Positions 1 through 64,000 of a stretch of DNA of 64,000 nt are shown here, one piece after another (positions within the stretch are counted from its first letter, which is position 1; the number at the start of each line of letters is the position of its first letter). This stretch comes from Octopus vulgaris. Its lineage: Eukaryota. The position numbers and the translations under genes are program-made. The notes beneath the pieces are model-generated. The model was given only the letters and a program-made list of their open reading frames with translations. It searched no databases and was not told where the DNA came from. The stretch is taken from positions 39,556,001 through 39,620,000 of the forward strand of contig OX597816.1 in the NCBI GenBank assembly GCA_951406725.2. The letters run 5' to 3'.

Positions 1-207
1 TTTAGAAAAGAACATCATTTCAATAGAATCAAGTGTTTCACACTAACTGAAAATCCGGAACGTTCCCTGCAACAGATACAGGTCCTATACATTAAATTCC
101 ATTCAGAGATCTGAGATTATAGTTGAAGGTACCTATTCCAGGTTCTGCGCAAAGGGACTGAAACCGAAACCGAAACCATGTTGCGAAACGGAATTGTTTA
201 CTACACA

Positions 208-419
208 CAGTGGCGTAGTTAGAGTGTGAGCCATTCGAAGCAGTCCTTGAGTTTGCCGCCCCGTTCCGCGGTAAACATCGTATACAAGCTTAAACAGCGG
301 ACTCGAAAATGCCGCTCCAATAAAAGCGTCGTCCGGATAGGGTCACTCCCCGCCCTCCGCTCCCCTCACCCATCATTCGGCGCTCCACCCGCTCTGCCTT
401 CGCCCTTGCTGTTCTACTG
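208..419. mobile_element. hAT-like MITE inserted in a decayed family-A SINE
   Basis: Starts CAGTGGCGTAG, ends ...CTACTG. Near-perfect 8-bp TSD ACTACACA (200-207) / ATTACACA (420-427). Decayed SINE-A sequence resumes on both sides. Confidence 0.55.
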
Positions 420-675
420 ATTACACAGCTATACTCATGAACAGAATTACTCTGTAGGTCACAGATAACGATTCTGATCTTATTTGATAAATAAACAACG
501 TCTGAGTGCAGTCTATTATACAGAACTTCTTTGTCGAGTTTGGGCCTTCATGAAAGACAAGATTGCTGGCTACGTCGAATTATTCATTTACATAGAATTG
601 AATTATTAACAGTTTAATTTTTATTTTCTACAACCATGTATGCGATGTATAATTTTATGCTTCTGTATAAAATAT

Positions 676-1090
676 AGGCGCAGGAGTGGCTGTGTGGTAA
701 GTAGCTTGCTAACCAACCACATCGTTCCGGGTTCAGTCCCACTGCGTGGCATCTTGGGCAAGTGTCTTCTGCTATAGCCCCGGTCCGACCAACGCCTTGT
801 GAGTGGATTTGGTAGACGGAAACTGAAAGAAGCCTGTCGTATATATGTATATATATATAAGTGTGTGTGTATATGTTTGTGTGTCTGTGTTTATCCCCCT
901 AGCATCATTGCTTGACAACCGATGGCTGGTGTGTTTACGTCCCCGTAACTTAGCGGTTCGGCAAAAGAGACCGATAGAATAAGTACTGGACTTACAAAGA
1001 ATAAGTCCCGGGGTCGATTTGTTCGACTAAAGGCGATGCTCCAGCATGACCGCAGTCAAATGACTGAAACAAGTAAAGAGTAAAGAGTAA
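676..1090 (+). mobile_element. tRNA-derived SINE, family A (internal microsatellite, (TAAAGAG)n tail)
   Basis: A-box-like TGGCTGTGTGG and B-box-like GGTTCAGTCCC head. About 10 near-identical copies in the window. Confidence 0.9.
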
Positions 1091-1334
1091 ATATATTTTG
1101 TAAGCCAAGAATCTTTACATAGTCACTCTTACTTTAGCCCCACGTTCTCAGTGAAGCTTAGGCCATCAATAACTTTTCTCCACTGCTGTCGACTCGGTTG
1201 TCTTTTTTGTTTCTCTCCAGTTGAATCCCTGTTTTTCAGATCTGCCTCAGTGTTCTGCCTTATTGATTTCACTGTTGTGAGGCCCTCCACTCCTAGGATT
1301 TATCGGTTTCGAATTACACACACACTTTTTTACT

Positions 1335-1523
1335 ATTTTACTTGATTTAGTCATTTGACTGCGGTCATGCTGGATCACCGCCTTTTACTTGAATAAATCG
1401 ACTTCAGGACTTATTCTATCGGTCTCTATTTCCGAACCGCTAAACCACGGGGACGTAAACACACCAACATCAGTTGTCAAGGGATGGTGGAGGGGAACAA
1501 ACACAGACACACAAATACATACA

Positions 1524-1557
<34 letters not shown>

Positions 1558-1725
1558 CAAAGATCGGACTTCTTTCAGTTTTCGTATATCAAATCCACTC
1601 ACAAAGCTTTGGTCGGTCTGAGGCTATAGTACAAGACGCTTTCCCAAAGTACCACGCAGTGGGACTGAGCCCGGGACCAAGTGGTTTGGAAGCAAGCTTC
1701 ATACCACACAACCATTCCTGCGCCT
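1335..1725 (-). mobile_element. SINE family A
   Basis: Reverse complement of the 676-1090 family, tail-to-tail with it. Confidence 0.85.
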
Positions 1726-2012
1726 ATATATATCATCATCATGGTCGTTTAACGTCCGTTCTCCATGCTAGCATGGGTTGGACGGTTCGACCGGGGTTCT
1801 GGGAAGCCAGAAGGCTGCACCAGGCTCCAGTCTAAATTTGGCAATGTTTCTACAGCTGGATGCCCTTCCTAACGCCAACCACTCCGTGAGTGTAGTGGGT
1901 GCTTTTTACGTGCCACCTGCACAGGTGCCAGGCGGGGCTGGCAACGGCCACGGTCAGATTGGTGTATTTTATGTGCCACCGGCACGGAAGCCAGTCGAGG
2001 CGGTGCTGGCAT

Positions 2013-2470
2013 CGGCCACGAGTCGGATAGTGCTTTTTACGTACCACCAGACCAGGGATCCTGGCTGGTTCAATTCGATTTCGATTTCGCTTGCCCCAAC
2101 ATGTCTTCACAAGCAAAGGGGGTTGGCAAGGGTGCCTGTCGTACGGTCGCATTGGAGTATTTTACGTGCCACGGCCACGAGTCGGATAGTGCTTTTTACG
2201 TACCATCAGACCAGGGATCCTGGCTGGTTCAATTCGATTTCGATTTCGCTTGCCCCAACATGTCTTCACAAGCAAAGGGGGTTGGCATGGGTGCCTGTCG
2301 TACGGTCGCATTGGAGTATTTTACGTGCCACGGCCACGAGTCGGATAGTGCTTTTTACGTACCACCAGGCCAGGGATCCTGGCTGGTTCAATTCGGTTTC
2401 GATTTCGATTTCGCTTGCCCCAACATGTCTTCGCAAGCATGGGGGGTTGGCATGGGTGTCTGTCGTCGGA
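2013..2470. repeat. 159-bp tandem repeat (about 2.9 copies) in the RTE 3' UTR
   Basis: CGGCCACGAGTCGGATAG starts at 2013, 2172 and 2331. Confidence 0.9.
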
Positions 2471-2549
2471 TGAGGTTCTATATCGACTTCGCTTGCCTCA
2501 ACCGGTCTTTGTGTCCAAGGGAGGAAAGGCATTCATAAGTGGGCTGGGC

Positions 2550-3123
2550 TCACTTGTCCTGCCTGGTCTTCTCACGTACAGAATATTTCCAAAGGTCTCG
2601 GTCTCTGGTCATTTCCTCAGTGAGGCCTAAAGTTCGAAGGTCGTGCTTCACCACCTCGTCCCAGGTTTTCCTGGGTCTACCTCTTCCACGGGTTCCCTCA
2701 ACTGCTAGGGATTGGCACTTTCTCACACACCTATCTTCATCCATTCTCGCCACATGACCATACCAGCGCAATCGTCTCTCTTGCACACCACAACTGATGC
2801 TTCTTAGGTACAACATTTCTCTCAAGGTGCTAACGCTCTGTCGAGTATGTACACTGACATTACACATCCATCGGAGCATACTGGCTTCATTCCTCACGAG
2901 CTTACGCATGTCCTCAGCAGTCACGGCCCATGTTTCGCTGCCATGTAGCATGGCTGTTCGTACACACGCATCATACAGTCTGCCTTTTACTCTGAGCGAG
3001 AGGCCTTTAGTCACCAGCAGAGGTAAGAGCTCCCTAAACTTTGCCCAGGCTATTCTTATTCTAGCAGTTACACTTTCAGCGCACCCACCCCCACTACTGA
3101 CTTGGTCACCTAGATAACGGAAG

Positions 3124-3125
<2 letters not shown>
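2550..3125 (-). pseudogene. RTE LINE reverse transcriptase C-terminal fragment
   Basis: FRYLG...RIRIAWAKFREL...LHGSETW...RRLRWYGHVARM...RGRGRPRKTW. Truncated at (TA)n. Confidence 0.9.
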
Positions 3126-3182
<57 letters not shown>

Positions 3183-3289
3183 GACACACGCATATATATA
3201 TATATTTATATATATAAATATATGTGTATACACACACACACATATAAATATATGTGTATACACACACACACATACACACACATATATAT

Positions 3290-3834
3290 ACATAAAGCAG
3301 AGTGTGTATGTGTGTGCGTGTGTGTGTTTGTGCGGCTATTCCCTATGGATTCGAAAACGGAGTTGCCGATTTTGACGTATAAGGTATCAAAAGATTCAGT
3401 AATCTTTAGGCTACCAAATAAAGTATGTTTTTTGTACAACTCTTTTTTACTTTAAAAATAACCTCGCAAACGAGATCGGGTCGCACAATTTTGAGGTCTT
3501 TAGTTAAGAGGGGCTGCTCTGCCTGAACAATCTTTATGTCTTAGATAGGGCATAACGAGAAAATGTTTAAGATACATAGAGCTTTACCAGGAAATGAAAC
3601 TTCGAAGATATACTGTCAACTTTATTAGTATTATTTAGTAGATAATCTTTTAATCTGAAGTATGCGTGTCTGTGTTTTGTTTAGCCCAGAGTTGCCTCTG
3701 ATGTAGGAAACCCATCGCATAGTTTTTTTCTTCTTCCTGAAATACTGTAATTATGTGTCTTTCTTTTGATGAAAGGGGATGTTTTAAGAGAGATTTGATT
3801 GTATTTGTAGTAGCTCAAGTTACCACAGAGACAC

Positions 3835-3901
<67 letters not shown>

Positions 3902-4328
3902 TGTGTGTGTGTGTTGTTGTGGTGAAGAAAGTATTTTTTCTCAGAATATTTTGCACAATAATCTTTAAAGAAATCTGGACATCTTTCTTACTGCTAACCA
4001 GTCAACTTCAAATTACAATTGTTAATTGTTGGAAGTCAAATAGGCTGAGATGTTCATATAATGTATAGAGTGGAAGTCCAATACGAAGTTTTGAACTCAT
4101 TATCTTCTGGTTAGTAATCTATTACCTTAAATTTGTAACTATTAAGTCTTTAAACATTATTTTACAGAGTTTAAGTCTTTCGACTGTCGCCATGATGAAG
4201 GTATCACTTCAAAAATTTAATCATACTGATCTCAGTACGTATTTCAATCTGGCATTTATTTTAACGATCTCTGCTCGATGAACTTCTAAGTTTGAAACAT
4301 AGTGGGACAATACTCGATTTAACAACAA

Positions 4329-4361
<33 letters not shown>

Positions 4362-4680
4362 CACGCGCGCGCACACACACACATTAGGTGCAAGAATGAC
4401 TGTGGTTGAGAAGTTTACTTCCCAACCACTTGGTTCCACGTTCAGTCCGTCTGATTGGTACCTGAGGTATGTGTTTTCTACTATCGCCCTATATAGACTT
4501 GTGACTGAATTTTGCTAGACGGAAACTGCAGCGTTGTTCACATGAAAATGACCGAAAGACATGGTTATAAGGAATTATTTGCTTCATACCCCTCGTGTAC
4601 CGATTGTGCCCATAAGAAAGGAACAAGTAATACAATGTAGCTGTAGGGTCATAACACCCGGGCAACGTCGGGGTGCATTG

Positions 4681-4684
<4 letters not shown>
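3290..4684 (+). mobile_element. Non-autonomous Helitron-like element with nested insertions
   Basis: 5' part matches 9310-9405 (reverse). 3' end has GC hairpin CCCGGGCAACGTCGGGG then CTAG|T, as at 36612-36639. Confidence 0.5.
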
Positions 4685-4735
<51 letters not shown>

Positions 4736-4741
4736 ATATAT

Positions 4742-4946
4742 AATATGGGTGGCTAATTCCTAATTTTACAGCTTAAACAGAGAAATGTATTCATCATTAA
4801 GTGAACAAGGGCACTAACCAGCACCAGTATTGCTAGAAATAAGAGTCAAAACAACTCAATAGCCACAAATAGCACTATCTTAATGAGCTGACAAGGGAGA
4901 CGACAAGTCCCCTACGGTCGCAGATAGAGTTACATCACCATGATTT

Positions 4947-4950
<4 letters not shown>
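4742..4950 (-). mobile_element. Inverted partial copy of the 360-nt HHR element, spanning its monomer junction
   Basis: Reverse complement matches about 6005-6165 and continues into about 5806-5855. Bounded by microsatellites. Confidence 0.75.
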
Positions 4951-5043
<93 letters not shown>

Positions 5044-5378
5044 AACGGCATTCAATTTTAGTTGTAACGAGAGAAATTGATTGGTAAACAATGTTATGAT
5101 ATGTCGGTGGAGGCAGTGGTAATGATAATAATTTGTGATTATAATTGTTTACTATAGGATGTGAAAGATGGACAGTGCATGATGTTTTAAGTAAGTATTT
5201 ATTTACCGTTACGTTACAAATACCTTGCCTCGACGGGTAGGCTATGATAAATCCAAAAGCATGCGAAGTAAAGTTTGTGTTTGTGTCCTCTCCATTGTTT
5301 AGTAGTAAGTACAGAGAGAGATAGAATGATGTTGTAAGAGAACAGAATTGGAGCTAGTGAGAATTGTAAGGTGTTGTC

Positions 5379-5452
5379 TCACAGCTGCTTTCTCCCTCTG
5401 ACCAAGGTTCTAGCTGGTCAGCCAGACTTCGTTGCGTCTTCATCGACTGTGA
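5379..5452 (-). ncRNA. Decayed hammerhead-like motif
   Basis: Stem I TCACAG/CTGTGA encloses TCGATGA ... GAAA. Core and stem III are mutated. Confidence 0.35.
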
Positions 5453-5766
5453 TGAACTGATTTTTGCTTGGTATGTGCTGGCTTATATAACTATCCAGAA
5501 GGATAGATATATCATTAAAAACAATAGATTTAGTTGGTGGTCTTGTTATCTCCACTCTAGCTTTTGGTGAAGTAGAAAAGGTTAGAAAGGGTCAAGTGGT
5601 GAAGACATTAATTCGGCCTAGCTAAAGGCATCTGGAAAATATAAAACTGCTGTCAGAGAAAAACCATTGTTCCACCATGGGAACAGTTCTGTTGCAGGGT
5701 TAATTTAAATTTGGCTATGGTGGATCGAATCCACTTCATGCATGCAAGATTCACTACATATATATT

Positions 5767-6165
5767 TACTGGTGCAGATTAGTGTCCCTGTTCACTTTAG
5801 TGACGTATATATTTCTGTTTTCAGGTTGTAAAATTGCGAATTAGCCACCCATATTATTTATAATTCTAATACTACCGTTTATGAAATCAGTATATGATTT
5901 CAACGGAGATCTTATGAGCTGACAAGGCGACAAGGCAGGATGAGTTTATCCCTCGGTGCGGTGAGAGCTACTGATGAGCATTAAGGTGCGTTAAGCACCA
6001 GAATGTGAAATCATCGGTGATCTAGTTCTATCTGTGACCGTAAGGGGGCTTGTCTCTCTTGTCAGCAGCTCATTAAGATAGTGCTTTTTGTGGCTATTGA
6101 GCAGTTTTGACTTTTATTTCTAGCAATACTGGTGCTGGTAAGTGCCCTTGCTCACTTTAGTGACG
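5767..6165 (+). mobile_element. Retrozyme-like element, 360-nt monomer with about 39-nt terminal redundancy
   Basis: TACTGGTGC...CACTTTAGTGACG at 5767-5805 and 6127-6165. One HHR lies between them. Confidence 0.75.
5963..6030 (+). ncRNA. Type I hammerhead ribozyme, canonical core
   Basis: Stem I AGAGCTA/TAGTTCT. CTGATGA 5971-5977. Stem II GCATT/AATGT plus GGTGC/GCACC. GAAA 6007-6010. Stem III ATCA-TCGG-TGAT. AUC site, predicted cut after 6022. Confidence 0.85.
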
Positions 6166-6170
6166 CACAC

Positions 6171-6268
<98 letters not shown>

Positions 6269-6457
6269 GCAAATTTTCTGGCAAGGATGGAGTATTTCTC
6301 TTTGCAAACAAGTATATTACAGGTTTTCGAGCCAATGTTGTGTCTTACTTTGCATTAGTAGTCCGATATTCTCACTTTTAAGTTTATCTCTATAGATTTC
6401 CTATAGTATTGAGACTCAGCACTTCAAGTTACGACGTTTCTTTACACACACACACAC

Positions 6458-6530
<73 letters not shown>

Positions 6531-6548
6531 CACGTTTCTTTACATATA

Positions 6549-6599
<51 letters not shown>

Positions 6600-6604
<5 letters not shown>

Positions 6605-6780
6605 CAATTTCTTTTCCTCTGTCCTCCCACCTCGGGATCTTTCTTTCTCCTATGTTTCCGACGAAGAGCTCCGCTCGAAACGTCATACCCTCCTTCTTCC
6701 CTTCTTTCCTGAGCGTCCAATAATACTTTATTTGTTCCACATCCTCTCGTTGTTGTCTTTTTGTTTTCTTGTTTCGATTA

Positions 6781-6785
<5 letters not shown>
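6600..6785 (+). mobile_element. Short (TA)n-embedded element with a minimal, decayed HHR motif
   Basis: CCGACGA-A-GAGC-TCC-GCTC-GAAACGTC at 6658-6684. Relatives at 11467-11710, 12415-12510 and 17897-18118. Confidence 0.55.
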
Positions 6786-6827
<42 letters not shown>

Positions 6828-6831
<4 letters not shown>

Positions 6832-7136
6832 TAGGGAAGAATGGAGCTGAACGAAGATTTAACAAAATTCCTTTATTTTATTTTCGACATATGTTTCGAA
6901 AATAAAATAAAGGAATTTTGTTAAATCTTCGTTCAGCTCCATTCTTCCCTATACTTAATATATTAAACTTCAAATTTCCGCACTAGGGCACGGAGTTTAT
7001 GCCCTATGGTCGTAACTTCAACCGTGCTTTTTCTGTTGTGAGTTTGCTACCCAGGTATCGGTTATCTTTCGAATTATCCGTAATAAGATAATTCATTTGA
7101 TCTCAGCCGGGCGTTTGTTTTTATTGAGAAACCTAG

Positions 7137-7139
<3 letters not shown>
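6828..7139. mobile_element. Fold-back element: perfect 60-bp inverted repeat plus unique tail, between (TA)n tracts
   Basis: Arms 6828-6887 and 6896-6955. Apex on the minus strand reads GAAAC-ATAT-GTC, the 3' half of an HHR. Related fragment at about 7215-7262. Confidence 0.75.
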
Positions 7140-7216
<77 letters not shown>

Positions 7217-7415
7217 GAAAGAATGGAGTCGAACGAAGATTTAGGATAATTCATTCACCTACTTATATATATATATATATATATATATAAATACACACAC
7301 ACATAGATAGACACTCACATACGCACACATACATATATGCATATACACACATTCATATTCAAGAATATTCATACATACATATATATGCATGTGTATGTAT
7401 GCATATATATATGTA

Positions 7416-7518
<103 letters not shown>

Positions 7519-7644
7519 AATCAACCGAAATTGTGAGGATAATCTGGTGCTTGACTGAAGAAAGAAAACTTCGAATGACCCGTCCTTGTTTTCTTTGTAT
7601 CGTCTATCTAGATGTTTTGTTGTTCCTTTTTGTATCACTTAGAA

Positions 7645-7826
7645 TCGTTAGCATGCTGGGCAAAATACTTGAGCGGTATTTCACCTGTTCAAATGTCACC
7701 GAAGTCAACTTTGTCTTTCATCCTTTCGGGGTCAATAAATTAAGTACCAGTGAGACACTGGGGTCGATGTAATCGACTGGTCCCATCCTCCAAAATGTCA
7801 GGCCTTGTGTCTATAGTAGAAAGGAT
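7645..7826 (+). mobile_element. SINE family B, diverged copy
   Basis: Core TCATCCTTTCGGGGTC..TAAATTAAGTACCAG, shared with more than 20 copies in the window. Confidence 0.8.
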
Positions 7827-7829
7827 TTG

Positions 7830-8156
7830 ATTGTTCTGGTCTTAACATTGGTAAGAATAGAAGTCATTTGACGACATCTTTTTGTTTGTAATTGGCTATC
7901 CTGTTGCAGGTTCAACCCAAGGAATATTGAAATAAAACCCATCTTGTCCACTGAATATTATTATTATACTGGAGAGCATCATAAGAGGGATGAGTCTGAA
8001 ACACGTTTAAGGTTCTTATCTTGAACACGAATGAAACTATCATCATTTTCAATGGGATCACCAAGCATAAGGATGGCTACTTCATTCGATGTAGGCTCAT
8101 TAAAACAGCATAAATGTTCTTTACTATAGTCTACTATAGACGTAATAAACGCAGAA

Positions 8157-8250
<94 letters not shown>

Positions 8251-9402
8251 AATTGATATTATTGAAAACAGCAAAACGCACACACACGAATTTCAAGCGA
8301 AACGAAGTGTAGTCTATATAGGTGCAAAACATACTTTCTGTAGCATAGTTATGCTATAAAAAAATGTGAAGTCACCAATTTAGCAAAAGTTAGCATGCGT
8401 CACCAATGTAAGAAAGGACAGAAAGTCAGCATTTATTTGGAACATGTACTAAATGTTATAAAATTCACGATTGAATGAATGTCACAGCGAAGAAAGTGAA
8501 AGTGCAAGAAAATTCAGAAGGCATAATACAATTTTTCATACAAAAATAATTTATTTTACAATTTTGAAACGAACGCTGAACCAAGTGTATAGAAAGGAAG
8601 ATGCTGTTTTTGAACTGTGTAACATTGTAGGCTGTAGAATAAATACTGAATAACGCAGTAAAAAGGTTGTGCGACGTTGATACTCACAGTGATGAAGAAT
8701 ACAAGGACTGTTAAAAAAAATTACCTTGAAACTGGTTAGAAGGAGTGGAATAACATTTCTGTAATTATACTGAAAGAGCCGCTGCGGCTTTCTGCTTCTC
8801 CAAGTTTCCTAATTTGTTATAATAACCAGAATGATATATATATTTTTAGATATATATCCGAGGCAAATCTTCATGTTGGTAGTACTTGAAAGTGAACGTT
8901 GTTCTTTGTTTGAAGTCCTGGCCGCAAGTAAACTTTCAATATCGGCGCGTTTCACCGTTGGTGGTGGTGGGTTACATACATAAACTAAGAGACATACACA
9001 CACACGTACATTAACGCACACATGAAGCCTATCTATGTCCCTGTGTGTGACTATCTCTGTCTTTAGATGTGTGTGTGTGTGTGTGTGTGTGAGTCGTCAC
9101 AAAAATGTATGTATACTGACAGACACATACACCGTCACACGCATATACTTGTCACTCATCGGTATAACGTAGGTAATGAACGTGCAAACAGATTCATATA
9201 GAAAAATGTGACGTCATCGTCATTCTGGTGGTGATATAAAATGTCGTTTACGATAGGTAACTAAAAGAAAAATGATAATGTTAATTTTTTGTAATGCAAA
9301 TATGTGAATGAAAACATAGTTTAGTTGGCAGCCAAAAGCTTAATGAATCTTTTGATACCCTTACGTCAAAATCGGCAACTCGGTTTTGGAATGCATAAGG
9401 AA

Positions 9403-9441
<39 letters not shown>

Positions 9442-9492
9442 GCACACACACACACGCACACACGCATACAAACTCTCTTTTATAGTTATAGA
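7830..9492 (-). mobile_element. Decayed Helitron with Rep/helicase remnant
   Basis: Minus strand at about 7900-8125 reads EH..FNEPTSNEVAIL..G...D..L.RVS....YDALQY, a region typical of Helitron RepHel proteins. TC-type start near 9492. Confidence 0.6.
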
Positions 9493-9549
9493 TAAATATA
9501 TATGTATGTATATATGTATATATGTATCGTATGTATGTATGTATGTATG

Positions 9550-9580
<31 letters not shown>

Positions 9581-9911
9581 TGAAATGTTTTTTCGAACGT
9601 GACAGCGTATGTTAACTGTTACTTAAAACGTACATAACAGCATGTATCTCCACCTTCTAATCGTGTATTAAGCATAATTTATCCTCAGATTTTTCTTTGG
9701 TATAATGTACATTTGAATGAATTACAGAGCATATATCAAAGAGCAGAACAAAACAGGAGATTCGATTAAACTTTTTTATTATAATATCACTAATATAATC
9801 TTCACACTGTTTTACTTGTGAATAGTAGTATGCCATTTTGTAATCATTGGCAGCTCTCAGTCTGGCTCTGCCTACCAACTGACCTTGATAACTAACAATA
9901 GATTAATTAGT

Positions 9912-10016
9912 AATTTCTTCTGATGATCTGGTGTTCCGAGGTAATTATGCAACTAGTCTATGGAACAGTTACCGCGTGGCATAGTAGTATACGATAACGA
10001 AACACGTGTAGAGATT
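9912..10016 (+). ncRNA. Partly decayed type I HHR with long stem II
   Basis: CTGATGA 9920-9926. Inner helix TGTTCC/GGAACA. GAAAC-ACGT-GTA 9999-10010 with palindromic stem III. Weak stem I. Confidence 0.5.
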
Positions 10017-10327
10017 ATATAAAAAAGGTTAACCGAATCTCTCATTTTATTCTATTTCCATACACATATATATATGTATAAATATATGATATCGAAGACG
10101 AAAGAAATCGTAACATCACCTGTGGAATTCGAACGCTTTCTCTGTTGCAAACCGTATAAGCTATGCTATCCACTACACAAGAACAGCAGCAGGTCTTTGA
10201 CCGTCCAATTTAGACTTAAGCTAACCAGCTAAGATTACACATACCAACGACCTGTCAACGGGGATCTCAATCCACACATTACCGAGGTGTGTGGTATTTT
10301 ATATCTATATCTATATCTATATCTATA

Positions 10328-10385
<58 letters not shown>

Positions 10386-11179
10386 TTATTCTTTTATTCT
10401 TATACACACACACATGCATACATAATATAGAGGAACAAGTATGATGATACATAAAAAAGTCTATAAAATTGACCAAAATAGGAAAAATAGTGTTTAAATC
10501 TTTAAATCTCATCAAAAAAATTGTTAAATATTAAACCAGCGCAAAATCTTGTTTCAGTTAGGAAAATGTCTTAGAAAGATAAAATTTAAACAGTGAGAAT
10601 TCTATAACGGGTAAAAATAAATGAAGAAAGAAAAGCAAAAGAGAGAGGGAGAGAGGGAGAAAAAGAAAATTTGAGAGCGAGAGAGAGAGAGAAAGTGCAT
10701 GTGTGTTTGTGTGTGTGCGTTACGTTATCTGTAACCTCAATTAACCTCAATGGAAACTCTGTAAAAAGTGTTCTGTTTTTCTTATCAGTCATACAACAAA
10801 TTGGTGGTTTGGCTTTTGAGTGGAAGTTTCTCTTATCAATTTCGAAGAATGAGGAATGTGTTGTGGTTAGGGTTCTTAGATGTTTGCTTTATCGTCTGTG
10901 CCGTAGAATCGAAATCGTGAATACATGTATAATGTATGTATTCATGCACAGAGTTTCGCTTCTACAGTTCAGATGCACTCATATATGCAAAAACGAGTAA
11001 TAGGTTGTTTTGCTCGAGATCGGAGCTTAATCGAGCAAACCTATAATAAAGACAATCCGGTTGGGATAATCCAGTATTCTTATTTTTTTGTCTTAGGAAC
11101 GGTGCATCCAGAATTTGCTCTATGATGGTAGTGTGATTTGGTTAGTATTTCAAGCGTGTAGACTCCTTCATTGACTTGC

Positions 11180-11466
<287 letters not shown>

Positions 11467-11710
11467 AGTTGCCATGACTGACCACTAAATCCACAAGTTT
11501 TTTTTTTATTCTCTCTCTTTTTTCTCTCTCTCATTTTACTCTCTCTGTTTATTTCCCCGTGTTCCTTTCTAGTGAAGAGCGTAGGCTCGAAACATAAAAG
11601 ACTTTCTCACCTTCCCGTGTGTCAAACTAATACACCTACCTGTTGTTTATACACCTACCTGTTGTTTATACACCGGTCTTCGTCTTTTGTTTTTCTGTAA
11701 ATTTCAAGTA
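11467..11710 (+). mobile_element. Short element with decayed minimal HHR (same group as 6600-6785)
   Basis: CTTT-CTAGTGA-A-GAGC-GTAG-GCTC-GAAACATA-AAAG at about 11565-11600. Confidence 0.5.
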
Positions 11711-11714
11711 TCTC

Positions 11715-11789
<75 letters not shown>

Positions 11790-11802
11790 GTCTATCTATC
11801 TA

Positions 11803-11854
<52 letters not shown>

Positions 11855-11901
11855 CCTGCCTGCCCGTCTGCCTACCAGCCTGTCAGTCTCTCTCTTATAT
11901 A

Positions 11902-11937
<36 letters not shown>

Positions 11938-11984
11938 TGTATGTATGTATGTATGTATGTATGTGTGTATGTATGTATATTGAG

Positions 11985-12334
11985 TAGATAGGGATAAAAT
12001 ATTCTGGCGGGTACCGCATGGAGCACTCAGTTATAATTCGGGCTCAGGCTAACCGCATCGAGTTGTAAGGAGCACCTAGGATTAGATAGGGTGATCTTGG
12101 GTTCACTTCGTTGGATTACGAATATTTTACTGAGTGTATAGCCAAAACAATTACAATTAATACGGAAATAAGTACATTTGCATTTTTAAAAATATTTCTA
12201 CAGTCAATTATACAGCATATTACATTTAAATTTGTCCGACGCACGTCGGAAACAGGCATCAGACAAATTTAAACTAAACATGCTGTAGAGATACAAAAAT
12301 ATGCAGATGTACTAATCACTGCTTTCATTGCAAT

Positions 12335-12338
<4 letters not shown>
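11985..12338. mobile_element. Unique tail plus imperfect fold-back next to (TA)n
   Basis: Inverted arms at about 12171-12312 (AGTACATTTGCAT...ATGCAGATGTACT). Same layout as 6828-7139, mirrored. Confidence 0.5.
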
Positions 12339-12417
<79 letters not shown>

Positions 12418-12519
12418 TCCTGCTTCCATATTTCCTGAGCGCCTATTAATAATAATACTGTAATTGTTCCATTGTTGTTGTTTTTTTGTTCTCCCGTTTG
12501 GATTAAAATTATATATATA

Positions 12520-13085
12520 TATATATTATATAAAATCCGTCCTGTCTGTCTCTGTGTGTGCCTTCTAGGATCTCGGGCATCCTCCATCCGATTACGCTCA
12601 AATTTGATATGTAGATACCGGCGGTATCAGGGCGTGTATAAGTCTTGAAAAAATAACAAAAATTGATTCCAGGTGAGAATGCGATCGATTAAGCCGTATG
12701 AACGTGCATTTGTAAAATCGTTTTTCTTGGAAAAGAAAAAAACTCTATCTTTCTTTCTTCTTTTGCTGGTGTCTCAAATTTAGGTTAAATCAGTGTTTCC
12801 CAAAGGGGAGGCATATGGGACTGTCGGACAAGTTGTTTTGAGAAAATATGGTTTAAATGTTTGACAACTCAGCACCATTCATTGGACGGGGGTCGTTTTG
12901 CTCGTGTATATATGTTATGATTTGACGGTCAATCGTGCCTTCAAATCAACCTCCGAGAAAGCGAATAGATTGTTATTACATGGCACGTATAACATCACAC
13001 GGTATGACGCTTAACATTGTATGGAATACAATTATAGTCCCTTTACGGAAACAATTGTAATGTCAATTTGACTCCTTTAGATTAT
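12520..13085 (+). mobile_element. Helitron-like 5' portion
   Basis: TATATAAAA followed by TGTCTGTC, like the starts at 36127, 44140 and 45358. No 3' end seen. Confidence 0.35.
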
Positions 13086-13091
13086 TACTTA

Positions 13092-13168
<77 letters not shown>

Positions 13169-13407
13169 CAATTACAAAGAATAAAGAGACTGGTATATCT
13201 TCAAGTTTTTCTTTTAATTTAACAGTTAGTTATACAGCATAGTTCGTCAGGATCATTTTAACTAACAATGCGAACACGGATTTACCCACCAGAAGAATTA
13301 CAATCGGTTGCTCATACTAAGCTATCATTGACGTTTATTACCACTTGATATGGTTAACTGAAACCTGGAATATACTTGGGAGCCATCACGGTACTCGCTT
13401 GGATAAT

Positions 13408-13551
13408 TTGGCTGTGTGGTAAGTAGCTTGTTTACCAACCACATGGTTCTGGGTTCAGTCCACTGCGTGGCACCTTGGGCAAGTGTCTTCTACTATAGTC
13501 TCGGCCGACTTGTGAGTAGATTTGGTAGACGGAAACTGAAAGAAGCCCGTC

Positions 13552-13608
<57 letters not shown>

Positions 13609-13819
13609 TGTGTGTGTTTGTGCGTCTGTGTTTGTCCCCTAGCATTGCTTGACAACCGATGCTGGTGTGTTTATGTCTCCGTTACTTAGCGGTTCGGCAA
13701 AAGAGACCGATAGAATAAGTACTGGGCTTACAAAAGAATAAGTCCCGGGGTCGAGTTGCTCGATTAAAGGCGGTGCTCCAGCATGGCCGCAGTCAAATGA
13801 CAGAAACAAGTAAAAAAAG

Positions 13820-13822
<3 letters not shown>
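13408..13822 (+). mobile_element. SINE family A
   Basis: Matches 676-1090. Confidence 0.9.
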
Positions 13823-13861
<39 letters not shown>

Positions 13862-15404
13862 CTTTTTTTACTTGTTTCTGTCATTATCTAATGTTTCTGT
13901 CATTATATATATATATATATATATATATATCACTAGGTTTTGCGGTAAAATCACTAGGTTTTGTGGTAAGATGCAATAAGTTTTTCTCGGTAACTCTCAG
14001 TAATCAATAAAGATCATCATTTAGTGATGATATTATTGTTTAACCCTAGTCCAACCGAAATCGAATAGACTTATGAATAAAGACACTTAGATAATTGGGA
14101 CATGTTCCAAAGTGTTCTTTATTTAAGACACTAAAATGTGATTTGAGCGCTATTTGGTTTCTATTTTTATAAGGTCGAGCATTGACTGTGTCGTTTGTCT
14201 TGTCTGTGGTTTATTTTAGGAGTATGCAGTACTACTTTACTTCATATGTGTACATATGTGTATGTATATAAATACATACTTATACATACCGAATTTATGA
14301 CCGTAATTTCTCTCTTCACACCGTAACAAGCGTTGTACAGCTTTGTTTATTTCATTGCTGAATTAGACAATCAAGGTATTCGATTAGACCTTTAAATTAC
14401 ATTCTGGTAACTTGATCACTAGCACTCTCGCTCTTCCTCACTGCTTGACAAAAGAAATTTGTCCAAAACGTTAGATTCTTTACGTTTCACCGCAATTGAA
14501 CTGATCGAACGTTTATGGAATCCTCAGTTGATTAACTGATATTGACGTGAGTCAACAATTTCTTTAGAATTTGGATTAAATTACAATTTTTTTTTACCAA
14601 CAATCATATAAATTAAATTTTGAATATTTTAATAAAATGAAATACTACTTGCTAATTAAAGTTCCGTTTTATAGAAACTTGGTGACAGCTAAATTTTCCA
14701 GATAGGAATGAGTTATGTTCTAAACAGTAAAGTGACGTAATTTTCTCAGCTGCACAATTATTCTTGCATTGTAGTTTTATATAAAAATCTACTGTCGAGG
14801 GCAAAATCTTACGTGGTACTACGGTTCTCGCATAAGAACTCAGCAGCTTTAGGTTGATACTATTTAGTATATGTCAACAAGAAAAGGTAACATATATTTT
14901 GCATTTTTACTTGAAATTTTCGGTACCTCCATAGTTGTTCTGAAACCACTACCAAACTTAAGTATTCATAACACGAGATTGGATTTTATTCTGAGCATCA
15001 TAAAATTCTTTTAAGTAAAGCTGAGTGAAATTATTTTTTTTTATAGATCGATTTTAAAATGAATCTAAACTAAAGAAACTCAGGTGCAAAATCACCGAAA
15101 GTAAACATAGTGAAGCAATGATTTGAAACCTAACCGCTAGATAATCGGTAGACGCTACGAGCGAACAACAATAGTTTCATATGATCGGTCGATTAATCGC
15201 CCAGTCAGCGTGAGGCTGTTGAGTGATATGGTTTTCTCAAAGTTCTAGAATTTGGCTTCTGGTACCCTACAAAACCCGTTTGGTGCACGACTTGAAGTAC
15301 AGACGACTAAGGACCTTCAGTTGTCATGGAGATTTGTGCAGTTGACTTCGTATATTTTTGGACTGACCGCAGGTTGTCACACAGATAGCTTTCTATATTT
15401 TCAG

Positions 15405-15472
<68 letters not shown>

Positions 15473-15494
15473 GTCAGCAATTGTTAATGTTTTT

Positions 15495-15917
15495 GGATCT
15501 TTTCGGTTTGAACGGCAGTTTTTTCTAGCGGTGTCATATGAAATTGTCATCGATAATTATGACCCTAGTATCGATCTATTACATTTCAATCTGTTTTAGG
15601 GTTAGGGTTAGGGGTGGGGGGAAGGGTATCTTTTTTTCTTCACAAATGTAAATAAATCCAATCTGTTTCTTAAACGAGGGACATATTCATACGGCACAGA
15701 ATGTTTTTTTTTTTTACCTCAATAGACGTATTTGATTGGTTGAAATTGCAGAAATTGCAGAAAAAGAACAACAAATATCTTACAAACTATAGAATTTTCT
15801 CAATAAAGCCAAGAGAAAAATATGTTTTATAAACACATTGTACCAATATACGAAGTTTAAAATTTTTTAGTTACCTAGAAATTATGTTAAAAACTGCCGT
15901 TCAAACCGAAAAGATCC
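15495..15917. mobile_element. Merlin-like MITE with internal (TTAGGG)n
   Basis: TIR GGATCTTTTCGGTTTGAACGGCAGTTTT. Perfect 8-bp TSD ATGTTTTT (15487-15494 / 15918-15925). GG termini and an 8-bp TSD fit Merlin. Confidence 0.75.
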
Positions 15918-16754
15918 ATGTTTTTCATCATAATTAACCAACACCAAATATCAGCAGTGAATATTTCAGTTAAATGTTCGTGAGTTGCTTTATTTATTAT
16001 TCATGCAGCCAACAAAAGGTATCTTCATTTACCAGCTCCCCATAGCTCCAACCAAGCTACCTCTCGACAATAACATGTAGCTTTACGAATAAATCCTTTT
16101 AGTGGATATGCTCACAGAAATTTCTATAAGTTTACTTGTAAATTGGTTGTATATAGAGGAAGTTTCACCCGGAAAGAGCATGTTCATTAACGTAGCATTA
16201 ATTACGAACCGGTTCTGCTATCTTTGAACATTTTGCTTCCGCTGGTGGCACCAAATGGTTAATTGAAGCAGAGATCTTATGAGGAAATATCAAATACCTA
16301 ATTTGTTTTCCTAACACAATAATTATCACCAAAAGACGATGAAGGGAATTGAAGTAGCTCTAAAAGATTCAGTTTATAAAACTTCCTTCGTGCCAGACAA
16401 ACTTCCTGTTTCAATTTAAAACCTATTTAGTGCACTGTAAAAACATATGTACGGCAGTGTTTTCGTAAACACCTACACACATCAATATATGTGTGTGAGA
16501 TCATTAACCCTTAGACCTTCACTGGTTTCAGTAATTCGATTATGATCGCGCTCCTCTTCGGTGGAGGCAATTGCATCGACCCTAATACTAATGGTATCGA
16601 CCGCCATATATTTTCTGACCAACAGTAGAATGCAAGCAAAGCGGATGCGGGCAGAATTTGAACTCAGAACTCAAAAAGAGCATCACCCAAAACAATACCG
16701 AATTTTGCCCTCTGCCATCAGTCATCATAATATTTGTGCGTGCGCGCTCTCATG

Positions 16755-16796
<42 letters not shown>

Positions 16797-16823
16797 CATA
16801 ATCATAATAATAATAATAATAAT

Positions 16824-17265
16824 ATTCTGCTCAATACCACAGATTTGCTTGTCAGTTGTTTGACCTTAACCAGTTGAGCATGTCCCTTTGTGGCTGACGA
16901 TATGTGCATCTCTGATCACGAGCAGAAGTAGTGGGGGAGCATCATAGCCATGTGTTGAGAGGGATTCTTTGGGGTTTGAATAATTCACCTCTGGAAACAT
17001 GGGCGGTTCTTTCAACATCCTTAAACAACCCTTATTCAGGGACCTTTTGAGCGGGATGGGCTACTCAACCTGAAGAAAATTCTAACTGGGCCCCAACTGC
17101 AAGGTCATGTGCTGTTTATCTTGATATGAGATCACCATGTCGCGCACATATGGTTGTGATGCATGTGCCTGGTGTACCTTTATCAGACGGGTAGTCATGA
17201 TGGGTATATTGGGCTTCGTATATTTTACCCCAGTGTCACTTTGATGGCATGCACTGCTCTCTCAC

Positions 17266-17267
<2 letters not shown>
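16824..17267. mobile_element. Non-coding insert of about 440 bp between (TAA)n tracts, unclassified
   Basis: Complex sequence bounded on both sides by (TAA)n. No TIR or ORF seen. Confidence 0.45.
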
Positions 17268-17308
<41 letters not shown>

Positions 17309-17351
17309 TAATAATGATAATGACCTGATGCAGTACCAGGCAGTGGCTCTC

Positions 17352-17425
<74 letters not shown>

Positions 17426-17445
17426 TGATGATGATAATAATAATG

Positions 17446-17890
17446 AGGTGAGTTGGCAGAAACGTGAGCACGCCGGGCGAAATGCCTAGCGCTACGTTCT
17501 GAGTTTAAATTCCGCCGAGGTCGACTTTGCCTTTCATCCTTTCGGGGTCGATAAATTAAGTACCAGTTACGCTCTGGGGTCGATATAATCGACTTAATCC
17601 GTTTGTCTGTCCTTGTTTGTCCTCTCTGTGTTTAGCCCCTTGTGGGTAGTAAAGAATAGGTATTTCGTAGTTCAAATTCCACCGAGGTCGACTTTGCCTT
17701 CCATCCTTTCGGGGGTTGATAAATTAAGTACCAGTTGCGTACTGGGGTGGATCTAATCGACTGTCTCCCTCTCCAAAATTTCGGGCCTTGTTCCCTGACT
17801 AGAAAAGAATAATAATAATCCTTTTTACTATAGACACAAGGCTAGAAATTTGGGAAGGGGACAGTCGATTACATCGAGCCCCTCAGTACT
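17446..17890. mobile_element. SINE family B cluster (head plus two tandem bodies, then an inverted fragment)
   Basis: tRNA-like head, B-box GAGTT(C/T)AAATTCC, body repeated via the AAAGAATAGGTATTTCG junction. Confidence 0.85.
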
Positions 17891-18246
17891 CAGAAATGTA
17901 ACCGCACGTGGGCTGTTGGTGATTTTCCCACCTTCTTCCTTCTTTCCCTTTTGACTTTCCTGCTTTTCCTGTTTTCACGAAGAGCTATGCGCTAAACGTA
18001 AAATAACAACTCTCTTCTTTCTCCGAGCGTCGTATCGATACATTGCTTGTGCAAAGTCCTTATGCTTGTTTGTGTTTTACTTTTTTTCTCTGTTTATTTT
18101 TCTTTGAATTGACTATTTACTGCACGCTCACACGTACACCCTCGTCCTTCCGACTGTTTTGGTGTACCTGATTCATGGATCTTTCTTTACCATTAGGTTA
18201 CATCACCTTATTCATTCGTAGTACGCTATTTCCGCACCTGTGATTG

Positions 18247-18311
<65 letters not shown>

Positions 18312-18523
18312 CAATAATAATTCTCTAAATGAGATATAGACAGTGACTGCTCCATAATATAAGGGATATTAGCCAACTGAATATGGCTAGGGACAGGGCA
18401 GGGTGGTGGGGTGTCACTGTTGCATTTAGCCCCAGGCGAACATCAACGTCACCAGATAGGCCGACGCCATCACGGCGTCCTCTATCTTGCAAAGGGAGAT
18501 CATTCACCAAGAAGCGGATACAA

Positions 18524-18569
18524 CACACGGACCTAGGTTTCAAGGTGTATTGCCTATTATCAACGTGTG
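18524..18569 (-). ncRNA. Type I HHR, U3-A8 core variant (left arm)
   Basis: Reverse complement of the 18905-18950 motif. Confidence 0.75.
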
Positions 18570-18901
18570 GTAGGCATCGCTTCTCGACGAACGACCAACC
18601 GTGCAAGATATATATAAAGATTTTCAAGTAAATACATTTACTGATTTCGAAAATCTGTTCGACAGCAAATTTTAAATGAGATATAGACTGACGCTCCAAT
18701 TCTCTAAATGAGATATAGACAGTGACTGCTCCATAATATACAGTTGGCTAATATCCCTTATATTATGGAGCAGTCACTGTCTATATCTCATTTAGAGAAT
18801 TATTATTGCTGTCGAACAGATTTTCGAAATCAGTAAATGTATTTACTTGAAAATCTTTATATATATCTTGCACGGTTGGTCGTTCGTCGAGAAGCGATGC
18901 C

Positions 18902-18955
18902 TACCACACGTTGATAATAGGCAATACACCTTGAAACCTAGGTCCGTGTGTGGTA
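18902..18955 (+). ncRNA. Type I HHR, U3-A8 core variant (right arm)
   Basis: Stem I CACACG/CGTGTG. TTGATAA 18911-18917. Stem II AGG/CCT. GAAAC-CTAG-GTC 18933-18944. Outer helix AGAAGCG/CGCTTCT. Confidence 0.78.
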
Positions 18956-19586
18956 TCCGCTTCTTGGTGAATGATCTCCCTTTGCAAGATAGAGGACGCC
19001 GTGATGGCGTCGGCCTATCTGGTGACGTTGATGTTCGCCTGGGGCTAAATGCAACAGTGACACCCCCACCACCCTGCCCTGTCCCTAGCCATATTCAGTT
19101 GGCTAATATCCCTTATATTATATATATATATAAATTAAATTAGAGATAAAACCACTATTAGGCAAATCAAACAGTGAAAAACATAAACCAAAACATAAAA
19201 ATAAATTAATATAATATACAATTAATTAATATAATTAATATAATATACAAAATATATAAAATATAATATTTAAAATTTAAAAAATATAAAATCAAATTAT
19301 CTAAATTTAAAATTTTTGATTTATATTTATAAATTTTTATATTTTTTAATATTTTTAAAATTTAAAATTTATAAATTTTTAAACTTTATTTTTTTAATAT
19401 TTATATTTATTTATTTATTTTTTTAATATAACTATCAAAATGGTATTAAAAAGTTTAATATAATATAATAAGTAAAACCACTACGTACGTTTCATGGCCA
19501 TAACCCAATTTATATTTATACTGTGAAATTTGATTTAATCCTAAATCTAATTTTTTCCCTGTAAGTTTGGATTTACTTCCTAATAT

Positions 19587-19666
<80 letters not shown>

Positions 19667-19672
<6 letters not shown>

Positions 19673-19920
19673 GTTAAAGAGGACAACAAACGCTAAGGCA
19701 AGACAAACATCCCAAGTCATAAACGTTATTATTGTTGAGATGTTTATCTTGCCTGAGCGTTTGTTGTTCTCTTAAACAATTATATATCCGCTATATCGGA
19801 AATCTACACTGGTTCCATAACTCCCGTCTCGGCTATGAGCTTGGAGCCCCGGAACTCCGTTACAGCACTTACCCACCGTACCTAGTCGTTTAGATCACCT
19901 GTGAACTAAACTCCCATATT
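19667..19920. mobile_element. Imperfect fold-back (about 50-bp arms) plus unique tail between microsatellites
   Basis: Hairpin at 19667-19785 directly after (TA)n. Same layout as 6828-7139. Confidence 0.55.
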
Positions 19921-19973
<53 letters not shown>

Positions 19974-19986
19974 TGTATATATATGT

Positions 19987-20053
<67 letters not shown>

Positions 20054-20080
20054 ATTGTATATATATATATATGTATTGTG

Positions 20081-20160
<80 letters not shown>

Positions 20161-20171
20161 AAAGGATGAGT

Positions 20172-20351
20172 GGCGGCTCCGGCAGAAGGTAATGGCAAAC
20201 GTCTGCTGACTCTTTCGCCACAACTCTTTCCTCCTGCATCTTGCAGCTCACCTCTGACGGACCGGCGTCCCGACCAGTGGGGAACCTATACGCCAAGGAA
20301 ACCTGGAAACCGGCCCTTATGAGCCAGGCGTGGCTCGAGAAGGAACAAACT
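20172..20351 (+). mobile_element. SINE family C, 5'-truncated, tail type iv
   Basis: Body GCTCCGGCAG..CTCTTTCGCCACAACT. Inverted copy at 21629-21872. Confidence 0.75.
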
Positions 20352-20689
20352 ATCAGTCGTGTAAGAAATTTCCCGTTAAGATTTCTTCAGGCAGAGAATC
20401 AAATAATAGGAAAGTTTTTACATGTTGGATAAACACGTACAATTTTGTGGTTCCTATTAGCAAATGAAACACGTGTAATGGTGAATCAGTAATACCAAAA
20501 AAGTAGAGGGAGAGGGATAGTCGATTACATCAGCCCCACTGCTTAACAGGCACTTTTTTTTATCGACCCTGAACTAATGAAAGGCAAAATCGACCTCGGT
20601 GGAATTTGAATGAGAACGTAAACCCAGAAGTACCCCTGTAAATGTAAACGTGGGAGAAGTGCCGTTCGCACCCTGTATATATATGTATG

Positions 20690-20741
<52 letters not shown>

Positions 20742-20750
20742 TATGTGTGT

Positions 20751-20787
<37 letters not shown>

Positions 20788-21628
20788 TATGTGTGTTGAG
20801 TGTATGCTTGCATTTTTATGCATATATACATGCTTTCGTTACACGAAAATGTCACTGATACTCACCACTTATATACTGTTTATTACAGTTTGGCACTTGG
20901 ATGATATCTCATATTCATTTCCCGATGAATTCTATTTATTAAACGCAAATAATTAATTTTAAAAAAGCCGTATCAATGCATTTTAAAAATCACTTTCTTT
21001 ATTCAATATTTCGGTCAACATCCTTTATCCATGAAGTCAAGGAATTAAACAAATTGAATTTAAAAAATAAACAAATCAAGAAGAAAAAAAATGAAATCGC
21101 TCGAAGCGCGAATGAAAAATGCCTGATACATATTCATCAGTTAATGCCTGTGCAGTGCAGATTCAATGAAGTTGGTGTCAGACATGATTTCAGTGTGCGT
21201 AATGTTTATGAAAAGATTCGGAGATACTGGATCTTAAAAACCTTCAGGGTTTTCATATGCCTGCTATGTGGGTTTCATACCGTGCATCCATGCAAGAAAA
21301 TGAAAACACAGTCTGCTTGATAAATAAGGACCTTTGTACAGAAGCTGAGAGTGGTTGTTTAGAAACAGTATAACCACAGTTAAGTTCTATGGAATTCTGC
21401 TTCGGTTATATGAGACTCGACGAAAGACTTGCGGAGTAACTGAAGTTTGTTCCTTAGGATAAGCAAATGTGGCAGAGTTATGTATCCGTTTGTTTGGAAA
21501 AACGCACGAGTAGAAAGATATACAGTTAGATAGATATACAAAAACATATTTATCCAACACGTAAAAACTTTCCTATTATTTGATTCTCTGCCTGAAGAAA
21601 TCTTAACAGGAAATTTCTTACACGACTG

Positions 21629-21872
21629 ATAGTTTGTTCCTTCTCGAGCCACGCCTGGCTCATAAGGGCCGGTTTCCAGGTTTCCTTGGCGTATAGGTTC
21701 CCCACCTGGTCGGGACGCCGGTCCGTCAGAGGTGAGCTGCAAGATGCAGGAGGAAAGAGTGAGAGAAAGTTGTGGCAAAAGAGTCAGCAGAAGTTTGCCA
21801 TTACCTTCTGCCGGAGCCGCGTGGAGCTTAGGTGTTTTCGCTCATAAACACACATCACCCGGTCTGAGATTC
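21629..21872 (-). mobile_element. SINE family C, tail type iv
   Basis: Reverse complement of 20172-20351, extending further toward the head. Confidence 0.8.
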
Positions 21873-21949
21873 GTACATTCGTGTATATATGTATATTTGT
21901 TTATGTGTATGTGTGTGTATGTGTGCGTGCAGACATTCATACCCTTAAT

Positions 21950-22131
21950 GTAGTTCCCAGAGAGATTCAGCGTGACAAGCTTGGGTTTTTGAAATACACA
22001 TACACTACTCATTTTTGCCAGCTGAATGGACTGGAGCAGCACGAAATAAAGTGGACACAACGCGCCGCTGGTAATTGAACTGACGACCTTACGATCTTGA
22101 GCCGAATACCCTAACCACTAAGCCACGTGCA
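21950..22131 (-). mobile_element. SINE family D (CORE-like), alternative tail
   Basis: Head GTGGCTTAGTGGTTAGGG and core GCTCCAGTCCATTCAGCTGGCAAAAATGAGTA on the minus strand. Confidence 0.7.
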
Positions 22132-22309
22132 TTCGGAATCCTGTATAAAACGAATTTATTTTAAACGATCATGGAAAGAATTAAAAATAAAAGAATGAAG
22201 ACGCATTTACTCCTGGTGCAATTTGAAATGATAATGTAGGGGATTTGGTGATTTCTCTATTTCTGCTGTTTCAATATATTTGCATAATTTAAATGTAGAT
22301 CTCTAATAC

Positions 22310-23066
22310 TGATTTCAAATTTTGGCACAAGGCCATCAATTTCCGAGGAAGGGCTAAGTCAATCACGTCAACCTAGTGCTCAACTGGTACTTATTTTATC
22401 GATCCGTCGGCGAAATTTGAACTCAGGACGTAAAGACGGGCCAAATGCTGCTAAGTGTTTCACCCGGCGTGCTAGCGATTTTACCAGCTCACTGTCTTGT
22501 AGATCTTTAATATTGCTTTCAAATTTTGGCGCAAGGCCAGGAATTTTGGGGGAGGGTGCTAGTCGGTTATATCGACTCCAGTGTTCAACTGGTACTTAAT
22601 TTATCGAACCCTGAATAGATGAAAGGCGATGGAATTTGAACCCAGAACATGTAGACAGACGAAATACTGCTAAACATTTTGCCCGGCGTGCTAACGATAA
22701 CCAACTCGCCGCATTTTTTTCTACTCTAAGCACAAGGCCCGAAATTTTTGGGGGAGTGGGGGGGGAAGTTGATTAGATCGATCCCCAGTACGCAACTGGT
22801 ACTTAATTTATCGACTCCGAAAGGATGAAAGGCAAAGTCGACCTCGGCGGAATTTGAACTCAGAACGTAAAGACACATAATACCGCGAAATGCTTGGTGG
22901 TATTTCGTCTGTCTTTACGTTCTGAATTCCAATTCCGTCGAGGTAGACTTTGCCTTTCATCCTTTCGGAGTCGATAAATTAAGTACCAGTTGCGTACTGG
23001 GGGTCGATCTAATCGACTGCCCCCCACTCCCCCAAACATTTCGGGCCTTGTGCCTAGAGTAGAAAA
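22310..23066. mobile_element. SINE family B cluster, including a head-to-head inverted pair (22718-23066)
   Basis: Four B bodies. The last two form inverted arms of about 165 bp. Confidence 0.85.
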
Positions 23067-23975
23067 GTAGATCTCATAATGACACATGATTATGAATAAT
23101 GTGTGGCTTAGTGTTTAGGGGTGTCACACTCATCATCACAAAATTGTGGTTTCGATTCCTGGACCGAGCGATGCGTTGTGTTCCTGAGTAAAGCACTTCA
23201 TTTCTCGTTGCTCCAGTTCATACAGCTGGTAAAAATGAGCCCATAGCTCAAGAAGAACCTCTGTTCCTTATTTTTTCAAAAAATAAAAGATGTACAGAGA
23301 GATATTGCCAATTTCATCAACTTTGTTACATATCTGTTACTTCTTTTCTCTTTCGAAAGATGAAGCTCGACTCCTGCAATAATTAAACTTAAACGATTCC
23401 GATGCAGCTAAATGCTTTATTACAATTCACTGAGACCAGCGCTGAACCAGTTTTGCCATTTCACTATTTGGTGTACTTTAACTTCAAGGTACTGAGACCA
23501 CAACTGTACAGACGTAACATGACCAAATGACTAAATAGCTTCTCAACCACGAGGTCCCAGTTTCGATCTTACTGTGTGGTTTCTTGGATATCTATTGCTA
23601 AAATCTAAGCCTTTTTGTGGGAAAATCAGGTGAATGGAAACCTGTCGGATGAACTGTACATGTAATTTTAAGTTAAAACTTTGTAGCGCAGCGTGTCACA
23701 GTGTTTCTGTTTGAAGATTACTCTGGAACACCGAATTGACTTATAAGTGGCTGACAGTTCTATCTGTCGGCGGAATACTCAGGCACTTATACGCTAATCA
23801 TTCAGTGATCGAACAGCTGAATATTCATCGTCGAAACAGACTGGGATCCGTTTGCAAATGTTTTCATTCTACTGCTAAACATATTTTAACTACAAAGCAC
23901 TAGTCCAACATTGTACTGTTTTCGCCATTCTGCTTGCTTTAACTATTGACTTATAATGTTGGTACAAAAGCTTTG

Positions 23976-24367
23976 GTGGAGGCGCAATGGCCCAGTGGTT
24001 AGGGCAGCGGACTCGCGGTCGGAGGATCGCGGTTTCGATTCCCAGACCGGGCGTTGTGAGTGTTTATTGAGCGAAAACACCTAAAAAAGCTCCACGAGGC
24101 TCCGGCAGGGGATGGTGGTGATCCCTGCTGTTCTCTCTCACCACAACTTTCTCTCACTCTTACTTCCTGTTTCTGTTGTACCTGTATTTCAAGGGGCCGG
24201 CCTTGTCATTCTCTGTGTCACGCTGAATATCCCCGAGAACTACGTTAAGGGTACACGTGTCTGTGGAGTGCTCAGCCACTTACACGTTAATTTCACGAGC
24301 AGGCTGCTCCGTTGATTCGGATCAACCGGAACCCTCATCGTCGTAACCGACGGAGTGCTTCCATTCC
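23976..24367 (+). mobile_element. SINE family C, full length, tail type i, with a 105-bp flanking direct repeat
   Basis: tRNA head TGGCCCAGTGGTTAGGG...GGTTTCGATTCC. Identical flanks at 23871-23975 and 24368-24472. Confidence 0.9.
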
Positions 24368-24924
24368 ACTGCTAAACATATTTTAACTACAAAGCACTAG
24401 TCCAACATTGTACTGTTTTCGCCATTCTGCTTGCTTTAACTATTGACTTATAATGTTGGTACAAAAGCTTTGACTAGCGCAGTCGATTAGAAGTACAGTT
24501 GATTGAATCAATCTCAGTATATTACTGAAACTTCTACAAAGGGAAGTCAACCTCTAACAAAATTTAAGCTCTTAAGGTAAATGGCTGTTATTAAATATTG
24601 CAGAATATTTTATCCGGCACTCCACTGATTCTGCTTTTCCATTTCTCATCATAGATATTGGTTTCAAATTTTGGTACATGAACAGCAATTTTGGGATAGG
24701 TGTACGTCGATTATATCGACCCCCAGTGCTCAACTGGTACCCTTTTTATCAACCCCAAAAGGGATGAAAGACAAAATCGACCTCGATGGCATTTGAGCTC
24801 AGAATGTGAAGACGGACGAAATGTCGCTAAGCATTTTGCCTGGCGTGCTAGCGATTCCACTAGCTCGTCGCCTTGTTCATCATCATAGATATTGATTTCA
24901 CATGGTTAGAATTTTATTTTTCCT

Positions 24925-25310
24925 TTTGTCTTTTACTGATTCCGTCATTAAACTGAAGCCATGCTGGGGCGCTACCTTGAAGAATTTTGGTCGTAACGAG
25001 TCGATCCCAGTACTTCTTTTTTGTAAGACTATTACTTATTCTACCTGTTTGCTTTGCTGAACCGCTAAGTTACGGGGACGTAAACGCACCAGCACCGGTT
25101 GTCAGGCTGTGGTGGAAGACAAACACAGACTCAAAGACACACACACACACACGCGCGGCGGGCTTCTTTCAGTTTTCGACTACTAAGTCCATTCACAAAT
25201 CTTTGGTCGGCTCGAGGCTATAATAGAAGACACCTGCCCACGATGTTACGCAGCGGGACAGGACCCAGAGCCATGTGGTTGTGAAGCAAACTTCTTATCA
25301 CACATCCACC
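24925..25310 (-). mobile_element. SINE family A, diverged
   Basis: Similar to the reverse complement of 676-1090. Confidence 0.8.
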
Positions 25311-25326
25311 TATTATATTTCTTTTT

Positions 25327-25867
25327 TTCGCCCTTTTCAAGCCTAGCCAGGCTCATGGGCCCGGTTTCCTGGTTTCTGTGGCGCATGTGTTCCCCCCCAG
25401 CTGGACGGGACGCCAGTCTATCGTAGCGTTACTCAAGAAACAGGAAGAGAGCGTGAGAGAAAGTTGTGGCGAAAGAGTACAACAGGCCTCGCCCCCTGCC
25501 GGAGCCTCGTGGAGCTTTTAGGTATTTTCGCTCAATAAACACACACAACGCCCGGTCTGGGAATCGAAACCGCGATCCTCCGACCGCGAGTCCGCTGCCC
25601 TAACCACTGGGCCATTGCGCCTCCACAAACGCGCCCTTTTAAAGCCTCATGGACCCGGTTTCCCGGTTTCTATGGCGTATGTGTTCCCCAGCTGGACGGG
25701 ACGCCAGTCCATCGCAGCGTTACTCATTTTTGCCAGCTGAGTGGACTGGAGCAACGTGAAATAAAGTGTTTTGCTCAAGAACACAACGCGTCGCCCAGTC
25801 CAGGAATCGAAACCACAATCTTACGATCATGATACTGACAGCCTAACCACTAAGCCACGCGCCTCCA
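25327..25867 (-). mobile_element. Adjacent SINEs sharing tail ii: family C (25327-25627) and family D (25630-25867)
   Basis: Two tRNA heads on the minus strand. Both tails match GCGATGGACTGGCGTCCCGTCCAGCTGGGG. Confidence 0.85.
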
Positions 25868-26187
25868 CCCACCTATTATATAAGGTTATATAATTGATTT
25901 GATCGCCGACAGTATTTGGCTGTTACTTTACTTCATTGAGTTTGAGAAGATAAGTTGAACTTAACGGAGATTGAGCTCTGACTGAACATAATGAATGTCC
26001 CGTAACGAAAATAATTTTGTGCGATACTCAAACGATTCTTTTGTCGCCCCTAGTGGGTAATAAAGAAATGACTCAAACGATTCTTTCCAGTCTGAATCAT
26101 ACACTCTATTGTTCTCTTACATAGACACAAGGTCTCGTGCTTTTGGTGGAAGAAAGGAACAGTGAATTATATCAAGCCCAGTACATA

Positions 26188-26224
<37 letters not shown>

Positions 26225-27289
26225 GAAAAGCAGAGTGGTTCTTGACGGAAACTGAATTCAGAACGGGTTGTAACTAAATGCTGAAAGTAGATTTGTTCGA
26301 CGCGCTGACGATTCCAGCAATCCACGTAACATATTTTAGGTATTGAGGACACTAAAAGTACTTACTGAAACAGTGGTTAACTAGTGCGAGGAAAGCTATA
26401 AAAACATTATATGCTGGCCTTATATTTCAATAAAATCTTTTTATTTTTCTTTCCAGATAATCTCCTCTTTTCTTTCAATTGCTGTTCTTTCTGTTGAATG
26501 TTATGCTGGCGTTTTCTTATCTTCACATTTAACATTTATTGTTTTGTGCTGAAAACTAAAATAAAACAAAATATATGAAGTTAGCAAAAACCGAAATGTA
26601 TTGCCTTTGAGATTAGAACTCAGATATGTTAGATAAACATATCATTCAGAAGTGTGGGAGGGATATGACACTTGCACATGGTGTCTGTTCCTGAAGCCTG
26701 TTCAGAGTATTGATATGATACTGTTGAAGAGAATAAAGAAAGACTTCACGCTGGGGTAAGTTGTTTTGTAGCTTTTAAAGAATTCTAGCAATGTGTCAGA
26801 GCAGATCTGTTACAATATTTGATAAATTTCACAAGGGGAAAAAGGCAAACTATATTGTGAAGCCATTACATGTGCCTTATCTTAAATTGGTTATTTACAC
26901 AGTAGTTCAAATTTGGTGTGGTTTCAACCACCTTCATGATTGAAATTGCTTGCTTTCTCTTTAGAATTATGTGCTTTATCTTTGAGTTAAATGTTCAACT
27001 TTGGCGCAGTTTAATCCACAAACTGGGACTGAACTAGTTTCATCCCTGGTTCTTTGGAGTCAAATTTGATGAAGTTGACTAGTTAACGAACACTGTAAAA
27101 ATCTCGAGTATTAGAGAAAGGGAAGTGGAAAAACAATATGGCAAATGAAATAGGTTCATCAAGGAAATAAACAAGGTCGCATATTATATGACAGGAATAA
27201 GTAATAGAAGCGCAGGAATGGCTTATTTGAAAATTAGAAATAGTTGTAATAGTAGCGGCAATGACACTGGTTTTGAATCTCTGATCGTC

Positions 27290-27490
27290 GTCCTCGGAGA
27301 TCAGGGTATCTCTTTCGGTCGAGTCGCTATTTCACTGCATTGAGAGGCCACAACTCTGGCACTACGGATATGTAATTAGATTGTCGCAGGAAAAAAATTG
27401 CGGGATGGATTCTCCAAGTCCAGCCAACCTGCAGGAAACCTAGGGGTAGGCTAAGAACAAGATGGTTGGATAATATTGTCCTGTACTTTT
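27290..27490 (+). pseudogene. Decayed RTE-like LINE C-terminal fragment
   Basis: Reads IERPQLWHYGYVIRL...RKPRGRLRTRWLDNI, like the RTE QLRWYGHV..RGRPRTRW motif. Confidence 0.55.
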
Positions 27491-28247
27491 CCAGGTTTAT
27501 AATATTAAGGATTTTATTTCTCTTACTCGCATTTTCCCATGTAATCCCATGTTTTTTCCAGGCTATGCTATTATACTAATTAATGATGTGTCAAATGTGT
27601 CAATTAGCGATGTCGCTGATAATTTTTTCCTTAGCTCAATGACGCCGGTGTCATATATTAAAAGTCCCCTCATAGAACTATATTCATAAAAGGTATAAAA
27701 CTATATCATCACCCTCAAATTTGAGAAACTAACACTCATAACATTTTTCTTTTAAAACTTCATTGCATGAGATTGATACCATGAAATTCCTCAAATTGAG
27801 CTCTATCATTTAAGCTTAATTAAAATATAGATTGTTTTTATTATAAAAAGTTAATAATACTTAGATTTAATTTTTTGCCGTATATATTTTTTCATGATAT
27901 TTTATCTCAGAACTTTTTTGGTATAAATTTTTGTTGCATGGGAACAAAACTATGAAATTCTTTATGCTTTCTTCTCTCATTGAAGCTAAGATAAATATAT
28001 TTTGCTTTTCAAAAAAAAAAAAAAAAAAAGTTATTTAGATCTAAACAATGAATAACTCTTGGAACGTATGAGTGATTGTAAATAGATAAATACATAAAAA
28101 TGAAGAGATAGACGAAGATAGGCTATATATGAAATAGAGCAAAAACGTAAGTGGGTTTTTGAAATAATATTATGTTGTGTTGTCAAACTTAGGTATTCGT
28201 CTATCAAGCTGCATTACAGTTTCTTTTATAGGCATAGAGGTTACAGT

Positions 28248-28632
28248 GTGGAGGTGCAATGGCCCAGTGGTTAGGGCAGCGGACTTGCGGTCGTAGGTTC
28301 GCGGTTTCGATTCCCAGACCGGGCGTTGTGAGTGTTTATTGAGCGAAAGCACCTAAAAGCTCCACGAGGCTCCGGCAGGGGATGGTGGTGATCCCTGCTG
28401 TACTCTTTCACCACAACTTTCTCTCACTCTTACTTCCTGTTTCTGTTATACCTGTATTTCAAAGAGCCGGCCTTGTCACTCTCTGTGTCACGCTGAATAT
28501 CCCCGAGAACTACGTTAAGGGTGCACGTGTCTGTGGAGTGCTCAGCCACTTACACGTTAATTTCACGAGCAGGCTGTTCCGTTGAGTCGGATCAACCGGA
28601 ACCCTCATCGTCGTAACCGACGGAGTGCTTCC
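28248..28632 (+). mobile_element. SINE family C, tail type i, 12-bp TSD
   Basis: Near-identical to 23976-24367. AGAGGTTACAGT on both sides. Confidence 0.9.
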
Positions 28633-28644
28633 CCAGAGGTTACA

Positions 28645-29671
28645 GTATCAATTTCCAGCTGTTCTTTTAGTTCACGACACGCATTCAGTTGTGATTGCTT
28701 TTGGTCTTCCGTGAACAAGTGCAACACAAATTTCGCTGCAACTCTTATCATTCGCTATTCCTGCCTCAAAAATTCGTTGGCAGCAGCTGCAGGACACACC
28801 AGTCATATCAGCCGGTTCGTCAATTATTCGGTGACGTCAATTATTCGGTGACGTCAATTATTCGGTAGGAGTGGCTGTGTGGTAAGTAGCTTGCTTACGA
28901 ACCACATGGTTTCGGGTTCAGTCCCACTGCGTGGCACCTTGGGCAAGTGTCTTCTACTGTAGCCTTGGGCCAACCAAAGTCTTGTGAGTGGATTTGGTAG
29001 ACGGAAACTGAAAGAAGCCCGTCGTATATGTGTACATGTATGTATATGTGTATGTGTGTATGTATGCTTGTGTGTCTGTGTTTGTCCCCCCAGCATCGCT
29101 GGACAACCGATGCTGGTGTGTTTACGTCCCCGTAACTTAGCGGCTCGGCAAAAGATACCGATGGAATAAGTACTAGGCTTACACAGAATAAGTCCTGAGG
29201 TCGATGTGCTCGACTAAAGGCGGTGCTCCCTCATGGCCACAGTCAAATGACTGAAACAAGTAAAGGAGTATGTGTTCATTTGTTCGAGAGGTCGACGGTC
29301 CCCCTGAACGAGGTTGGTCTTCAAGTGACAAATGATCATTCCTAAAGCGCGAAAACCATTCGTAAACTTGCGTGTAGCTCATGGCAGCGTCCTTGTAAGC
29401 TGTTTGAAGCATGACAACTGTTTCGGCCGCCGTTTTTCCCAGAAGAAAGCAGAATTTCACGGAAGCACGCTGTTCCTTCGCTTCAGCCATCGCAAAAATC
29501 GACGAAATACGAGAAAAGCACTACAAAACAAAGATGCACAACGTGGCAATACGACCTCACTCGCCAGTCAGCAACTGATGCCTGAGGGTCGCATCAAGTG
29601 GCTGCTAGTGTAGAAGCCTGAACTACAACTGGCTTGTTCTACATAGAACGTTACTTTTGGGTACCTCCTCG

Positions 29672-29672
<1 letters not shown>
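28645..29672 (-). mobile_element. mariner remnant interrupted by a SINE
   Basis: ORF 29179-29490 reads EQRASVKFCFLLGKTAAET...VYEWFSRF...EDQPRSGGP. It resumes at 28645-28860 as RVAAKFV.HL.TEDQK. TIR-like end TACGAGGAGGTACCCAAAAGT at about 29643-29673. Confidence 0.8.
28866..29268 (+). mobile_element. SINE family A inserted in mariner
   Basis: Matches 676-1090. Confidence 0.9.
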
Positions 29673-29716
<44 letters not shown>

Positions 29717-29719
29717 TTT

Positions 29720-29905
29720 CCGCCCTTTTCAAGCTTAGCCATGCTCATGGGCCCAGTTTCCCGGTTTCTTTGGTGTATGTGTTCCCCCCAGCTGGACAGG
29801 ACGCCAGTCCATCGCAGCGTTACCCAAGAAACAGGAAGAGAGAGTGAGCGAAAGTTGTAGCGAAAGAGTACCACCCCTGCCGGAGCCTCGTGGAGCTTTT
29901 GGGTG
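29720..29905 (-). mobile_element. SINE family C fragment, tail ii
   Basis: Matches 25327-25520. Confidence 0.8.
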
Positions 29906-30036
29906 ATCATTTTTGTCGAACCTCTAAGTTACGGGAACGTAAACACACTAACACCGGTTGTCAAGCAGTAGTGGCGGACAGAGAGGGATAAAGGCACACA
30001 CTCAGACACACACACACATCCACGTACACATACACT

Positions 30037-30080
<44 letters not shown>

Positions 30081-30182
30081 GAAGGTGAATGAAAAGGTAA
30101 TGTAATTTTCATCATAAGAGGCGTAGTATTTAATGAAATTATTCAGTATTTAGTATAGATGTAAAGGCACATATAGCTGCAA

Positions 30183-30268
<86 letters not shown>

Positions 30269-30362
30269 AACAAACAACAACAACAACTGAACAAGTGTTA
30301 ACAATGATAAAGATTTAGACTACAGATATATTTGGAGATGGGCTGTCTGAATTAAAATTTCG

Positions 30363-30611
30363 GCAATTTCAACCAATCAATGACGTCCATTGAGGTAAAC
30401 AACATTCTGTGCCGTATGAATATGTCCCTCGTTTAAGAAACAGATTGGGTTTATTTACATTTGTGAAGAAAAAAAGATACCCTTCCTCCCACCCCTAACC
30501 CTAACCCTAAAACAGATTAAAATGCAATAGATCGATACTAGGGTCATAATTATGGGTGACAATTTCATATGACACCGCTAGAAAAAACTGCCGTTCAAAC
30601 CGAAAAGATCC
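30363..30611 (-). mobile_element. Truncated Merlin-like MITE, inverted
   Basis: Reverse complement of the left about 250 bp of 15495-15917. Confidence 0.8.
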
Positions 30612-30982
30612 CCGTTTTCTAATACTCGCTGTTGCCCAAAATACTCGCTGCAAGTCAAAATGAATTGGGAAATTCAAGCATAGCACACATGCTTCGTGGC
30701 TGTCTGTTGACTTTGAAAGATAGCATCAGAACTTGGAATTAACCATGACAGTATTCAAAACTAGAAATATCACATTTCTAAATGTCTCAAAGAGACATGA
30801 GCGGTGGTGGAGCAATAGAGTGGTTGTATACTGTCAACATAACGTGACAGTCCCGTAAGGGAATTACATCACCGCTGTTTAGTCCTAGGAGGCATCGACA
30901 CTTCCTGTCGGCTTTGACACATTTCCTGTGTCATTATATTTGTGAAGGGGAGGCAAGTACCCCCACCAGCTAGGACTAGCAA

Positions 30983-31029
30983 CCTGAGGACATGCATGTT
31001 TCTGGGTCTTAATCCGTCATCAGCCCAGG
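30983..31029 (-). ncRNA. Type I HHR, canonical core
   Basis: Minus strand CCTGGG-CTGATGA-CGGATTAAGACCCA-GAAAC-ATGCAT-GTC-CTCAGG. Confidence 0.8.
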
Positions 31030-31045
31030 ATAGTGAGATCTACTG

Positions 31046-31091
31046 CTGGGCTGATAACGGGTTAAGACCCAGAAACATGCATGTCCTCAGG
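31046..31091 (+). ncRNA. Type I HHR with an uncompensated G8A change
   Basis: CTGGG-CTGATAA-CGGGTTAAGACCCA-GAAAC-ATGCAT-GTC-CTCAG. Confidence 0.7.
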
Positions 31092-31530
31092 TGTGAATCC
31101 TAGCTGGTGGGGGTGCTTGCCTCCCCTTCACAAATATAAGGACACAGGAAATGTGTCGAAACCGACAGGAAGCGTCGATGCTTCCTAGGGCTAAACAGCG
31201 GTGAGGTAATTCCCTTACAGGACTGTCACGTTATGCTGACAGTATACAACCACTCTAGTATTCAAAACGTTATTGAGTTATTTGGATATTCAAAAGTTTG
31301 TGTTCGCTAGGTACCAAAACAACAGATAGACGAGCCCTGGACTGAAAGAGTTAACGAGTGCACTGAAAACCTTGAACTCAGTGAAACAAACACCTTCTTT
31401 CAAAGGGTCATAAATGGTGACGAAACTGGATTCATCATTACGGACCACGTTGTTGATAAGCAATCTTCTGACCACACAACCACGCTAATGCTGTCCATAC
31501 ACATGGGCAACAGCGTGTATTAGAAAACGG

Positions 31531-31948
31531 GGATCTTTTCGGTTTGAACGGCAGTTTTTTCTAGCGGTGTCATTTGAAATTGTCACCCATAATTATGACC
31601 CTAGTATCGATCTATTGCATTTCAATCTGTTTTAGGGTTAGGGTTAGGGGTGGGGGGAAGGGTATCTTTTTTTCTTCACAAATGTAAATAAACCCAATTT
31701 GTTTCTTAAACGAGGGACATATTCATACGGCACAGAATGTTGTTTACCTCAATGGACGTCATTGATTGGTTGAAATTGCAGAAATTGCAGAAAAAAAACA
31801 ACAAATATCTTACAAACTATAGAATTTTCTCAATAAAGCCAAGAGAAAAAGATGTTTTTATAAACACATTCTACCAGTATACGAAGTTTAAAATTTTTTA
31901 GTTACCTAGAAATTATGTTAAAAACTGCCGTTCAAACTGAAAAGATCC
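31531..31948. mobile_element. Merlin-like MITE, full copy without matching TSD
   Basis: Near-identical to 15495-15917, both TIRs present. Confidence 0.8.
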
Positions 31949-32353
31949 ATGTTTTTCATCATAAATAACCAACACCAAATATCAGCAGTGAATATTTCAG
32001 TTAAATGTTCGTGACAGGAAAAGACAGGAAAACTACAGGTTTTAAGCCTTTCATTGTGGAATTTTATGTGAATATATCTTGTTTATTTTGTACAGCCCCC
32101 TCCCCCAACATAAATATACGTCGACCTGATATGTTTTATAGTTTGTTGACCACTCCTCTGAAGACAATTTGCCAACACTTTTCTGCCTACCGAAGAGAGC
32201 GCATAACAAGTTGCAATTTATATCAATAACAAACTAGAACTCAGCTATAATATTGAGGCTAATTTACGTATTTGTTGGCGGCATGATTAAATAGCAAATA
32301 AATATTTGTGCGCTACACAATGTGTATCAGAAAAGCTAAGATAAATTTAATCT

Positions 32354-33006
32354 AGGCGCAGGAGTGGCTGTGTGGTAAGTAGCTTGCTAACCAACCACAT
32401 GGTTCCGGGTTCAGTCCCACTGCGTGGCATCTTGGGCAAGTGTCTTCTGCTATAGCCCCGGGCCGACCAATGCCTTGTGAGTGGATTTGGTAGACGGAAA
32501 CTGAAAGAAGCCTGTCGTATATATGTATATATATATATGTGTGAATGTGTGTGTTTGTGTGTCTGTGTTCGTCCCCCTAGCATTGCTTGACAGCCGATGC
32601 TGGTGTGTTTACGTCCCCGTCACTTAGCGGTTCGGCAAAAGAGACCGATAGAATAAGTACTGGGCTTACAAAGAATAAGTCCCGGGGTCGATTTGCTCGA
32701 CTAAAGGCGGTGCTCCAGCATGGCCGCAGTCAAATGACTGAAACAAGTAAAAAGAGTAAAAAGAAAAGAGTAAAGTATATGTATGTATGTATGTATGTAT
32801 GTATATATGATTTTATTCTTTTACTTGTTTCAGTCATTTGACTGCGACCATGCTGGAGCACCGCCTTTCGTCGAGCGACCAGGTCTTATTCTTTGTAAGG
32901 CCTAGTACTAATTCTATCGATCTGTTTTGCCGAATCGGTAAGTTACGGGGACATAAACACACCAGCATCAGTTGCCAAGCGATGTTGGGGGAACAAACAC
33001 AGACAC

Positions 33007-33057
<51 letters not shown>

Positions 33058-33078
33058 TACATACATACATACATACAT

Positions 33079-33113
<35 letters not shown>

Positions 33114-33286
33114 GATATATATATATACATACATATATACGACGAGCTTCTTTCAGTTTCCGTCTATCAAATCTACTCACAATGCTATAGTAGAAGACAC
33201 TTGCCCAAGGTGCCACGCAGTGGGACTGGACCCGGAACAATGTGATTGGAAAGCAAGCTACTTACCACGCAGCCACTCCTGCGCCT
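32354..33286. mobile_element. Tail-to-tail pair of family A SINEs (32354-32775 +, 32812-33286 -)
   Basis: Both match the family A consensus. Confidence 0.9.
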
Positions 33287-33325
33287 GCATATATAGTTTG
33301 TTGACCACTCCTCCGAAGACAATTA

Positions 33326-33379
<54 letters not shown>

Positions 33380-33380
<1 letters not shown>

Positions 33381-34330
33381 AAAAATATTGTTGATAGTGA
33401 CTTCGAAGTTTCAGCCAGTTAAGTCATCGTTGGGCTTCGATGCTTTGAAGTTAATCTTGCCTTTATATAGTCTCTTTTGAGTTAAAATCCATCTTGGATT
33501 TGAGTGTTTGACTAGAGTGGTAATTAGGTTTCTGGAGTGGGTTGTTATAGAGAGATGTTTTGATGAAACTTTTATTAATTAAATTTAGGGTTATACTATT
33601 GTTTAGAATTTATTCATGATTGTGGGCAGGTGTTTGTCTTTTGTTAGGTAGGCACCGGATATGTTGGTTTTATTAAATTTAATCCTTTGTTTTGATAATG
33701 TAAAGGTCAATAGTACAAGGTCTAGTACTTAAGCTCTTAATAATTGGGTGTGTCAATCTTTTTTTTTTCACAAAAGAGTGTAAGTAGGAGTTAAGTTTCG
33801 GTCAATCAGTTCTTTTTACTTGTTGTTATTTGGGGTATTTCTTGTTTTCATTTGAAGATAGGAGTTATTAGTCAGATATGTCATGGTGTTGTTAGTATAG
33901 AAAATTATTTCTCTGGTGCTTTGATGTTCACGAATGCATTTGGGTATATGTATGACTGTGTGTTACTCTCTCGATGTTCAGTGTCCTATCAACAATTTGA
34001 ATAGTATATAGAGATTTTAACCCTTGTGTTTTATGGAGATAGAGCTTGATTGCTGTTTGTTTATAAATATTTCGGATCTAGTCAAACTGATTCGCAAAAT
34101 ATGCATTTTTAAAAAGGAAGTGAAAAATTTGAAAATCGGCTATAATAATGTAGTTTTCCAGTCTTATTGTTATGAAGGTATCATGTTGTGGAGACAAAAT
34201 TGGAGGAAAAAGTTACAGAGGTTTAAGAATCGAATAAACTGTAGCCAAATTTTCTGCGTTTAGCGGAGTGGTGTCAACTTTAAGGTTGTATCCTATGAAA
34301 TTTATAGTTTAGCGTCTGTGAAGTGACCTG
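33380..34330 (-). pseudogene. Possible heavily decayed Penelope-like ORF end (GIY-YIG)
   Basis: Strand-skewed segment starting at (TA)n. Minus strand near 33920-34010 has YTI, a degraded YIGE-like stretch and KCIREHQ. Confidence 0.3.
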
Positions 34331-35388
34331 TTCATTGTAGGTTTCTTAATAAACAGAAATACCTAATAAAATGAACATGTATCTTCTTACTGTTTCTGTT
34401 GTCTCTTCATTGATTGTACGTTATTATCATTTAAAAAAAATTGTTATATTAATATATTTGTCTGCATGTCTTTACTTTATGCGTATTTCAGTATTATGTA
34501 TACCTGCCATGTATTTGTATTAAAGGAAAGGAAATTAAAAAATTAATAAACAAACAACTGGAAGCGATACTTATCGTAAAAGGTACAGTCCAAACCCGTG
34601 GGCTAAATTTCAGTTAAGCTGTTGAAATGTGAAGCTAACGGCTTAAGAAATACTGCTAATTTAAATGTTTATGAATAATTTAAATGTTTATTATCCTAGT
34701 GAAATCATAAATCCAGCTGAGTCAATGAATCTCTGAAGCTTGGCAATACTGAGTCGATGAGTCACCAATGCTTTGTTAGTACTGTGTTTGAAGTACAGGT
34801 GTGCGGTTGTGTACTAAGTTCACATTCCATTCACCTTCATAACGCCAAGAAACTGCATAAACATCGCAAACAACTTTTGCTATATATGAAAAATATGCAG
34901 AATATTAAGACAATTGACGAAAAATATCTATAATAAAATTCTAATTGATAAAAATAAATTTTTTATTAAAACAAAACACGCGGGTGAAGTAAATCTCGTG
35001 GTGTGAAACATCAACACAACATGCGGGTGAAGTGAAACACAACACAACGTGCGGTTGTCATGGTAACAAGCTGTTAATGCCACGCTGTCTGTTGGTTGGC
35101 TAAAATTACCCAAATATCCCAACTTTAGTTTTAAATAACATAAAATTTTTAATTTACGAAGTAATTGGTTGATCGTAATCAAAATTCAGAGTTGCTTCGA
35201 TACACCAAAATTGAAAGCAATCTGAGAAAAATTAAAGGGATGGGGATGGGGGTGGGGGGCATTTTGCGAATGAAACTAACCAGATCCAATATGTCTTCAG
35301 TTCTGTTGTAGATGGATGGGAGAGTCATGGAAGGTTTGTATATATTCATGTATAAAAATGGGAATAAAAATAAAAATAAACATTTAAT

Positions 35389-35436
<48 letters not shown>

Positions 35437-35891
35437 GAGTCTTCCACTTTGCTTGTATACAGATATATACTTTTTATGTGTGCATGTTGGTTTGTGTGGT
35501 TACATTAAAAAATCTTTTTGGAGATTTTGGTTGGCGATAGGAAAACTTCTAGTCATTTTCTAGAGTAATTTCTTAGTGTAAAGCTGTTTTTTTGTTGATA
35601 TTGTGGGAAGAGTTTGTGGTGTAGGTTGATGGAGGGGAGTTGATGAGATATTAACAGGTTTAGCCATTAGAAAAGATTTTGGGTTTAAAGTGTTTTAGTG
35701 TTTGTAAGATTTTGTGCTTGCACGAAGAGAAAAGTCCGTTTAAATTCAGAATTTAGTCTGTAACTCAGAGTTACAACTGTGATGTTGTTGGTAAAACATG
35801 TTCTTTGTCTATCTCCTTATCCTCTTGGTGATTTTGGACAAAAAAAATTATACAAATGAGTCCTTCGAATTTAACTAAATTCTACATTTTT

Positions 35892-35980
35892 ATGCAGCTG
35901 AGGATTGCTCTACATTTTAAATTGATGTAATGTTTGCATTGTTCAATTAAATGGAGTCGCATGAAACGATCGTACTGCAT
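35892..35980 (+). ncRNA. Type I HHR, canonical core, long stem II
   Basis: Stem I ATGCAG/CTGCAT. CTGAGGA 35898-35904. Stem II base TGC/GCA. GAAAC-GATC-GTA 35963-35974. Confidence 0.8.
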
Positions 35981-36126
35981 TACCTCTGGATATCCTTGTT
36001 GCTTATTTTGATTATAATCAAATTATTTTAAATTATATGGATAATACCATACTAAATTCTGGTGCCTTCAACTTAAGTACCATATTCATCTGAATCTAAA
36101 TTTTACTGAACTTATATATATATATA

Positions 36127-36639
36127 TCTATATATATAAAACTGTAGTTGTGTGAGTGTCTGTCCCCTTCGATTTAGATTCCTAACTACTCCCACATTTT
36201 GCGGTGCAGTTTAACCAAATTCGGGTATCTTATAGTCGTGATTCATATCGAGCCCGTCTGAGTATTAGCGCGCGTCTACGATGAGTCTACGATTTTAAAA
36301 ATAATTTAACATAATTTTTTATTCCATTTTAATGCATAATTTTTCGTGTGTCGATGGCGGCGGAGTTGGCGTCCATGGTCACACTTGCACCTGTTTGCTT
36401 CTCCCCCTTCTTCCCTCCCTCGTGAAGCTGTGGGGAAGGGAGTGTAAGGAAATCAACGTCGTAAAGCGTTGTCAAGGAGACCAGCGTTCTTTTAGAACAA
36501 CGACTTCATGGCTTGAAGACACCAAAACAGAAATGGCTAAGAAAGCCCGAATTGGCATCTATAAGGGAAGTAACTCTCTAAAAATGCTTATATAGTTATT
36601 TCCCTCACAAACCCGAGCAACGCCGGGCGATACTGCTAG
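36127..36639 (+). mobile_element. Non-autonomous Helitron
   Basis: A|TC start, subterminal hairpin CCCGAGCAACGCCGGG, CTAG|T end, no TSD. Confidence 0.8.
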
Positions 36640-36673
<34 letters not shown>

Positions 36674-38515
36674 CAATGACCCGCAAAATTTTACAACACA
36701 GTCAAAAATCCAAGTTTACATATAGTGAGTTAACGCACGTTAATGAAACTTCTACCCTTTATGAAGTTTTTTGTAATAAATTCAATGCAACAAGTAGAAT
36801 TACATAATAATGAATGGAAAAAAAATTATATGGAAAAAAGTTGAAATTCAAAACGTAAAAGTTTACAACACATTTCTACAATCAAATCACTATTTAGTTG
36901 CATAACCCTTGTTGATGATGATGAGAGCTTGCAGTCTCCTAAATACTTTTTAAATGTGATGGGCTTATTTTACCCATTCTTTTACACAAATTCTTTTCAG
37001 TTCTTGTAACGGTTTGTTTTTGAACTCTGAGTTTCAATTCTTTCTTCAAATTTTCGATTGCATTAAGGTCCGGAGATTGACTTGGACTTTCCAGAACATT
37101 AATCCCGTTTGTTTTCAGCCAACTTTTGGTCAGCTTTGCTGTGTGCTTTGAATCATTATTCTGTGGAAAGGCTTATCCTTGCTCCAAGTTTTGGAAGCGA
37201 GCATTAGGTATTACACATCTCTCTAAAATCCCCTTATATTTTTTGCCATCTATTGTTTCTTCGAATATTTCCATTCTTCCAACACCTGATGAGCAAAAAC
37301 AAGCTCTTACCATTACTGATCCACCTCCGAATTTGACTGTAGGGATAATATTCTTTGACGCGTATTCCGTGTCATTCTTTCTACAAACCTTGTTGATCGA
37401 ATTTCTGCGGAAAAAACTCGATCTTGCTTTCGTCAGACCAAAGTACGTTTTTCCATTATGTTGCCGGTTCATTTAGATGTGTTTTTTCAAAGGCCAAACG
37501 AGCTTTGACATGACGTTTCGCAAACAATGAGGTCTTGGAGAACAAGAAAAGAGATCATAACGATGAAGTGATCTACTAATTGTATCTTTTCTCACATGTA
37601 CTTCACATGTTTCCAGGTCTTCCTGCAGCTCCTTGAGTGTGTTTGTGTTCTATTACTAGCTGTTCTTGTAAGCTTTCTTGCTGTAGCTCTGCTAACTTAC
37701 GTGAGCAACCGGAGCGGACTAGAGGGAGAATGGAATTGCGAGATTTACAGTTACGTATTATTGTACCTGTGGAGGCGCGTGGCTTAGTGGTTAGGGTGTC
37801 AGCATCATGATCGTAAGATTGTGGTTTCGATTCCTGGACCGGGCGATGCGTTGTGTTCTTGAGCAAAATACTTCATTTCACGTTGCTCCAATCCACTCAG
37901 CTGGCAAAAATGAGTAACGCTGCGATGGACTGGCGTCCCGTCCAGCTGGGGAACACATACGCCATAGAAATCAGGAAACTGGGCCCATGAGCCTGGCGAG
38001 GCTTTAAAAGGGCACATTTATTTATTTATTTATTTATTATTTTACCTACTGAACTCAGGAGCACATTAAACTGTGCAGAGATCTTTCTGTGCCCACTGCC
38101 ACTCTTATGAAGATTAACTATATACCCATGGAGGTGTGGACTAATTTATTCTTACCCATGATGATGATGATGTTCACTCTACAGTGATTCTGTCAGAACT
38201 GATGTAGTGGCTATAAATACTCACAAACGAAACTTCCTGAACCTTCTAGAACACTGTAGGTATTCTGGAAAAAAATTTATTCAAAATATCTGGAAAATTA
38301 TTCAATTGAGTTAAACGTGTTGTAAACTTTTGCGTTTCGAATTTCAGTTCTATTATATAAGAATTTTTTTCCGTTCATTGTTTTGTAATTCTGCTTGTTG
38401 CATTGAATTTATTACAAAAACCTTCATATATGTAGGAAATTTCATTAACCTGCGTTAACTCAATATATGTAAATTTGGATTTTTGATTGTGTGTTGTAAA
38501 CTTTTGCGAGTACTG
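36674..38515 (-). mobile_element. Tc1-like transposon, decayed, long TIRs
   Basis: TA-flanked inverted ends with internal repeats. Minus strand has [21 protein letters not shown] and SQSPDLN.IE motifs. Confidence 0.88.
37769..38040 (+). mobile_element. SINE family D (CORE-like, tail ii) inserted in Tc1
   Basis: tRNA head, core TTGTGTTCTTGAGCAA..ACTTCATTTCAC, (TTTA)n tail. Confidence 0.85.
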
Positions 38516-38557
38516 TAAACGTTTATATATGTATATAAGTCTCTCTTTCTTTCTTTA

Positions 38558-38645
<88 letters not shown>

Positions 38646-38647
<2 letters not shown>

Positions 38648-38988
38648 AGCTGGGGGGAACACATGCGCCACAGAAACAGGGAAACGTCGCCCTTTTCAAG
38701 TATAGCCAGGCTCATGGGCCCGGTTTCCCTGTTTCTGTGGCGCATGTGTTCCCCCCAGCTGGATGGGACGCCAGTCCATTGCAGCGTTACTCAAGAAGCA
38801 GGAAAGAGAGAGTGAAAGAAAGTTGTGGCGAAAGAGTACAACAGGGGTCACCACCATCTCCTGCCGGAACTTCGTGGAGCTAAGGTGTTTTTGCTCAATA
38901 AACACACACAACGCCCGGTCTGGGAATAGAAACCGCGATCCTCCGACCACGAATCCGCTGCCCTAACCACTGGGCCATTGCGCCTCCA
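38646..38988 (-). mobile_element. SINE family C, tail ii, with a short inverted tail fragment
   Basis: 38646-38684 is the reverse complement of about 38723-38762. Confidence 0.85.
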
Positions 38989-39472
38989 CATATATATATA
39001 TATATAAATATGCGCGCGCGCATATAGACATATATATGCGCGCCCGAGCGTCTCTGTATATATGTATGTATAAATATCACTAGTTGTTTTGCAATATTCT
39101 TGATGGAAAAATCATATGCTGAAACCGATGTGGTATCTTAGGAGGGTCATTTGGCCTATATGAAACACGCGAATCGGTCTCTTTTGCTGCTTTTTATTAT
39201 TATGAAACAGCTAGTTTACTAATTAACCAAATGGTTAATCAAATAACTTGGTTAATTTTTCGATCAGGCCTGAAGGAATGAGAGCGTGTCATTGATGAAG
39301 TCACGAATGGCATCGAAAGGACTCTGCTAAATCAAGTGATTAAGAAGCAATCGATTAATTAGATGTTAATTAGTTAACTAGCTGCGTAATAATTTAAAAA
39401 AAGAGAAGTGAAATTGAGCCAGCACATATGTTTTATTGTAAAAATGACCTTCCCAAAATACAAGAACGCACA

Positions 39473-39512
<40 letters not shown>

Positions 39513-39784
39513 ACACATACGCACACACACGCACTCACACATATACACGGACACACATATTTACATATATGCATACACAAATGTATGCGTATATACAAGA
39601 GGAGAGGTAGGTATATATATATATATATATATATATGCACATATGCATATACAAATGCATAAATTACAGAAATAAGAATGCGTATAATTTTTAACTTACC
39701 CTCGTACATATATATGTATATATATATATTAACAAGGAGAGTGGAAATTGATATATATATATATATATTTGAAATATATATATA

Positions 39785-40001
39785 CTCTTTTACTCTTTTA
39801 CTCTTTTACTTGTTTCAGTCATTTGACTGTGACCATGCTGGAGCACCGCCTTTAGTCGAGCAAATCGACCCCGGGACTTATTCTTTGTAAGCCCAGTACT
39901 TATTCTATTGGTCTCTTTTGCCGAACCGCTAATTGACGGCGACGTAAACACACCAGCATCGGTTGTCAAGCAATGCTAGGGGGACAAACACAGACACAAA
40001 A

Positions 40002-40066
<65 letters not shown>

Positions 40067-40236
40067 CATATACGACAGGCTTCTTTCAGTTTCCGTCTAC
40101 CAAATCCACTCACAAGGCATTGGTCGGCCCGGGGCTATAGCAGAAGACACTTGCCCAAGATGCCACGCAGTGGGACTGAACCCGCAACTATGTGGTTGGT
40201 TAGCAAGCTACATACCACACAGCCACTCCTGCGCCT
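39785..40236 (-). mobile_element. SINE family A
   Basis: Matches the family A consensus. Confidence 0.9.
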
Positions 40237-40340
40237 ATATGTATATATATTTGTATATACACACATGCATACATAAATGCATACATACATACATATATAT
40301 ATATATATAGGGAGAGAGTGAAAGAGAGAGAGGGGGAGAA

Positions 40341-40430
<90 letters not shown>

Positions 40431-40852
40431 GTGTGAATGTGAAAGTGTGTGCGAATACGCAAGCGCGTATGCCGGATAATCTGTGAGAATTATTGCTGGA
40501 AGTTGTATTATCTTAATAAATATTTCATAAAGCAATTAAGACGTTTTCGCACGTTGGGAATCTTCTCACAAACATATGTATTTTGTTTATCAATTAGCTG
40601 AAAATTCTAGTGCTTCCGCTTGGAAAATATCACACAGACGACTAGGAGTGATCAGCCAATGTTTGTTTATAGTCCGCAAAAGCACAGCAAAATGTAAGAC
40701 AAAAGTTGTGCACGTGTGAGGGCTAATGTGCTCGGGTGGTTAAAAATGGGTTCAGTTCTAGTTTGTGTATTTTGGGTGTGTTTCTTCCATCATAATCTCA
40801 ACGAGTGAAACTTAGGAGACAGAAACGAAACTAGGTGAAAAAGCAATCTTTT

Positions 40853-40905
<53 letters not shown>

Positions 40906-41067
40906 ACGTATGTATGTATGTATGTATGTATGTATGTATGTATGTATGTATGTATGTATGCATGCATGTATGTATGTCTTACACCGTGGGATACTCTCAA
41001 CACCTAACCGATTGTATCGCATCATGAAGCATTGCCCGTCAGCTTTGTATATACATACATACATACA

Positions 41068-41139
<72 letters not shown>

Positions 41140-41691
41140 TTGTGTGTACACATGTTTTTATGTGGCTCAAGAAGTACAAACTCTACCCTCTATTCTTTCC
41201 AACGACTCCGTGAGCGCTATATTATTTGTATAACGTGGGAAATATTCCATCAACATTGCCCTAATGATGTTGCATCAGCTTTAAAATTCACCCTACGCTT
41301 GGTCTCCGCCCCATCCGCCCTCTACAAAAATCATGTTCGTGTTACATTACAAGACTTAATAGACAGAACTGTTTCATCTCGCCTGGCCCTACTCCCCTTA
41401 ACATCACGTCCGAACATCATATCAAGAAAAAGACCTCATAACATTCAAACGGTTACTAGACGAATCCATCCAGCAAATTCAGGATAAAACACCTACACCC
41501 GGATATATCTCCGTAAATCATAACTCTTTACTCGAATGGGCCATGACACCCAAAGTATGATCGTAGCATGAAACGTAATAAAATGGTTTTTTTTTCCAGT
41601 TGGAGCAGTTAGGTTAGTCATGGCCTAGGCTAGTTCTAGCCAACACCTATCTAAGTATTTAAGTATCTAATTATACATATATAATATGTAT

Positions 41692-42122
41692 ACGTTCTGA
41701 GTTCAAATTCCGCCGAGGTCGACTTTGCCTTTCATCCTTTCGGGGTCGATAATTGAGTACCAGTTACGCACTGGGGTCGATGCAATCGACTTGATTCGTT
41801 TGTCTGTCCTTGTTTGTCCCCTCTGTGTTTAGACCCTTGTGGGTAGTAAAGAAATATATATAATATTCAGAGGGCTCAAAGCAAACATTCCAGGAATGGT
41901 ACCAAATATTGGTTTAAAATTTTGGCACAAGGCCAGCAACGTCGGGAAGGGGTTAAGTTGATTACATCGACCGCAGTGTTCAACTGGTACTTACTTTATC
42001 GACGCTGAAAGGATGAAAGGTAAAATCGTCCTTGGTGGAATTTGAATTTAGAATGTAAAGACGGACGAAATGCTGCTAAACATTTTGCCCGGCGTGCTAA
42101 CGATTCTGCCAGCTCGTCGCCC
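41692..42122. mobile_element. Two family B SINEs in opposite orientation
   Basis: B core at 41692-41855 (+) and 41910-42122 (-). Confidence 0.8.
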
Positions 42123-42312
42123 TGTTGGTACCAAATATTAAACACACTCATTGCTGCTCACATTGAGGATCATTGGCAGCAAGAAACATGCCAGGAAAAT
42201 TGTACGAAGACCACATTGGAGAAGGCAATGAAAGTAGATAATGTTATACAAATTCATCTTTTAAACTATTGTATTTTTAGTGATTTTTTTGTGAGGATAT
42301 ATACAGGGTCTA

Positions 42313-42870
42313 TGTTGTGGAGAGAGTACGACACCCTCTGATGAGAATAGACGGGACCATTACATATAAACAGTAGCGGTCTGACGTAGTTAGTAGTTCG
42401 TAGTTTGGTCTTCGAAGTCCTAGTATCGTTTACAGTTCGAGTTAGTGTGTTGGAAATATTGATTGTGGGTTCGTAAAAGATTGTTGGTTCGTTGAGTGTT
42501 AGTCACTGCCATTGTTATATCTTGTATTGTTATAACGCTGCTACAGTGTATTCTTTTTCTATCATCGACAATAACAATTGTACTACGATATTGGAGGCGT
42601 AAGGATATAACATCTGGCGGAAGGATATAACGAGGCGACGATAGGTTATTTGATAATTTGTGCGTCATAAAAGTTGTTAATTTATGGAGAACCTATTAGC
42701 TTCAGTAACACAACTTCAAGAAAAGCAACAGGAACGACTACAGAAGTTGCAGAAGCAAATATTACAGCAACAACAACAACAGCAGTCAACTGAGTTACAG
42801 TCAAGGAAGTCCGAAAGTTCAGTTACGTCAGAAGGCGCGGCAAACTCGATTTCTGAATTCACTTAGGTTC
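42313..42870 (+). mobile_element. Possible Gypsy-like LTR, PBS and gag start remnant
   Basis: TG...CA segment 42313-42612, then TGGCG (PBS-like), then the Q-rich ORF 42684-42866. Confidence 0.4.
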
Positions 42871-43350
42871 TCCATAAATTAACAACTGGAGCTGTTACAG
42901 AAATACAATGTTGATTTTCTGGTTGGATCAAAGTTAAAAGGTACAAATGAAGCTGCTCAGAGGTGTGACCGAGGAACTTCATTGGATTTTTCATTTTCAT
43001 TTTCATCTCATCTTGTTTACATACGTTTTTTGCATTTTTCTTTTTTCTTTGTTTTGTAAGTGCCAGTTATCGACTTAATCCCTTTGTCTGTCCTTGTTTG
43101 TCCCCTCTGTGTTTATCCCTCTGTGAGCAATAAAGAAATAAATATAATAAAAGAATAGGATTTACTTACTGAGACCTTGACTGCAATAGAACAAACATTA
43201 AGGAATAAAACTTAATTAGATACGTCATAGAGAGTTTTACTCATATTTGCCGTCATACGTATTTCTAGAGAGTTGTCTAGCGGGTTGAATAACGAAACGG
43301 GTTAAGGATATTTACTTTATCGTAGTTTCTCTGGGCGATTTGATTTTCAG

Positions 43351-43424
43351 TGGTTCATTTCCTGATTGTCAAACGGACGGATTTAAAACTATTTATAGTC
43401 AGCATACTGAGATATTTTGAAAAG
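43351..43424 (+). other. Candidate small exon
   Basis: TTGATTTTCAG acceptor and AAG|GTAAGT donor in non-repeat DNA. One frame is open. No homology recognised. Confidence 0.2.
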
Positions 43425-44003
43425 GTAAGTAAATAATATTTATTTGGTTGGTTAAATGTTTCATAACAGAATTTAGAACAAAAGAAAGAAATAGATTATA
43501 TTTTCGCTATATTTTCACATGCGAGAATTAATTTTAGACTCACTCCTGTCTGTGTTTGTCATTAGATATTGGCCTTTAAAGTTTCAAATGCAGTATTAAC
43601 CAAAGTCACGCGGGTTCTTTTTTCTTTTTTACCTTTCCACAAAAGTGGAACTTACACACACACACACACACACACACATGCCTTTATATATATGTGTGTG
43701 TATACATACATGTACTGTATCCATGTGTGTATACATATATATGTATATATATGTATACACACAACACATACATACATTATGTATGTATGTATGTATGTAT
43801 GTATGTATGTATGTATGTATATATTTAATTATTGTTAAATTTAGATCCCATGGAAAAATCACGTAAACCAGGACTCCCCAGCAACCAGCGAGCAGGTCAG
43901 TTCCGGGCCGCAGAGAGATAATAAATTTTAGAATTTAATTTCTGTTTTATTGACTAACGCACTGTGCAGGGTGTTTTTGCATTACACACACGCACACACA
44001 CAC

Positions 44004-44073
<70 letters not shown>

Positions 44074-44139
44074 GATTATGTACGTATGTATGGAATACAT
44101 TTTTGTTGATCTTACCACCACAGAACAGTACATTATCTA

Positions 44140-44465
44140 TCTATCCATATATATATAAAGATGAGAATATCTGCCTGTATGTCTGTCTGTGTGAATCCCT
44201 AAAACTTGTGAACTACACAACCAATTTCATTCAAATTTTACACATGCATTACTTAGGGTCTATGTAGTGTCATAGGCCAAAAATGTTTTTAACTTCTTGC
44301 CTAGTGCGAGACCAAAGCAATATCATATCTTCTCCACTATTTCAGTATTACGTTTCAAAAGTGAAACAATAACATCTCTCTATTGTTATTGTTATGTCAG
44401 ATATTTTCACTTTAATAGTTTCACTTTGATGCTGAAACTATTAAAGTGAAACTATTATCTCACAT
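44140..44465 (+). mobile_element. Helitron-like 5' portion
   Basis: TC..TATATAAAG..TGTCTGTCTG start, resembling 36127. Confidence 0.4.
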
Positions 44466-44619
44466 ATATACAGGCATACATACAGTAATCTCTTTTAGAG
44501 AGACTTAGTAATTTTAATATTTCTATTATTGAAAACAAGTGAATGTATTCCACCGAAACCAGGTAAATAGATTCTTCGAACAGGGACAGTCAGTAGAGAC
44601 ACCTGCTGGGTCTGACTAC

Positions 44620-44662
44620 GCTGCATTGATAAAGGGCAACTACTCTGAAACGCGTCTGCAGC
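44620..44662 (+). ncRNA. Type I HHR, U3-A8 core variant
   Basis: GCTGCA-TTGATAA-AGGG-CAACTA-CTCT-GAAAC-GC-GTC-TGCAGC. Outer helix CCTGCT/AGCAGG. The element runs to (TA)n at about 44832. Confidence 0.8.
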
Positions 44663-44875
44663 TGTCTGACTAGCAGGATGAAGCGGCTGACCTCCCCTGG
44701 TCGAAAGTCTATAATGGACGCAGATTGTGTGTCAAATAGCTAGCTTGAGACGGTGGCCTCTTGGAGCTAATCATCGACAACTTTAGTCTTATATCTATAA
44801 GATTGCCATATTAGTATGGCGATAACTATTAATATATATATATGTATATATGTATATATTATATTAAATTAGAGA

Positions 44876-44937
<62 letters not shown>

Positions 44938-45009
44938 GTTTATATATAGATATAGATGTATATGCATACATCTATATGTGTTGATGTATATATATATATA
45001 GATGGGTTA

Positions 45010-45240
45010 GACGGCGAGCTGGCAGAAACGTTAGCGCGCCGGGCGAAATGCGTAGCCGTATTTCGTCTGCCGTTACGTTCTGAGTTCAAATTCTGCCGAG
45101 GTTGACTTTGCCTTTCATCCTTTCGGGGTCGATAAATTAAGTACCAGTTACGCACTGGGGTCGATATAATCGACTTAATCCGTTTGTCTGTCCTTGTTTG
45201 TCCCCTCTATGTTTAGCCCCTTGTGGGCAATAAAGAAATA
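45010..45240 (+). mobile_element. SINE family B, full length
   Basis: Head GGCGAGCTGGCAGAAACGTTAG, B-box GAGTTCAAATTC. Central GCCTTTCATCCTTTCGGGGTCGATAAA resembles the Meta/MESC-type SINE domain (from recall, unverified). Confidence 0.88.
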
Positions 45241-45357
45241 TATATATAGATGTACATGTAATATGTACACATATATATACACATATATACATGCATACAT
45301 ATATACACCCATACTCACACACACATATATACATGTATGTATATGTGCATATTCATA

Positions 45358-47405
45358 TCTATTATATAAAAGTCAATGTCTTTATGTGTGTTCGTGTGTT
45401 ACATATACATTCGAAAACTACTGCACCGATGCTAATGAAACTTGGAACACAAAATCCAAGCCTAGGGAGAAGGGTAATGCTATGTGTTTCATACAATTTC
45501 ATGGACCAAAATTACTGAATGGATCCTTTTGATATTTGGAACTTAGTTTGAATGCATAAGGGCGGGTGTAATGCAATATGTTTGGTTTGAAATTAAGATG
45601 GTTAAAGGGGGCAGAACCCCCATGAAAATTCATAAATTTTCGATGTTGCTGAAATTTCAACCATGGGTAATTGACACACATCAACAAGTATTCTCAAAGT
45701 TTCCACTTCTCATGAGGATTCTAAAACCCCCTAATAGGGGCCTTAACTCCCAAATTTTAGTCATCTTTTAATGATCCAAAACTCAGTCAAAAGTACTGAA
45801 TGGATCTTTATGAAATTTGGAAATTATATTCTATGCATAAGAGTCATAACCCCCACGCAAATTCATATATTTTGGCTGTTGATGAAATTTTAACCATAGA
45901 TATTAGACACAAATGAAGTAATATTTATAAAATTTCATCTTCTTAGAAATTAGGAAGACCCCTTCATGGGGACTTAACACCCACAATTTAGTCATTTTTA
46001 TCAAATCAAAGACGGATACAGTTGTACTGTTTGAAGCTGTAGGGTCATCTGAGCTTAAAAGATGAGCATTATTTGTAATTCAATGGTACAACAGTGTAAG
46101 AGTTTGCTTTCAGATATACTTAAATTGTGATTTCTGCAATGTGCTGCATAAATTGTCAAGTAAATGAGAGGCATCTTTGCCTCCACTGATTCTGTTGCAA
46201 AGTGTTCAGTAAAGTTATTTGGTTGCAGACCTCCTTTCAGTCTTTTTATTATCACTGGGTCACACATAGTCCCCAGATGGTAACATTGATTTCCCAGATG
46301 AGTGACTGGTTATTCAAAGACATTTATAGATTGTAAATTTATTCTGTCCAGTTACCTATCGGTATAGTGGTCATTTGCAAACTATTTCATTTCTCCTTAG
46401 CCCTCACGTCACACAGTTGTTAATGTTTATTTCAGTTGGGTCACGCTCTTCCAATAGCTATAGATCCGTAATGCATCTTACGGCTGTGCCTGTCACCTGT
46501 ATGATGAAGAATCCTACATTGGGAGTGGTAACAACCAGGGTAGGGTAACTGACTGCTTATTGTGATCATTCGTCTATTGGTTTCCTGTAGCTTTGCTCTC
46601 TTTTACAAACCCAGTGAACATACATATATTTTCTACTAGCAGTATCGCCCGGCGTTGCTCAGGTTTGTAAGGGAAATAACTATAAAGCAGTTTTAGAGAG
46701 TTATAGCAAAAAAATAGCAAAAAAATGGAAAAAAATGATGGTAAATATTTTTTTTAGTTAAAAAAGGTGGAGTTGCGTCCCCTAGACAGTTTGCGGTTTG
46801 TGTTTCTGATTCTCGACCCCATGTCGAATTTATCGATTTTTTCAGAACTGGGGGAACTTTTCAAAATTTTCCCTGCGTTAGTTTTGAATTATGACATTGG
46901 GCTATGTGTGTGTCAAGTTTCATCAGAATCGGTTGAAAGCCGTGGTCAGGGTGAGGGTACAAGCAAACAGACACACAGAAACACGCACAGACAAACTGCC
47001 GTTTATATAGAGAGAGATTTCAAAGACATTTAAATAATACATATAAAACCCAAGTTAAAAAGATTCTCAACAATTCAACTTCTCTGGTTGACATTAAGAC
47101 ACCTACCCCCAATAGGGGCATTAACTACCACATTTTAGAGCTCCATGACCTCCATTTTTCAGGAGCAAAATCCTTTTAACAGGTTCCATAAGACTGGAAT
47201 TTTGGAATCTGCGCATAAAGATCAGTAGTATGGGATACATGTGTCATGATTAGAATTTTCTAGGGTGTGTAAAGAGGGAAAGAAGCCTCATCTGCAATTT
47301 TGATGAAATTCGAATCAAGTATTCCAGTTCATTTGAGAAAATATAACAGAAAAGTCTAATTCTTCAATTGCATGTAATACGGGCAACGCCGGGTATCTCT
47401 GCAAG
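45358..47405 (+). mobile_element. Helitron-like element containing a nested Helitron
   Basis: TC start, internal subrepeats, 3' CGGGCAACGCCGGG..CAAG|T (degenerate CTAG). Confidence 0.55.
46636..47017 (-). mobile_element. Non-autonomous Helitron, nested
   Basis: 3' end matches 36580-36639. TC start on the minus strand. Confidence 0.8.
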
Positions 47406-47416
47406 TATATATATAT

Positions 47417-47635
47417 CTTTTACTCTCTTTTACTTGTTTCAGTCATTTGACTGCGGCCATGCTGGAGCACCGCCTTTAATCGAGCAACTCGCCCCCGGGA
47501 CTTATTCTTTTGTAAGCCCAGTACTTATTCTATCGGTCTCTTTTGCCGAACCGCTAAGTAACGGGGACATAAACACACCAGCATCGGTTGTCAAGAAATG
47601 TTAGGAGGACAAACACAGACACACAAACACACACA

Positions 47636-47699
<64 letters not shown>

Positions 47700-47864
47700 T
47701 ACGACGGGCTTCTTTCAGTTTCCGTCTACCAAATCCACTCACAATGCTTTGGTCGGCCCGAGGCTATAGTAGAAGACACTTGCCCAAGGTACCACGCAGT
47801 GGGACTGAACCCGGAACCATGTGGTTGGTAAACAAGCTACTTACCACACAGCAACTCCTGCGCC

Positions 47865-47865
<1 letters not shown>
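47417..47865 (-). mobile_element. SINE family A
   Basis: Matches the family A consensus. Confidence 0.9.
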
Positions 47866-47896
<31 letters not shown>

Positions 47897-47984
47897 GAAA
47901 TGAGGTAATCAGAAGATCGGATGGTTTATATTTACAGATATTTATTTATATATTACATTTTTTACATATATATCATATCACTTA

Positions 47985-48030
47985 GATCATTAGCGCTTTC
48001 TCCCATTCTAGTGGGGTTTTCAAATCAAAT
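47985..48030 (-). ncRNA. HHR motif, U3-A8 variant, weak stem I
   Basis: Minus strand TTGAAAA-C-CCCA-CTAGAA-TGGG-A-GAAAG-CG-CTA, in an island of about 140 bp between (TA)n tracts. Confidence 0.55.
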
Positions 48031-48055
48031 ATTATATATATATATATATATATAT

Positions 48056-48851
48056 AAATGAAAAGAAAATAGAGATTTACGATTGCAATTTATATTGCAA
48101 TTTATATTGCAATATTGCATATTGCAATTTATTAACATAATATTACATTATTGCTATAATATAATATGATATAATATAAATATTAAATATTAAATATTAA
48201 ATATTAAATATAATCCTACTATTGTTTCAATTCAGACGCAATGATAAATTTATAAACATTCATGTTTATGGGTAAGAATCTCATTAGGGAAATATTTTAA
48301 CAAAAATTACATATGAGGATGTTTAGATCCTAGAAGAGACTGAATTAAATATGGAATTTTTTTGAATAAATTGTTTGAATAACATGTATTTTTCCTAATA
48401 ATGGAAGAATAAAGGAGATGTTTCCTATTTCACCATAGATTCTTAGCATATTATTTCTGTTTTTTTTTAAAACTAATGCGCAAAAATATATTTAGATTAA
48501 TATTCTTAAAAGTACTCAAACATATTTTATGATCGTTATATTGGTTTTTATTTATTTATTTTAAAATTTATTTTAATTTTTTGTTTTCATTATATATTTT
48601 AAAAAATTATTGACGTCACACTTACAAGTAAGTATAAACATATTTAATTCAGACTGCTCTACGATCTAAACATCTTCATATTAGTTTTTGTCAAGTGTTT
48701 TCCTGATGAGATTCTTTCCCATAAACATGAATTTTTATAAATTTATTATTGTCTCTGAATCGAACCAATTGTAGGATTATACTTATATATTATATTATAT
48801 TATATTATATTATATTATATTATATTATATTATATTATATCATATTATATA

Positions 48852-48904
<53 letters not shown>

Positions 48905-49950
48905 GCTAAAAGCAGAGAGCGAAGGTTTCATCCTAGCTGCTCAAGATCAAAGCCTATTAACCCGGAACTACCAGGCCAATGTGATGAAAAATGGAGCAGA
49001 CCCAAAATGCCGATTCTGCAACGACATGATTGAAACAGTGGACCACCTAATCTCTGGATGTAAAGTCTTAGCACCAGTGGAGTATAAATTAAGACATGAC
49101 AGAGTTGGCCAATATCTCCACTGGCTAATAAGTCGGCATTACAATATCAAAACTGCCGACAAGTGGTATAATCACCACCCTGAGGCTGTAACTGAAGGAG
49201 AAAATGTAACCATTCTGTGGGACTTTCCAGTACATACAGACCGAACCATCAAGGCCAATAAACCAGATATTGTTGTGAAAGACCAAAACAATAAAGTTTG
49301 CTTATTGATCGACATGAGCATCCCCTGTGATCATAATATCTCAGCGAAAGAGTTTGACAAGCTCAGAAAATATAAAGACCTACTCATTGAAATTGAGAAA
49401 ATGTGGCATCTCAAGGCGGTTACAATACCAGTGATCGTAGGAGCACTAGGAATGATCAAGAAGGGAACCGAAAATTATATGAGAATGATCCCTGGCTTAC
49501 CATCCCTGCAAGAAGTGCAAAAGATTGTCTTAACTGGTACATCACACGTATTGAGAAGAGCATTGTCGATGTGAGAACTGTTGCTGCTCATGTATTTTAA
49601 TTTAACTATAAAAAGAAGAAAAAAAAAAAAATGAACGAACTACTGAGTTTGGTTTAATGGCCTACCAATGTATGCTATGAGTTTCTTTGCCCTAGGACTC
49701 GGGAAGACACTCGGCAAGAAATGGAAGCAAATTTGAAAGAAGAAAAAAAAAGTAATAATAATGATAATAATAATAATATAATATTATGTTAATGAATTAA
49801 AATATGTCAATCGTAAATCTCCATTTTCTTTTCGTTTTTGTATACTGAATTATGGAAAAGTTTTTCTTTGTTATACTGGGTATTAAACTGCCAAACCAGT
49901 GAAAAATTAGATGTTTCCATCCCTAAAAAGGAGACTATTTTCCTTGTTTG
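48056..49950. mobile_element. AT-rich fold-back element with a decayed HHR in each arm, interrupted by a LINE
   Basis: Arms 48212-48350 / 48642-48778 and 48056-48142 / 49780-49840. CTGATGA-GATTC...GAATC-GAACCAATTGTA at 48703-48773. Confidence 0.6.
48906..49574 (+). pseudogene. R4/Dong-like LINE C-terminus (CCHC finger and restriction-like endonuclease)
   Basis: AAQDQ...CRFC...ETVDHLISGC...RHD...KPDIV...ID...K..KY..L...PVIVGALG. 5'-truncated, (TAA)n at both ends, 3' UTR to about 49752. Confidence 0.9.
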
Positions 49951-49951
49951 G

Positions 49952-50111
49952 AAAAAACGAATTAGTCATTAGACTATATATTATTCACATAGATATACAA
50001 TAAGAGGCTTCCAAATAAGAAAGCCTTGTGCTAGAAAGAGCAGTAGAAAAACTCAAACCACCAAATAAGGATAAAATAAGGATATATATATATATATAAA
50101 ATATAAAATAA

Positions 50112-50156
<45 letters not shown>

Positions 50157-50737
50157 AACATAATAAATAGGGTAATAATAAATTATTATTACCAGTGGCC
50201 TAGCACAAAAAACGAATTAGTCATTAGACTATATATTATTCACATAGAAATACAATAAGAGACTTCCAAATAAGAAAGCCTTGTGCTAGAAAGAGCAGTA
50301 GAAAAACTCAAACCACCAAATAAGGATAAATTCTCGAAAGGAATGAAAATTAAAAACGTTTACCATCTCAACTATTTCCCAGACAATGGTTTCTAACTAT
50401 TTCCAGCAAAAAAATATTCGCTGAAGGTCAGTTTCATCAGTGGGACAGCCTTTAGATTTCAAATACACAGACAGCCAGATCCACATGTAAAACTAACTGC
50501 CTGTATATTCTAACTTTTCAAACCACTGCGCTGACGCAGATTATACCCGGCGACAGAGAGGATGCCGGTAAAAATTTCGAACAAATTTATCAAAGAATAT
50601 TTAAACATAATAAATAACAATAGGGTAATAATAAATTATTATTACCAGTGGCCTTACACAAAAAACGAATTAGTCATTAGACTATATATTATTCACATGG
50701 AAATACAATAAGAGGCTTTCCTATTTGGAAGCCTCTT

Positions 50738-50743
<6 letters not shown>
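49952..50743 (-). mobile_element. Retrozyme-like element, about 453-nt monomer with terminal redundancy, extra partial copy and terminal fold-back
   Basis: CGAATTAGTCATTAG at 49958, 50213 and 50666. Fold-back at 50703-50743 abuts (TA)n. Confidence 0.7.
50377..50445 (-). ncRNA. Type I HHR, canonical core
   Basis: Minus strand TCCCA-CTGATGA-AACT..CAGC..GCTG..AGTT-A-GAAAC-CATT-GTC-TGGGA. Confidence 0.8.
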
Positions 50744-50826
<83 letters not shown>

Positions 50827-50890
50827 GTATATTATATATATGTATATATAAAAAATATGTATATATACCTTAAATAATTGTATATATATA

Positions 50891-51017
50891 CAGGTGTCCC
50901 AAAAAATGTTACACACCTTAAATAATTGTAAATTTGTTATTCTTTGTAAGCCTAGAACTTATTCTATCGTTCTCTTTTGCCGAACCACTATGTGTATACA
51001 TTTTTTGGGACACCCTG
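50891..51017. mobile_element. Tiny Tc1/mariner MITE
   Basis: TA|CAGGTGTCCCAAAAAATGT ... ACATTTTTTGGGACACCCTG|TA. Confidence 0.75.
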
Positions 51018-51394
51018 TATATGTATGTGTGTGTGTGTGATCTTAAAATTAAAAAAAAAACCCACAAATCTTGTTATAATAGCTACCAAGAGTTTCCTAG
51101 TCGAAATAATTATTCAATCCACCATTATACCATTATTTATCAAACAGAAAACAAGAGCGTTTGTCAGTTGTCCTTTGAGCAGATAACATTTAAACAAGAG
51201 ACGCCGGTAAAGAAGAAAACAAGGAAAACACAAGGAAGATAACCAACGTTACAATAATTCAATGTCAAGCAGATGTAAACCAGATGTCAATCGTTTACTA
51301 TGTGCCCGGTGGTCTACTTTTAAGTTCCGCGAAGATGAATTTCCGGAAATATGGACATACAAAAAAAATCCCGTTCCTCGAATTTAGATATTTG

Positions 51395-51680
51395 TTGGAG
51401 GCTCTCCCTTGTTTATGGAGCAGAGGTTTCAGCAAACTACAACAATGGTCGTTCAGATATGAAATGTTATATTGGAGCCGTGGAAGGAAAATTTAAATCG
51501 AGGTATAACAACCATCTTTCGAATTTTAGGTACCGTGATAAGAAGTATTTAACAATCATTTCGGCTTCAATCTGGAAGGGACACATTTCGACATCGAATG
51601 GATAATCTTCTCTAAACCCAAGCCCTATATTAACGGGTTTAAAAAAATGCTTAGTGTGTCCCATTGAAAAACTGTATCTA
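51395..51680 (+). pseudogene. Penelope-like GIY-YIG endonuclease remnant
   Basis: LVYGAEV...YIGAVEGKFKSRYNNHLSNF...SASIWK, then frameshifted IEWII..KPKPY...C..C..EK. Confidence 0.75.
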
Positions 51681-51825
51681 TAAAAAAAAAACTTGTAATT
51701 TCCCTGGGTAGCTGAATTTACAAGATTTGTGGCTTTTAAATTTTATTTTAAGATTGTTTTTACTCTCTAAGCTGATCGACTGCATTTTTACTTGTTGAAT
51801 CATTACCACAATATATATATATCAA

Positions 51826-52125
51826 GTGATCACCGTGACCGATCAGGCTATCAAATGTTGCTACACATCGCAGGTCACAATGCGCCTCGCATTGTTTTAG
51901 CCTTCAAATGACGCCACCTCAATGGCTAAGCGAGCAGGCCAACAGATGAAAGAATGAGAGAAAGTTGTGACGAAAGAGTACAGCAGGGATCGCCACCATC
52001 CACTGCCGGAGCGTCGTGGAGCTTTAGGTGTTTTCGCTCAATAAACACTCACAACGCCCGGTCTGGGAATCGAAACCACGATCCTACGACCACGAGACCA
52101 CTGCCCTAACCACTGGGCCATTGCA
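51826..52125 (-). mobile_element. SINE family C, tail type iii
   Basis: Family C head and body. Tail matches 62047-62163 and ends at (TA)n. Confidence 0.85.
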
Positions 52126-52359
52126 TAACGAAGACATGACACGATGTAGGTAAAGACAATTGAGAAATTTGAAAAGTTAACACGAAACCGGTAGTTTCTC
52201 CCAAAACTATGTTACTATATGCAACATTTTATAACATTCTTCTAACATAACGACTTAAATATATTCTTTAACTTTATAAAACAAGCGTTCTGTACTTTTT
52301 CACTCTTTTCTATTTTCTATATATCCAACAACGTGCTTTCACACATCAACATTCTCACC

Positions 52360-52458
<99 letters not shown>

Positions 52459-52511
52459 ATATATATATATGTATATATGTATATATATATATGTATATAT
52501 GTATATATGTA

Positions 52512-52555
<44 letters not shown>

Positions 52556-52946
52556 TATATATATATATTATCTATCTATCAATACGTGTATGTGTATGTG
52601 TATGTATTATATGATTAAATTATATATTGAGCACTTTATTGTTTCGTTATGCACATGGTCCTCGGTTTCTTGCATGAAACCGGTCTGTAGTTCAAAAATG
52701 GTTGGATACCGTTGATGTAAACCATATTGTTAAGAGAAATATGTATATTAGCCAGTTAATTGTGAAACAGTTGTTTTCTCTTAGTGTGAGAATGAAAACC
52801 GGACCAATATTTAAATTTATTAAGTTCATTAACTGAAGTTAGACATTTAGTATTCTACTACAAATAGTTGAAATAGCTAACTACTTCCATGTTAATCCAG
52901 TAGATTTCTATTGTAAATCGTTTGCATTTATGAATTTCTTATTCAA

Positions 52947-53239
52947 CCTCTTAACATATTATCTCGTATATTTTCGTTCAGAGATGTCTAGTAAATATAT
53001 ATTTGGACGAAAATATACGTTCACTGTATTCTGAGGTATCTATCACTTATTTCTAACCCGAAATACTTTCTTCATGATGTTATTCCTGCTTTCTATCATT
53101 AACTATCATTTCCATCAGTAACTGCACAATAATTCATAACAGATTTAAAATGATTTGTGTACTTATATACAGATTCAAAATAGATAATAATAAAATAATT
53201 TTTGCATGGAAATTAAAATAATGTGTGGACGTTAAGAGG
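52947..53239. mobile_element. piggyBac-like MITE
   Basis: TCAA|CCTCTTAAC ... GTTAAGAGG|TTAA. Confidence 0.5.
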
Positions 53240-53679
53240 TTAATTTCGACGAGGTTTATTTATAAGTATATTAGTGAGTACTTTTTATGTATGAATTTGT
53301 CTGTGACACATGATTTCAGATAAATATAGAAGGGAAAAAAATGTGATTGTGTAAACGTTCAGGCATTTCAAAAGAGCATGTATTTATTTTGAATTGTTAC
53401 AAAGGTTTGGTATTTTAGGAAGTGCATTTGCAGTAATGAATTTGTTAAACAACATAATGCCCGTCGTGTTCTTTCTTTCAATAGTATTTCATAACTATAA
53501 GAGATGACAGACGAAAACTTTGACCTTGGGGTATTACAAACTGGAAGTGTAAATAGAGCTAAAGAGTGTAAAAACCGTTGATCCATGTGTACACACACAC
53601 ACACACAAAACATGTGTGTACTATTACATTACATACATATATTACATAGTGTGTACTATTACAAAAGAAGCGTTCCAGG

Positions 53680-53998
53680 GATTCTTATGAAGGACAGCCA
53701 AACGGCCCGACACGCATTATCCCCTGGGTAGACTTCACACTTCTTTTGTAGGTTTGGTTGAGGAAATTGAAGCAGGATCTGTTTAAAAGGAAAGACATGT
53801 GCAAAACGGATGCCGGAGCTGGTGAGGCCGAAATCATAGACGTTGTATTCGAGCAGCAGGCTGACATCTGAAAGAGCGGGTTCGATTATGTGGAGCCGTT
53901 GGATGATGTCATCACAGCTGCAGTGTCTGGAAAAGGTTAGTTGTATAAGGCCTTAGGATCTGAAAGAAGAGCCGGAAAATCTTGTATAGAAGAGAGGA

Positions 53999-54049
<51 letters not shown>

Positions 54050-54510
54050 TGACGTGTTGGATAATGTAATACAAAATGAAGAAACAATTCGGGGATGGGA
54101 GTCTCAATAAATAGCAGCCGCCAAATTTCTCTGGACATCCAACTTAGCACGAAACATTTTATTCGCATGCTTATCATTATGTTCGAGAGCCACGTATAAT
54201 GGTTTATCAGTAGTTCAAATTCTTTTACTTCCTCCGTCTGTGCAAACACTAAACTTATCTGTCAATGTCTTAGCCAGGTATTACAAGTTATCATTCTAAG
54301 CCGCAGCTGCCGTGTAAAATTGACGGGTGGCTCGTTGATACGATTGTTGTGCTGAGTTTGATCACCGCTCCACTCCACAGAGGAAGTTACTGGAAAATGA
54401 CTGGCGTCATATCCACGAGTAGATTTTGATATTCTCTCGGTTGTTGAACTGTAGAAAAATCACCGATTCAGAGGGCTTTTAGACTTCATGAATCCATAAC
54501 TGTTCCCATC
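53680..54510 (-). pseudogene. Possible very old LINE ORF2 remnant
   Basis: Minus strand has DKHA and F.F....V.S....VGPFGCP, resembling the GPDG region before the RT domain. Many frameshifts. Confidence 0.25.
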
Positions 54511-54579
54511 ACCATAGATATTGGTCACGATGACGATGACAATGACTTGATAACGATGATGCAGAAGATGATGATCCTT

Positions 54580-56163
54580 CTCTTCCTCCCCATGAAATTT
54601 CAGGCCTTGTGCCTATAGTAGAAAGTATCATTATCATCCAGGGCGGTGGATTGACAGAATAGTTAGATCATCGGGAAAACAAAAAAAAAAAAAAAAAACG
54701 CTTTGTGGTGTTTGCTCCGATTTTTTACGTTCTGACTTTGAATTTCGCTGTGATCAAGCATGCCTTTCATCTTTTCGGAGTCGATAAAATAGAGTACCTG
54801 TCAAGTGGTTGGGTCGAATGTATCGCCTAGCCTCTTGCCCTACGATCCCTGGTCTTGTACCAAAATTTGAAGCCAAAGGCGACAAACTAGCTGAGTCGTT
54901 AGCGCGCCATACAAAAGGCTTAGCCAGCAATTCTTCTCGTTCTTTACGTTCTGAGTTCAAATACCACCGAGGTCAACTTTGTCTTTCATCTTTTCGGGGT
55001 CGATAAAATAATTACCAGTTAAGCATCGAGATCAAAGTAATCGGTTGGATTCTTCCTCAAAAATTTCAGACCTTTGTCGATAGTAGAAAGGATTATTATT
55101 GTTATTATTAAGGCGGCGAGCTTGCAATATCCTTACTGCACTGGAGAAAGTGCTTAGCGGCATTTCTTCCGACTTTACGTTCTGCGTTCATATGCCGCCG
55201 GTGTCAACTTTACCTCTCATCCTTTCGGGGTCGATAAAATAAGTACCAGTTGAGCACTTGGGTCGATGTAATCAACTTGCTTCTTCCACTACAATTGCTG
55301 GCCTTGTGACAAAATTTGAAACCATCATCATTATTATTATCATCATCCAGTGCCGTAGATTAGCGGAATCTTTAGCGTGTCGAGTATTCAGACGAACGTA
55401 GCTCCCAATGACTGATACGTAAGCAAGGACGGAGCTTCGTCAAGTTCGGGACCCATCCAAAGTTGTGTATATATATAGTATACTTATATACACAATATAC
55501 ACATATTAGACATCCAATGGTGGATCTACTTTCATAATGTAACATTTCCTCGATCGAGATTCTGAGTACTATCTAAGTCATTGATTTCAAATTTTGGCAC
55601 AAGACCAGCAATTTCAGGGGAGGTAGCGAGTCGATTACATCGACCCCTGTGCTAAACTGGTATTTATTTCGTCGAGAACAAAAGGACGAAAGGTAAGTCA
55701 ACCTCGGCAGAATTTGAACTCAGAAAGTAATGACGGACGAAATACCTATTTCTTTACTACCCACAAGGGTCTAAACACAGAGAAGACAAACAAAGATAGA
55801 CAAACGGATTAAGTCGATTATATCGACCCCAGTGCGTAACTGGTACTTATTTAATCGACCCCGAAAGGATGAAAGGCAAAGTCGACCTCGGCGGAATTTG
55901 AATTCAGAACGTAGCCGCAGACGAAATACCTATTTCTTTACTACCCACAAGGGGTTAAACATAGAGGGGACAAACAAGGACAGACATTGGTATTAAGTCG
56001 ATTACATCGACCCCAGTGCGTAACTGGTACTTAATTTATCGACCCCGAAAGGATGAAAGGTAAAGTCGACCTCGGCGGAATTTGAACTCACAACGTAGCC
56101 GCAGACGAAATACCGCTAAGTAATTTGTCCAGAATGCTAACAATTCTGAAAGCTCGCTGCCTT
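54580..56163. mobile_element. Dense family B SINE cluster with a tandem array (55580-56163, minus)
   Basis: At least 7 B bodies. Period about 183 bp via the AAATACCTATTTCTTT junction. Confidence 0.85.
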
Positions 56164-56962
56164 ACTCCCCTGTGACATATTCATAAGAACAAAACACACA
56201 AAAGATTTTCATTTACCATTTCTAGTTAATTGTAAGATATTTAGAAGGAAACTTGTGGCTTTTTTTTCCAAGAAAATTTATAACGTTAATGGAGTTAAAT
56301 TAAACAATCAGAGCAGGAATAGAAATTGGGAGAATTTTCAACTGGTTTAGTACGAGTTTAGTCACTGCTATAGTTACCACCACCACCACCACCGTCACAA
56401 CAACAATTACTACTACTACTACTACTACTACTACTAAAAGTAGTAGTAGTAGTAGTAGTAGTAGTCTAGTAATAGTAGTATTAGTAACCAACGACGGTAG
56501 TTCGACTTGTTACAGATAACCGCCAAAAGTGATAGAATAGTAGGGGTTATGAAAAGGGTCAGCATTCTTCTTCCTATCAACTGACGGGGCGAGGTAATAG
56601 CACCTAATCCTCTTCCTTTCCAAACTCCATATCACTGTAACCAAATCTCCCTTAAATCACACCGTATCTCCTTAATGAAAAAAAGCAAAAAAAAAAGCAA
56701 GTTACACACTTTATTCGATAATGTCTTATACACCCCAGAAAACACCCATAAATATAATCTTTTCCTTAACATTTCCAAAAAATGCTATGGTATCCATCAT
56801 CTGCTTATCTCTGGGAACAAACAAACCTTGCTACTTAGAAATGAAAACGGTTACTGTTTTAAAGAGAGGAACTCTCTCATTAACCACGTTGAATTTCTTA
56901 AATTTTTATGTTTTACACGAGGGGTGAAGGTAACATTTTGCCCGATATACGTACGTACATAC

Positions 56963-57082
<120 letters not shown>

Positions 57083-57114
57083 TATATAATACATATATTT
57101 TGAGATATATGTTA

Positions 57115-57533
57115 CTTATTTCTTTATTGCCCACAAGGGGCTAAACATAGACGAGACAAACAAGGACAGACAAAGGGATGAAGTCGATTACAACAACCCC
57201 AGTGTGTAACTGGTACTTAATTTATCGACCCCGAAAGGATGAAAGGCAAAGTCGACCTCGGCGGAATTTGAACTCAGAACGTAACGGCAGACGAAATACC
57301 TATTTCTTTACTACCCACAAGGGGCTAAACACAGAGAGGACAAACAAGGACAGACAAAGAGATTAAGTTGATTACATCGACCCCAGTGTGTAACTGGTAC
57401 TTAATTTATCGACCCCGAAAGGATGAAAGGCAAAGTCGACCTCGGCGGAATTTGAACTCAGAACGTAACGGCTGACGAAATATCGCTAGGCATTTTGCCC
57501 GGCGTGCTAACGTTTCTGCCAGCTCGCCGCCTT
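57115..57533 (-). mobile_element. Family B SINE tandem dimer (one head, two bodies)
   Basis: Bodies about 183 bp apart. Head only at 57480-57533. Confidence 0.88.
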
Positions 57534-57945
57534 AAAATAAATACCAGTTCAGCACTGGAGCTGATGTCAGCGACTATAGCACTCCCACTGAATTTCAGGC
57601 CTTGTGCCAATAGCAGAAATAATATTTAAAGCAAATTCACATTTAGAACCCGGAGTGATTTTTTGAGGCTTTTGTGGGGGAAGGGGAGTGCATTTTATAT
57701 GCACTCCCCTTTAATTAACAAGGGCTTCTGGTAGAAATTTGGTAAGGTGAAACAAGGCTACTTTCGGACAGGACCCACTGTAGACACCTACATCTTGGGC
57801 AGTCGCCCAGGCTGTTAGGTGTTTGGAATTCGGTAGGGTACCACGTCAGGCGCTCGAGATATTCCCAGAAATAAACTAGAATAAAATAAAAAAATAAATA
57901 AAATAAACCGTTTTATATACATTTAATAAACTATAATAAACACTT

Positions 57946-58244
57946 TGGAGGCGCAATGACCCAGTAGTTAGGGCAGCGGACTCGCAGACGGAAGATCGCG
58001 GTTTCGATTCCCAGACCGGGCGTTGTGTGTGTCTTTGAGCGAAAACACCTAAAAGCTCCACGATGCTCCGGCAGGGGGTGGTGGTGACCCCCATTGTACT
58101 CTTTCGCCCCAACTTTCTCTCACTCTTTCTTCCAGTTTCTTGAGTAACGCTGCGATGGACTGGCGTCCCGTCCAGCTGGGGGGAACACATACGCCATAGA
58201 AACCGGGAAACCGGGCCCATGAGCCTAGTTAGGCTTGAAAAGGG
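57946..58244 (+). mobile_element. SINE family C, tail ii
   Basis: tRNA head, C body and tail ii. Confidence 0.88.
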
Positions 58245-59022
58245 AGAAAAATAATATAAAAATAAACATTTTGTATCTCTATTTGTAGCTTTTATTCTTT
58301 GTCATTTTAAAAAAAATTATTTAGTTGTACATGTAAGGGTACCAAAATCCTACTTGCCAGGACAGCAAACCACAAGACTAGCTCTGCTTTCGGGCTTCAG
58401 ATGGGGAGAGAGTATTGTCAAAATTCTAGAGAACAGAAAGGGTTTCTGTTTTTTGGGGAGTGAAGGCTCTTTAGATAATCATAGAGCACTCTCTCTGCCT
58501 CTTCGCGTCTCGGGCTGATGTACCGACTGAGCCAATGCCCATTCGAAAGCCTTGCCAGTCAGGGACTGATGTCGATCGTAATTGACTATATCCTACCTCG
58601 TGCTCCCTAAAATTTTGAAGAACTGTACATATGATAGAAAGAAACAGATATTAATGACCATCACTACGAACGGTAGCATCATTAATTGGGATGAAGAGGG
58701 CTGTGCGCCCCAGGCGACACTTCTATGGGGACAGCACTTTTAGATTTGCTGTATAAGCCTGTATAGGAACTGCACGTTTGTGTCTGCTGTATAAGCCCGT
58801 ATAGAGACGGGGTTGGGTGCCCCGGGTGGGATGCTCTATAGCAGGGGTGGGGAAACATTTTAGTGCTCGGGTCCTAAGAAAAGGGTCTGCGGGCGGATCA
58901 CAGGTTCTAAATCTTATATCTGTGTAAATCTTGTATATATCTATGAATAATTTGATATACATAAATAAAGATAAGTTTAAGACATTAAATTAACGCGTAA
59001 CATTAACGCCGCCAGTGAATTT

Positions 59023-59803
59023 AAATGCTTAGCGGTATTTCGTCTGCCGCTACGTTCTGAGTTCAAATTCCGCCGAGGTCGACTTTGCCTTTTATCCTTT
59101 CGGGGTCGATTAAATAAGTACCAGTTGCGCACTGGGGTCGATATAATCGACTTAATCCGTTTGTCTGTCCGTGTTTGTTCTCTCTGTGTTTAGCCCCTTG
59201 TGGGTAGTAAAGAAAAAAGGTATTTATTTTATCGACACCGAAAGGATGAAAGGCAAAGTCGACCTCAGATGAATTTGAACTCAGAACGTAAAGAGTTGGA
59301 AGAAATGCTGCTTGGGATTTTGTCTGACGTGCTAATGATTCTGCCAGTTCGCTGCCTTTATAATAATTCTCTCTAATTTTGGCACAAGGCCGGTAAGTTT
59401 GAGAGAAGAGGGCAGTCGATTAAAATGACTTTAGTGCTCAGCTGTTGCTTTCGTCGACTCCAAAAAGATGAAAGGCAAAGCTGACCTCAGTGGAATGTGA
59501 ACTCAGAACGTAGGGAACTGAAAAAAAAAATGCCGTCAAGCAATTCGCCCGATGCGCTAATGATTCTGCCAGCTCGTCGAATTAGATGCTTTAAATATTG
59601 GTTTCAAATTTTGGCACAAGGCCAGAAATTTCGAGGGAGGAGTTAATTTGTTTACATCGACCCAGTGTTCAACTGATACCTAATTTGTTGACCCCCAAGA
59701 GGATGAAAGGCAAAGTCGACGCCGGTGGAATTTGAACTCCGAATGTAACGACGGACACATTGCAGCTAAGTGTTTGCTCGGTGTGCTAACGATTCTGCCT
59801 GCT
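59023..59803. mobile_element. Family B SINE cluster (one plus, three minus)
   Basis: Repeated B cores. Confidence 0.85.
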
Positions 59804-59863
59804 TTAATGCACTAAAATAACTACATGCTTTAATGCACTAAAATAACTAAACAAAGCAAAACT

Positions 59864-59992
59864 TTCTAGGACCATTATTATTTATCGTCACCCTATCATG
59901 TATAAGTTCACAGGTGCACATAACTTAACGAGCTACGCCGATGACTCAAGAACATCGACGGCTATTTTAAACGCCTGAAGATGTCACACTCC
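59864..59992 (+). pseudogene. CR1/L2-group RT fragment
   Basis: LGPLLFIV...SYADDS. Closely matches about 63040-63167. Confidence 0.75.
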
Positions 59993-60134
59993 AAATTGTC
60001 GTTCGAATATTTGCTACAACCAGCGAGATCTGCACCCACTGAAATCAAGATGCATCTAATATGCTCGTGTGTCTTTTTTTGCCTATCAAATACGGTAATT
60101 ATTCAGCACTGAAAGGTTGAAAGGAAATCAGATT

Positions 60135-60370
60135 CTCTTTTACTCTTTTACTTGTTTCAGTCACTTTGACTGTGGCAACGCTGGAGCACCGCCTTTAGTC
60201 GGAGCAAATCGACCCCAGGACTTATTCTTTGTAAGCCCAGTACTTATTCTATCGGTCTCTTTTGCCGAACCGCTAAGTTAGGGGATGTAAACACACCAGC
60301 ATCGGTTGTCAAGCGATGTTGGGGGGACAAACATAGACAAATAAACACACACACACACACATACATACAT

Positions 60371-60426
<56 letters not shown>

Positions 60427-60602
60427 GTATATATACACACATATATACGACGGGCTTCTTTCAGTTTCTGTCTACCAAATCCTCTCACAAGGTTTTGGTC
60501 GGCCCGAGGCTATAGTAGAAAACACTCACCCAAGGTGCCACGCAGTGGGCCTGAACTCGGGACCATGTGGTTCGTTAGCAAGCTACTTACCACACAGCCA
60601 CT
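60135..60602 (-). mobile_element. SINE family A
   Basis: Matches the family A consensus. Confidence 0.9.
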
Positions 60603-60691
60603 AAAAAAAATGTATATAGTTAATTAGTGCAATATATTTTACTCATCGTGCAACCGACTCTGCGAACCCACTACTGTAATACTTAACATCC

Positions 60692-61082
60692 GTTTCAGAT
60701 TTTGGCACAGCGCCAGCAATTTCAAGGGAGACGGTAAGTTGAATACGTTGACCCCCCCCCAGTGCTCAGGTAGTACCTATTTTGTCAATCCTGAAAAGAT
60801 GAAAGACAAAATATCCCGCGGTGGAATTTCAACTCAGAATGTAATACCTATTTCTTTATTACCCACAAGGGGCTAAACACAGAGGGGACAAACAAGGACA
60901 GACAAACGGATTAAGTCGATTACATCGATCCCAGGGCGTAACTGGTACTTACTTTGCCTTTCATCCGAAAGGATGAAAGGCAAAGTCGACCTCGGCGGAA
61001 TTTGAACCTAGAACGTAACGGCAGACGAAATACCGCTAAGTATTTTGCCCAGAATGCTAACGTTTCTGTCAGCTCGCCGCCC
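60692..61082 (-). mobile_element. Family B SINE tandem
   Basis: Two bodies joined at AATACCTATTTCTTT. Confidence 0.8.
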
Positions 61083-61629
61083 TATTACTTATAATATCGC
61101 CAATTTATTTTTTTTCTAACAATAAGTCTATTGAGGTCTGATAAGTTTAGAATGGCAGTAATTATTTTTGAACTTTACTTAAAAATATTTGGTCAACAGT
61201 AACCAACGCCTTTAAATGGAACAGACGCCCCATGTAGACGGTTATATGCTGGTGCCTTTGTATTATATTGATGATGGACCGAAGGCATTTGGGTTTGTTT
61301 CTTAAGATAAACACTGAACTATTTTAGCTATTAACATAATTCCGCTCTTATATATTTTAATGGTCTTTATCGTAGTTATTCTCTGTCTTTCACTCTCTTT
61401 CTGTCTGTCTTGTCCTATCATTCTTTGAATGTATGCGTGTATGTGTGTGTGTATGTATGAATGCTTGGATGGGTACATGCACGTAGACATGTTTGTATAA
61501 TTTTATGTACGAATGTGTATCAGTATGTATGTATGTATGTATGTATGTATGTATGTATGTATGTATGTATGTATGTATGTATGTATGTATGCAACTATGT
61601 TGTATATGCATATGTATGTACATATGTAC

Positions 61630-61671
<42 letters not shown>

Positions 61672-61674
<3 letters not shown>

Positions 61675-62009
61675 CGGAGATGTACTCGCATAGCAAGTAA
61701 TTTGATCTGAGATCGTGTGCTGAAACGAAAACAATTGCAGCGTGGGAGGTGTTTATAAGCCATTTAAGAAACACACAAAAGCCGTTCGATTCACTCCAAC
61801 ATTTAAGTTTAATTTGTCAAAATATTTTCGTCGCTAAAATCCGCGACCTGTTCACTGACAAAGTCCGTGATGCAGCACGGACTTTGTCAGTGAACAGGTC
61901 GCGGATTTTAGCGACGAAAATATTTTGACAAATTAAACTTAAATGTTGGAGTGAATCGAACGGCTTTTGTGTGTTTCTTAAATGGCTTATAAACACCTCC
62001 CACGCTGCA

Positions 62010-62014
<5 letters not shown>
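61672..62014. mobile_element. Fold-back element: 59-bp tail plus 139-bp perfect inverted repeat between (TA)n tracts
   Basis: Arms 61731-61869 and 61876-62014, spacer ATGCAG. Confidence 0.85.
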
Positions 62015-62046
<32 letters not shown>

Positions 62047-62049
<3 letters not shown>

Positions 62050-62156
62050 CTGCTCGCTTAGCCAGCGGGGTGGCGTCATTCGAAGGCTAAAACAATGCGA
62101 ACGCATTGTGACCAGTGATGTGTAACAACATCTGATGGTCTGGTCGGTCACGTGAT

Positions 62157-62163
<7 letters not shown>
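62047..62163 (+). mobile_element. Isolated SINE tail type iii within (TA)n
   Basis: Matches the reverse complement of 51826-51940. Confidence 0.75.
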
Positions 62164-62195
<32 letters not shown>

Positions 62196-62219
62196 AAAAT
62201 GTATGCACAAATATGTTTG

Positions 62220-62356
<137 letters not shown>

Positions 62357-62669
62357 TTTGCATCTAGATATTTTATGCCTGTATGTTCACGCGTGTCTGT
62401 ATTTGTGTGTATATATATATATGACTGTATACGTACATATCTATATGTATGTACGTACGTACGTTGTATCTATTGTACCTATTGCTTTTCGTTTATTTTT
62501 ACATTTCATGTTTTTTTCTTCAACAGTCAACAAAAAAAAAGCAACATATTACGAACACCCTCATCCACCAACCCAACTCCCCACATACAATTAGTCGCAT
62601 AGTTGTCTAGCAGCAGTCAAGCGAACAATCAAAACAAACCAAGACAAACTAATGAGAGTACGTCTAGGC

Positions 62670-62812
62670 CAGCGTTTTTCAAACTTTTTTTTGTCGCGAC
62701 CCACTGAAGGGTCGAGACCCAGTTTGAAAAACGTTGGTTTATATTTGCACTTTGCACCCACTTGCGTTTTTTTTTTTCTGAAAGGTCGGGACCCACAGTT
62801 TGAAAAACGCTA
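62670..62812. mobile_element. hAT-Charlie-like MITE
   Basis: TIR CAGCGTTTTTCAAAC / GTTTGAAAAACGCTA. 8-bp TSD GTCTAGGC / GTTTAGGC. Extra internal right TIR near 62721-62736. Confidence 0.8.
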
Positions 62813-62879
62813 GTTTAGGCGGTTGTCCTGCCTGCTAGAAATAGTAGCAAAATCTCTTAGATCTAGGACAGATTGGGAA

Positions 62880-63625
62880 ATTTAAGCTCCTTATAAGACT
62901 GACCATGGAATGATCTGCCAGAAGTTAAGGGATCTTGGTATTACAGGAAAACTCGGAGAATGGCTCTTTGACTTCTCATTGCAAACGGTTTTCTCTCTGC
63001 AAAGTCACCTGTAATAAGTGGTATACCTCAAGGCAAAATTCTGGGACCATTATTATTTATCATCACCCTATCAGGTATAAGCTCACAAGTGCACTCGACC
63101 AACCTGACGAACTACGCCTATTACTCAAGAGCATCGATGGCTGTCCAAACTCTTGAAGATGTCACATTTTTATAATGAGCTAAACCTCATTTATCTATGG
63201 GTAGATAAAAACAACATGAAATTGAAAATATCAAAATTTCAGGTTCTGCATTACGGAAGGAAAACGCACAAATCATTATTTGACACAAGACAACACAATG
63301 GTTCAGAGCGCTAATGACATACAGAACTTGGAGTAATCCTGTCAAATGAGGTATCTTTCATCAGTCACATCACCAAACTGACCTCTGAATGCAGACATCT
63401 CATGAAATGGATCTTACGAACCTTCGTGAAAAAACAACCGGTAGTTTTGCCGACTCTGTGCAAAACTTTACTTCTGAGCAGATTAAATTACTGCTCACAG
63501 CTTTGGCCTCCAAACTCATTTGGTTTCATGGAATAGATTGTAAAATAACTGTAAAATAACTTCGGTTATAAGTCTTAATTACTGGGAATGTCTGAAAGCT
63601 CAACGTCTCAACTCTTTTTGAATGC

Positions 63626-63675
<50 letters not shown>

Positions 63676-63990
63676 CACTGTCATGTTCCGAATTTCGGCA
63701 TTAGAGAGAATTTCAATGCACCAACAGGTAGATATTGTTAGCTTCCAAATACACCACCTTTCAGAATCACGAGCAAAAATACGCTATTGTACCAATCTGA
63801 TATTTAGAGGCCCTCAGTTGTTCAACTTCCTTCCTAAAGAAATCAGAAATATATATAAGACTTCTACTGAAGCATTAAAAAAGCAACAGCAAAAAAAACA
63901 AACAAAAACATTGGATAAACCCCTAATGGACGAAACCGGACAAGCCAACTATTTAAAGATACACGCACAGACCAACTTCCAACCATAAAG
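62880..63990 (+). pseudogene. Decayed CR1/L2-group LINE reverse transcriptase
   Basis: DHGMICQKLRDLGITGKLGEWLFDFL, SGIPQG.ILGPLLF, WVDKNNMKL, WILRTF, RLNYCSQLW, RGPQLFN.LPKEIRN, with frameshifts. Confidence 0.88.
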
Positions 63991-64000
63991 CGATAACAAA

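Follow-up and report, generated by a model that had tools for sequence, protein, structure and literature searches.

At this locus, a 355-nt non-coding repeat lies head to head with a second copy of itself inside a TA microsatellite. The window, i.e. the whole stretch of Octopus vulgaris DNA analysed, is 64 kb long, and the insertion occupies less than 1 kb of it (Table 1). We took 18767-19121 (+) as the reference unit, with c1 = 18767, and assigned all pieces to it by an exact-match walk. Both RNA-sense 3′ ends point to the TA flanks. The left arm measures 359 nt (1.01 units, an excess over one unit of about 5 nt) and the right arm 381-386 nt (1.09 units, an excess of 26-31 nt), and the only differences between the arms are a substitution at 18522 and a single base in a run of G (18411/18412). 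An earlier note on this DNA had described two over-length arms, nearly identical as reverse complements, that open at different points of one 355-nt cycle, with one hammerhead per unit and (TA)n on both sides. Each of these points is borne out: the outer ends are c44 and c355, the hammerhead cores lie at 18911 (+) and 18563 (−), and TA runs adjoin both arms. The phrase "one 355-nt circle" holds in part, in that the repeat is circularly permuted; the circle itself is not something the sequence makes visible. The stutter reported at 18664-18740, with one sequence repeated twice, is there as well. Following 4 extra bases, a first re-copied piece (18673-18697, −) runs from c28 to c1 with two small gaps (exact-match fragment 18673-18688 = c13-28), and a second (18698-18740, −) runs from c35 to c348, so that TAAATGAGATATAGAC, found at 18326, recurs at 18673 and 18705. 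Both restart points fall within the tail. ATAT at 18736-18739 provides 4 nt of microhomology to the right arm. Extra junction pieces of this kind are seen in 6 of 38 family loci.

Table 1. Features of the head-to-head insertion and its flanks (window positions; c, position in the 355-nt unit).
Feature	Position	Strand	Remarks
(TA)30, left flank, target microsatellite	18250-18310	.	TA adjoins 36/38 family loci on one or both sides
Left (tail) arm	18310-18668	−	c40 -> c355 -> c44; outer 3′ end c44; exact-match walk
44-nt tail, c1-c44, between two fixed family ends	18310-18353	−
Type I hammerhead motif, left arm	18524-18569	−	predicted cut 18530/18529; descriptor and degenerate pattern
Stuttered junction	18669-18740	−	4 extra bases, then two re-copied pieces
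Right (short-end) arm	18736/18741-19121	+	c325/330 -> c355 -> c355; outer 3′ end c355
One complete 355-nt unit	18767-19121	+	45% GC
Type I hammerhead motif, right arm	18905-18950	+	predicted cut 18944/18945
Short (AT)n run, right flank	19122-19132	.

The hammerhead motif comprises a 6-bp stem I, the core UUGAUAA (U3-A8), a 3-bp stem II with a U.U at its base, GAAA, a palindromic stem III (ACCUAGGU) and, in the right arm, GUC at 18942-18944. Over the 64-kb window, a relaxed type I descriptor yields three motifs, those of the two arms (18911 + and 18563 −) plus one at 44626 + that is unrelated; 20 block shuffles yield none. A degenerate hammerhead pattern finds two, against none in 100 shuffles. 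Rfam gave no match to the motif at the gathering score, and at E<=10 it returned generic hairpins and no hammerhead family. The ribozyme call thus rests on our own descriptor and on covariation. The descriptor has 68 matches in the 38 loci sampled from the 355-nt family, of which 51 are identical to the motif of this locus. Across families, position 3-8 is U3-A8 here and C3-G8 in both a 360-nt sister form and a more distant relative, family B, which has the canonical CUGAUGA core. Stem I reads CACACG/CGUGUG or CAUACG/CGUAUG. Stem III remains a palindrome throughout, being ACCUAGGU here, ACCAUGGU in the sister, ACUCGAGU in family B and ACCGGU in a third variant, which also has a compensated stem I and G-C under stem II. 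As these pairs covary across families, we conclude that the structure is under selection. Self-cleavage at the locus motif is a prediction from sequence, and the fold of the monomer tempers it: the hammerhead (-4.7 kcal/mol) is much less stable than a computed alternative (-14.1 kcal/mol). Short palindromic stems III have been taken to imply cleavage as dimers (PMC4209133, PMC6765202). The U3-A8 core has been described as a variant in Penelope-like elements (PLEs), those of schistosomes among them (PMC4209133), and a U.U under stem II is present in the active axolotl retrozyme HHR_Amex2 (PMC7229834). The other motif in the window (44619-44665, +) also has the core UUGAUAA, with the palindrome ACGCGU and GUC. 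It belongs to an element at about 44490-44830 whose downstream portion is similar to family B (54 nt at 72%), and which is probably another retrozyme or PLE end.

The locus is a young insertion, and one of many. In the 2.8-Gb genome we found 111 matches at 92-100% identity (40 scored of 1,188 candidates), which supplies the other genomic copies that the reading of the earlier note required. The exact hammerhead 16-mer occurs 241 times (control 0) and that of the 360-nt sister 1,409 times (control 1). We considered whether the 360-nt form is an older subfamily and rejected this, since it is equally young. Family B (e.g. L168-L187, L158:2308-2868; L numbers denote loci) is a homologous retrozyme with a unit length of about 355 nt, 2,605 candidates and a related tail; identity over the unit is about 60%. 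The 355-nt unit lacks coding potential, its longest ATG frame in tandem form being 25 aa, and its RNA is strongly self-paired (z -5.96). It has no separate internal region and thus no apparent LTR/PBS/PPT layout. Target duplications are unreadable in TA tracts; at L025, a non-TA insertion, the duplication is 12 bp. The family statistics that follow come mainly from 38 loci, the best matches to the copy at 18310-19121, drawn from L001-L047 with seven duplicates and the complex locus L019/L029 omitted.

By every sequence feature tested, the locus would be placed among the metazoan non-LTR retrozymes. These are described as non-coding tandem units of 150-450 bp, for example 350-390 in mussel and 330/350 in axolotl (PMC7229834; Li, Clavereau and Pollet 2026). 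The octopus unit shares the size, the lack of coding sequence, a GC content below 50%, a single type I hammerhead per unit, self-paired RNA, dispersal as monomers to multimers, the U.U under stem II and, where a target duplication is present, a length above 4 bp. It departs from metazoan retrozymes, as far as these sources describe them, in its head-to-head insertions, fixed ends, tails and U3-A8 core. Circles and cleavage have been demonstrated for the coral, mussel and axolotl retrozymes (PMC7229834; bioRxiv 10.64898/2026.07.22.740005), whereas the octopus family is known here from sequence alone. Li et al. define activity by at least two consecutive complete ribozymes (bioRxiv 10.64898/2026.07.22.740005). 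At least two same-sense ribozymes are present in 12 of the 38 sampled loci, and the locus itself has one per strand. Such a locus would probably release no monomer and is likely a dead-end daughter copy, so a 355-nt RNA would have to originate at other loci. In a computed fold, 92% of the read-through RNA of the locus is paired, and this RNA would form a long hairpin.

The two points at which the arms open are not arbitrary, since the outer ends are fixed across the whole family: a short end at c350-355 and a tail end at about c44, 44 nt apart. Genome-wide, the tail end followed by TATAT occurs 779 times (control 0) and the short end followed by ATATAT 865 times (control 9). Inverted insertions make up 29 of the 38 loci, all with their 3′ ends outward, and the remaining nine are single arms. 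All 29 inverted loci have one end of each kind. The same holds in an independent, pattern-based sample of 86 tail and 100 short ends from C1 and the first 65.8 Mb of C2 (86 of 100 listed tail sites, the range common to both lists): all 51 end pairs within 5 kb are outward-facing tail/short pairs, with no tail/tail and no short/short pair. Long arrays of the 360-nt sister with their ends read (two, plus L189) follow this one-of-each rule too. The inner 5′ junctions, by contrast with the outer ends, are scattered round the unit, and their joins overlap slightly or leave small gaps (-2 to +5 nt for the most part). Arm lengths correlate with opposite signs in two samples, significantly in neither.

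These regularities bear on whether the structure could be an assembly artefact, or a palindrome or satellite made at the DNA level with no RNA step. The junction at this locus does rest on the assembly; contigs of four runs, inspected over 18620-18800, show neither cover nor a joint across 18669-18696, and a hole in contigs proves nothing. Recurrence of the fixed-end architecture at many loci, the 12-bp target duplication at L025 and the covariation of the ribozyme all speak against such an origin, to which we give next to no credence.

The head-to-head shape is in fact the standard footprint of PLEs, a point that the earlier note missed. PLE insertions are described as carrying an inverted 5′-truncated copy and a 30-40 bp tail at one end (PMC8557442, PMC3846280). 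When purified, the protein of an anole PLE nicks both strands of the target, extends them and begins at two internal sites of the RNA, which delimit the tail; in vitro, the start sites were alike on the two strands, a point against the reading given below (PMC11167929). Like PLEs, the octopus insertions have partial tandems, an inverted 5′-truncated copy, a tail on one arm, (TA)n targets, a hammerhead upstream of the start sites and the U3-A8 core of schistosome PLEs. Unlike PLEs, they have no ORF, the whole element is 355 nt, an arm can comprise many laps, and the tail is 44 nt rather than the quoted 30-40. In addition, these sources describe the PLE tail as an optional feature or one often found at one end; here, by contrast, every inverted case examined has one of each. 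By analogy with the anole protein (PMC11167929), we infer that the 44-nt tail sits between two reverse-transcription start sites. Given fixed ends, one per arm, together with the PLE footprint, the two opening points are most simply explained as two priming events, one on each DNA strand.

It has also been proposed that head-to-head PLE insertions arise by self-priming (PMC3846280). In that case, a cDNA or self-primed antisense RNA would snap back, and the second arm would be copied from the first. That the arms carry one haplotype is in keeping with this, as is the excess of 5′ ends in phase within 10 nt among the inverted loci of the pattern-based sample (6 of 27, with 1.6 expected). In the 355-nt family, only 1 of 29 loci has in-phase 5′ ends. 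Further, neither arm is contained in the other at this locus, nor at 13 of 29 and 13 of 27 inverted loci in the two samples, and fold-back leaves the one-of-each rule unexplained. We therefore consider fold-back refuted as a general mechanism, and highly improbable here; a minority of junctions may arise in this way.

What RNA served as template? Copies within a locus differ by 1.0% (1.08% in the same arm, 0.97% across arms), versus 2.6% between loci. Where a variant is common to several loci, it is carried by every copy of a locus in 102 cases and by only part of the copies in 27; 12 of the 27 partial variants are at CpG. Hence, each insertion appears to derive mostly from one monomer haplotype. 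Of 75 passes over the predicted cut site, 74 are free of indels, and the site shows no accumulation of 5′ ends (6 of 137, with 4.2 expected), which argues against jumping between linear monomers. Long arrays of the 360-nt sister extend the picture. L205:336-8663 is an 8.3-kb palindromic insertion with about 15 + 8 laps, in which 15 of 21 complete units are identical, and in L189 all five are. L203:391-6270, a 5.9-kb palindrome of 8+8 laps, has only 5 of 14 units identical. Three of its units carry one three-change variant (among them, in both arms, the seventh from the 3′ end), and a further variant is likewise present in three. A single circle accounts for L203 less well than a mixed or multimeric template, or subsequent gene conversion, would; gene conversion can also homogenise arrays. 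The three-change variant itself looks like a hairpin-templated switch. Taken together, these sequence patterns make a circular template RNA somewhat more probable than a linear one. RNA-seq junction reads at 18944/18945, which the earlier note had suggested, would not decide for a circle, because genomic copies are already continuous there.

The main competitor keeps the same PLE and the same priming on two strands, and has as template an uncleaved linear multimer from a long array, the ribozyme being a carried-along pLTR feature. RNA that has not been processed is the main substrate of anole PLE protein in vitro, and the ribozyme is not needed (PMC11167929). Similarly, 8 of 9 Xenopus retrozyme dimers are reported without cleavage (bioRxiv 10.64898/2026.07.22.740005). 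Arms of 8-15 units exist as possible sources, and the unit-specific variants common to both arms of L203 are what such a template would leave. Nevertheless, no pair among the 38 loci has two or more partial variants in common, and the predominance of variants fixed within insertions (102 vs 27) needs a monomer bottleneck. Without a circle, moreover, arrays would be expected to shorten with each generation, and covariation of the ribozyme pairs is at odds with a passive role. We regard a linear multimer as unlikely, and a circle as the better account.

Dependence of the retrozyme family on a PLE is well supported, and a PLE helper has been proposed for other metazoan retrozymes too (PMC7229834; Li et al. 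2026). The locus is not an autonomous PLE: the unit has no ORF, and tblastn found no RT or GIY-YIG match in the 64-kb window. Two Neptune-like families elsewhere in the genome are candidates for the helper. The first, so labelled from its CxxxxCxxC linker motif rather than from a tree, is a young 781-aa PLE (L098-L113, e.g. G000:C17:42762000-42768500), with a unit of about 4.85 kb encoding RT plus GIY-YIG and with 16 open frames that differ by 1.0% on average. TA is its target, and its two ends lie 38 nt apart, with 646 short and 191 tail ends abutting TA. All six of its outward-facing pairs are short/tail (p about 0.001), despite short ends being 100 of the 127 sites used (the tail sites being 27 of 100 listed, the range common to both lists). 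It carries a U3-A8 hammerhead motif whose stem II covaries. The second family (L116:1321-4483), 46% identical to the first in protein, has the same layout, with a perfect inverted pLTR of 766 nt and a tail on one of the arms, and its hammerhead motif reads CCGAAGA. Between them, the two families carry the rare core types of the retrozymes, UUGAUAA in one and CCGANGA with U.U in the other, and both have a palindromic stem III. Near-identical fragments of the second family adjoin retrozyme copies in L014, L119, L129 and L158, where TA tracts are shared.

The unit shows no significant similarity to either Neptune-like family. The likeness of its tail to that of the 781-aa PLE is at background (118, 54 and 140 of 955 windows score equally well) and was discarded as evidence. 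With no homology and a negative tail comparison, either family is a candidate helper at most. A homology search in 60 GIY-YIG loci (148 listed of 6,136 candidates) likewise returned no autonomous partner, and found only separate family-B insertions. This search covered GIY-YIG matches and top-scoring copies only, which leaves some room for the unit to be no more than the 3′ stump (pLTR) left by an autonomous PLE that escaped detection, immobile alone, particularly as PLE insertions are usually 5′-truncated and inverted (PMC8557442). Several observations make a stump very unlikely. Units follow one another head to tail without coding sequence, for up to 15 laps, and PLE protein matches are found in only 6 of 145 retrozyme loci (overlaps included). 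Three of these six (the others being L044, L047 and L168) were classed: L119 and L129, by their junctions, are separate insertions in a common TA tract, and L014 is likewise by its flank. A parallel is provided by the non-autonomous PLEs of Chlamydomonas (e.g. MRC1), which are non-coding, carry pLTRs and form multicopy head-to-tail insertions (PMC8557442). The octopus retrozymes resemble these as non-coding PLE dependants in head-to-tail multicopy arrays. They differ in that the Chlamydomonas elements, as described there, lack a canonical hammerhead and as a rule have 3′ sequence in common with an autonomous family; no such common sequence was found here.

As the earlier note had suggested, the evidence fits a young, retrozyme-like insertion for which a reverse transcriptase switched templates while copying a circular or multimeric RNA. 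We think it likely that the locus is a recent insertion of a 355-nt non-LTR retrozyme, copied in trans by a PLE (probably Neptune-type) RT-endonuclease, most likely from circular RNA. Such an insertion might proceed as follows. Loci with at least two same-sense ribozymes would be transcribed, cut as dimers via the palindromic stem III and ligated to 355-nt circles, a step that we judge rather more plausible than not. The PLE protein would then nick both strands of a (TA)n tract. One nicked strand would prime at c352-355, where the RNA, UUAUAUUAU, could pair with a TA primer, and the other would prime at c44. Each cDNA would circle the template for 0.2 to about 15 laps, and the growing ends would be joined with little or no microhomology, at this locus after two slips back into the tail. 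A more specific version, which we offer tentatively and hold to be somewhat less than probable, is rolling-circle reverse transcription of the retrozyme circle by a PLE dimer, whose two active sites would prime from the two nicked strands at two fixed starts of one RNA haplotype, one each, and roll for up to about 15 laps. If true, this would name the helper of the retrozymes, make the PLE tail a sign of obligatory asymmetry in the dimer, and offer an intact young enzyme with a 355-nt substrate for reconstitution.

For animal retrozymes, both the mobilising enzyme and the circle as template have been proposed but, in the sources cited here, not shown (PMC7229834; Li et al. 2026). A PLE-specific footprint on a retrozyme supports the mechanism in a way that co-occurrence and pLTR phylogeny do not. 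Neither the class of element nor the inverted shape with a tail is new; what is added here is the strict rule of one start per arm, together with multi-lap arrays of a single haplotype. The rule is a constraint that in-vitro PLE work left unresolved, and the short substrate and open Neptune-like ORFs make the question of helper and template testable. In our literature search, we found no paper on a cephalopod retrozyme or on a strict end-pairing rule; Repbase, Dfam or supplements may list the family.

Contigs of four presumed-RNA runs cover most of the unit and reveal no strand, ends or circle, which weighs neither for expression nor against it. A contig joint that leads back 355 nt in these runs reflects the tandem form only. 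At 19027-19104, contig depth in run X1 is far above that in the rest of the unit and comes from sister-form contigs, though contigs cannot show level.

Finally, several other repeats lie in the window. An AT-rich low-complexity stretch of mirror-like composition adjoins the insertion on its right (19200-19470). Directly after (TA)40, a MITE-like hairpin whose inverted arms are long spans about 115 nt at 19668-19781 (-59 kcal/mol). Copies of an abundant SINE-like repeat, a putative octopus SINE, are found at 17497-17762, 45080-45200, 55629-56114 and 57113-57482, partly in tandem with periods of 167-184.

Follow-up and report, generated by a model that had tools for sequence, protein, structure and literature searches.

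A conserved, covarying RNA structure downstream of the hammerhead in three non-coding repeat families of Octopus vulgaris

Analysis of a 64,000-nt stretch of Octopus vulgaris DNA (hereafter the window) revealed three non-coding repeat families, e1 (18310-19121), e2 (30762-31256) and e3 (44485-44830), which have diverged from one another and carry minimal type I hammerheads. Beyond the hammerhead they share a conserved, covarying and non-coding RNA structure without a match in Rfam. Most sequence likeness between the three families has been lost, yet their arms, the letters of their loops and the distance to their insertion ends have stayed the same. We lean towards the view that the core of this structure acts in cis, docking a helper Penelope-like reverse transcriptase (RT) and positioning it so that copying starts a fixed distance downstream.

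The three repeat families, each bearing a hammerhead, belong to the Penelope-derived type of retrozyme, of which inverted arms with a one-sided tail are hallmarks. Both e1 and e2 displayed an inverted, shortened partner and a one-sided tail, as Penelope-like elements do, and e3 consisted of a single arm. Their overall organization was as follows:

18736..19121, plus strand: e1 right arm, one 355-nt monomer with a 31-nt terminal repeat (18736-18766 repeated at 19091-19121), ending at (TA)n
18310..18684, minus strand: e1 inverted arm, extended by a 44-nt tail (18310-18353) and adjoining (TA)n
18673..18740, minus strand: e1 junction, short inverted copies of the tail (self-BLAST)
18905..18950, plus strand: e1 minimal type I hammerhead with U3-A8 core and palindromic helix III, predicted cut after 18944
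30762..31256, no single strand: e2, inserted head to head, with a 12-bp duplication on either side (30750-30761 and 31257-31268)
30762..30816, minus strand: e2 55-nt tail, left arm only, with a TCTC/GAGA hairpin inside
31046..31090, plus strand: e2 right hammerhead with C3/A8 mismatch, predicted cut after 31085
44485..44830, plus strand: e3, 346 nt of a tandem monomer of about 365 nt, ending at (TA)n (joint 44830->44485, about 19 letters between, 4/4 runs)
44620..44662, plus strand: e3 hammerhead with U3-A8 core, predicted cut after 44656

Monomer lengths of about 355 nt (the e1 period) and about 365 nt (from the head-to-tail joint of e3) fell within the range of a short tandem unit (150-450 bp), e2 being too shortened for a tandem period to be read. 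The hammerhead core, helix I and the palindromic helix III were present in 5/5 arms, with one hammerhead per arm within the window. The left hammerhead copy of e2 (core at 31023, minus strand) had C3-G8, and in the e3 family CGCG was swapped for CATG at 48%, the palindrome being kept. The target duplication exceeded 4 bp at e2 (12 bp), and none was readable for e1 and e3 inside (TA)n. Pfam families were absent from the element frames (150 of 157 frames scanned), and no ORF for an RT with a GIY-YIG endonuclease, which would characterize an autonomous Penelope-like element, was found within or beside the elements. Nor did they classify as tRNA-derived SINEs, ARAGORN reporting 0 genes and neither an A nor a B box being matched.

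Retrozymes are thought to borrow the RT of Penelope-like elements, which are the closest retroelement relatives of telomerase. In the available parts of two reports (PMC7229834; 10.64898/2026.07.22.740005), metazoan non-LTR retrozymes resemble our elements by their type I hammerhead, non-coding monomer (about 355-365 nt here), GC content under 50% (0.45 in e1 and 0.42 in e3), long target duplication and strongly self-paired predicted circle. Unlike theirs, the hammerheads studied here are minimal and palindromic, with U3-A8, a type described for Penelope-like elements, and the copies in the window are single or inverted instead of forming long arrays; a conserved arm beyond the hammerhead is described for no metazoan retrozyme in those parts. 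Penelope-like elements (PMC8557442, PMC4209133) share with e1-e3 the minimal U3-A8-variant hammerhead, the inverted 5'-truncated partner, the tail at one end and insertion into (TA)n, but differ by their RT and GIY-YIG ORF and by tails of 30-40 bp (44 and 55 nt here). An earlier note on this DNA had presented the stretch following the hammerhead as a free-standing module and had missed its placement within a monomer of retrozyme type.

The core runs from a 6-bp hairpin with a 5-nt loop (hairpin 1) through hairpin 2, whose loop bears GAUG, to RCUAA, and measured 54 nt from the start of hairpin 1 to the end of CTAA in 5/5 arms. It lay with its neighbouring helices at the following positions:

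18864..18991, plus strand: e1 rod lengthening helix I, with CTCCC (18976-18980) inside a 2x2 internal loop (predicted pair probabilities 0.5-1.0; z -5.2 for 18850-19121)
18995..19048, plus strand: e1 54-nt core, with hairpin 1 (18995-19011), closing stem (19012-19016/19042-19046), hairpin 2 (19021-19039) and CTAA
18426..18479, minus strand: inverted-arm copy of the e1 54-nt core
19054..19061, plus strand: e1 tail-pairing helix, 5' strand (p 0.89)
19086..19105, plus strand: e1 hairpin 3 (8-nt loop), immediately before the arm end
31141..31194, plus strand: e2 right 54-nt core, with hairpin 1 (31141-31157), hairpin 2 (31167-31186) and GCTAA
30879..30932, minus strand: e2 left 54-nt core
31222..31243, plus strand: e2 hairpin 3 (7 bp, 8-nt loop), then an AC-rich stretch up to the arm end (31256), found in e2 only among the three families
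44567..44712, plus strand: e3 rod lengthening helix I, with CTCCC (44692-44696) inside an internal loop
44717..44770, plus strand: e3 54-nt core, with hairpin 1 (44717-44733), hairpin 2 (44746-44761, decayed in the window copy) and GCTAA
44802..44823, plus strand: e3 hairpin 3

Across the three families, 21 of the 54 core columns were invariant, loop letters included, against 5 of the 37 directly downstream. The three 6-bp hairpins were exactly as written in the earlier note, and CTCCC did start at 18976, 31121 and 44692, that is 32, 36 and 36 nt after the predicted hammerhead cut. GCTAA, its proposed module end, indeed ended at 19048, 31194 and 44770, but the conserved region continued past it, with an 8-nt-loop hairpin (hairpin 3) and a helix pairing with the tail as further covarying parts; inverted copies of the stretch lay at 18426-18498 and 30879-30952. 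The e2 closing stem AGCC/GGCT proposed at the same time occurred in neither arm, as it combined AGCC, a left-arm sequence, with GGCT of the right arm. Similarly, CTCCC is not a module start: in e1 and e3 it lies within the long helix I rod, in a 2x2 loop common to both, and together with the variable linker it pairs with sequence upstream of the hammerhead. A closing stem CTCC/GGRG was rejected, showing no two-sided change and a predicted probability of 0.00. The tail-pairing strand of e1 had partners at 18773-18780 in the circular monomer and at 18347-18340 in the inverted arm, and in e2 tail positions 30806-30800 paired with 30876-30870 (p 0.96). The letters of this tail helix differed by family (ACAGTGAC/GTCACTGT in e1, AGCGGTG/CACCGCT in e2), two complementary versions being readable from runs of the e3 family.

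That pairing is kept while the sequence changes, as previously proposed, was borne out by two-sided changes in 8 of the 20 pairs of the three hairpins, 91% of the cells being paired. The covariation score was matched by 0/500 shuffles, and slid registers paired at 27-54%; the helices had been picked after the sequences were seen, and this control overstates significance because the three families descend from one ancestor. Within the e3 family, 16 of the 22 listed in-helix differences (14 more rows fall outside this count) kept or created a pair, against 7.0 expected for random letters, which is modest relative to a transition-only null (P 0.03), and four broke one. A core pattern, written after the sites had been seen, gave 5 matches in the window and none in 100/100 shuffles; no further copies of the core were found in the window. 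As a check free of that bias, a model built from e1 and e2 alone and run over 128 kb ranked e3, at full length, first of the non-training matches with an E value of only 0.11. Sequence-only leave-one-out profiles recovered the left-out family in 2/6 trials (E 0.035 and 0.37), so that sequence likeness alone is marginal. Scans of sequence collections with core patterns yielded 5 and 9 viral, 22 metagenome and 11 prokaryote-genome loci, all 47 being treated as chance matches because none had an upstream hammerhead; no helper element carrying the core was among them. Locus L031 reached an E value of 0.007 with model R1 but had been pre-picked by the pattern, lacked an upstream hammerhead and was counted among the chance matches.

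Untailed arms ended 10-18 nt past hairpin 3 and 171-177 nt past the predicted cut in 3/3 families. Owing to this fixed distance to the insertion ends, RT recruitment fits best among the four functions previously offered for a conserved functional structure, a promoter being disfavoured and a second catalytic motif unsupported. Tandem transcripts would be cut by paired hammerheads, and the long rod may keep the cut ends side by side while a host ligase circularises the RNA. The two-hairpin arm would be bound by the helper protein, together with unpaired letters (GAUG, UC and AA), and the protein would nick AT-rich DNA; reverse transcription would begin directly past hairpin 3, within the loop that the tail helix closes, and an alternative start some 45-55 nt further on could produce the one-sided tail. 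In the one Penelope-like element reconstituted in vitro (PMC11167929), most of the RNA that is required is located 3' of the hammerhead cut, and reverse transcription starts internally in a stem-loop, at sites matching genomic ends and tail. In the anole Poseidon element PAc of the same report, the RT-start stem-loop is a structured RNA 3' of the hammerhead, with genomic ends at a stem-closed loop and a second end further on that yields a tail. Unlike PAc, the elements described here are non-coding, with the putative start roughly twice as far from the cut (about 175 nt, against 85-92 nt by subtraction in the anole element) and two extra hairpins between; CTCCC and GCTAA are absent from the 96 PAc letters in the available part of the PMC11167929 supplement. 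A helper element carrying the core was not found within the window, and the core was absent where the consensus sequences of four cephalopod Naiads and of one octopus Hydra element end. The retrozyme literature, in its available parts, names no RNA feature recognised by the borrowed RT; the core is a concrete candidate for such a feature, with a mutation map at hand. If true, RT docking by the core would support the helper model, explain the tail and inverted junctions of the copies, and represent a telomerase-like case in which an RNA structure sets the copying start.

The same structure could instead be kept for stability or ligation. The arms would then be a circular-RNA scaffold that helps the hammerhead to fold, assists a host ligase, or contributes to stability or host-protein binding, with RT recognition elsewhere, for instance in hairpin 3 alone. 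The e1 monomer folded as a circle far better than shuffles (z -6.0), CTCCC belongs to the rod that would keep the cut ends side by side, and the available part of PMC7229834 describes extensive self-pairing and RtcB ligation for retrozyme circles. Such a scaffold requires pairing, but neither invariant loop letters nor an exact 54-nt length, and two other hammerhead elements of the window displayed long folds without these motifs, leaving this role unlikely in our opinion.

Coding data bear on another possibility, which we hold to be quite improbable: the core may be inherited from a parental Penelope-like terminal repeat or ORF start, where it had a role in translation, splicing or coding, and be jobless in monomers. 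Retrozymes reportedly derive from Penelope-like terminal repeats (10.64898/2026.07.22.740005, available part), the anole element ORF starts within the hammerhead (PMC11167929), and CCTRGGGCTAA occurs near the 5' ends of two Naiad consensus sequences, there without the intervening hairpins and seemingly within coding sequence. Against this origin, the elements shared no reading frame, e3 having stops in all three sense frames, and a 115-residue frame of e1 gave a single weak match among 1.84 billion proteins, unsupported by BLASTP; nothing recognisable was encoded by the monomers. Furthermore, the family majority was better paired than the copy in the window, and pairs were mostly retained where subfamilies differed.

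HDV-like ribozymes carry YCC in their L3 strand and CNRA in J4/2, to which GCUAA may be compared. These letters, in the same order, and the invariant loops recall a second ribozyme, perhaps a rearranged HDV-like fold made from UCC and GCUAA pieces, which we regard as very unlikely. We are just as sceptical of a new self-cleaving or ligating motif with rearranged HDV-like pieces, which would arise if the rod's UC loop folded together with the 54-nt core and would work alongside a weak, dimer-dependent hammerhead. Neither P1 nor P3 nor a nested double pseudoknot (P1, P1.1, P2, P3, P4) was found, HDV-like folds numbering 0 in five arms on both strands under strict and relaxed limits (a descriptor run without a positive control), and a simple twister descriptor (P4/L4 and T1 pseudoknot), likewise without a positive control, found no core in four arms. 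Rfam gave nothing at gathering level and only unrelated weak matches, none to a ribozyme family, at E up to 10 for each element, a search that is insensitive since the hammerheads were missed too; the earlier note had likewise seen no known ribozyme class. CTCCC is, moreover, tied up in the helix I rod. The rod and the tail helix account better for two pairings tried as HDV P3 and P2, respectively, a GACCT/AGGTT hairpin and a GCTGA/TCAGC helix, and branch point, H/ACA, SECIS and tRNA-mimic readings were dropped by eye against consensus sequences.

Finally, the monomers must be transcribed from some promoter, and short motifs set at constant distances would suit a DNA-level internal one driving tandem transcription. 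This explanation appears highly improbable because Pol III A or B boxes were absent from 3/3 elements on either strand and because pairing is kept while letters change, such compensatory stem changes pointing to a folded strand.

A minimal type I hammerhead precedes each of the three sites (18976-19048, 31121-31194 and 44692-44770) at which an earlier note had described a covarying RNA module, with hammerhead cores at 18911, 31051 and 44626; those of the inverted copies are at 18563 and 31023. The sites belong to three diverged non-coding repeat families, here e1, e2 and e3, among which no mutual blastn match was obtained at word size 7.

18736-18766, found again at 19091-19121: e1, repeat unit of 355 nt
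18310-18684: inverted arm of e1, with 44 extra nt
30762-31256: e2, inserted head-to-head and flanked by a 12-bp duplication, one of its arms bearing a 55-nt tail

Family e3 was multi-copy: in contigs from four coded sequencing runs with four organism labels, joints led from 44830 back to 44485 over about 19 letters in 4/4 runs, and head-to-tail joints in these contigs gave a unit of about 365 nt. Immediately upstream (44330-44480) lies a distinct repeat of high copy number that contains a palindrome. Element e2 is flanked by inverted 283-nt arms (30356-30638 and 31504-31786, 98% complementary), its flank resembling a mariner remnant by eye, with a Mos1-type HTH match at 29182-29520. Elements e1 and e3 end at (TA)n; past the short TA run after each, at 19136 and 44865, the identical AT-rich start TAAATTAGAGAYAAAA was found, and nowhere else in the window.

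According to the portions of the sources consulted, Penelope-like elements occur with inverted partners, carry a tail on one side only and insert at (TA)n targets (PMC8557442), their hammerheads have a U3-A8 core and a palindromic helix III (PMC4209133), non-LTR retrozymes consist of short, tandemly repeated non-coding units that carry type I hammerheads (PMC7229834), and an origin of retrozymes from Penelope terminal repeats has been reported (10.64898/2026.07.22.740005). The elements are of the retrozyme type, a known kind. A Pfam scan of 150 of the 157 open frames gave no match in or beside them and no GIY-YIG domain in the window, and a 115-residue frame across e1 had one weak protein match, unsupported by BLASTP.

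The letters and coordinates of the earlier note were reproduced at all three sites, and across the five arms (right and inverted arms of e1, right and left arms of e2, single arm of e3) its CTCCC, placed about 30-35 nt after the cleavage site, started 32-37 nt beyond the predicted cut. Hairpin 1 through CTAA, hereafter the core, measured 54 nt in 5/5 arms, with 21 of 54 columns invariant across families, versus 5 of 37 directly after. A core pattern, composed after the sites were seen, matched five times in the window and in none of 100 shuffles. A covariance model built from e1 and e2 only returned e3 at full length as top among non-training matches, but only at E 0.11; sequence-only profiles recovered the left-out family in two of six trials. 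On these model, profile and pattern results, the likeness of the three families is real, faint in sequence and carried by structure and position.

The limits of the module were displaced on both sides. CTCCC is present, but in e1 and e3 it belongs to a rod, a long extension of hammerhead helix I, in which the stretch from the cut through CTCCC and a variable linker is predicted to pair with sequence upstream of the hammerhead (18864-18991 in e1, 44567-44712 in e3; e2 ends too early to enter this comparison). In the predicted e1 fold, the UC of CTCCC occupies a 2x2 loop flanked by C-G pairs, and an equivalent loop is predicted in e3 when the A-to-G difference at 44588 is present (39% of depth). 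Upstream of the rod, a shared TGTATT stretch (18832-18847 in e1, 44539-44553 in e3) is readable as a small UGUA-loop hairpin. Hairpin 2 differs between e1 and e2 by three two-sided changes around a GTYGAT loop. The stem that the note had drawn as closing the second stem-loop is predicted to form in the complete e1 monomer (p 0.82) but is not reliable in e2, where the proposed AGCC/GGCT had joined AGCC from the left arm to GGCT from the right, each real arm having a mismatch. Hairpin 2 has decayed in the e3 copy of the window, where two pairs and GATG would be regained with the letters that other family members have at 44746, 44750 and 44753 (74-100% of depth). The terminal GCTAA is likewise present, but paired structure continues beyond it. 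RNAalifold gave one more hairpin (hairpin 3), whose 8-nt loop is constant, in all families, and the strand directly after GCTAA is predicted to pair with the tail, the extra 3' letters of one arm, in e1 (p 0.89) and, with different letters, in e2 (p 0.96). For e3, the partner of this tail helix was read by eye from run-contig tables in the joint letters, in two complementary versions. A TCTC/GAGA hairpin follows the tail helix in all three families.

Two-sided change affected 8 of the 20 pairs of hairpins 1-3 (91% of 80 cells paired), and their covariation score was reached by none of 500 shuffles, a result that overstates the case because the four aligned rows come from three related families and the helices were author-chosen. 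Within e3, 33 differences were taken among 40 listed (14 further unlisted), the 7 at or before 44560 being left out; 22 fell in helices, and of these 22, 16 preserve or create pairing, 4 disrupt it and 2 leave the position unpaired (P 1e-4 versus random letters, P 0.03 versus transitions), depth shares not being copy counts and the choice of pairing registers having drawn in part on the variants.

Untailed arms end 171-177 nt past the cut, 60-73 nt past CTAA and 10-18 nt past hairpin 3, and tailed arms 220 and 228 nt past the cut; the tail helix closes a loop, and the untailed end falls inside it. For the anole element PAc, the consulted portions of PMC11167929 report reverse transcription starting inside a stem-loop, start sites matching genomic ends and tail, dependence on the RNA between ORF positions +20 and +172 (hammerhead cut at +26), and cleavage only with protein present. 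The arm end in a loop closed by a stem, predicted here from sequence, is a PAc-like trait of e1, e2 and e3, at roughly twice the distance from the cut. As a non-coding passenger would have to retain whatever its helper enzyme reads, this requirement, the arm-end spacing and the PAc analogy suggest that the core may dock the helper and set the start of reverse transcription, a candidate role towards which we lean. The conserved folding could instead provide a scaffold for a circular RNA, which we hold to be rather improbable. No helper element with the core was found in the window, among 47 collection matches or in the consensus ends of four cephalopod Naiad and one octopus Hydra elements. That the core is an inherited remnant appears less probable again than a scaffold.

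Two other hammerhead elements of the window are without core motifs. One (5860-6170, plus strand, inverted partial copy at 4799-4946) has its hammerhead core at 5971 and a long helix II, and this hammerhead caps a long predicted rod; the other (50150-50734, minus strand, hammerhead core at 50440) lies in a partial tandem that repeats about every 450 nt. The core thus marks one lineage, not all hammerhead elements.

Rfam gave no match to the elements, though the same searches missed the hammerheads too. Author-written descriptors found no HDV-like or twister fold, which argues against the core being a second ribozyme, a very improbable reading. ARAGORN found no tRNA. A promoter seems the most improbable function. 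No account of the core was found in the portions of the literature covered, including PMC10085705 and PMC6765202. The conserved internal architecture of these retrozyme-type elements is apparently undescribed, and the families may already be catalogued in Repbase or Dfam. In the consulted part of the PMC8557442 supplement, the 5' regions of Naiad-3_Chem and Naiad_Adux carry, behind a C-run, CCTRGGGCTAA, the 11 letters with which the e2 and e1 cores also close; this match may be chance or coding.

The repeat content of the window may point to a cephalopod host. It includes a SINE-like family that repeats in tandem every 184 nt (55629-56114, 57113-57482) and has at least 14 dispersed matches. 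Other mobile-element remnants, at 2550-3335 (minus), 48903-49571 (plus), 62972-63172 (plus) and 36942-37172 (minus), were recognized from a LINE-like frame by eye, weak zf-RVT and RVT_1 matches and a DDE_3 match.

Follow-up and report, generated by a model that had tools for sequence, protein, structure and literature searches.

The question raised by this locus is how a short non-coding unit with two divergent hammerhead ribozyme motifs came to lie within a mariner-like fragment of the Octopus vulgaris genome, and whether it arrived there in a single event. The window analysed was a 64,000-nucleotide stretch of contig OX597816.1, and all positions given below refer to it. The answer proposed here, with a probability of roughly three in four, is an ORF-less insertion of the type made by Penelope-like elements (PLEs), produced by a single staggered-cut event. 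The insert most likely consists of two head-to-head, hammerhead-bearing pLTR copies, one of them with a tail, made by PLE machinery, and the most likely source was a 5'-truncated PLE transcript or a non-autonomous derivative.

The insert measures 495 bp and is enclosed between two exact copies of the 12-mer AGTATTCAAAAC on the plus strand (30750-30761, reading SIQN in the mariner frame, and 31257-31268), which has no further occurrence in the 64 kb and can be extended on neither side. At a given site this 12-mer is expected by chance with a probability of 1.6e-7, which rises to about 3e-5 when 200 positions are allowed for the free end. The target-site duplication (TSD) is 12 bp long; it shrinks to 11 bp when the A at 31257 is assigned to the element, since the left arm has an identical A at the equivalent position. 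The interval between the copies begins with a 54-nt tail and a 213-nt arm; a spacer of 17 nt then leads to the inverted arm of 211 nt. The 3' tail (30762-30815, minus strand) is present on one arm only, is unpaired with the other, and terminates in ...TTTCTA. The left arm (30816-31028) is a pLTR-like unit of structured RNA with its sense on the minus strand; the spacer (31029-31045) forms the head-to-head junction and is an imperfect palindrome centred on AGATCT (31036-31041); and the right arm (31046-31256, plus strand) has no tail, ends in ...CACTCT(A) and has 1 nt in common with the TSD, the inverted arms with this shared base running from 30816 to 31028 and from 31046 to 31257. The original prediction of a 495-bp unit bounded by a 12-bp TSD and made of a tail plus two inverted arms of about 210 bp stood; the distance of 16 bp given for the ribozymes needed correction, the spacer between the two stem-I starts being 17 nt.

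The tail folds into two adjacent short hairpins (z=-2.45, 3 of 150 shuffles equally stable), and arm plus tail is more stable than any of 150 shuffles (z=-3.56). The tail hairpins (30762-30800, minus strand) have 7 to 9 bp, and the element 3' end coincides with the base of the last one. No ORF, RT or GIY-YIG sequence was found within the insert, and no ORF start running to the arm end was found in the arm. The terminal inverted repeats directly inside the TSD that would mark a MITE or TIR DNA transposon are absent, because the left arm lies 54 nt away from the TSD and the two arms adjoin at the centre of the unit. Tandem Repeats Finder (TRF) reported no array at the insert, the units of which are head-to-head; the nearest arrays lie at 30187-30276 and 32778-32809, in agreement with the claim that the insertion is outside a microsatellite.

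The target appears, from its conceptual translation, to be a dead fragment derived from a mariner. Its left part (30650-30761, plus strand, left boundary approximate) contains stops and a frameshift and is presumably the second-HTH region, going by its motifs. The right part (31269-31503, plus strand) runs from a WVP-type linker, in which a stop (31308) takes the place of W, and continues as far as the first catalytic D (31419), after which a frameshift leads into WIHHY. Over its length of about 360 bp the fragment is interrupted by stops in frame (30681, 30708, 30714 and 31308) and by a frameshift near 31427, and its longest open stretch is 64 aa; an intact mariner ORF with a DD34D triad and its own TIRs is absent. 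The predicted target was right as regards mariner-derived sequence, but wrong in calling it an ORF. Joining the flanks without the insert gives IASELGINHDSIQNVIELFGYSKVCVR*VPK...RVINGDET, followed by the frameshift into WIHHY. This continuous mariner-like reading agrees with the claim that removal of the insert restores the transposase frame, but frame continuity is uninformative: 12, 495 and 507 are all multiples of 3, so that the frame holds equally whether no, one or two TSD copies are present and even with the insert left in place. The interval from helix start to W is presumably more telling: with one TSD copy it has 28 residues, which would be the Mos1 length, against 24 with none and 32 with two.

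Atlas feature matches of the fragment were to SETMAR-fragment and PF01359 clusters (score 0.90-0.91, to be taken as a lead only), and the spacing from the linker P to the first catalytic D is 35, equal to P121-D156 of Mos1 in the accessible text of PMC4344528. With the mariner-like reading, a full phmmer search and a search of PDB sequences each gave 0 matches, a Pfam scan gave only sub-threshold unrelated families, and no mariner protein was found by word-index searches, in a plasmid collection (one chance match, E=7) or in GTDB (one chance match of 19 residues).

The window is AT-rich (GC 0.28-0.47 per 2 kb) and dense in microsatellites and dispersed repeats. The insertion site is enclosed by a 283-bp inverted repeat, the left copy of which (30356-30638, minus strand) is a partial inverted copy, with 6 differences in 283, of a separate repeat of about 510 bp (31504-32014, plus strand), whose first 283 bp (31504-31786) form the right copy. 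A further copy of the ~510-bp repeat lies at 15495-15983, and no TSD was found around the composite that the 283-bp inverted repeat encloses. The ~510-bp repeat has 36-bp subterminal inverted repeats (31524-31559 and 31920-31955) and a short TTAGGG run. A second fold-back, much younger, lies in (TA)n at 18310-19121; its 261-nt arms were reported as 100 % complementary, a 75-nt terminal segment is repeated in direct and inverted orientation at its centre, and a hammerhead core is absent. It resembles the tandem/inverted structures of Naiad type, had no match in the accessible text of the PMC8557442 supplement, and, being near-identical, could be an assembly artefact. Also present were a 159-bp tandem repeat (2013-2466; 2.8 copies, 95 % identity) that overlaps open frames of 221-233 codons and contains no hammerhead by the descriptor described below, and 184-bp tandem units of a dispersed repeat (55629-56114 and 57113-57482, related sequence near 45006-45245 and 59023-59215), for which Rfam gave no match at the gathering threshold and which we take to resemble an octopus RTE-related repeat. 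A SINE-like repeat with microsatellite tails, presumably an octopus tRNA-derived SINE, occurs at 672-895, 1506-1729, 28867-29085, 32350-32573, 40012-40240, 47647-47869 and 60387-60602.

The arms carry type I hammerhead motifs at 30984-31028 (left, minus strand; C3 at 31023, GUC cleavage triplet ending at 30989) and 31046-31090 (right, plus strand; GUC cleavage triplet ending at 31085). Each reads, in order: stem I; CUGAU(G/A)A and one additional C; stem II, which has 4 bp and is capped by a UAAG loop; A-GAAA; the palindrome ACAUGCAUGU; the GUC triplet; and finally the strand that completes stem I. Neither is intact. The left motif has an intact CUGAUGA core, an extra A before GAAA, a palindromic helix III and one A.C mismatch in stem II (31013); the right has a perfect 4-bp stem II and the core change G8A at 31056. 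In the anole element, G8C abolishes cleavage and G8 is required (PMC11167929, accessible text). Since each damaging change is private to one arm, core and stem II were both intact in the common ancestor. Both arms share the extra A and a short stem II, and the source ribozyme may for that reason have been poor already before insertion.

A structural descriptor, composed after the motif was seen and permitting its extra A, gave two matches in the 64 kb, both in the insert, whereas 60 dinucleotide shuffles averaged 0.05 matches and yielded none with a palindromic helix III. As claimed, the two motifs lie back to back and point apart. Loose CTGANGA..GAAA matches numbered 7 in the window with 3.2 expected, and only that at 31023 passed the structural descriptor; the loose CTGATGA...GAAA matches at 5971-6010 (plus strand) and 50400-50440 (minus strand), which failed it, are probably due to chance. 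The PLE hammerhead consensus in Fig. S3 of PMC4209133, CUGANGAH-G..C-GAAA-N-palindrome-NUH, is matched by both motifs, and an extra A before GAAA is found in 1 of the 56 rows of that figure. Between copies, the helix III palindromes pair in each of the three combinations. Rfam gave no match in the 64 kb at the gathering threshold and seven sub-threshold matches at E<=10, the best of them miRNA models on the hairpin and none a hammerhead. Free-energy folding of either motif alone did not return the hammerhead fold, with z of 0.28 to 1.16 in three of four folds and -0.14 in the other.

Assignment to the PLEs is based on architecture and ribozyme type, because RT/GIY-YIG sequence and other copies were not found. 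The insert has a minimal type I hammerhead in a terminal repeat, a head-to-head inverted 5' repeat, a short TSD (11-12 bp) around the whole unit and an imperfect palindrome at the inverted junction. Its one-sided extension, at 54 nt, is longer than the PLE tails of 30-40 bp in the accessible text of PMC8557442 and PMC11167929. A six-frame motif scan of the window detected no PLE motif in context, no second copy of the arm was present in the 64 kb, and the arm had no match in GTDB genomes or in the text of the PMC8557442 supplement, where cells limited to 400 characters make this a weak null. The insert, which has no ORF, is not an autonomous EN+ PLE; nor is it a non-LTR retrozyme of the tandem kind, its units being head-to-head. 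It is inert now. If read through, it forms a hairpin of about 210 bp (about -400 kcal/mol), which by this folding model would sequester both ribozymes.

The novelty implied for the structure was not upheld, since the same architecture is known in PLEs (PMC3846280, PMC4209133, PMC8557442, accessible text of each), and the TSD and the non-microsatellite (transposon) target have likewise been described for them. The accessible part of PMC3846280 reports inverted pLTRs of about 200 bp with a 31-bp tail on one and palindromes at the junctions, the head-to-head form being usual, together with TSDs of 8, 9 and 10 bp, an empty site verified in one case, and other retrotransposons as targets. According to the text available from PMC8557442, an inverted 5'-truncated copy and a one-sided 30-40-bp tail are general PLE features. 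The commonest Drosophila virilis form has inverted terminal repeats (PMC2377424, in the part available), inverted repeats and a tail are among the PLE curation signs listed in PMC8969392, and the accessible text of PMC4209133 describes dual hammerheads on opposite strands about 100-700 bp apart, as well as a truncated PLE with a second, opposite-strand hammerhead. For PLEs with hammerheads, a target outside microsatellites is nothing unusual; the microsatellite preference described in the available text of PMC8557442 belongs to Naiad/Chlamys, which are without canonical hammerheads. The modest oddities of the insert are the lack of a body between its two repeats, the spacing of only 17 nt between the ribozymes, the 54-nt tail and the 12-bp TSD.

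Among individual systems, the elements Pen2a_Av, Pen2_Av and Pen3a_Av of Adineta vaga (PMC3846280, as far as its accessible text goes) share with the insert head-to-head repeats of about 200 bp with a tail on one, a junction palindrome, one TSD around the unit and a transposon target; in the insert, by contrast, the repeats enclose neither an ORF nor captured sequence, a direct pLTR copy is absent, and the tail (54 nt vs 31) and TSD (11-12 bp vs 8-10) are longer. Metazoan PLE minimal type I hammerheads, in the available text of PMC4209133, resemble those of the insert in the CUGANGAH core with an extra base after A9, a G-C closing stem II, pairing of the helix III palindrome between copies and occurrence in opposite-strand pairs, whereas the insert motifs are 17 nt rather than about 100-700 bp apart, have an extra A before GAAA and are both damaged. 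In Poseidon PAc of Anolis carolinensis (PMC11167929, accessible text) the target is likewise AT-rich, the hammerhead is likewise uncut in the inserted copy and, on our reading, the tail likewise equals the interval between RT starts; in contrast, the PAc ORF begins inside the hammerhead and RT starts about 110 nt into the ORF, whereas the insert has no ORF start and its element ends lie 208 and 262 nt past C3. More generally, Penelope/Poseidon pLTRs as described differ from the insert arm, which contains no ORF start running to its end. Naiad PLEs also have an inverted 5' copy and a one-sided tail (PMC8557442, text available), but are without canonical hammerheads and prefer (TA)n, unlike the insert with its hammerheads and non-repetitive site. 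Non-LTR retrozymes (PMC7229834; bioRxiv 10.64898/2026.07.22.740005; both as far as accessible) are similar in that their units are non-coding, about 280 nt long and equipped with a type I hammerhead and a TSD of >4 bp, and are thought to be mobilised by PLEs, but they are defined by head-to-tail tandems. The units of the insert are head-to-head, and the ribozymes are therefore on opposite strands and unable to act as a tandem pair.

The claim that tail and fold-back were inserted together in a single staggered-cut event is the best reading of the locus, given the one exact TSD and the cDNA polarity seen at both junctions. At each junction, antisense (cDNA-polarity) element sequence follows directly after the target 3' end, the top strand being followed by the tail end and the bottom strand by the arm end, and both element ends close with TCTA. 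Beyond the two putative nicks, 5 of 7 bases agree (p=0.015, chosen post hoc and not significant at 4, 10 or 12 nt). Within the PLE-type single-event reading, priming from both ends stands at even odds, with snap-back or self-priming somewhat behind it.

In the two-end model, the AT-rich, loosely symmetric cut site within the dead mariner would be nicked twice, 12 nt apart, by a GIY-YIG/RT protein from another locus, leaving 3' overhangs. The top-strand 3'-OH would then prime reverse transcription at a distal start site, copying tail, arm and hammerhead, and the bottom-strand 3'-OH would prime at a proximal start 54 nt further in, copying the tail-less arm. Both cDNAs would end just 5' of the hammerhead and be joined at the AGATCT quasi-palindrome that forms the observed junction, gap filling by repair would give rise to the TSD, and neutral decay would follow, with one damaging change in each hammerhead. 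Both the priming and the joining are reconstructed from a single locus. Two-end priming is proposed because the anole PLE shows two RT start sites and two-strand extension in vitro: its protein cleaves and extends both target strands, and the interval between its two internal RT start sites equals the tail, with the hammerhead uncut in the inserted template (PMC11167929, accessible text). In LINE-1 twin priming, too, reverse transcription starts from the two ends of a staggered cut, as proposed for the insert, but there the inverted part comes from a different, upstream region of one RNA and a poly(A) tail is retained, whereas the insert has the same segment twice and no poly(A).

The closest competitor, possible though on the unlikely side, is a PLE-type event with one priming, in which the cDNA or an antisense template folds back at the palindrome near the RNA 5' end, copies itself for about 210 nt and jumps to the other end, the arms being identical at birth. 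The quasi-palindrome lies at the apex, where such folding would take place, and self-priming is the explanation given in the accessible text of PMC3846280 for head-to-head repeats with junction palindromes. It leaves unexplained, however, why the copied arm stops where the hairpin-bearing, tail-like unit starts and why TCTA is found at both ends.

The arms themselves bear on both routes. They differ at 12 of 207 sites, 10 of the 12 being transitions (p=5e-4 against random error), and at one block just 3' of the hammerhead (30976-30981, minus strand), where 6 nt stand against 5 nt at 31093-31097; homopolymer indels between the arms are absent. Polarising the differences by folding cost gave no consistent direction. 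The predominance of transitions, the single damaging hammerhead change in each arm and the undirected folding cost look like neutral decay, as expected if one arm had been copied from the other. A-to-I editing of the template was considered and rejected: 7 of the 10 transitions are A/G in the sense orientation, but both polarisable ones are G to A. The left-arm version of the block completes a perfect 9-bp long-range stem (30973-30981 with 30880-30889, minus strand), the right-arm version is the complement of 6 nt that lie 30 nt downstream, and either could be a hairpin-templated multi-base change.

Arm divergence (5.8 %, 12/207) exceeds that of the enclosing inverted repeat (2.1 %, 6/283; Fisher p=0.049, or p=0.030 with the block counted). 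The copy of the enclosing repeat at 15495 differs at 16 of about 486 sites, which is not significantly different from the arms (p=0.14). The excess in the arms therefore points either to non-identical templates or to a younger or gene-converted enclosing repeat; if the enclosing repeat is the older of the two, arms made by self-copying should diverge no more than it does. By the octopus calibration in the available text of PMC13282606, where a JC distance of 0.09 corresponds to 25 My, the insertion is about 8 My old (range 4-14), if the arms were identical at birth, and an unmutated 12-bp TSD at about 8 My is unremarkable (p=0.49).

Excess divergence and the block difference would also be accounted for if a ready-made fold-back had been copied here from a source locus, by trans retrotransposition or at the DNA level, with arm differences that predate the insertion, and pLTR-bounded units do move in trans (PMC3846280, accessible text). 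This is improbable: an RNA with a 210-bp hairpin (-400 kcal/mol) would be a poor RT template, the window holds no second copy, and the excess is borderline and equally explained by a younger enclosing repeat, as the copy at 15495 illustrates. Still less probable is that a monomeric non-LTR retrozyme or solo pLTR was inserted first and that a template switch during local replication added the inverted arm later. Retrozyme derivatives are often monomeric (bioRxiv 10.64898/2026.07.22.740005, text available) and a second inverted duplication does surround the site (30356-30638 / 31504-31786), but a later inverted duplication of the arm would have had to abut the TSD exactly and leave it intact, a head-to-tail repeat is absent, and a tail on one arm is a published PLE signature (PMC3846280, PMC8557442, in the parts accessible). 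A fold-back chimera of assembly or sequencing is hardly credible even though such inverted repeats trouble assemblies (PMC8557442, accessible text), because it would make neither the exact TSD nor the one-sided tail, and the arm differences, being mutation and not read error, bear out the earlier argument against an artefact.

Taken as a PLE structure, the insert is ordinary, and its value is that of a minimal specimen with readable boundaries: it has no ORF, a non-repetitive target and an unambiguous duplication, of the kind that insertions into microsatellites hide. The origin of the inverted pLTRs and tails of PLEs is still open according to the accessible text of PMC8557442 and PMC11167929. 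A more specific and quite tentative proposal is that the two arms were copied from two different RNAs by a dimeric PLE enzyme with two fixed starts and joined upstream of the ribozyme. The arm divergence (p=0.03-0.05), the block difference, the TCTA ends and the loosely symmetric target are compatible with it, and no statement of such a model was found in a literature search that covered few subscription papers. If it is true, inverted pLTRs would be heterodimers at birth and not self-copies, and tail, inversion and TSD would be explained in one step, replacing the idea of antisense self-priming.
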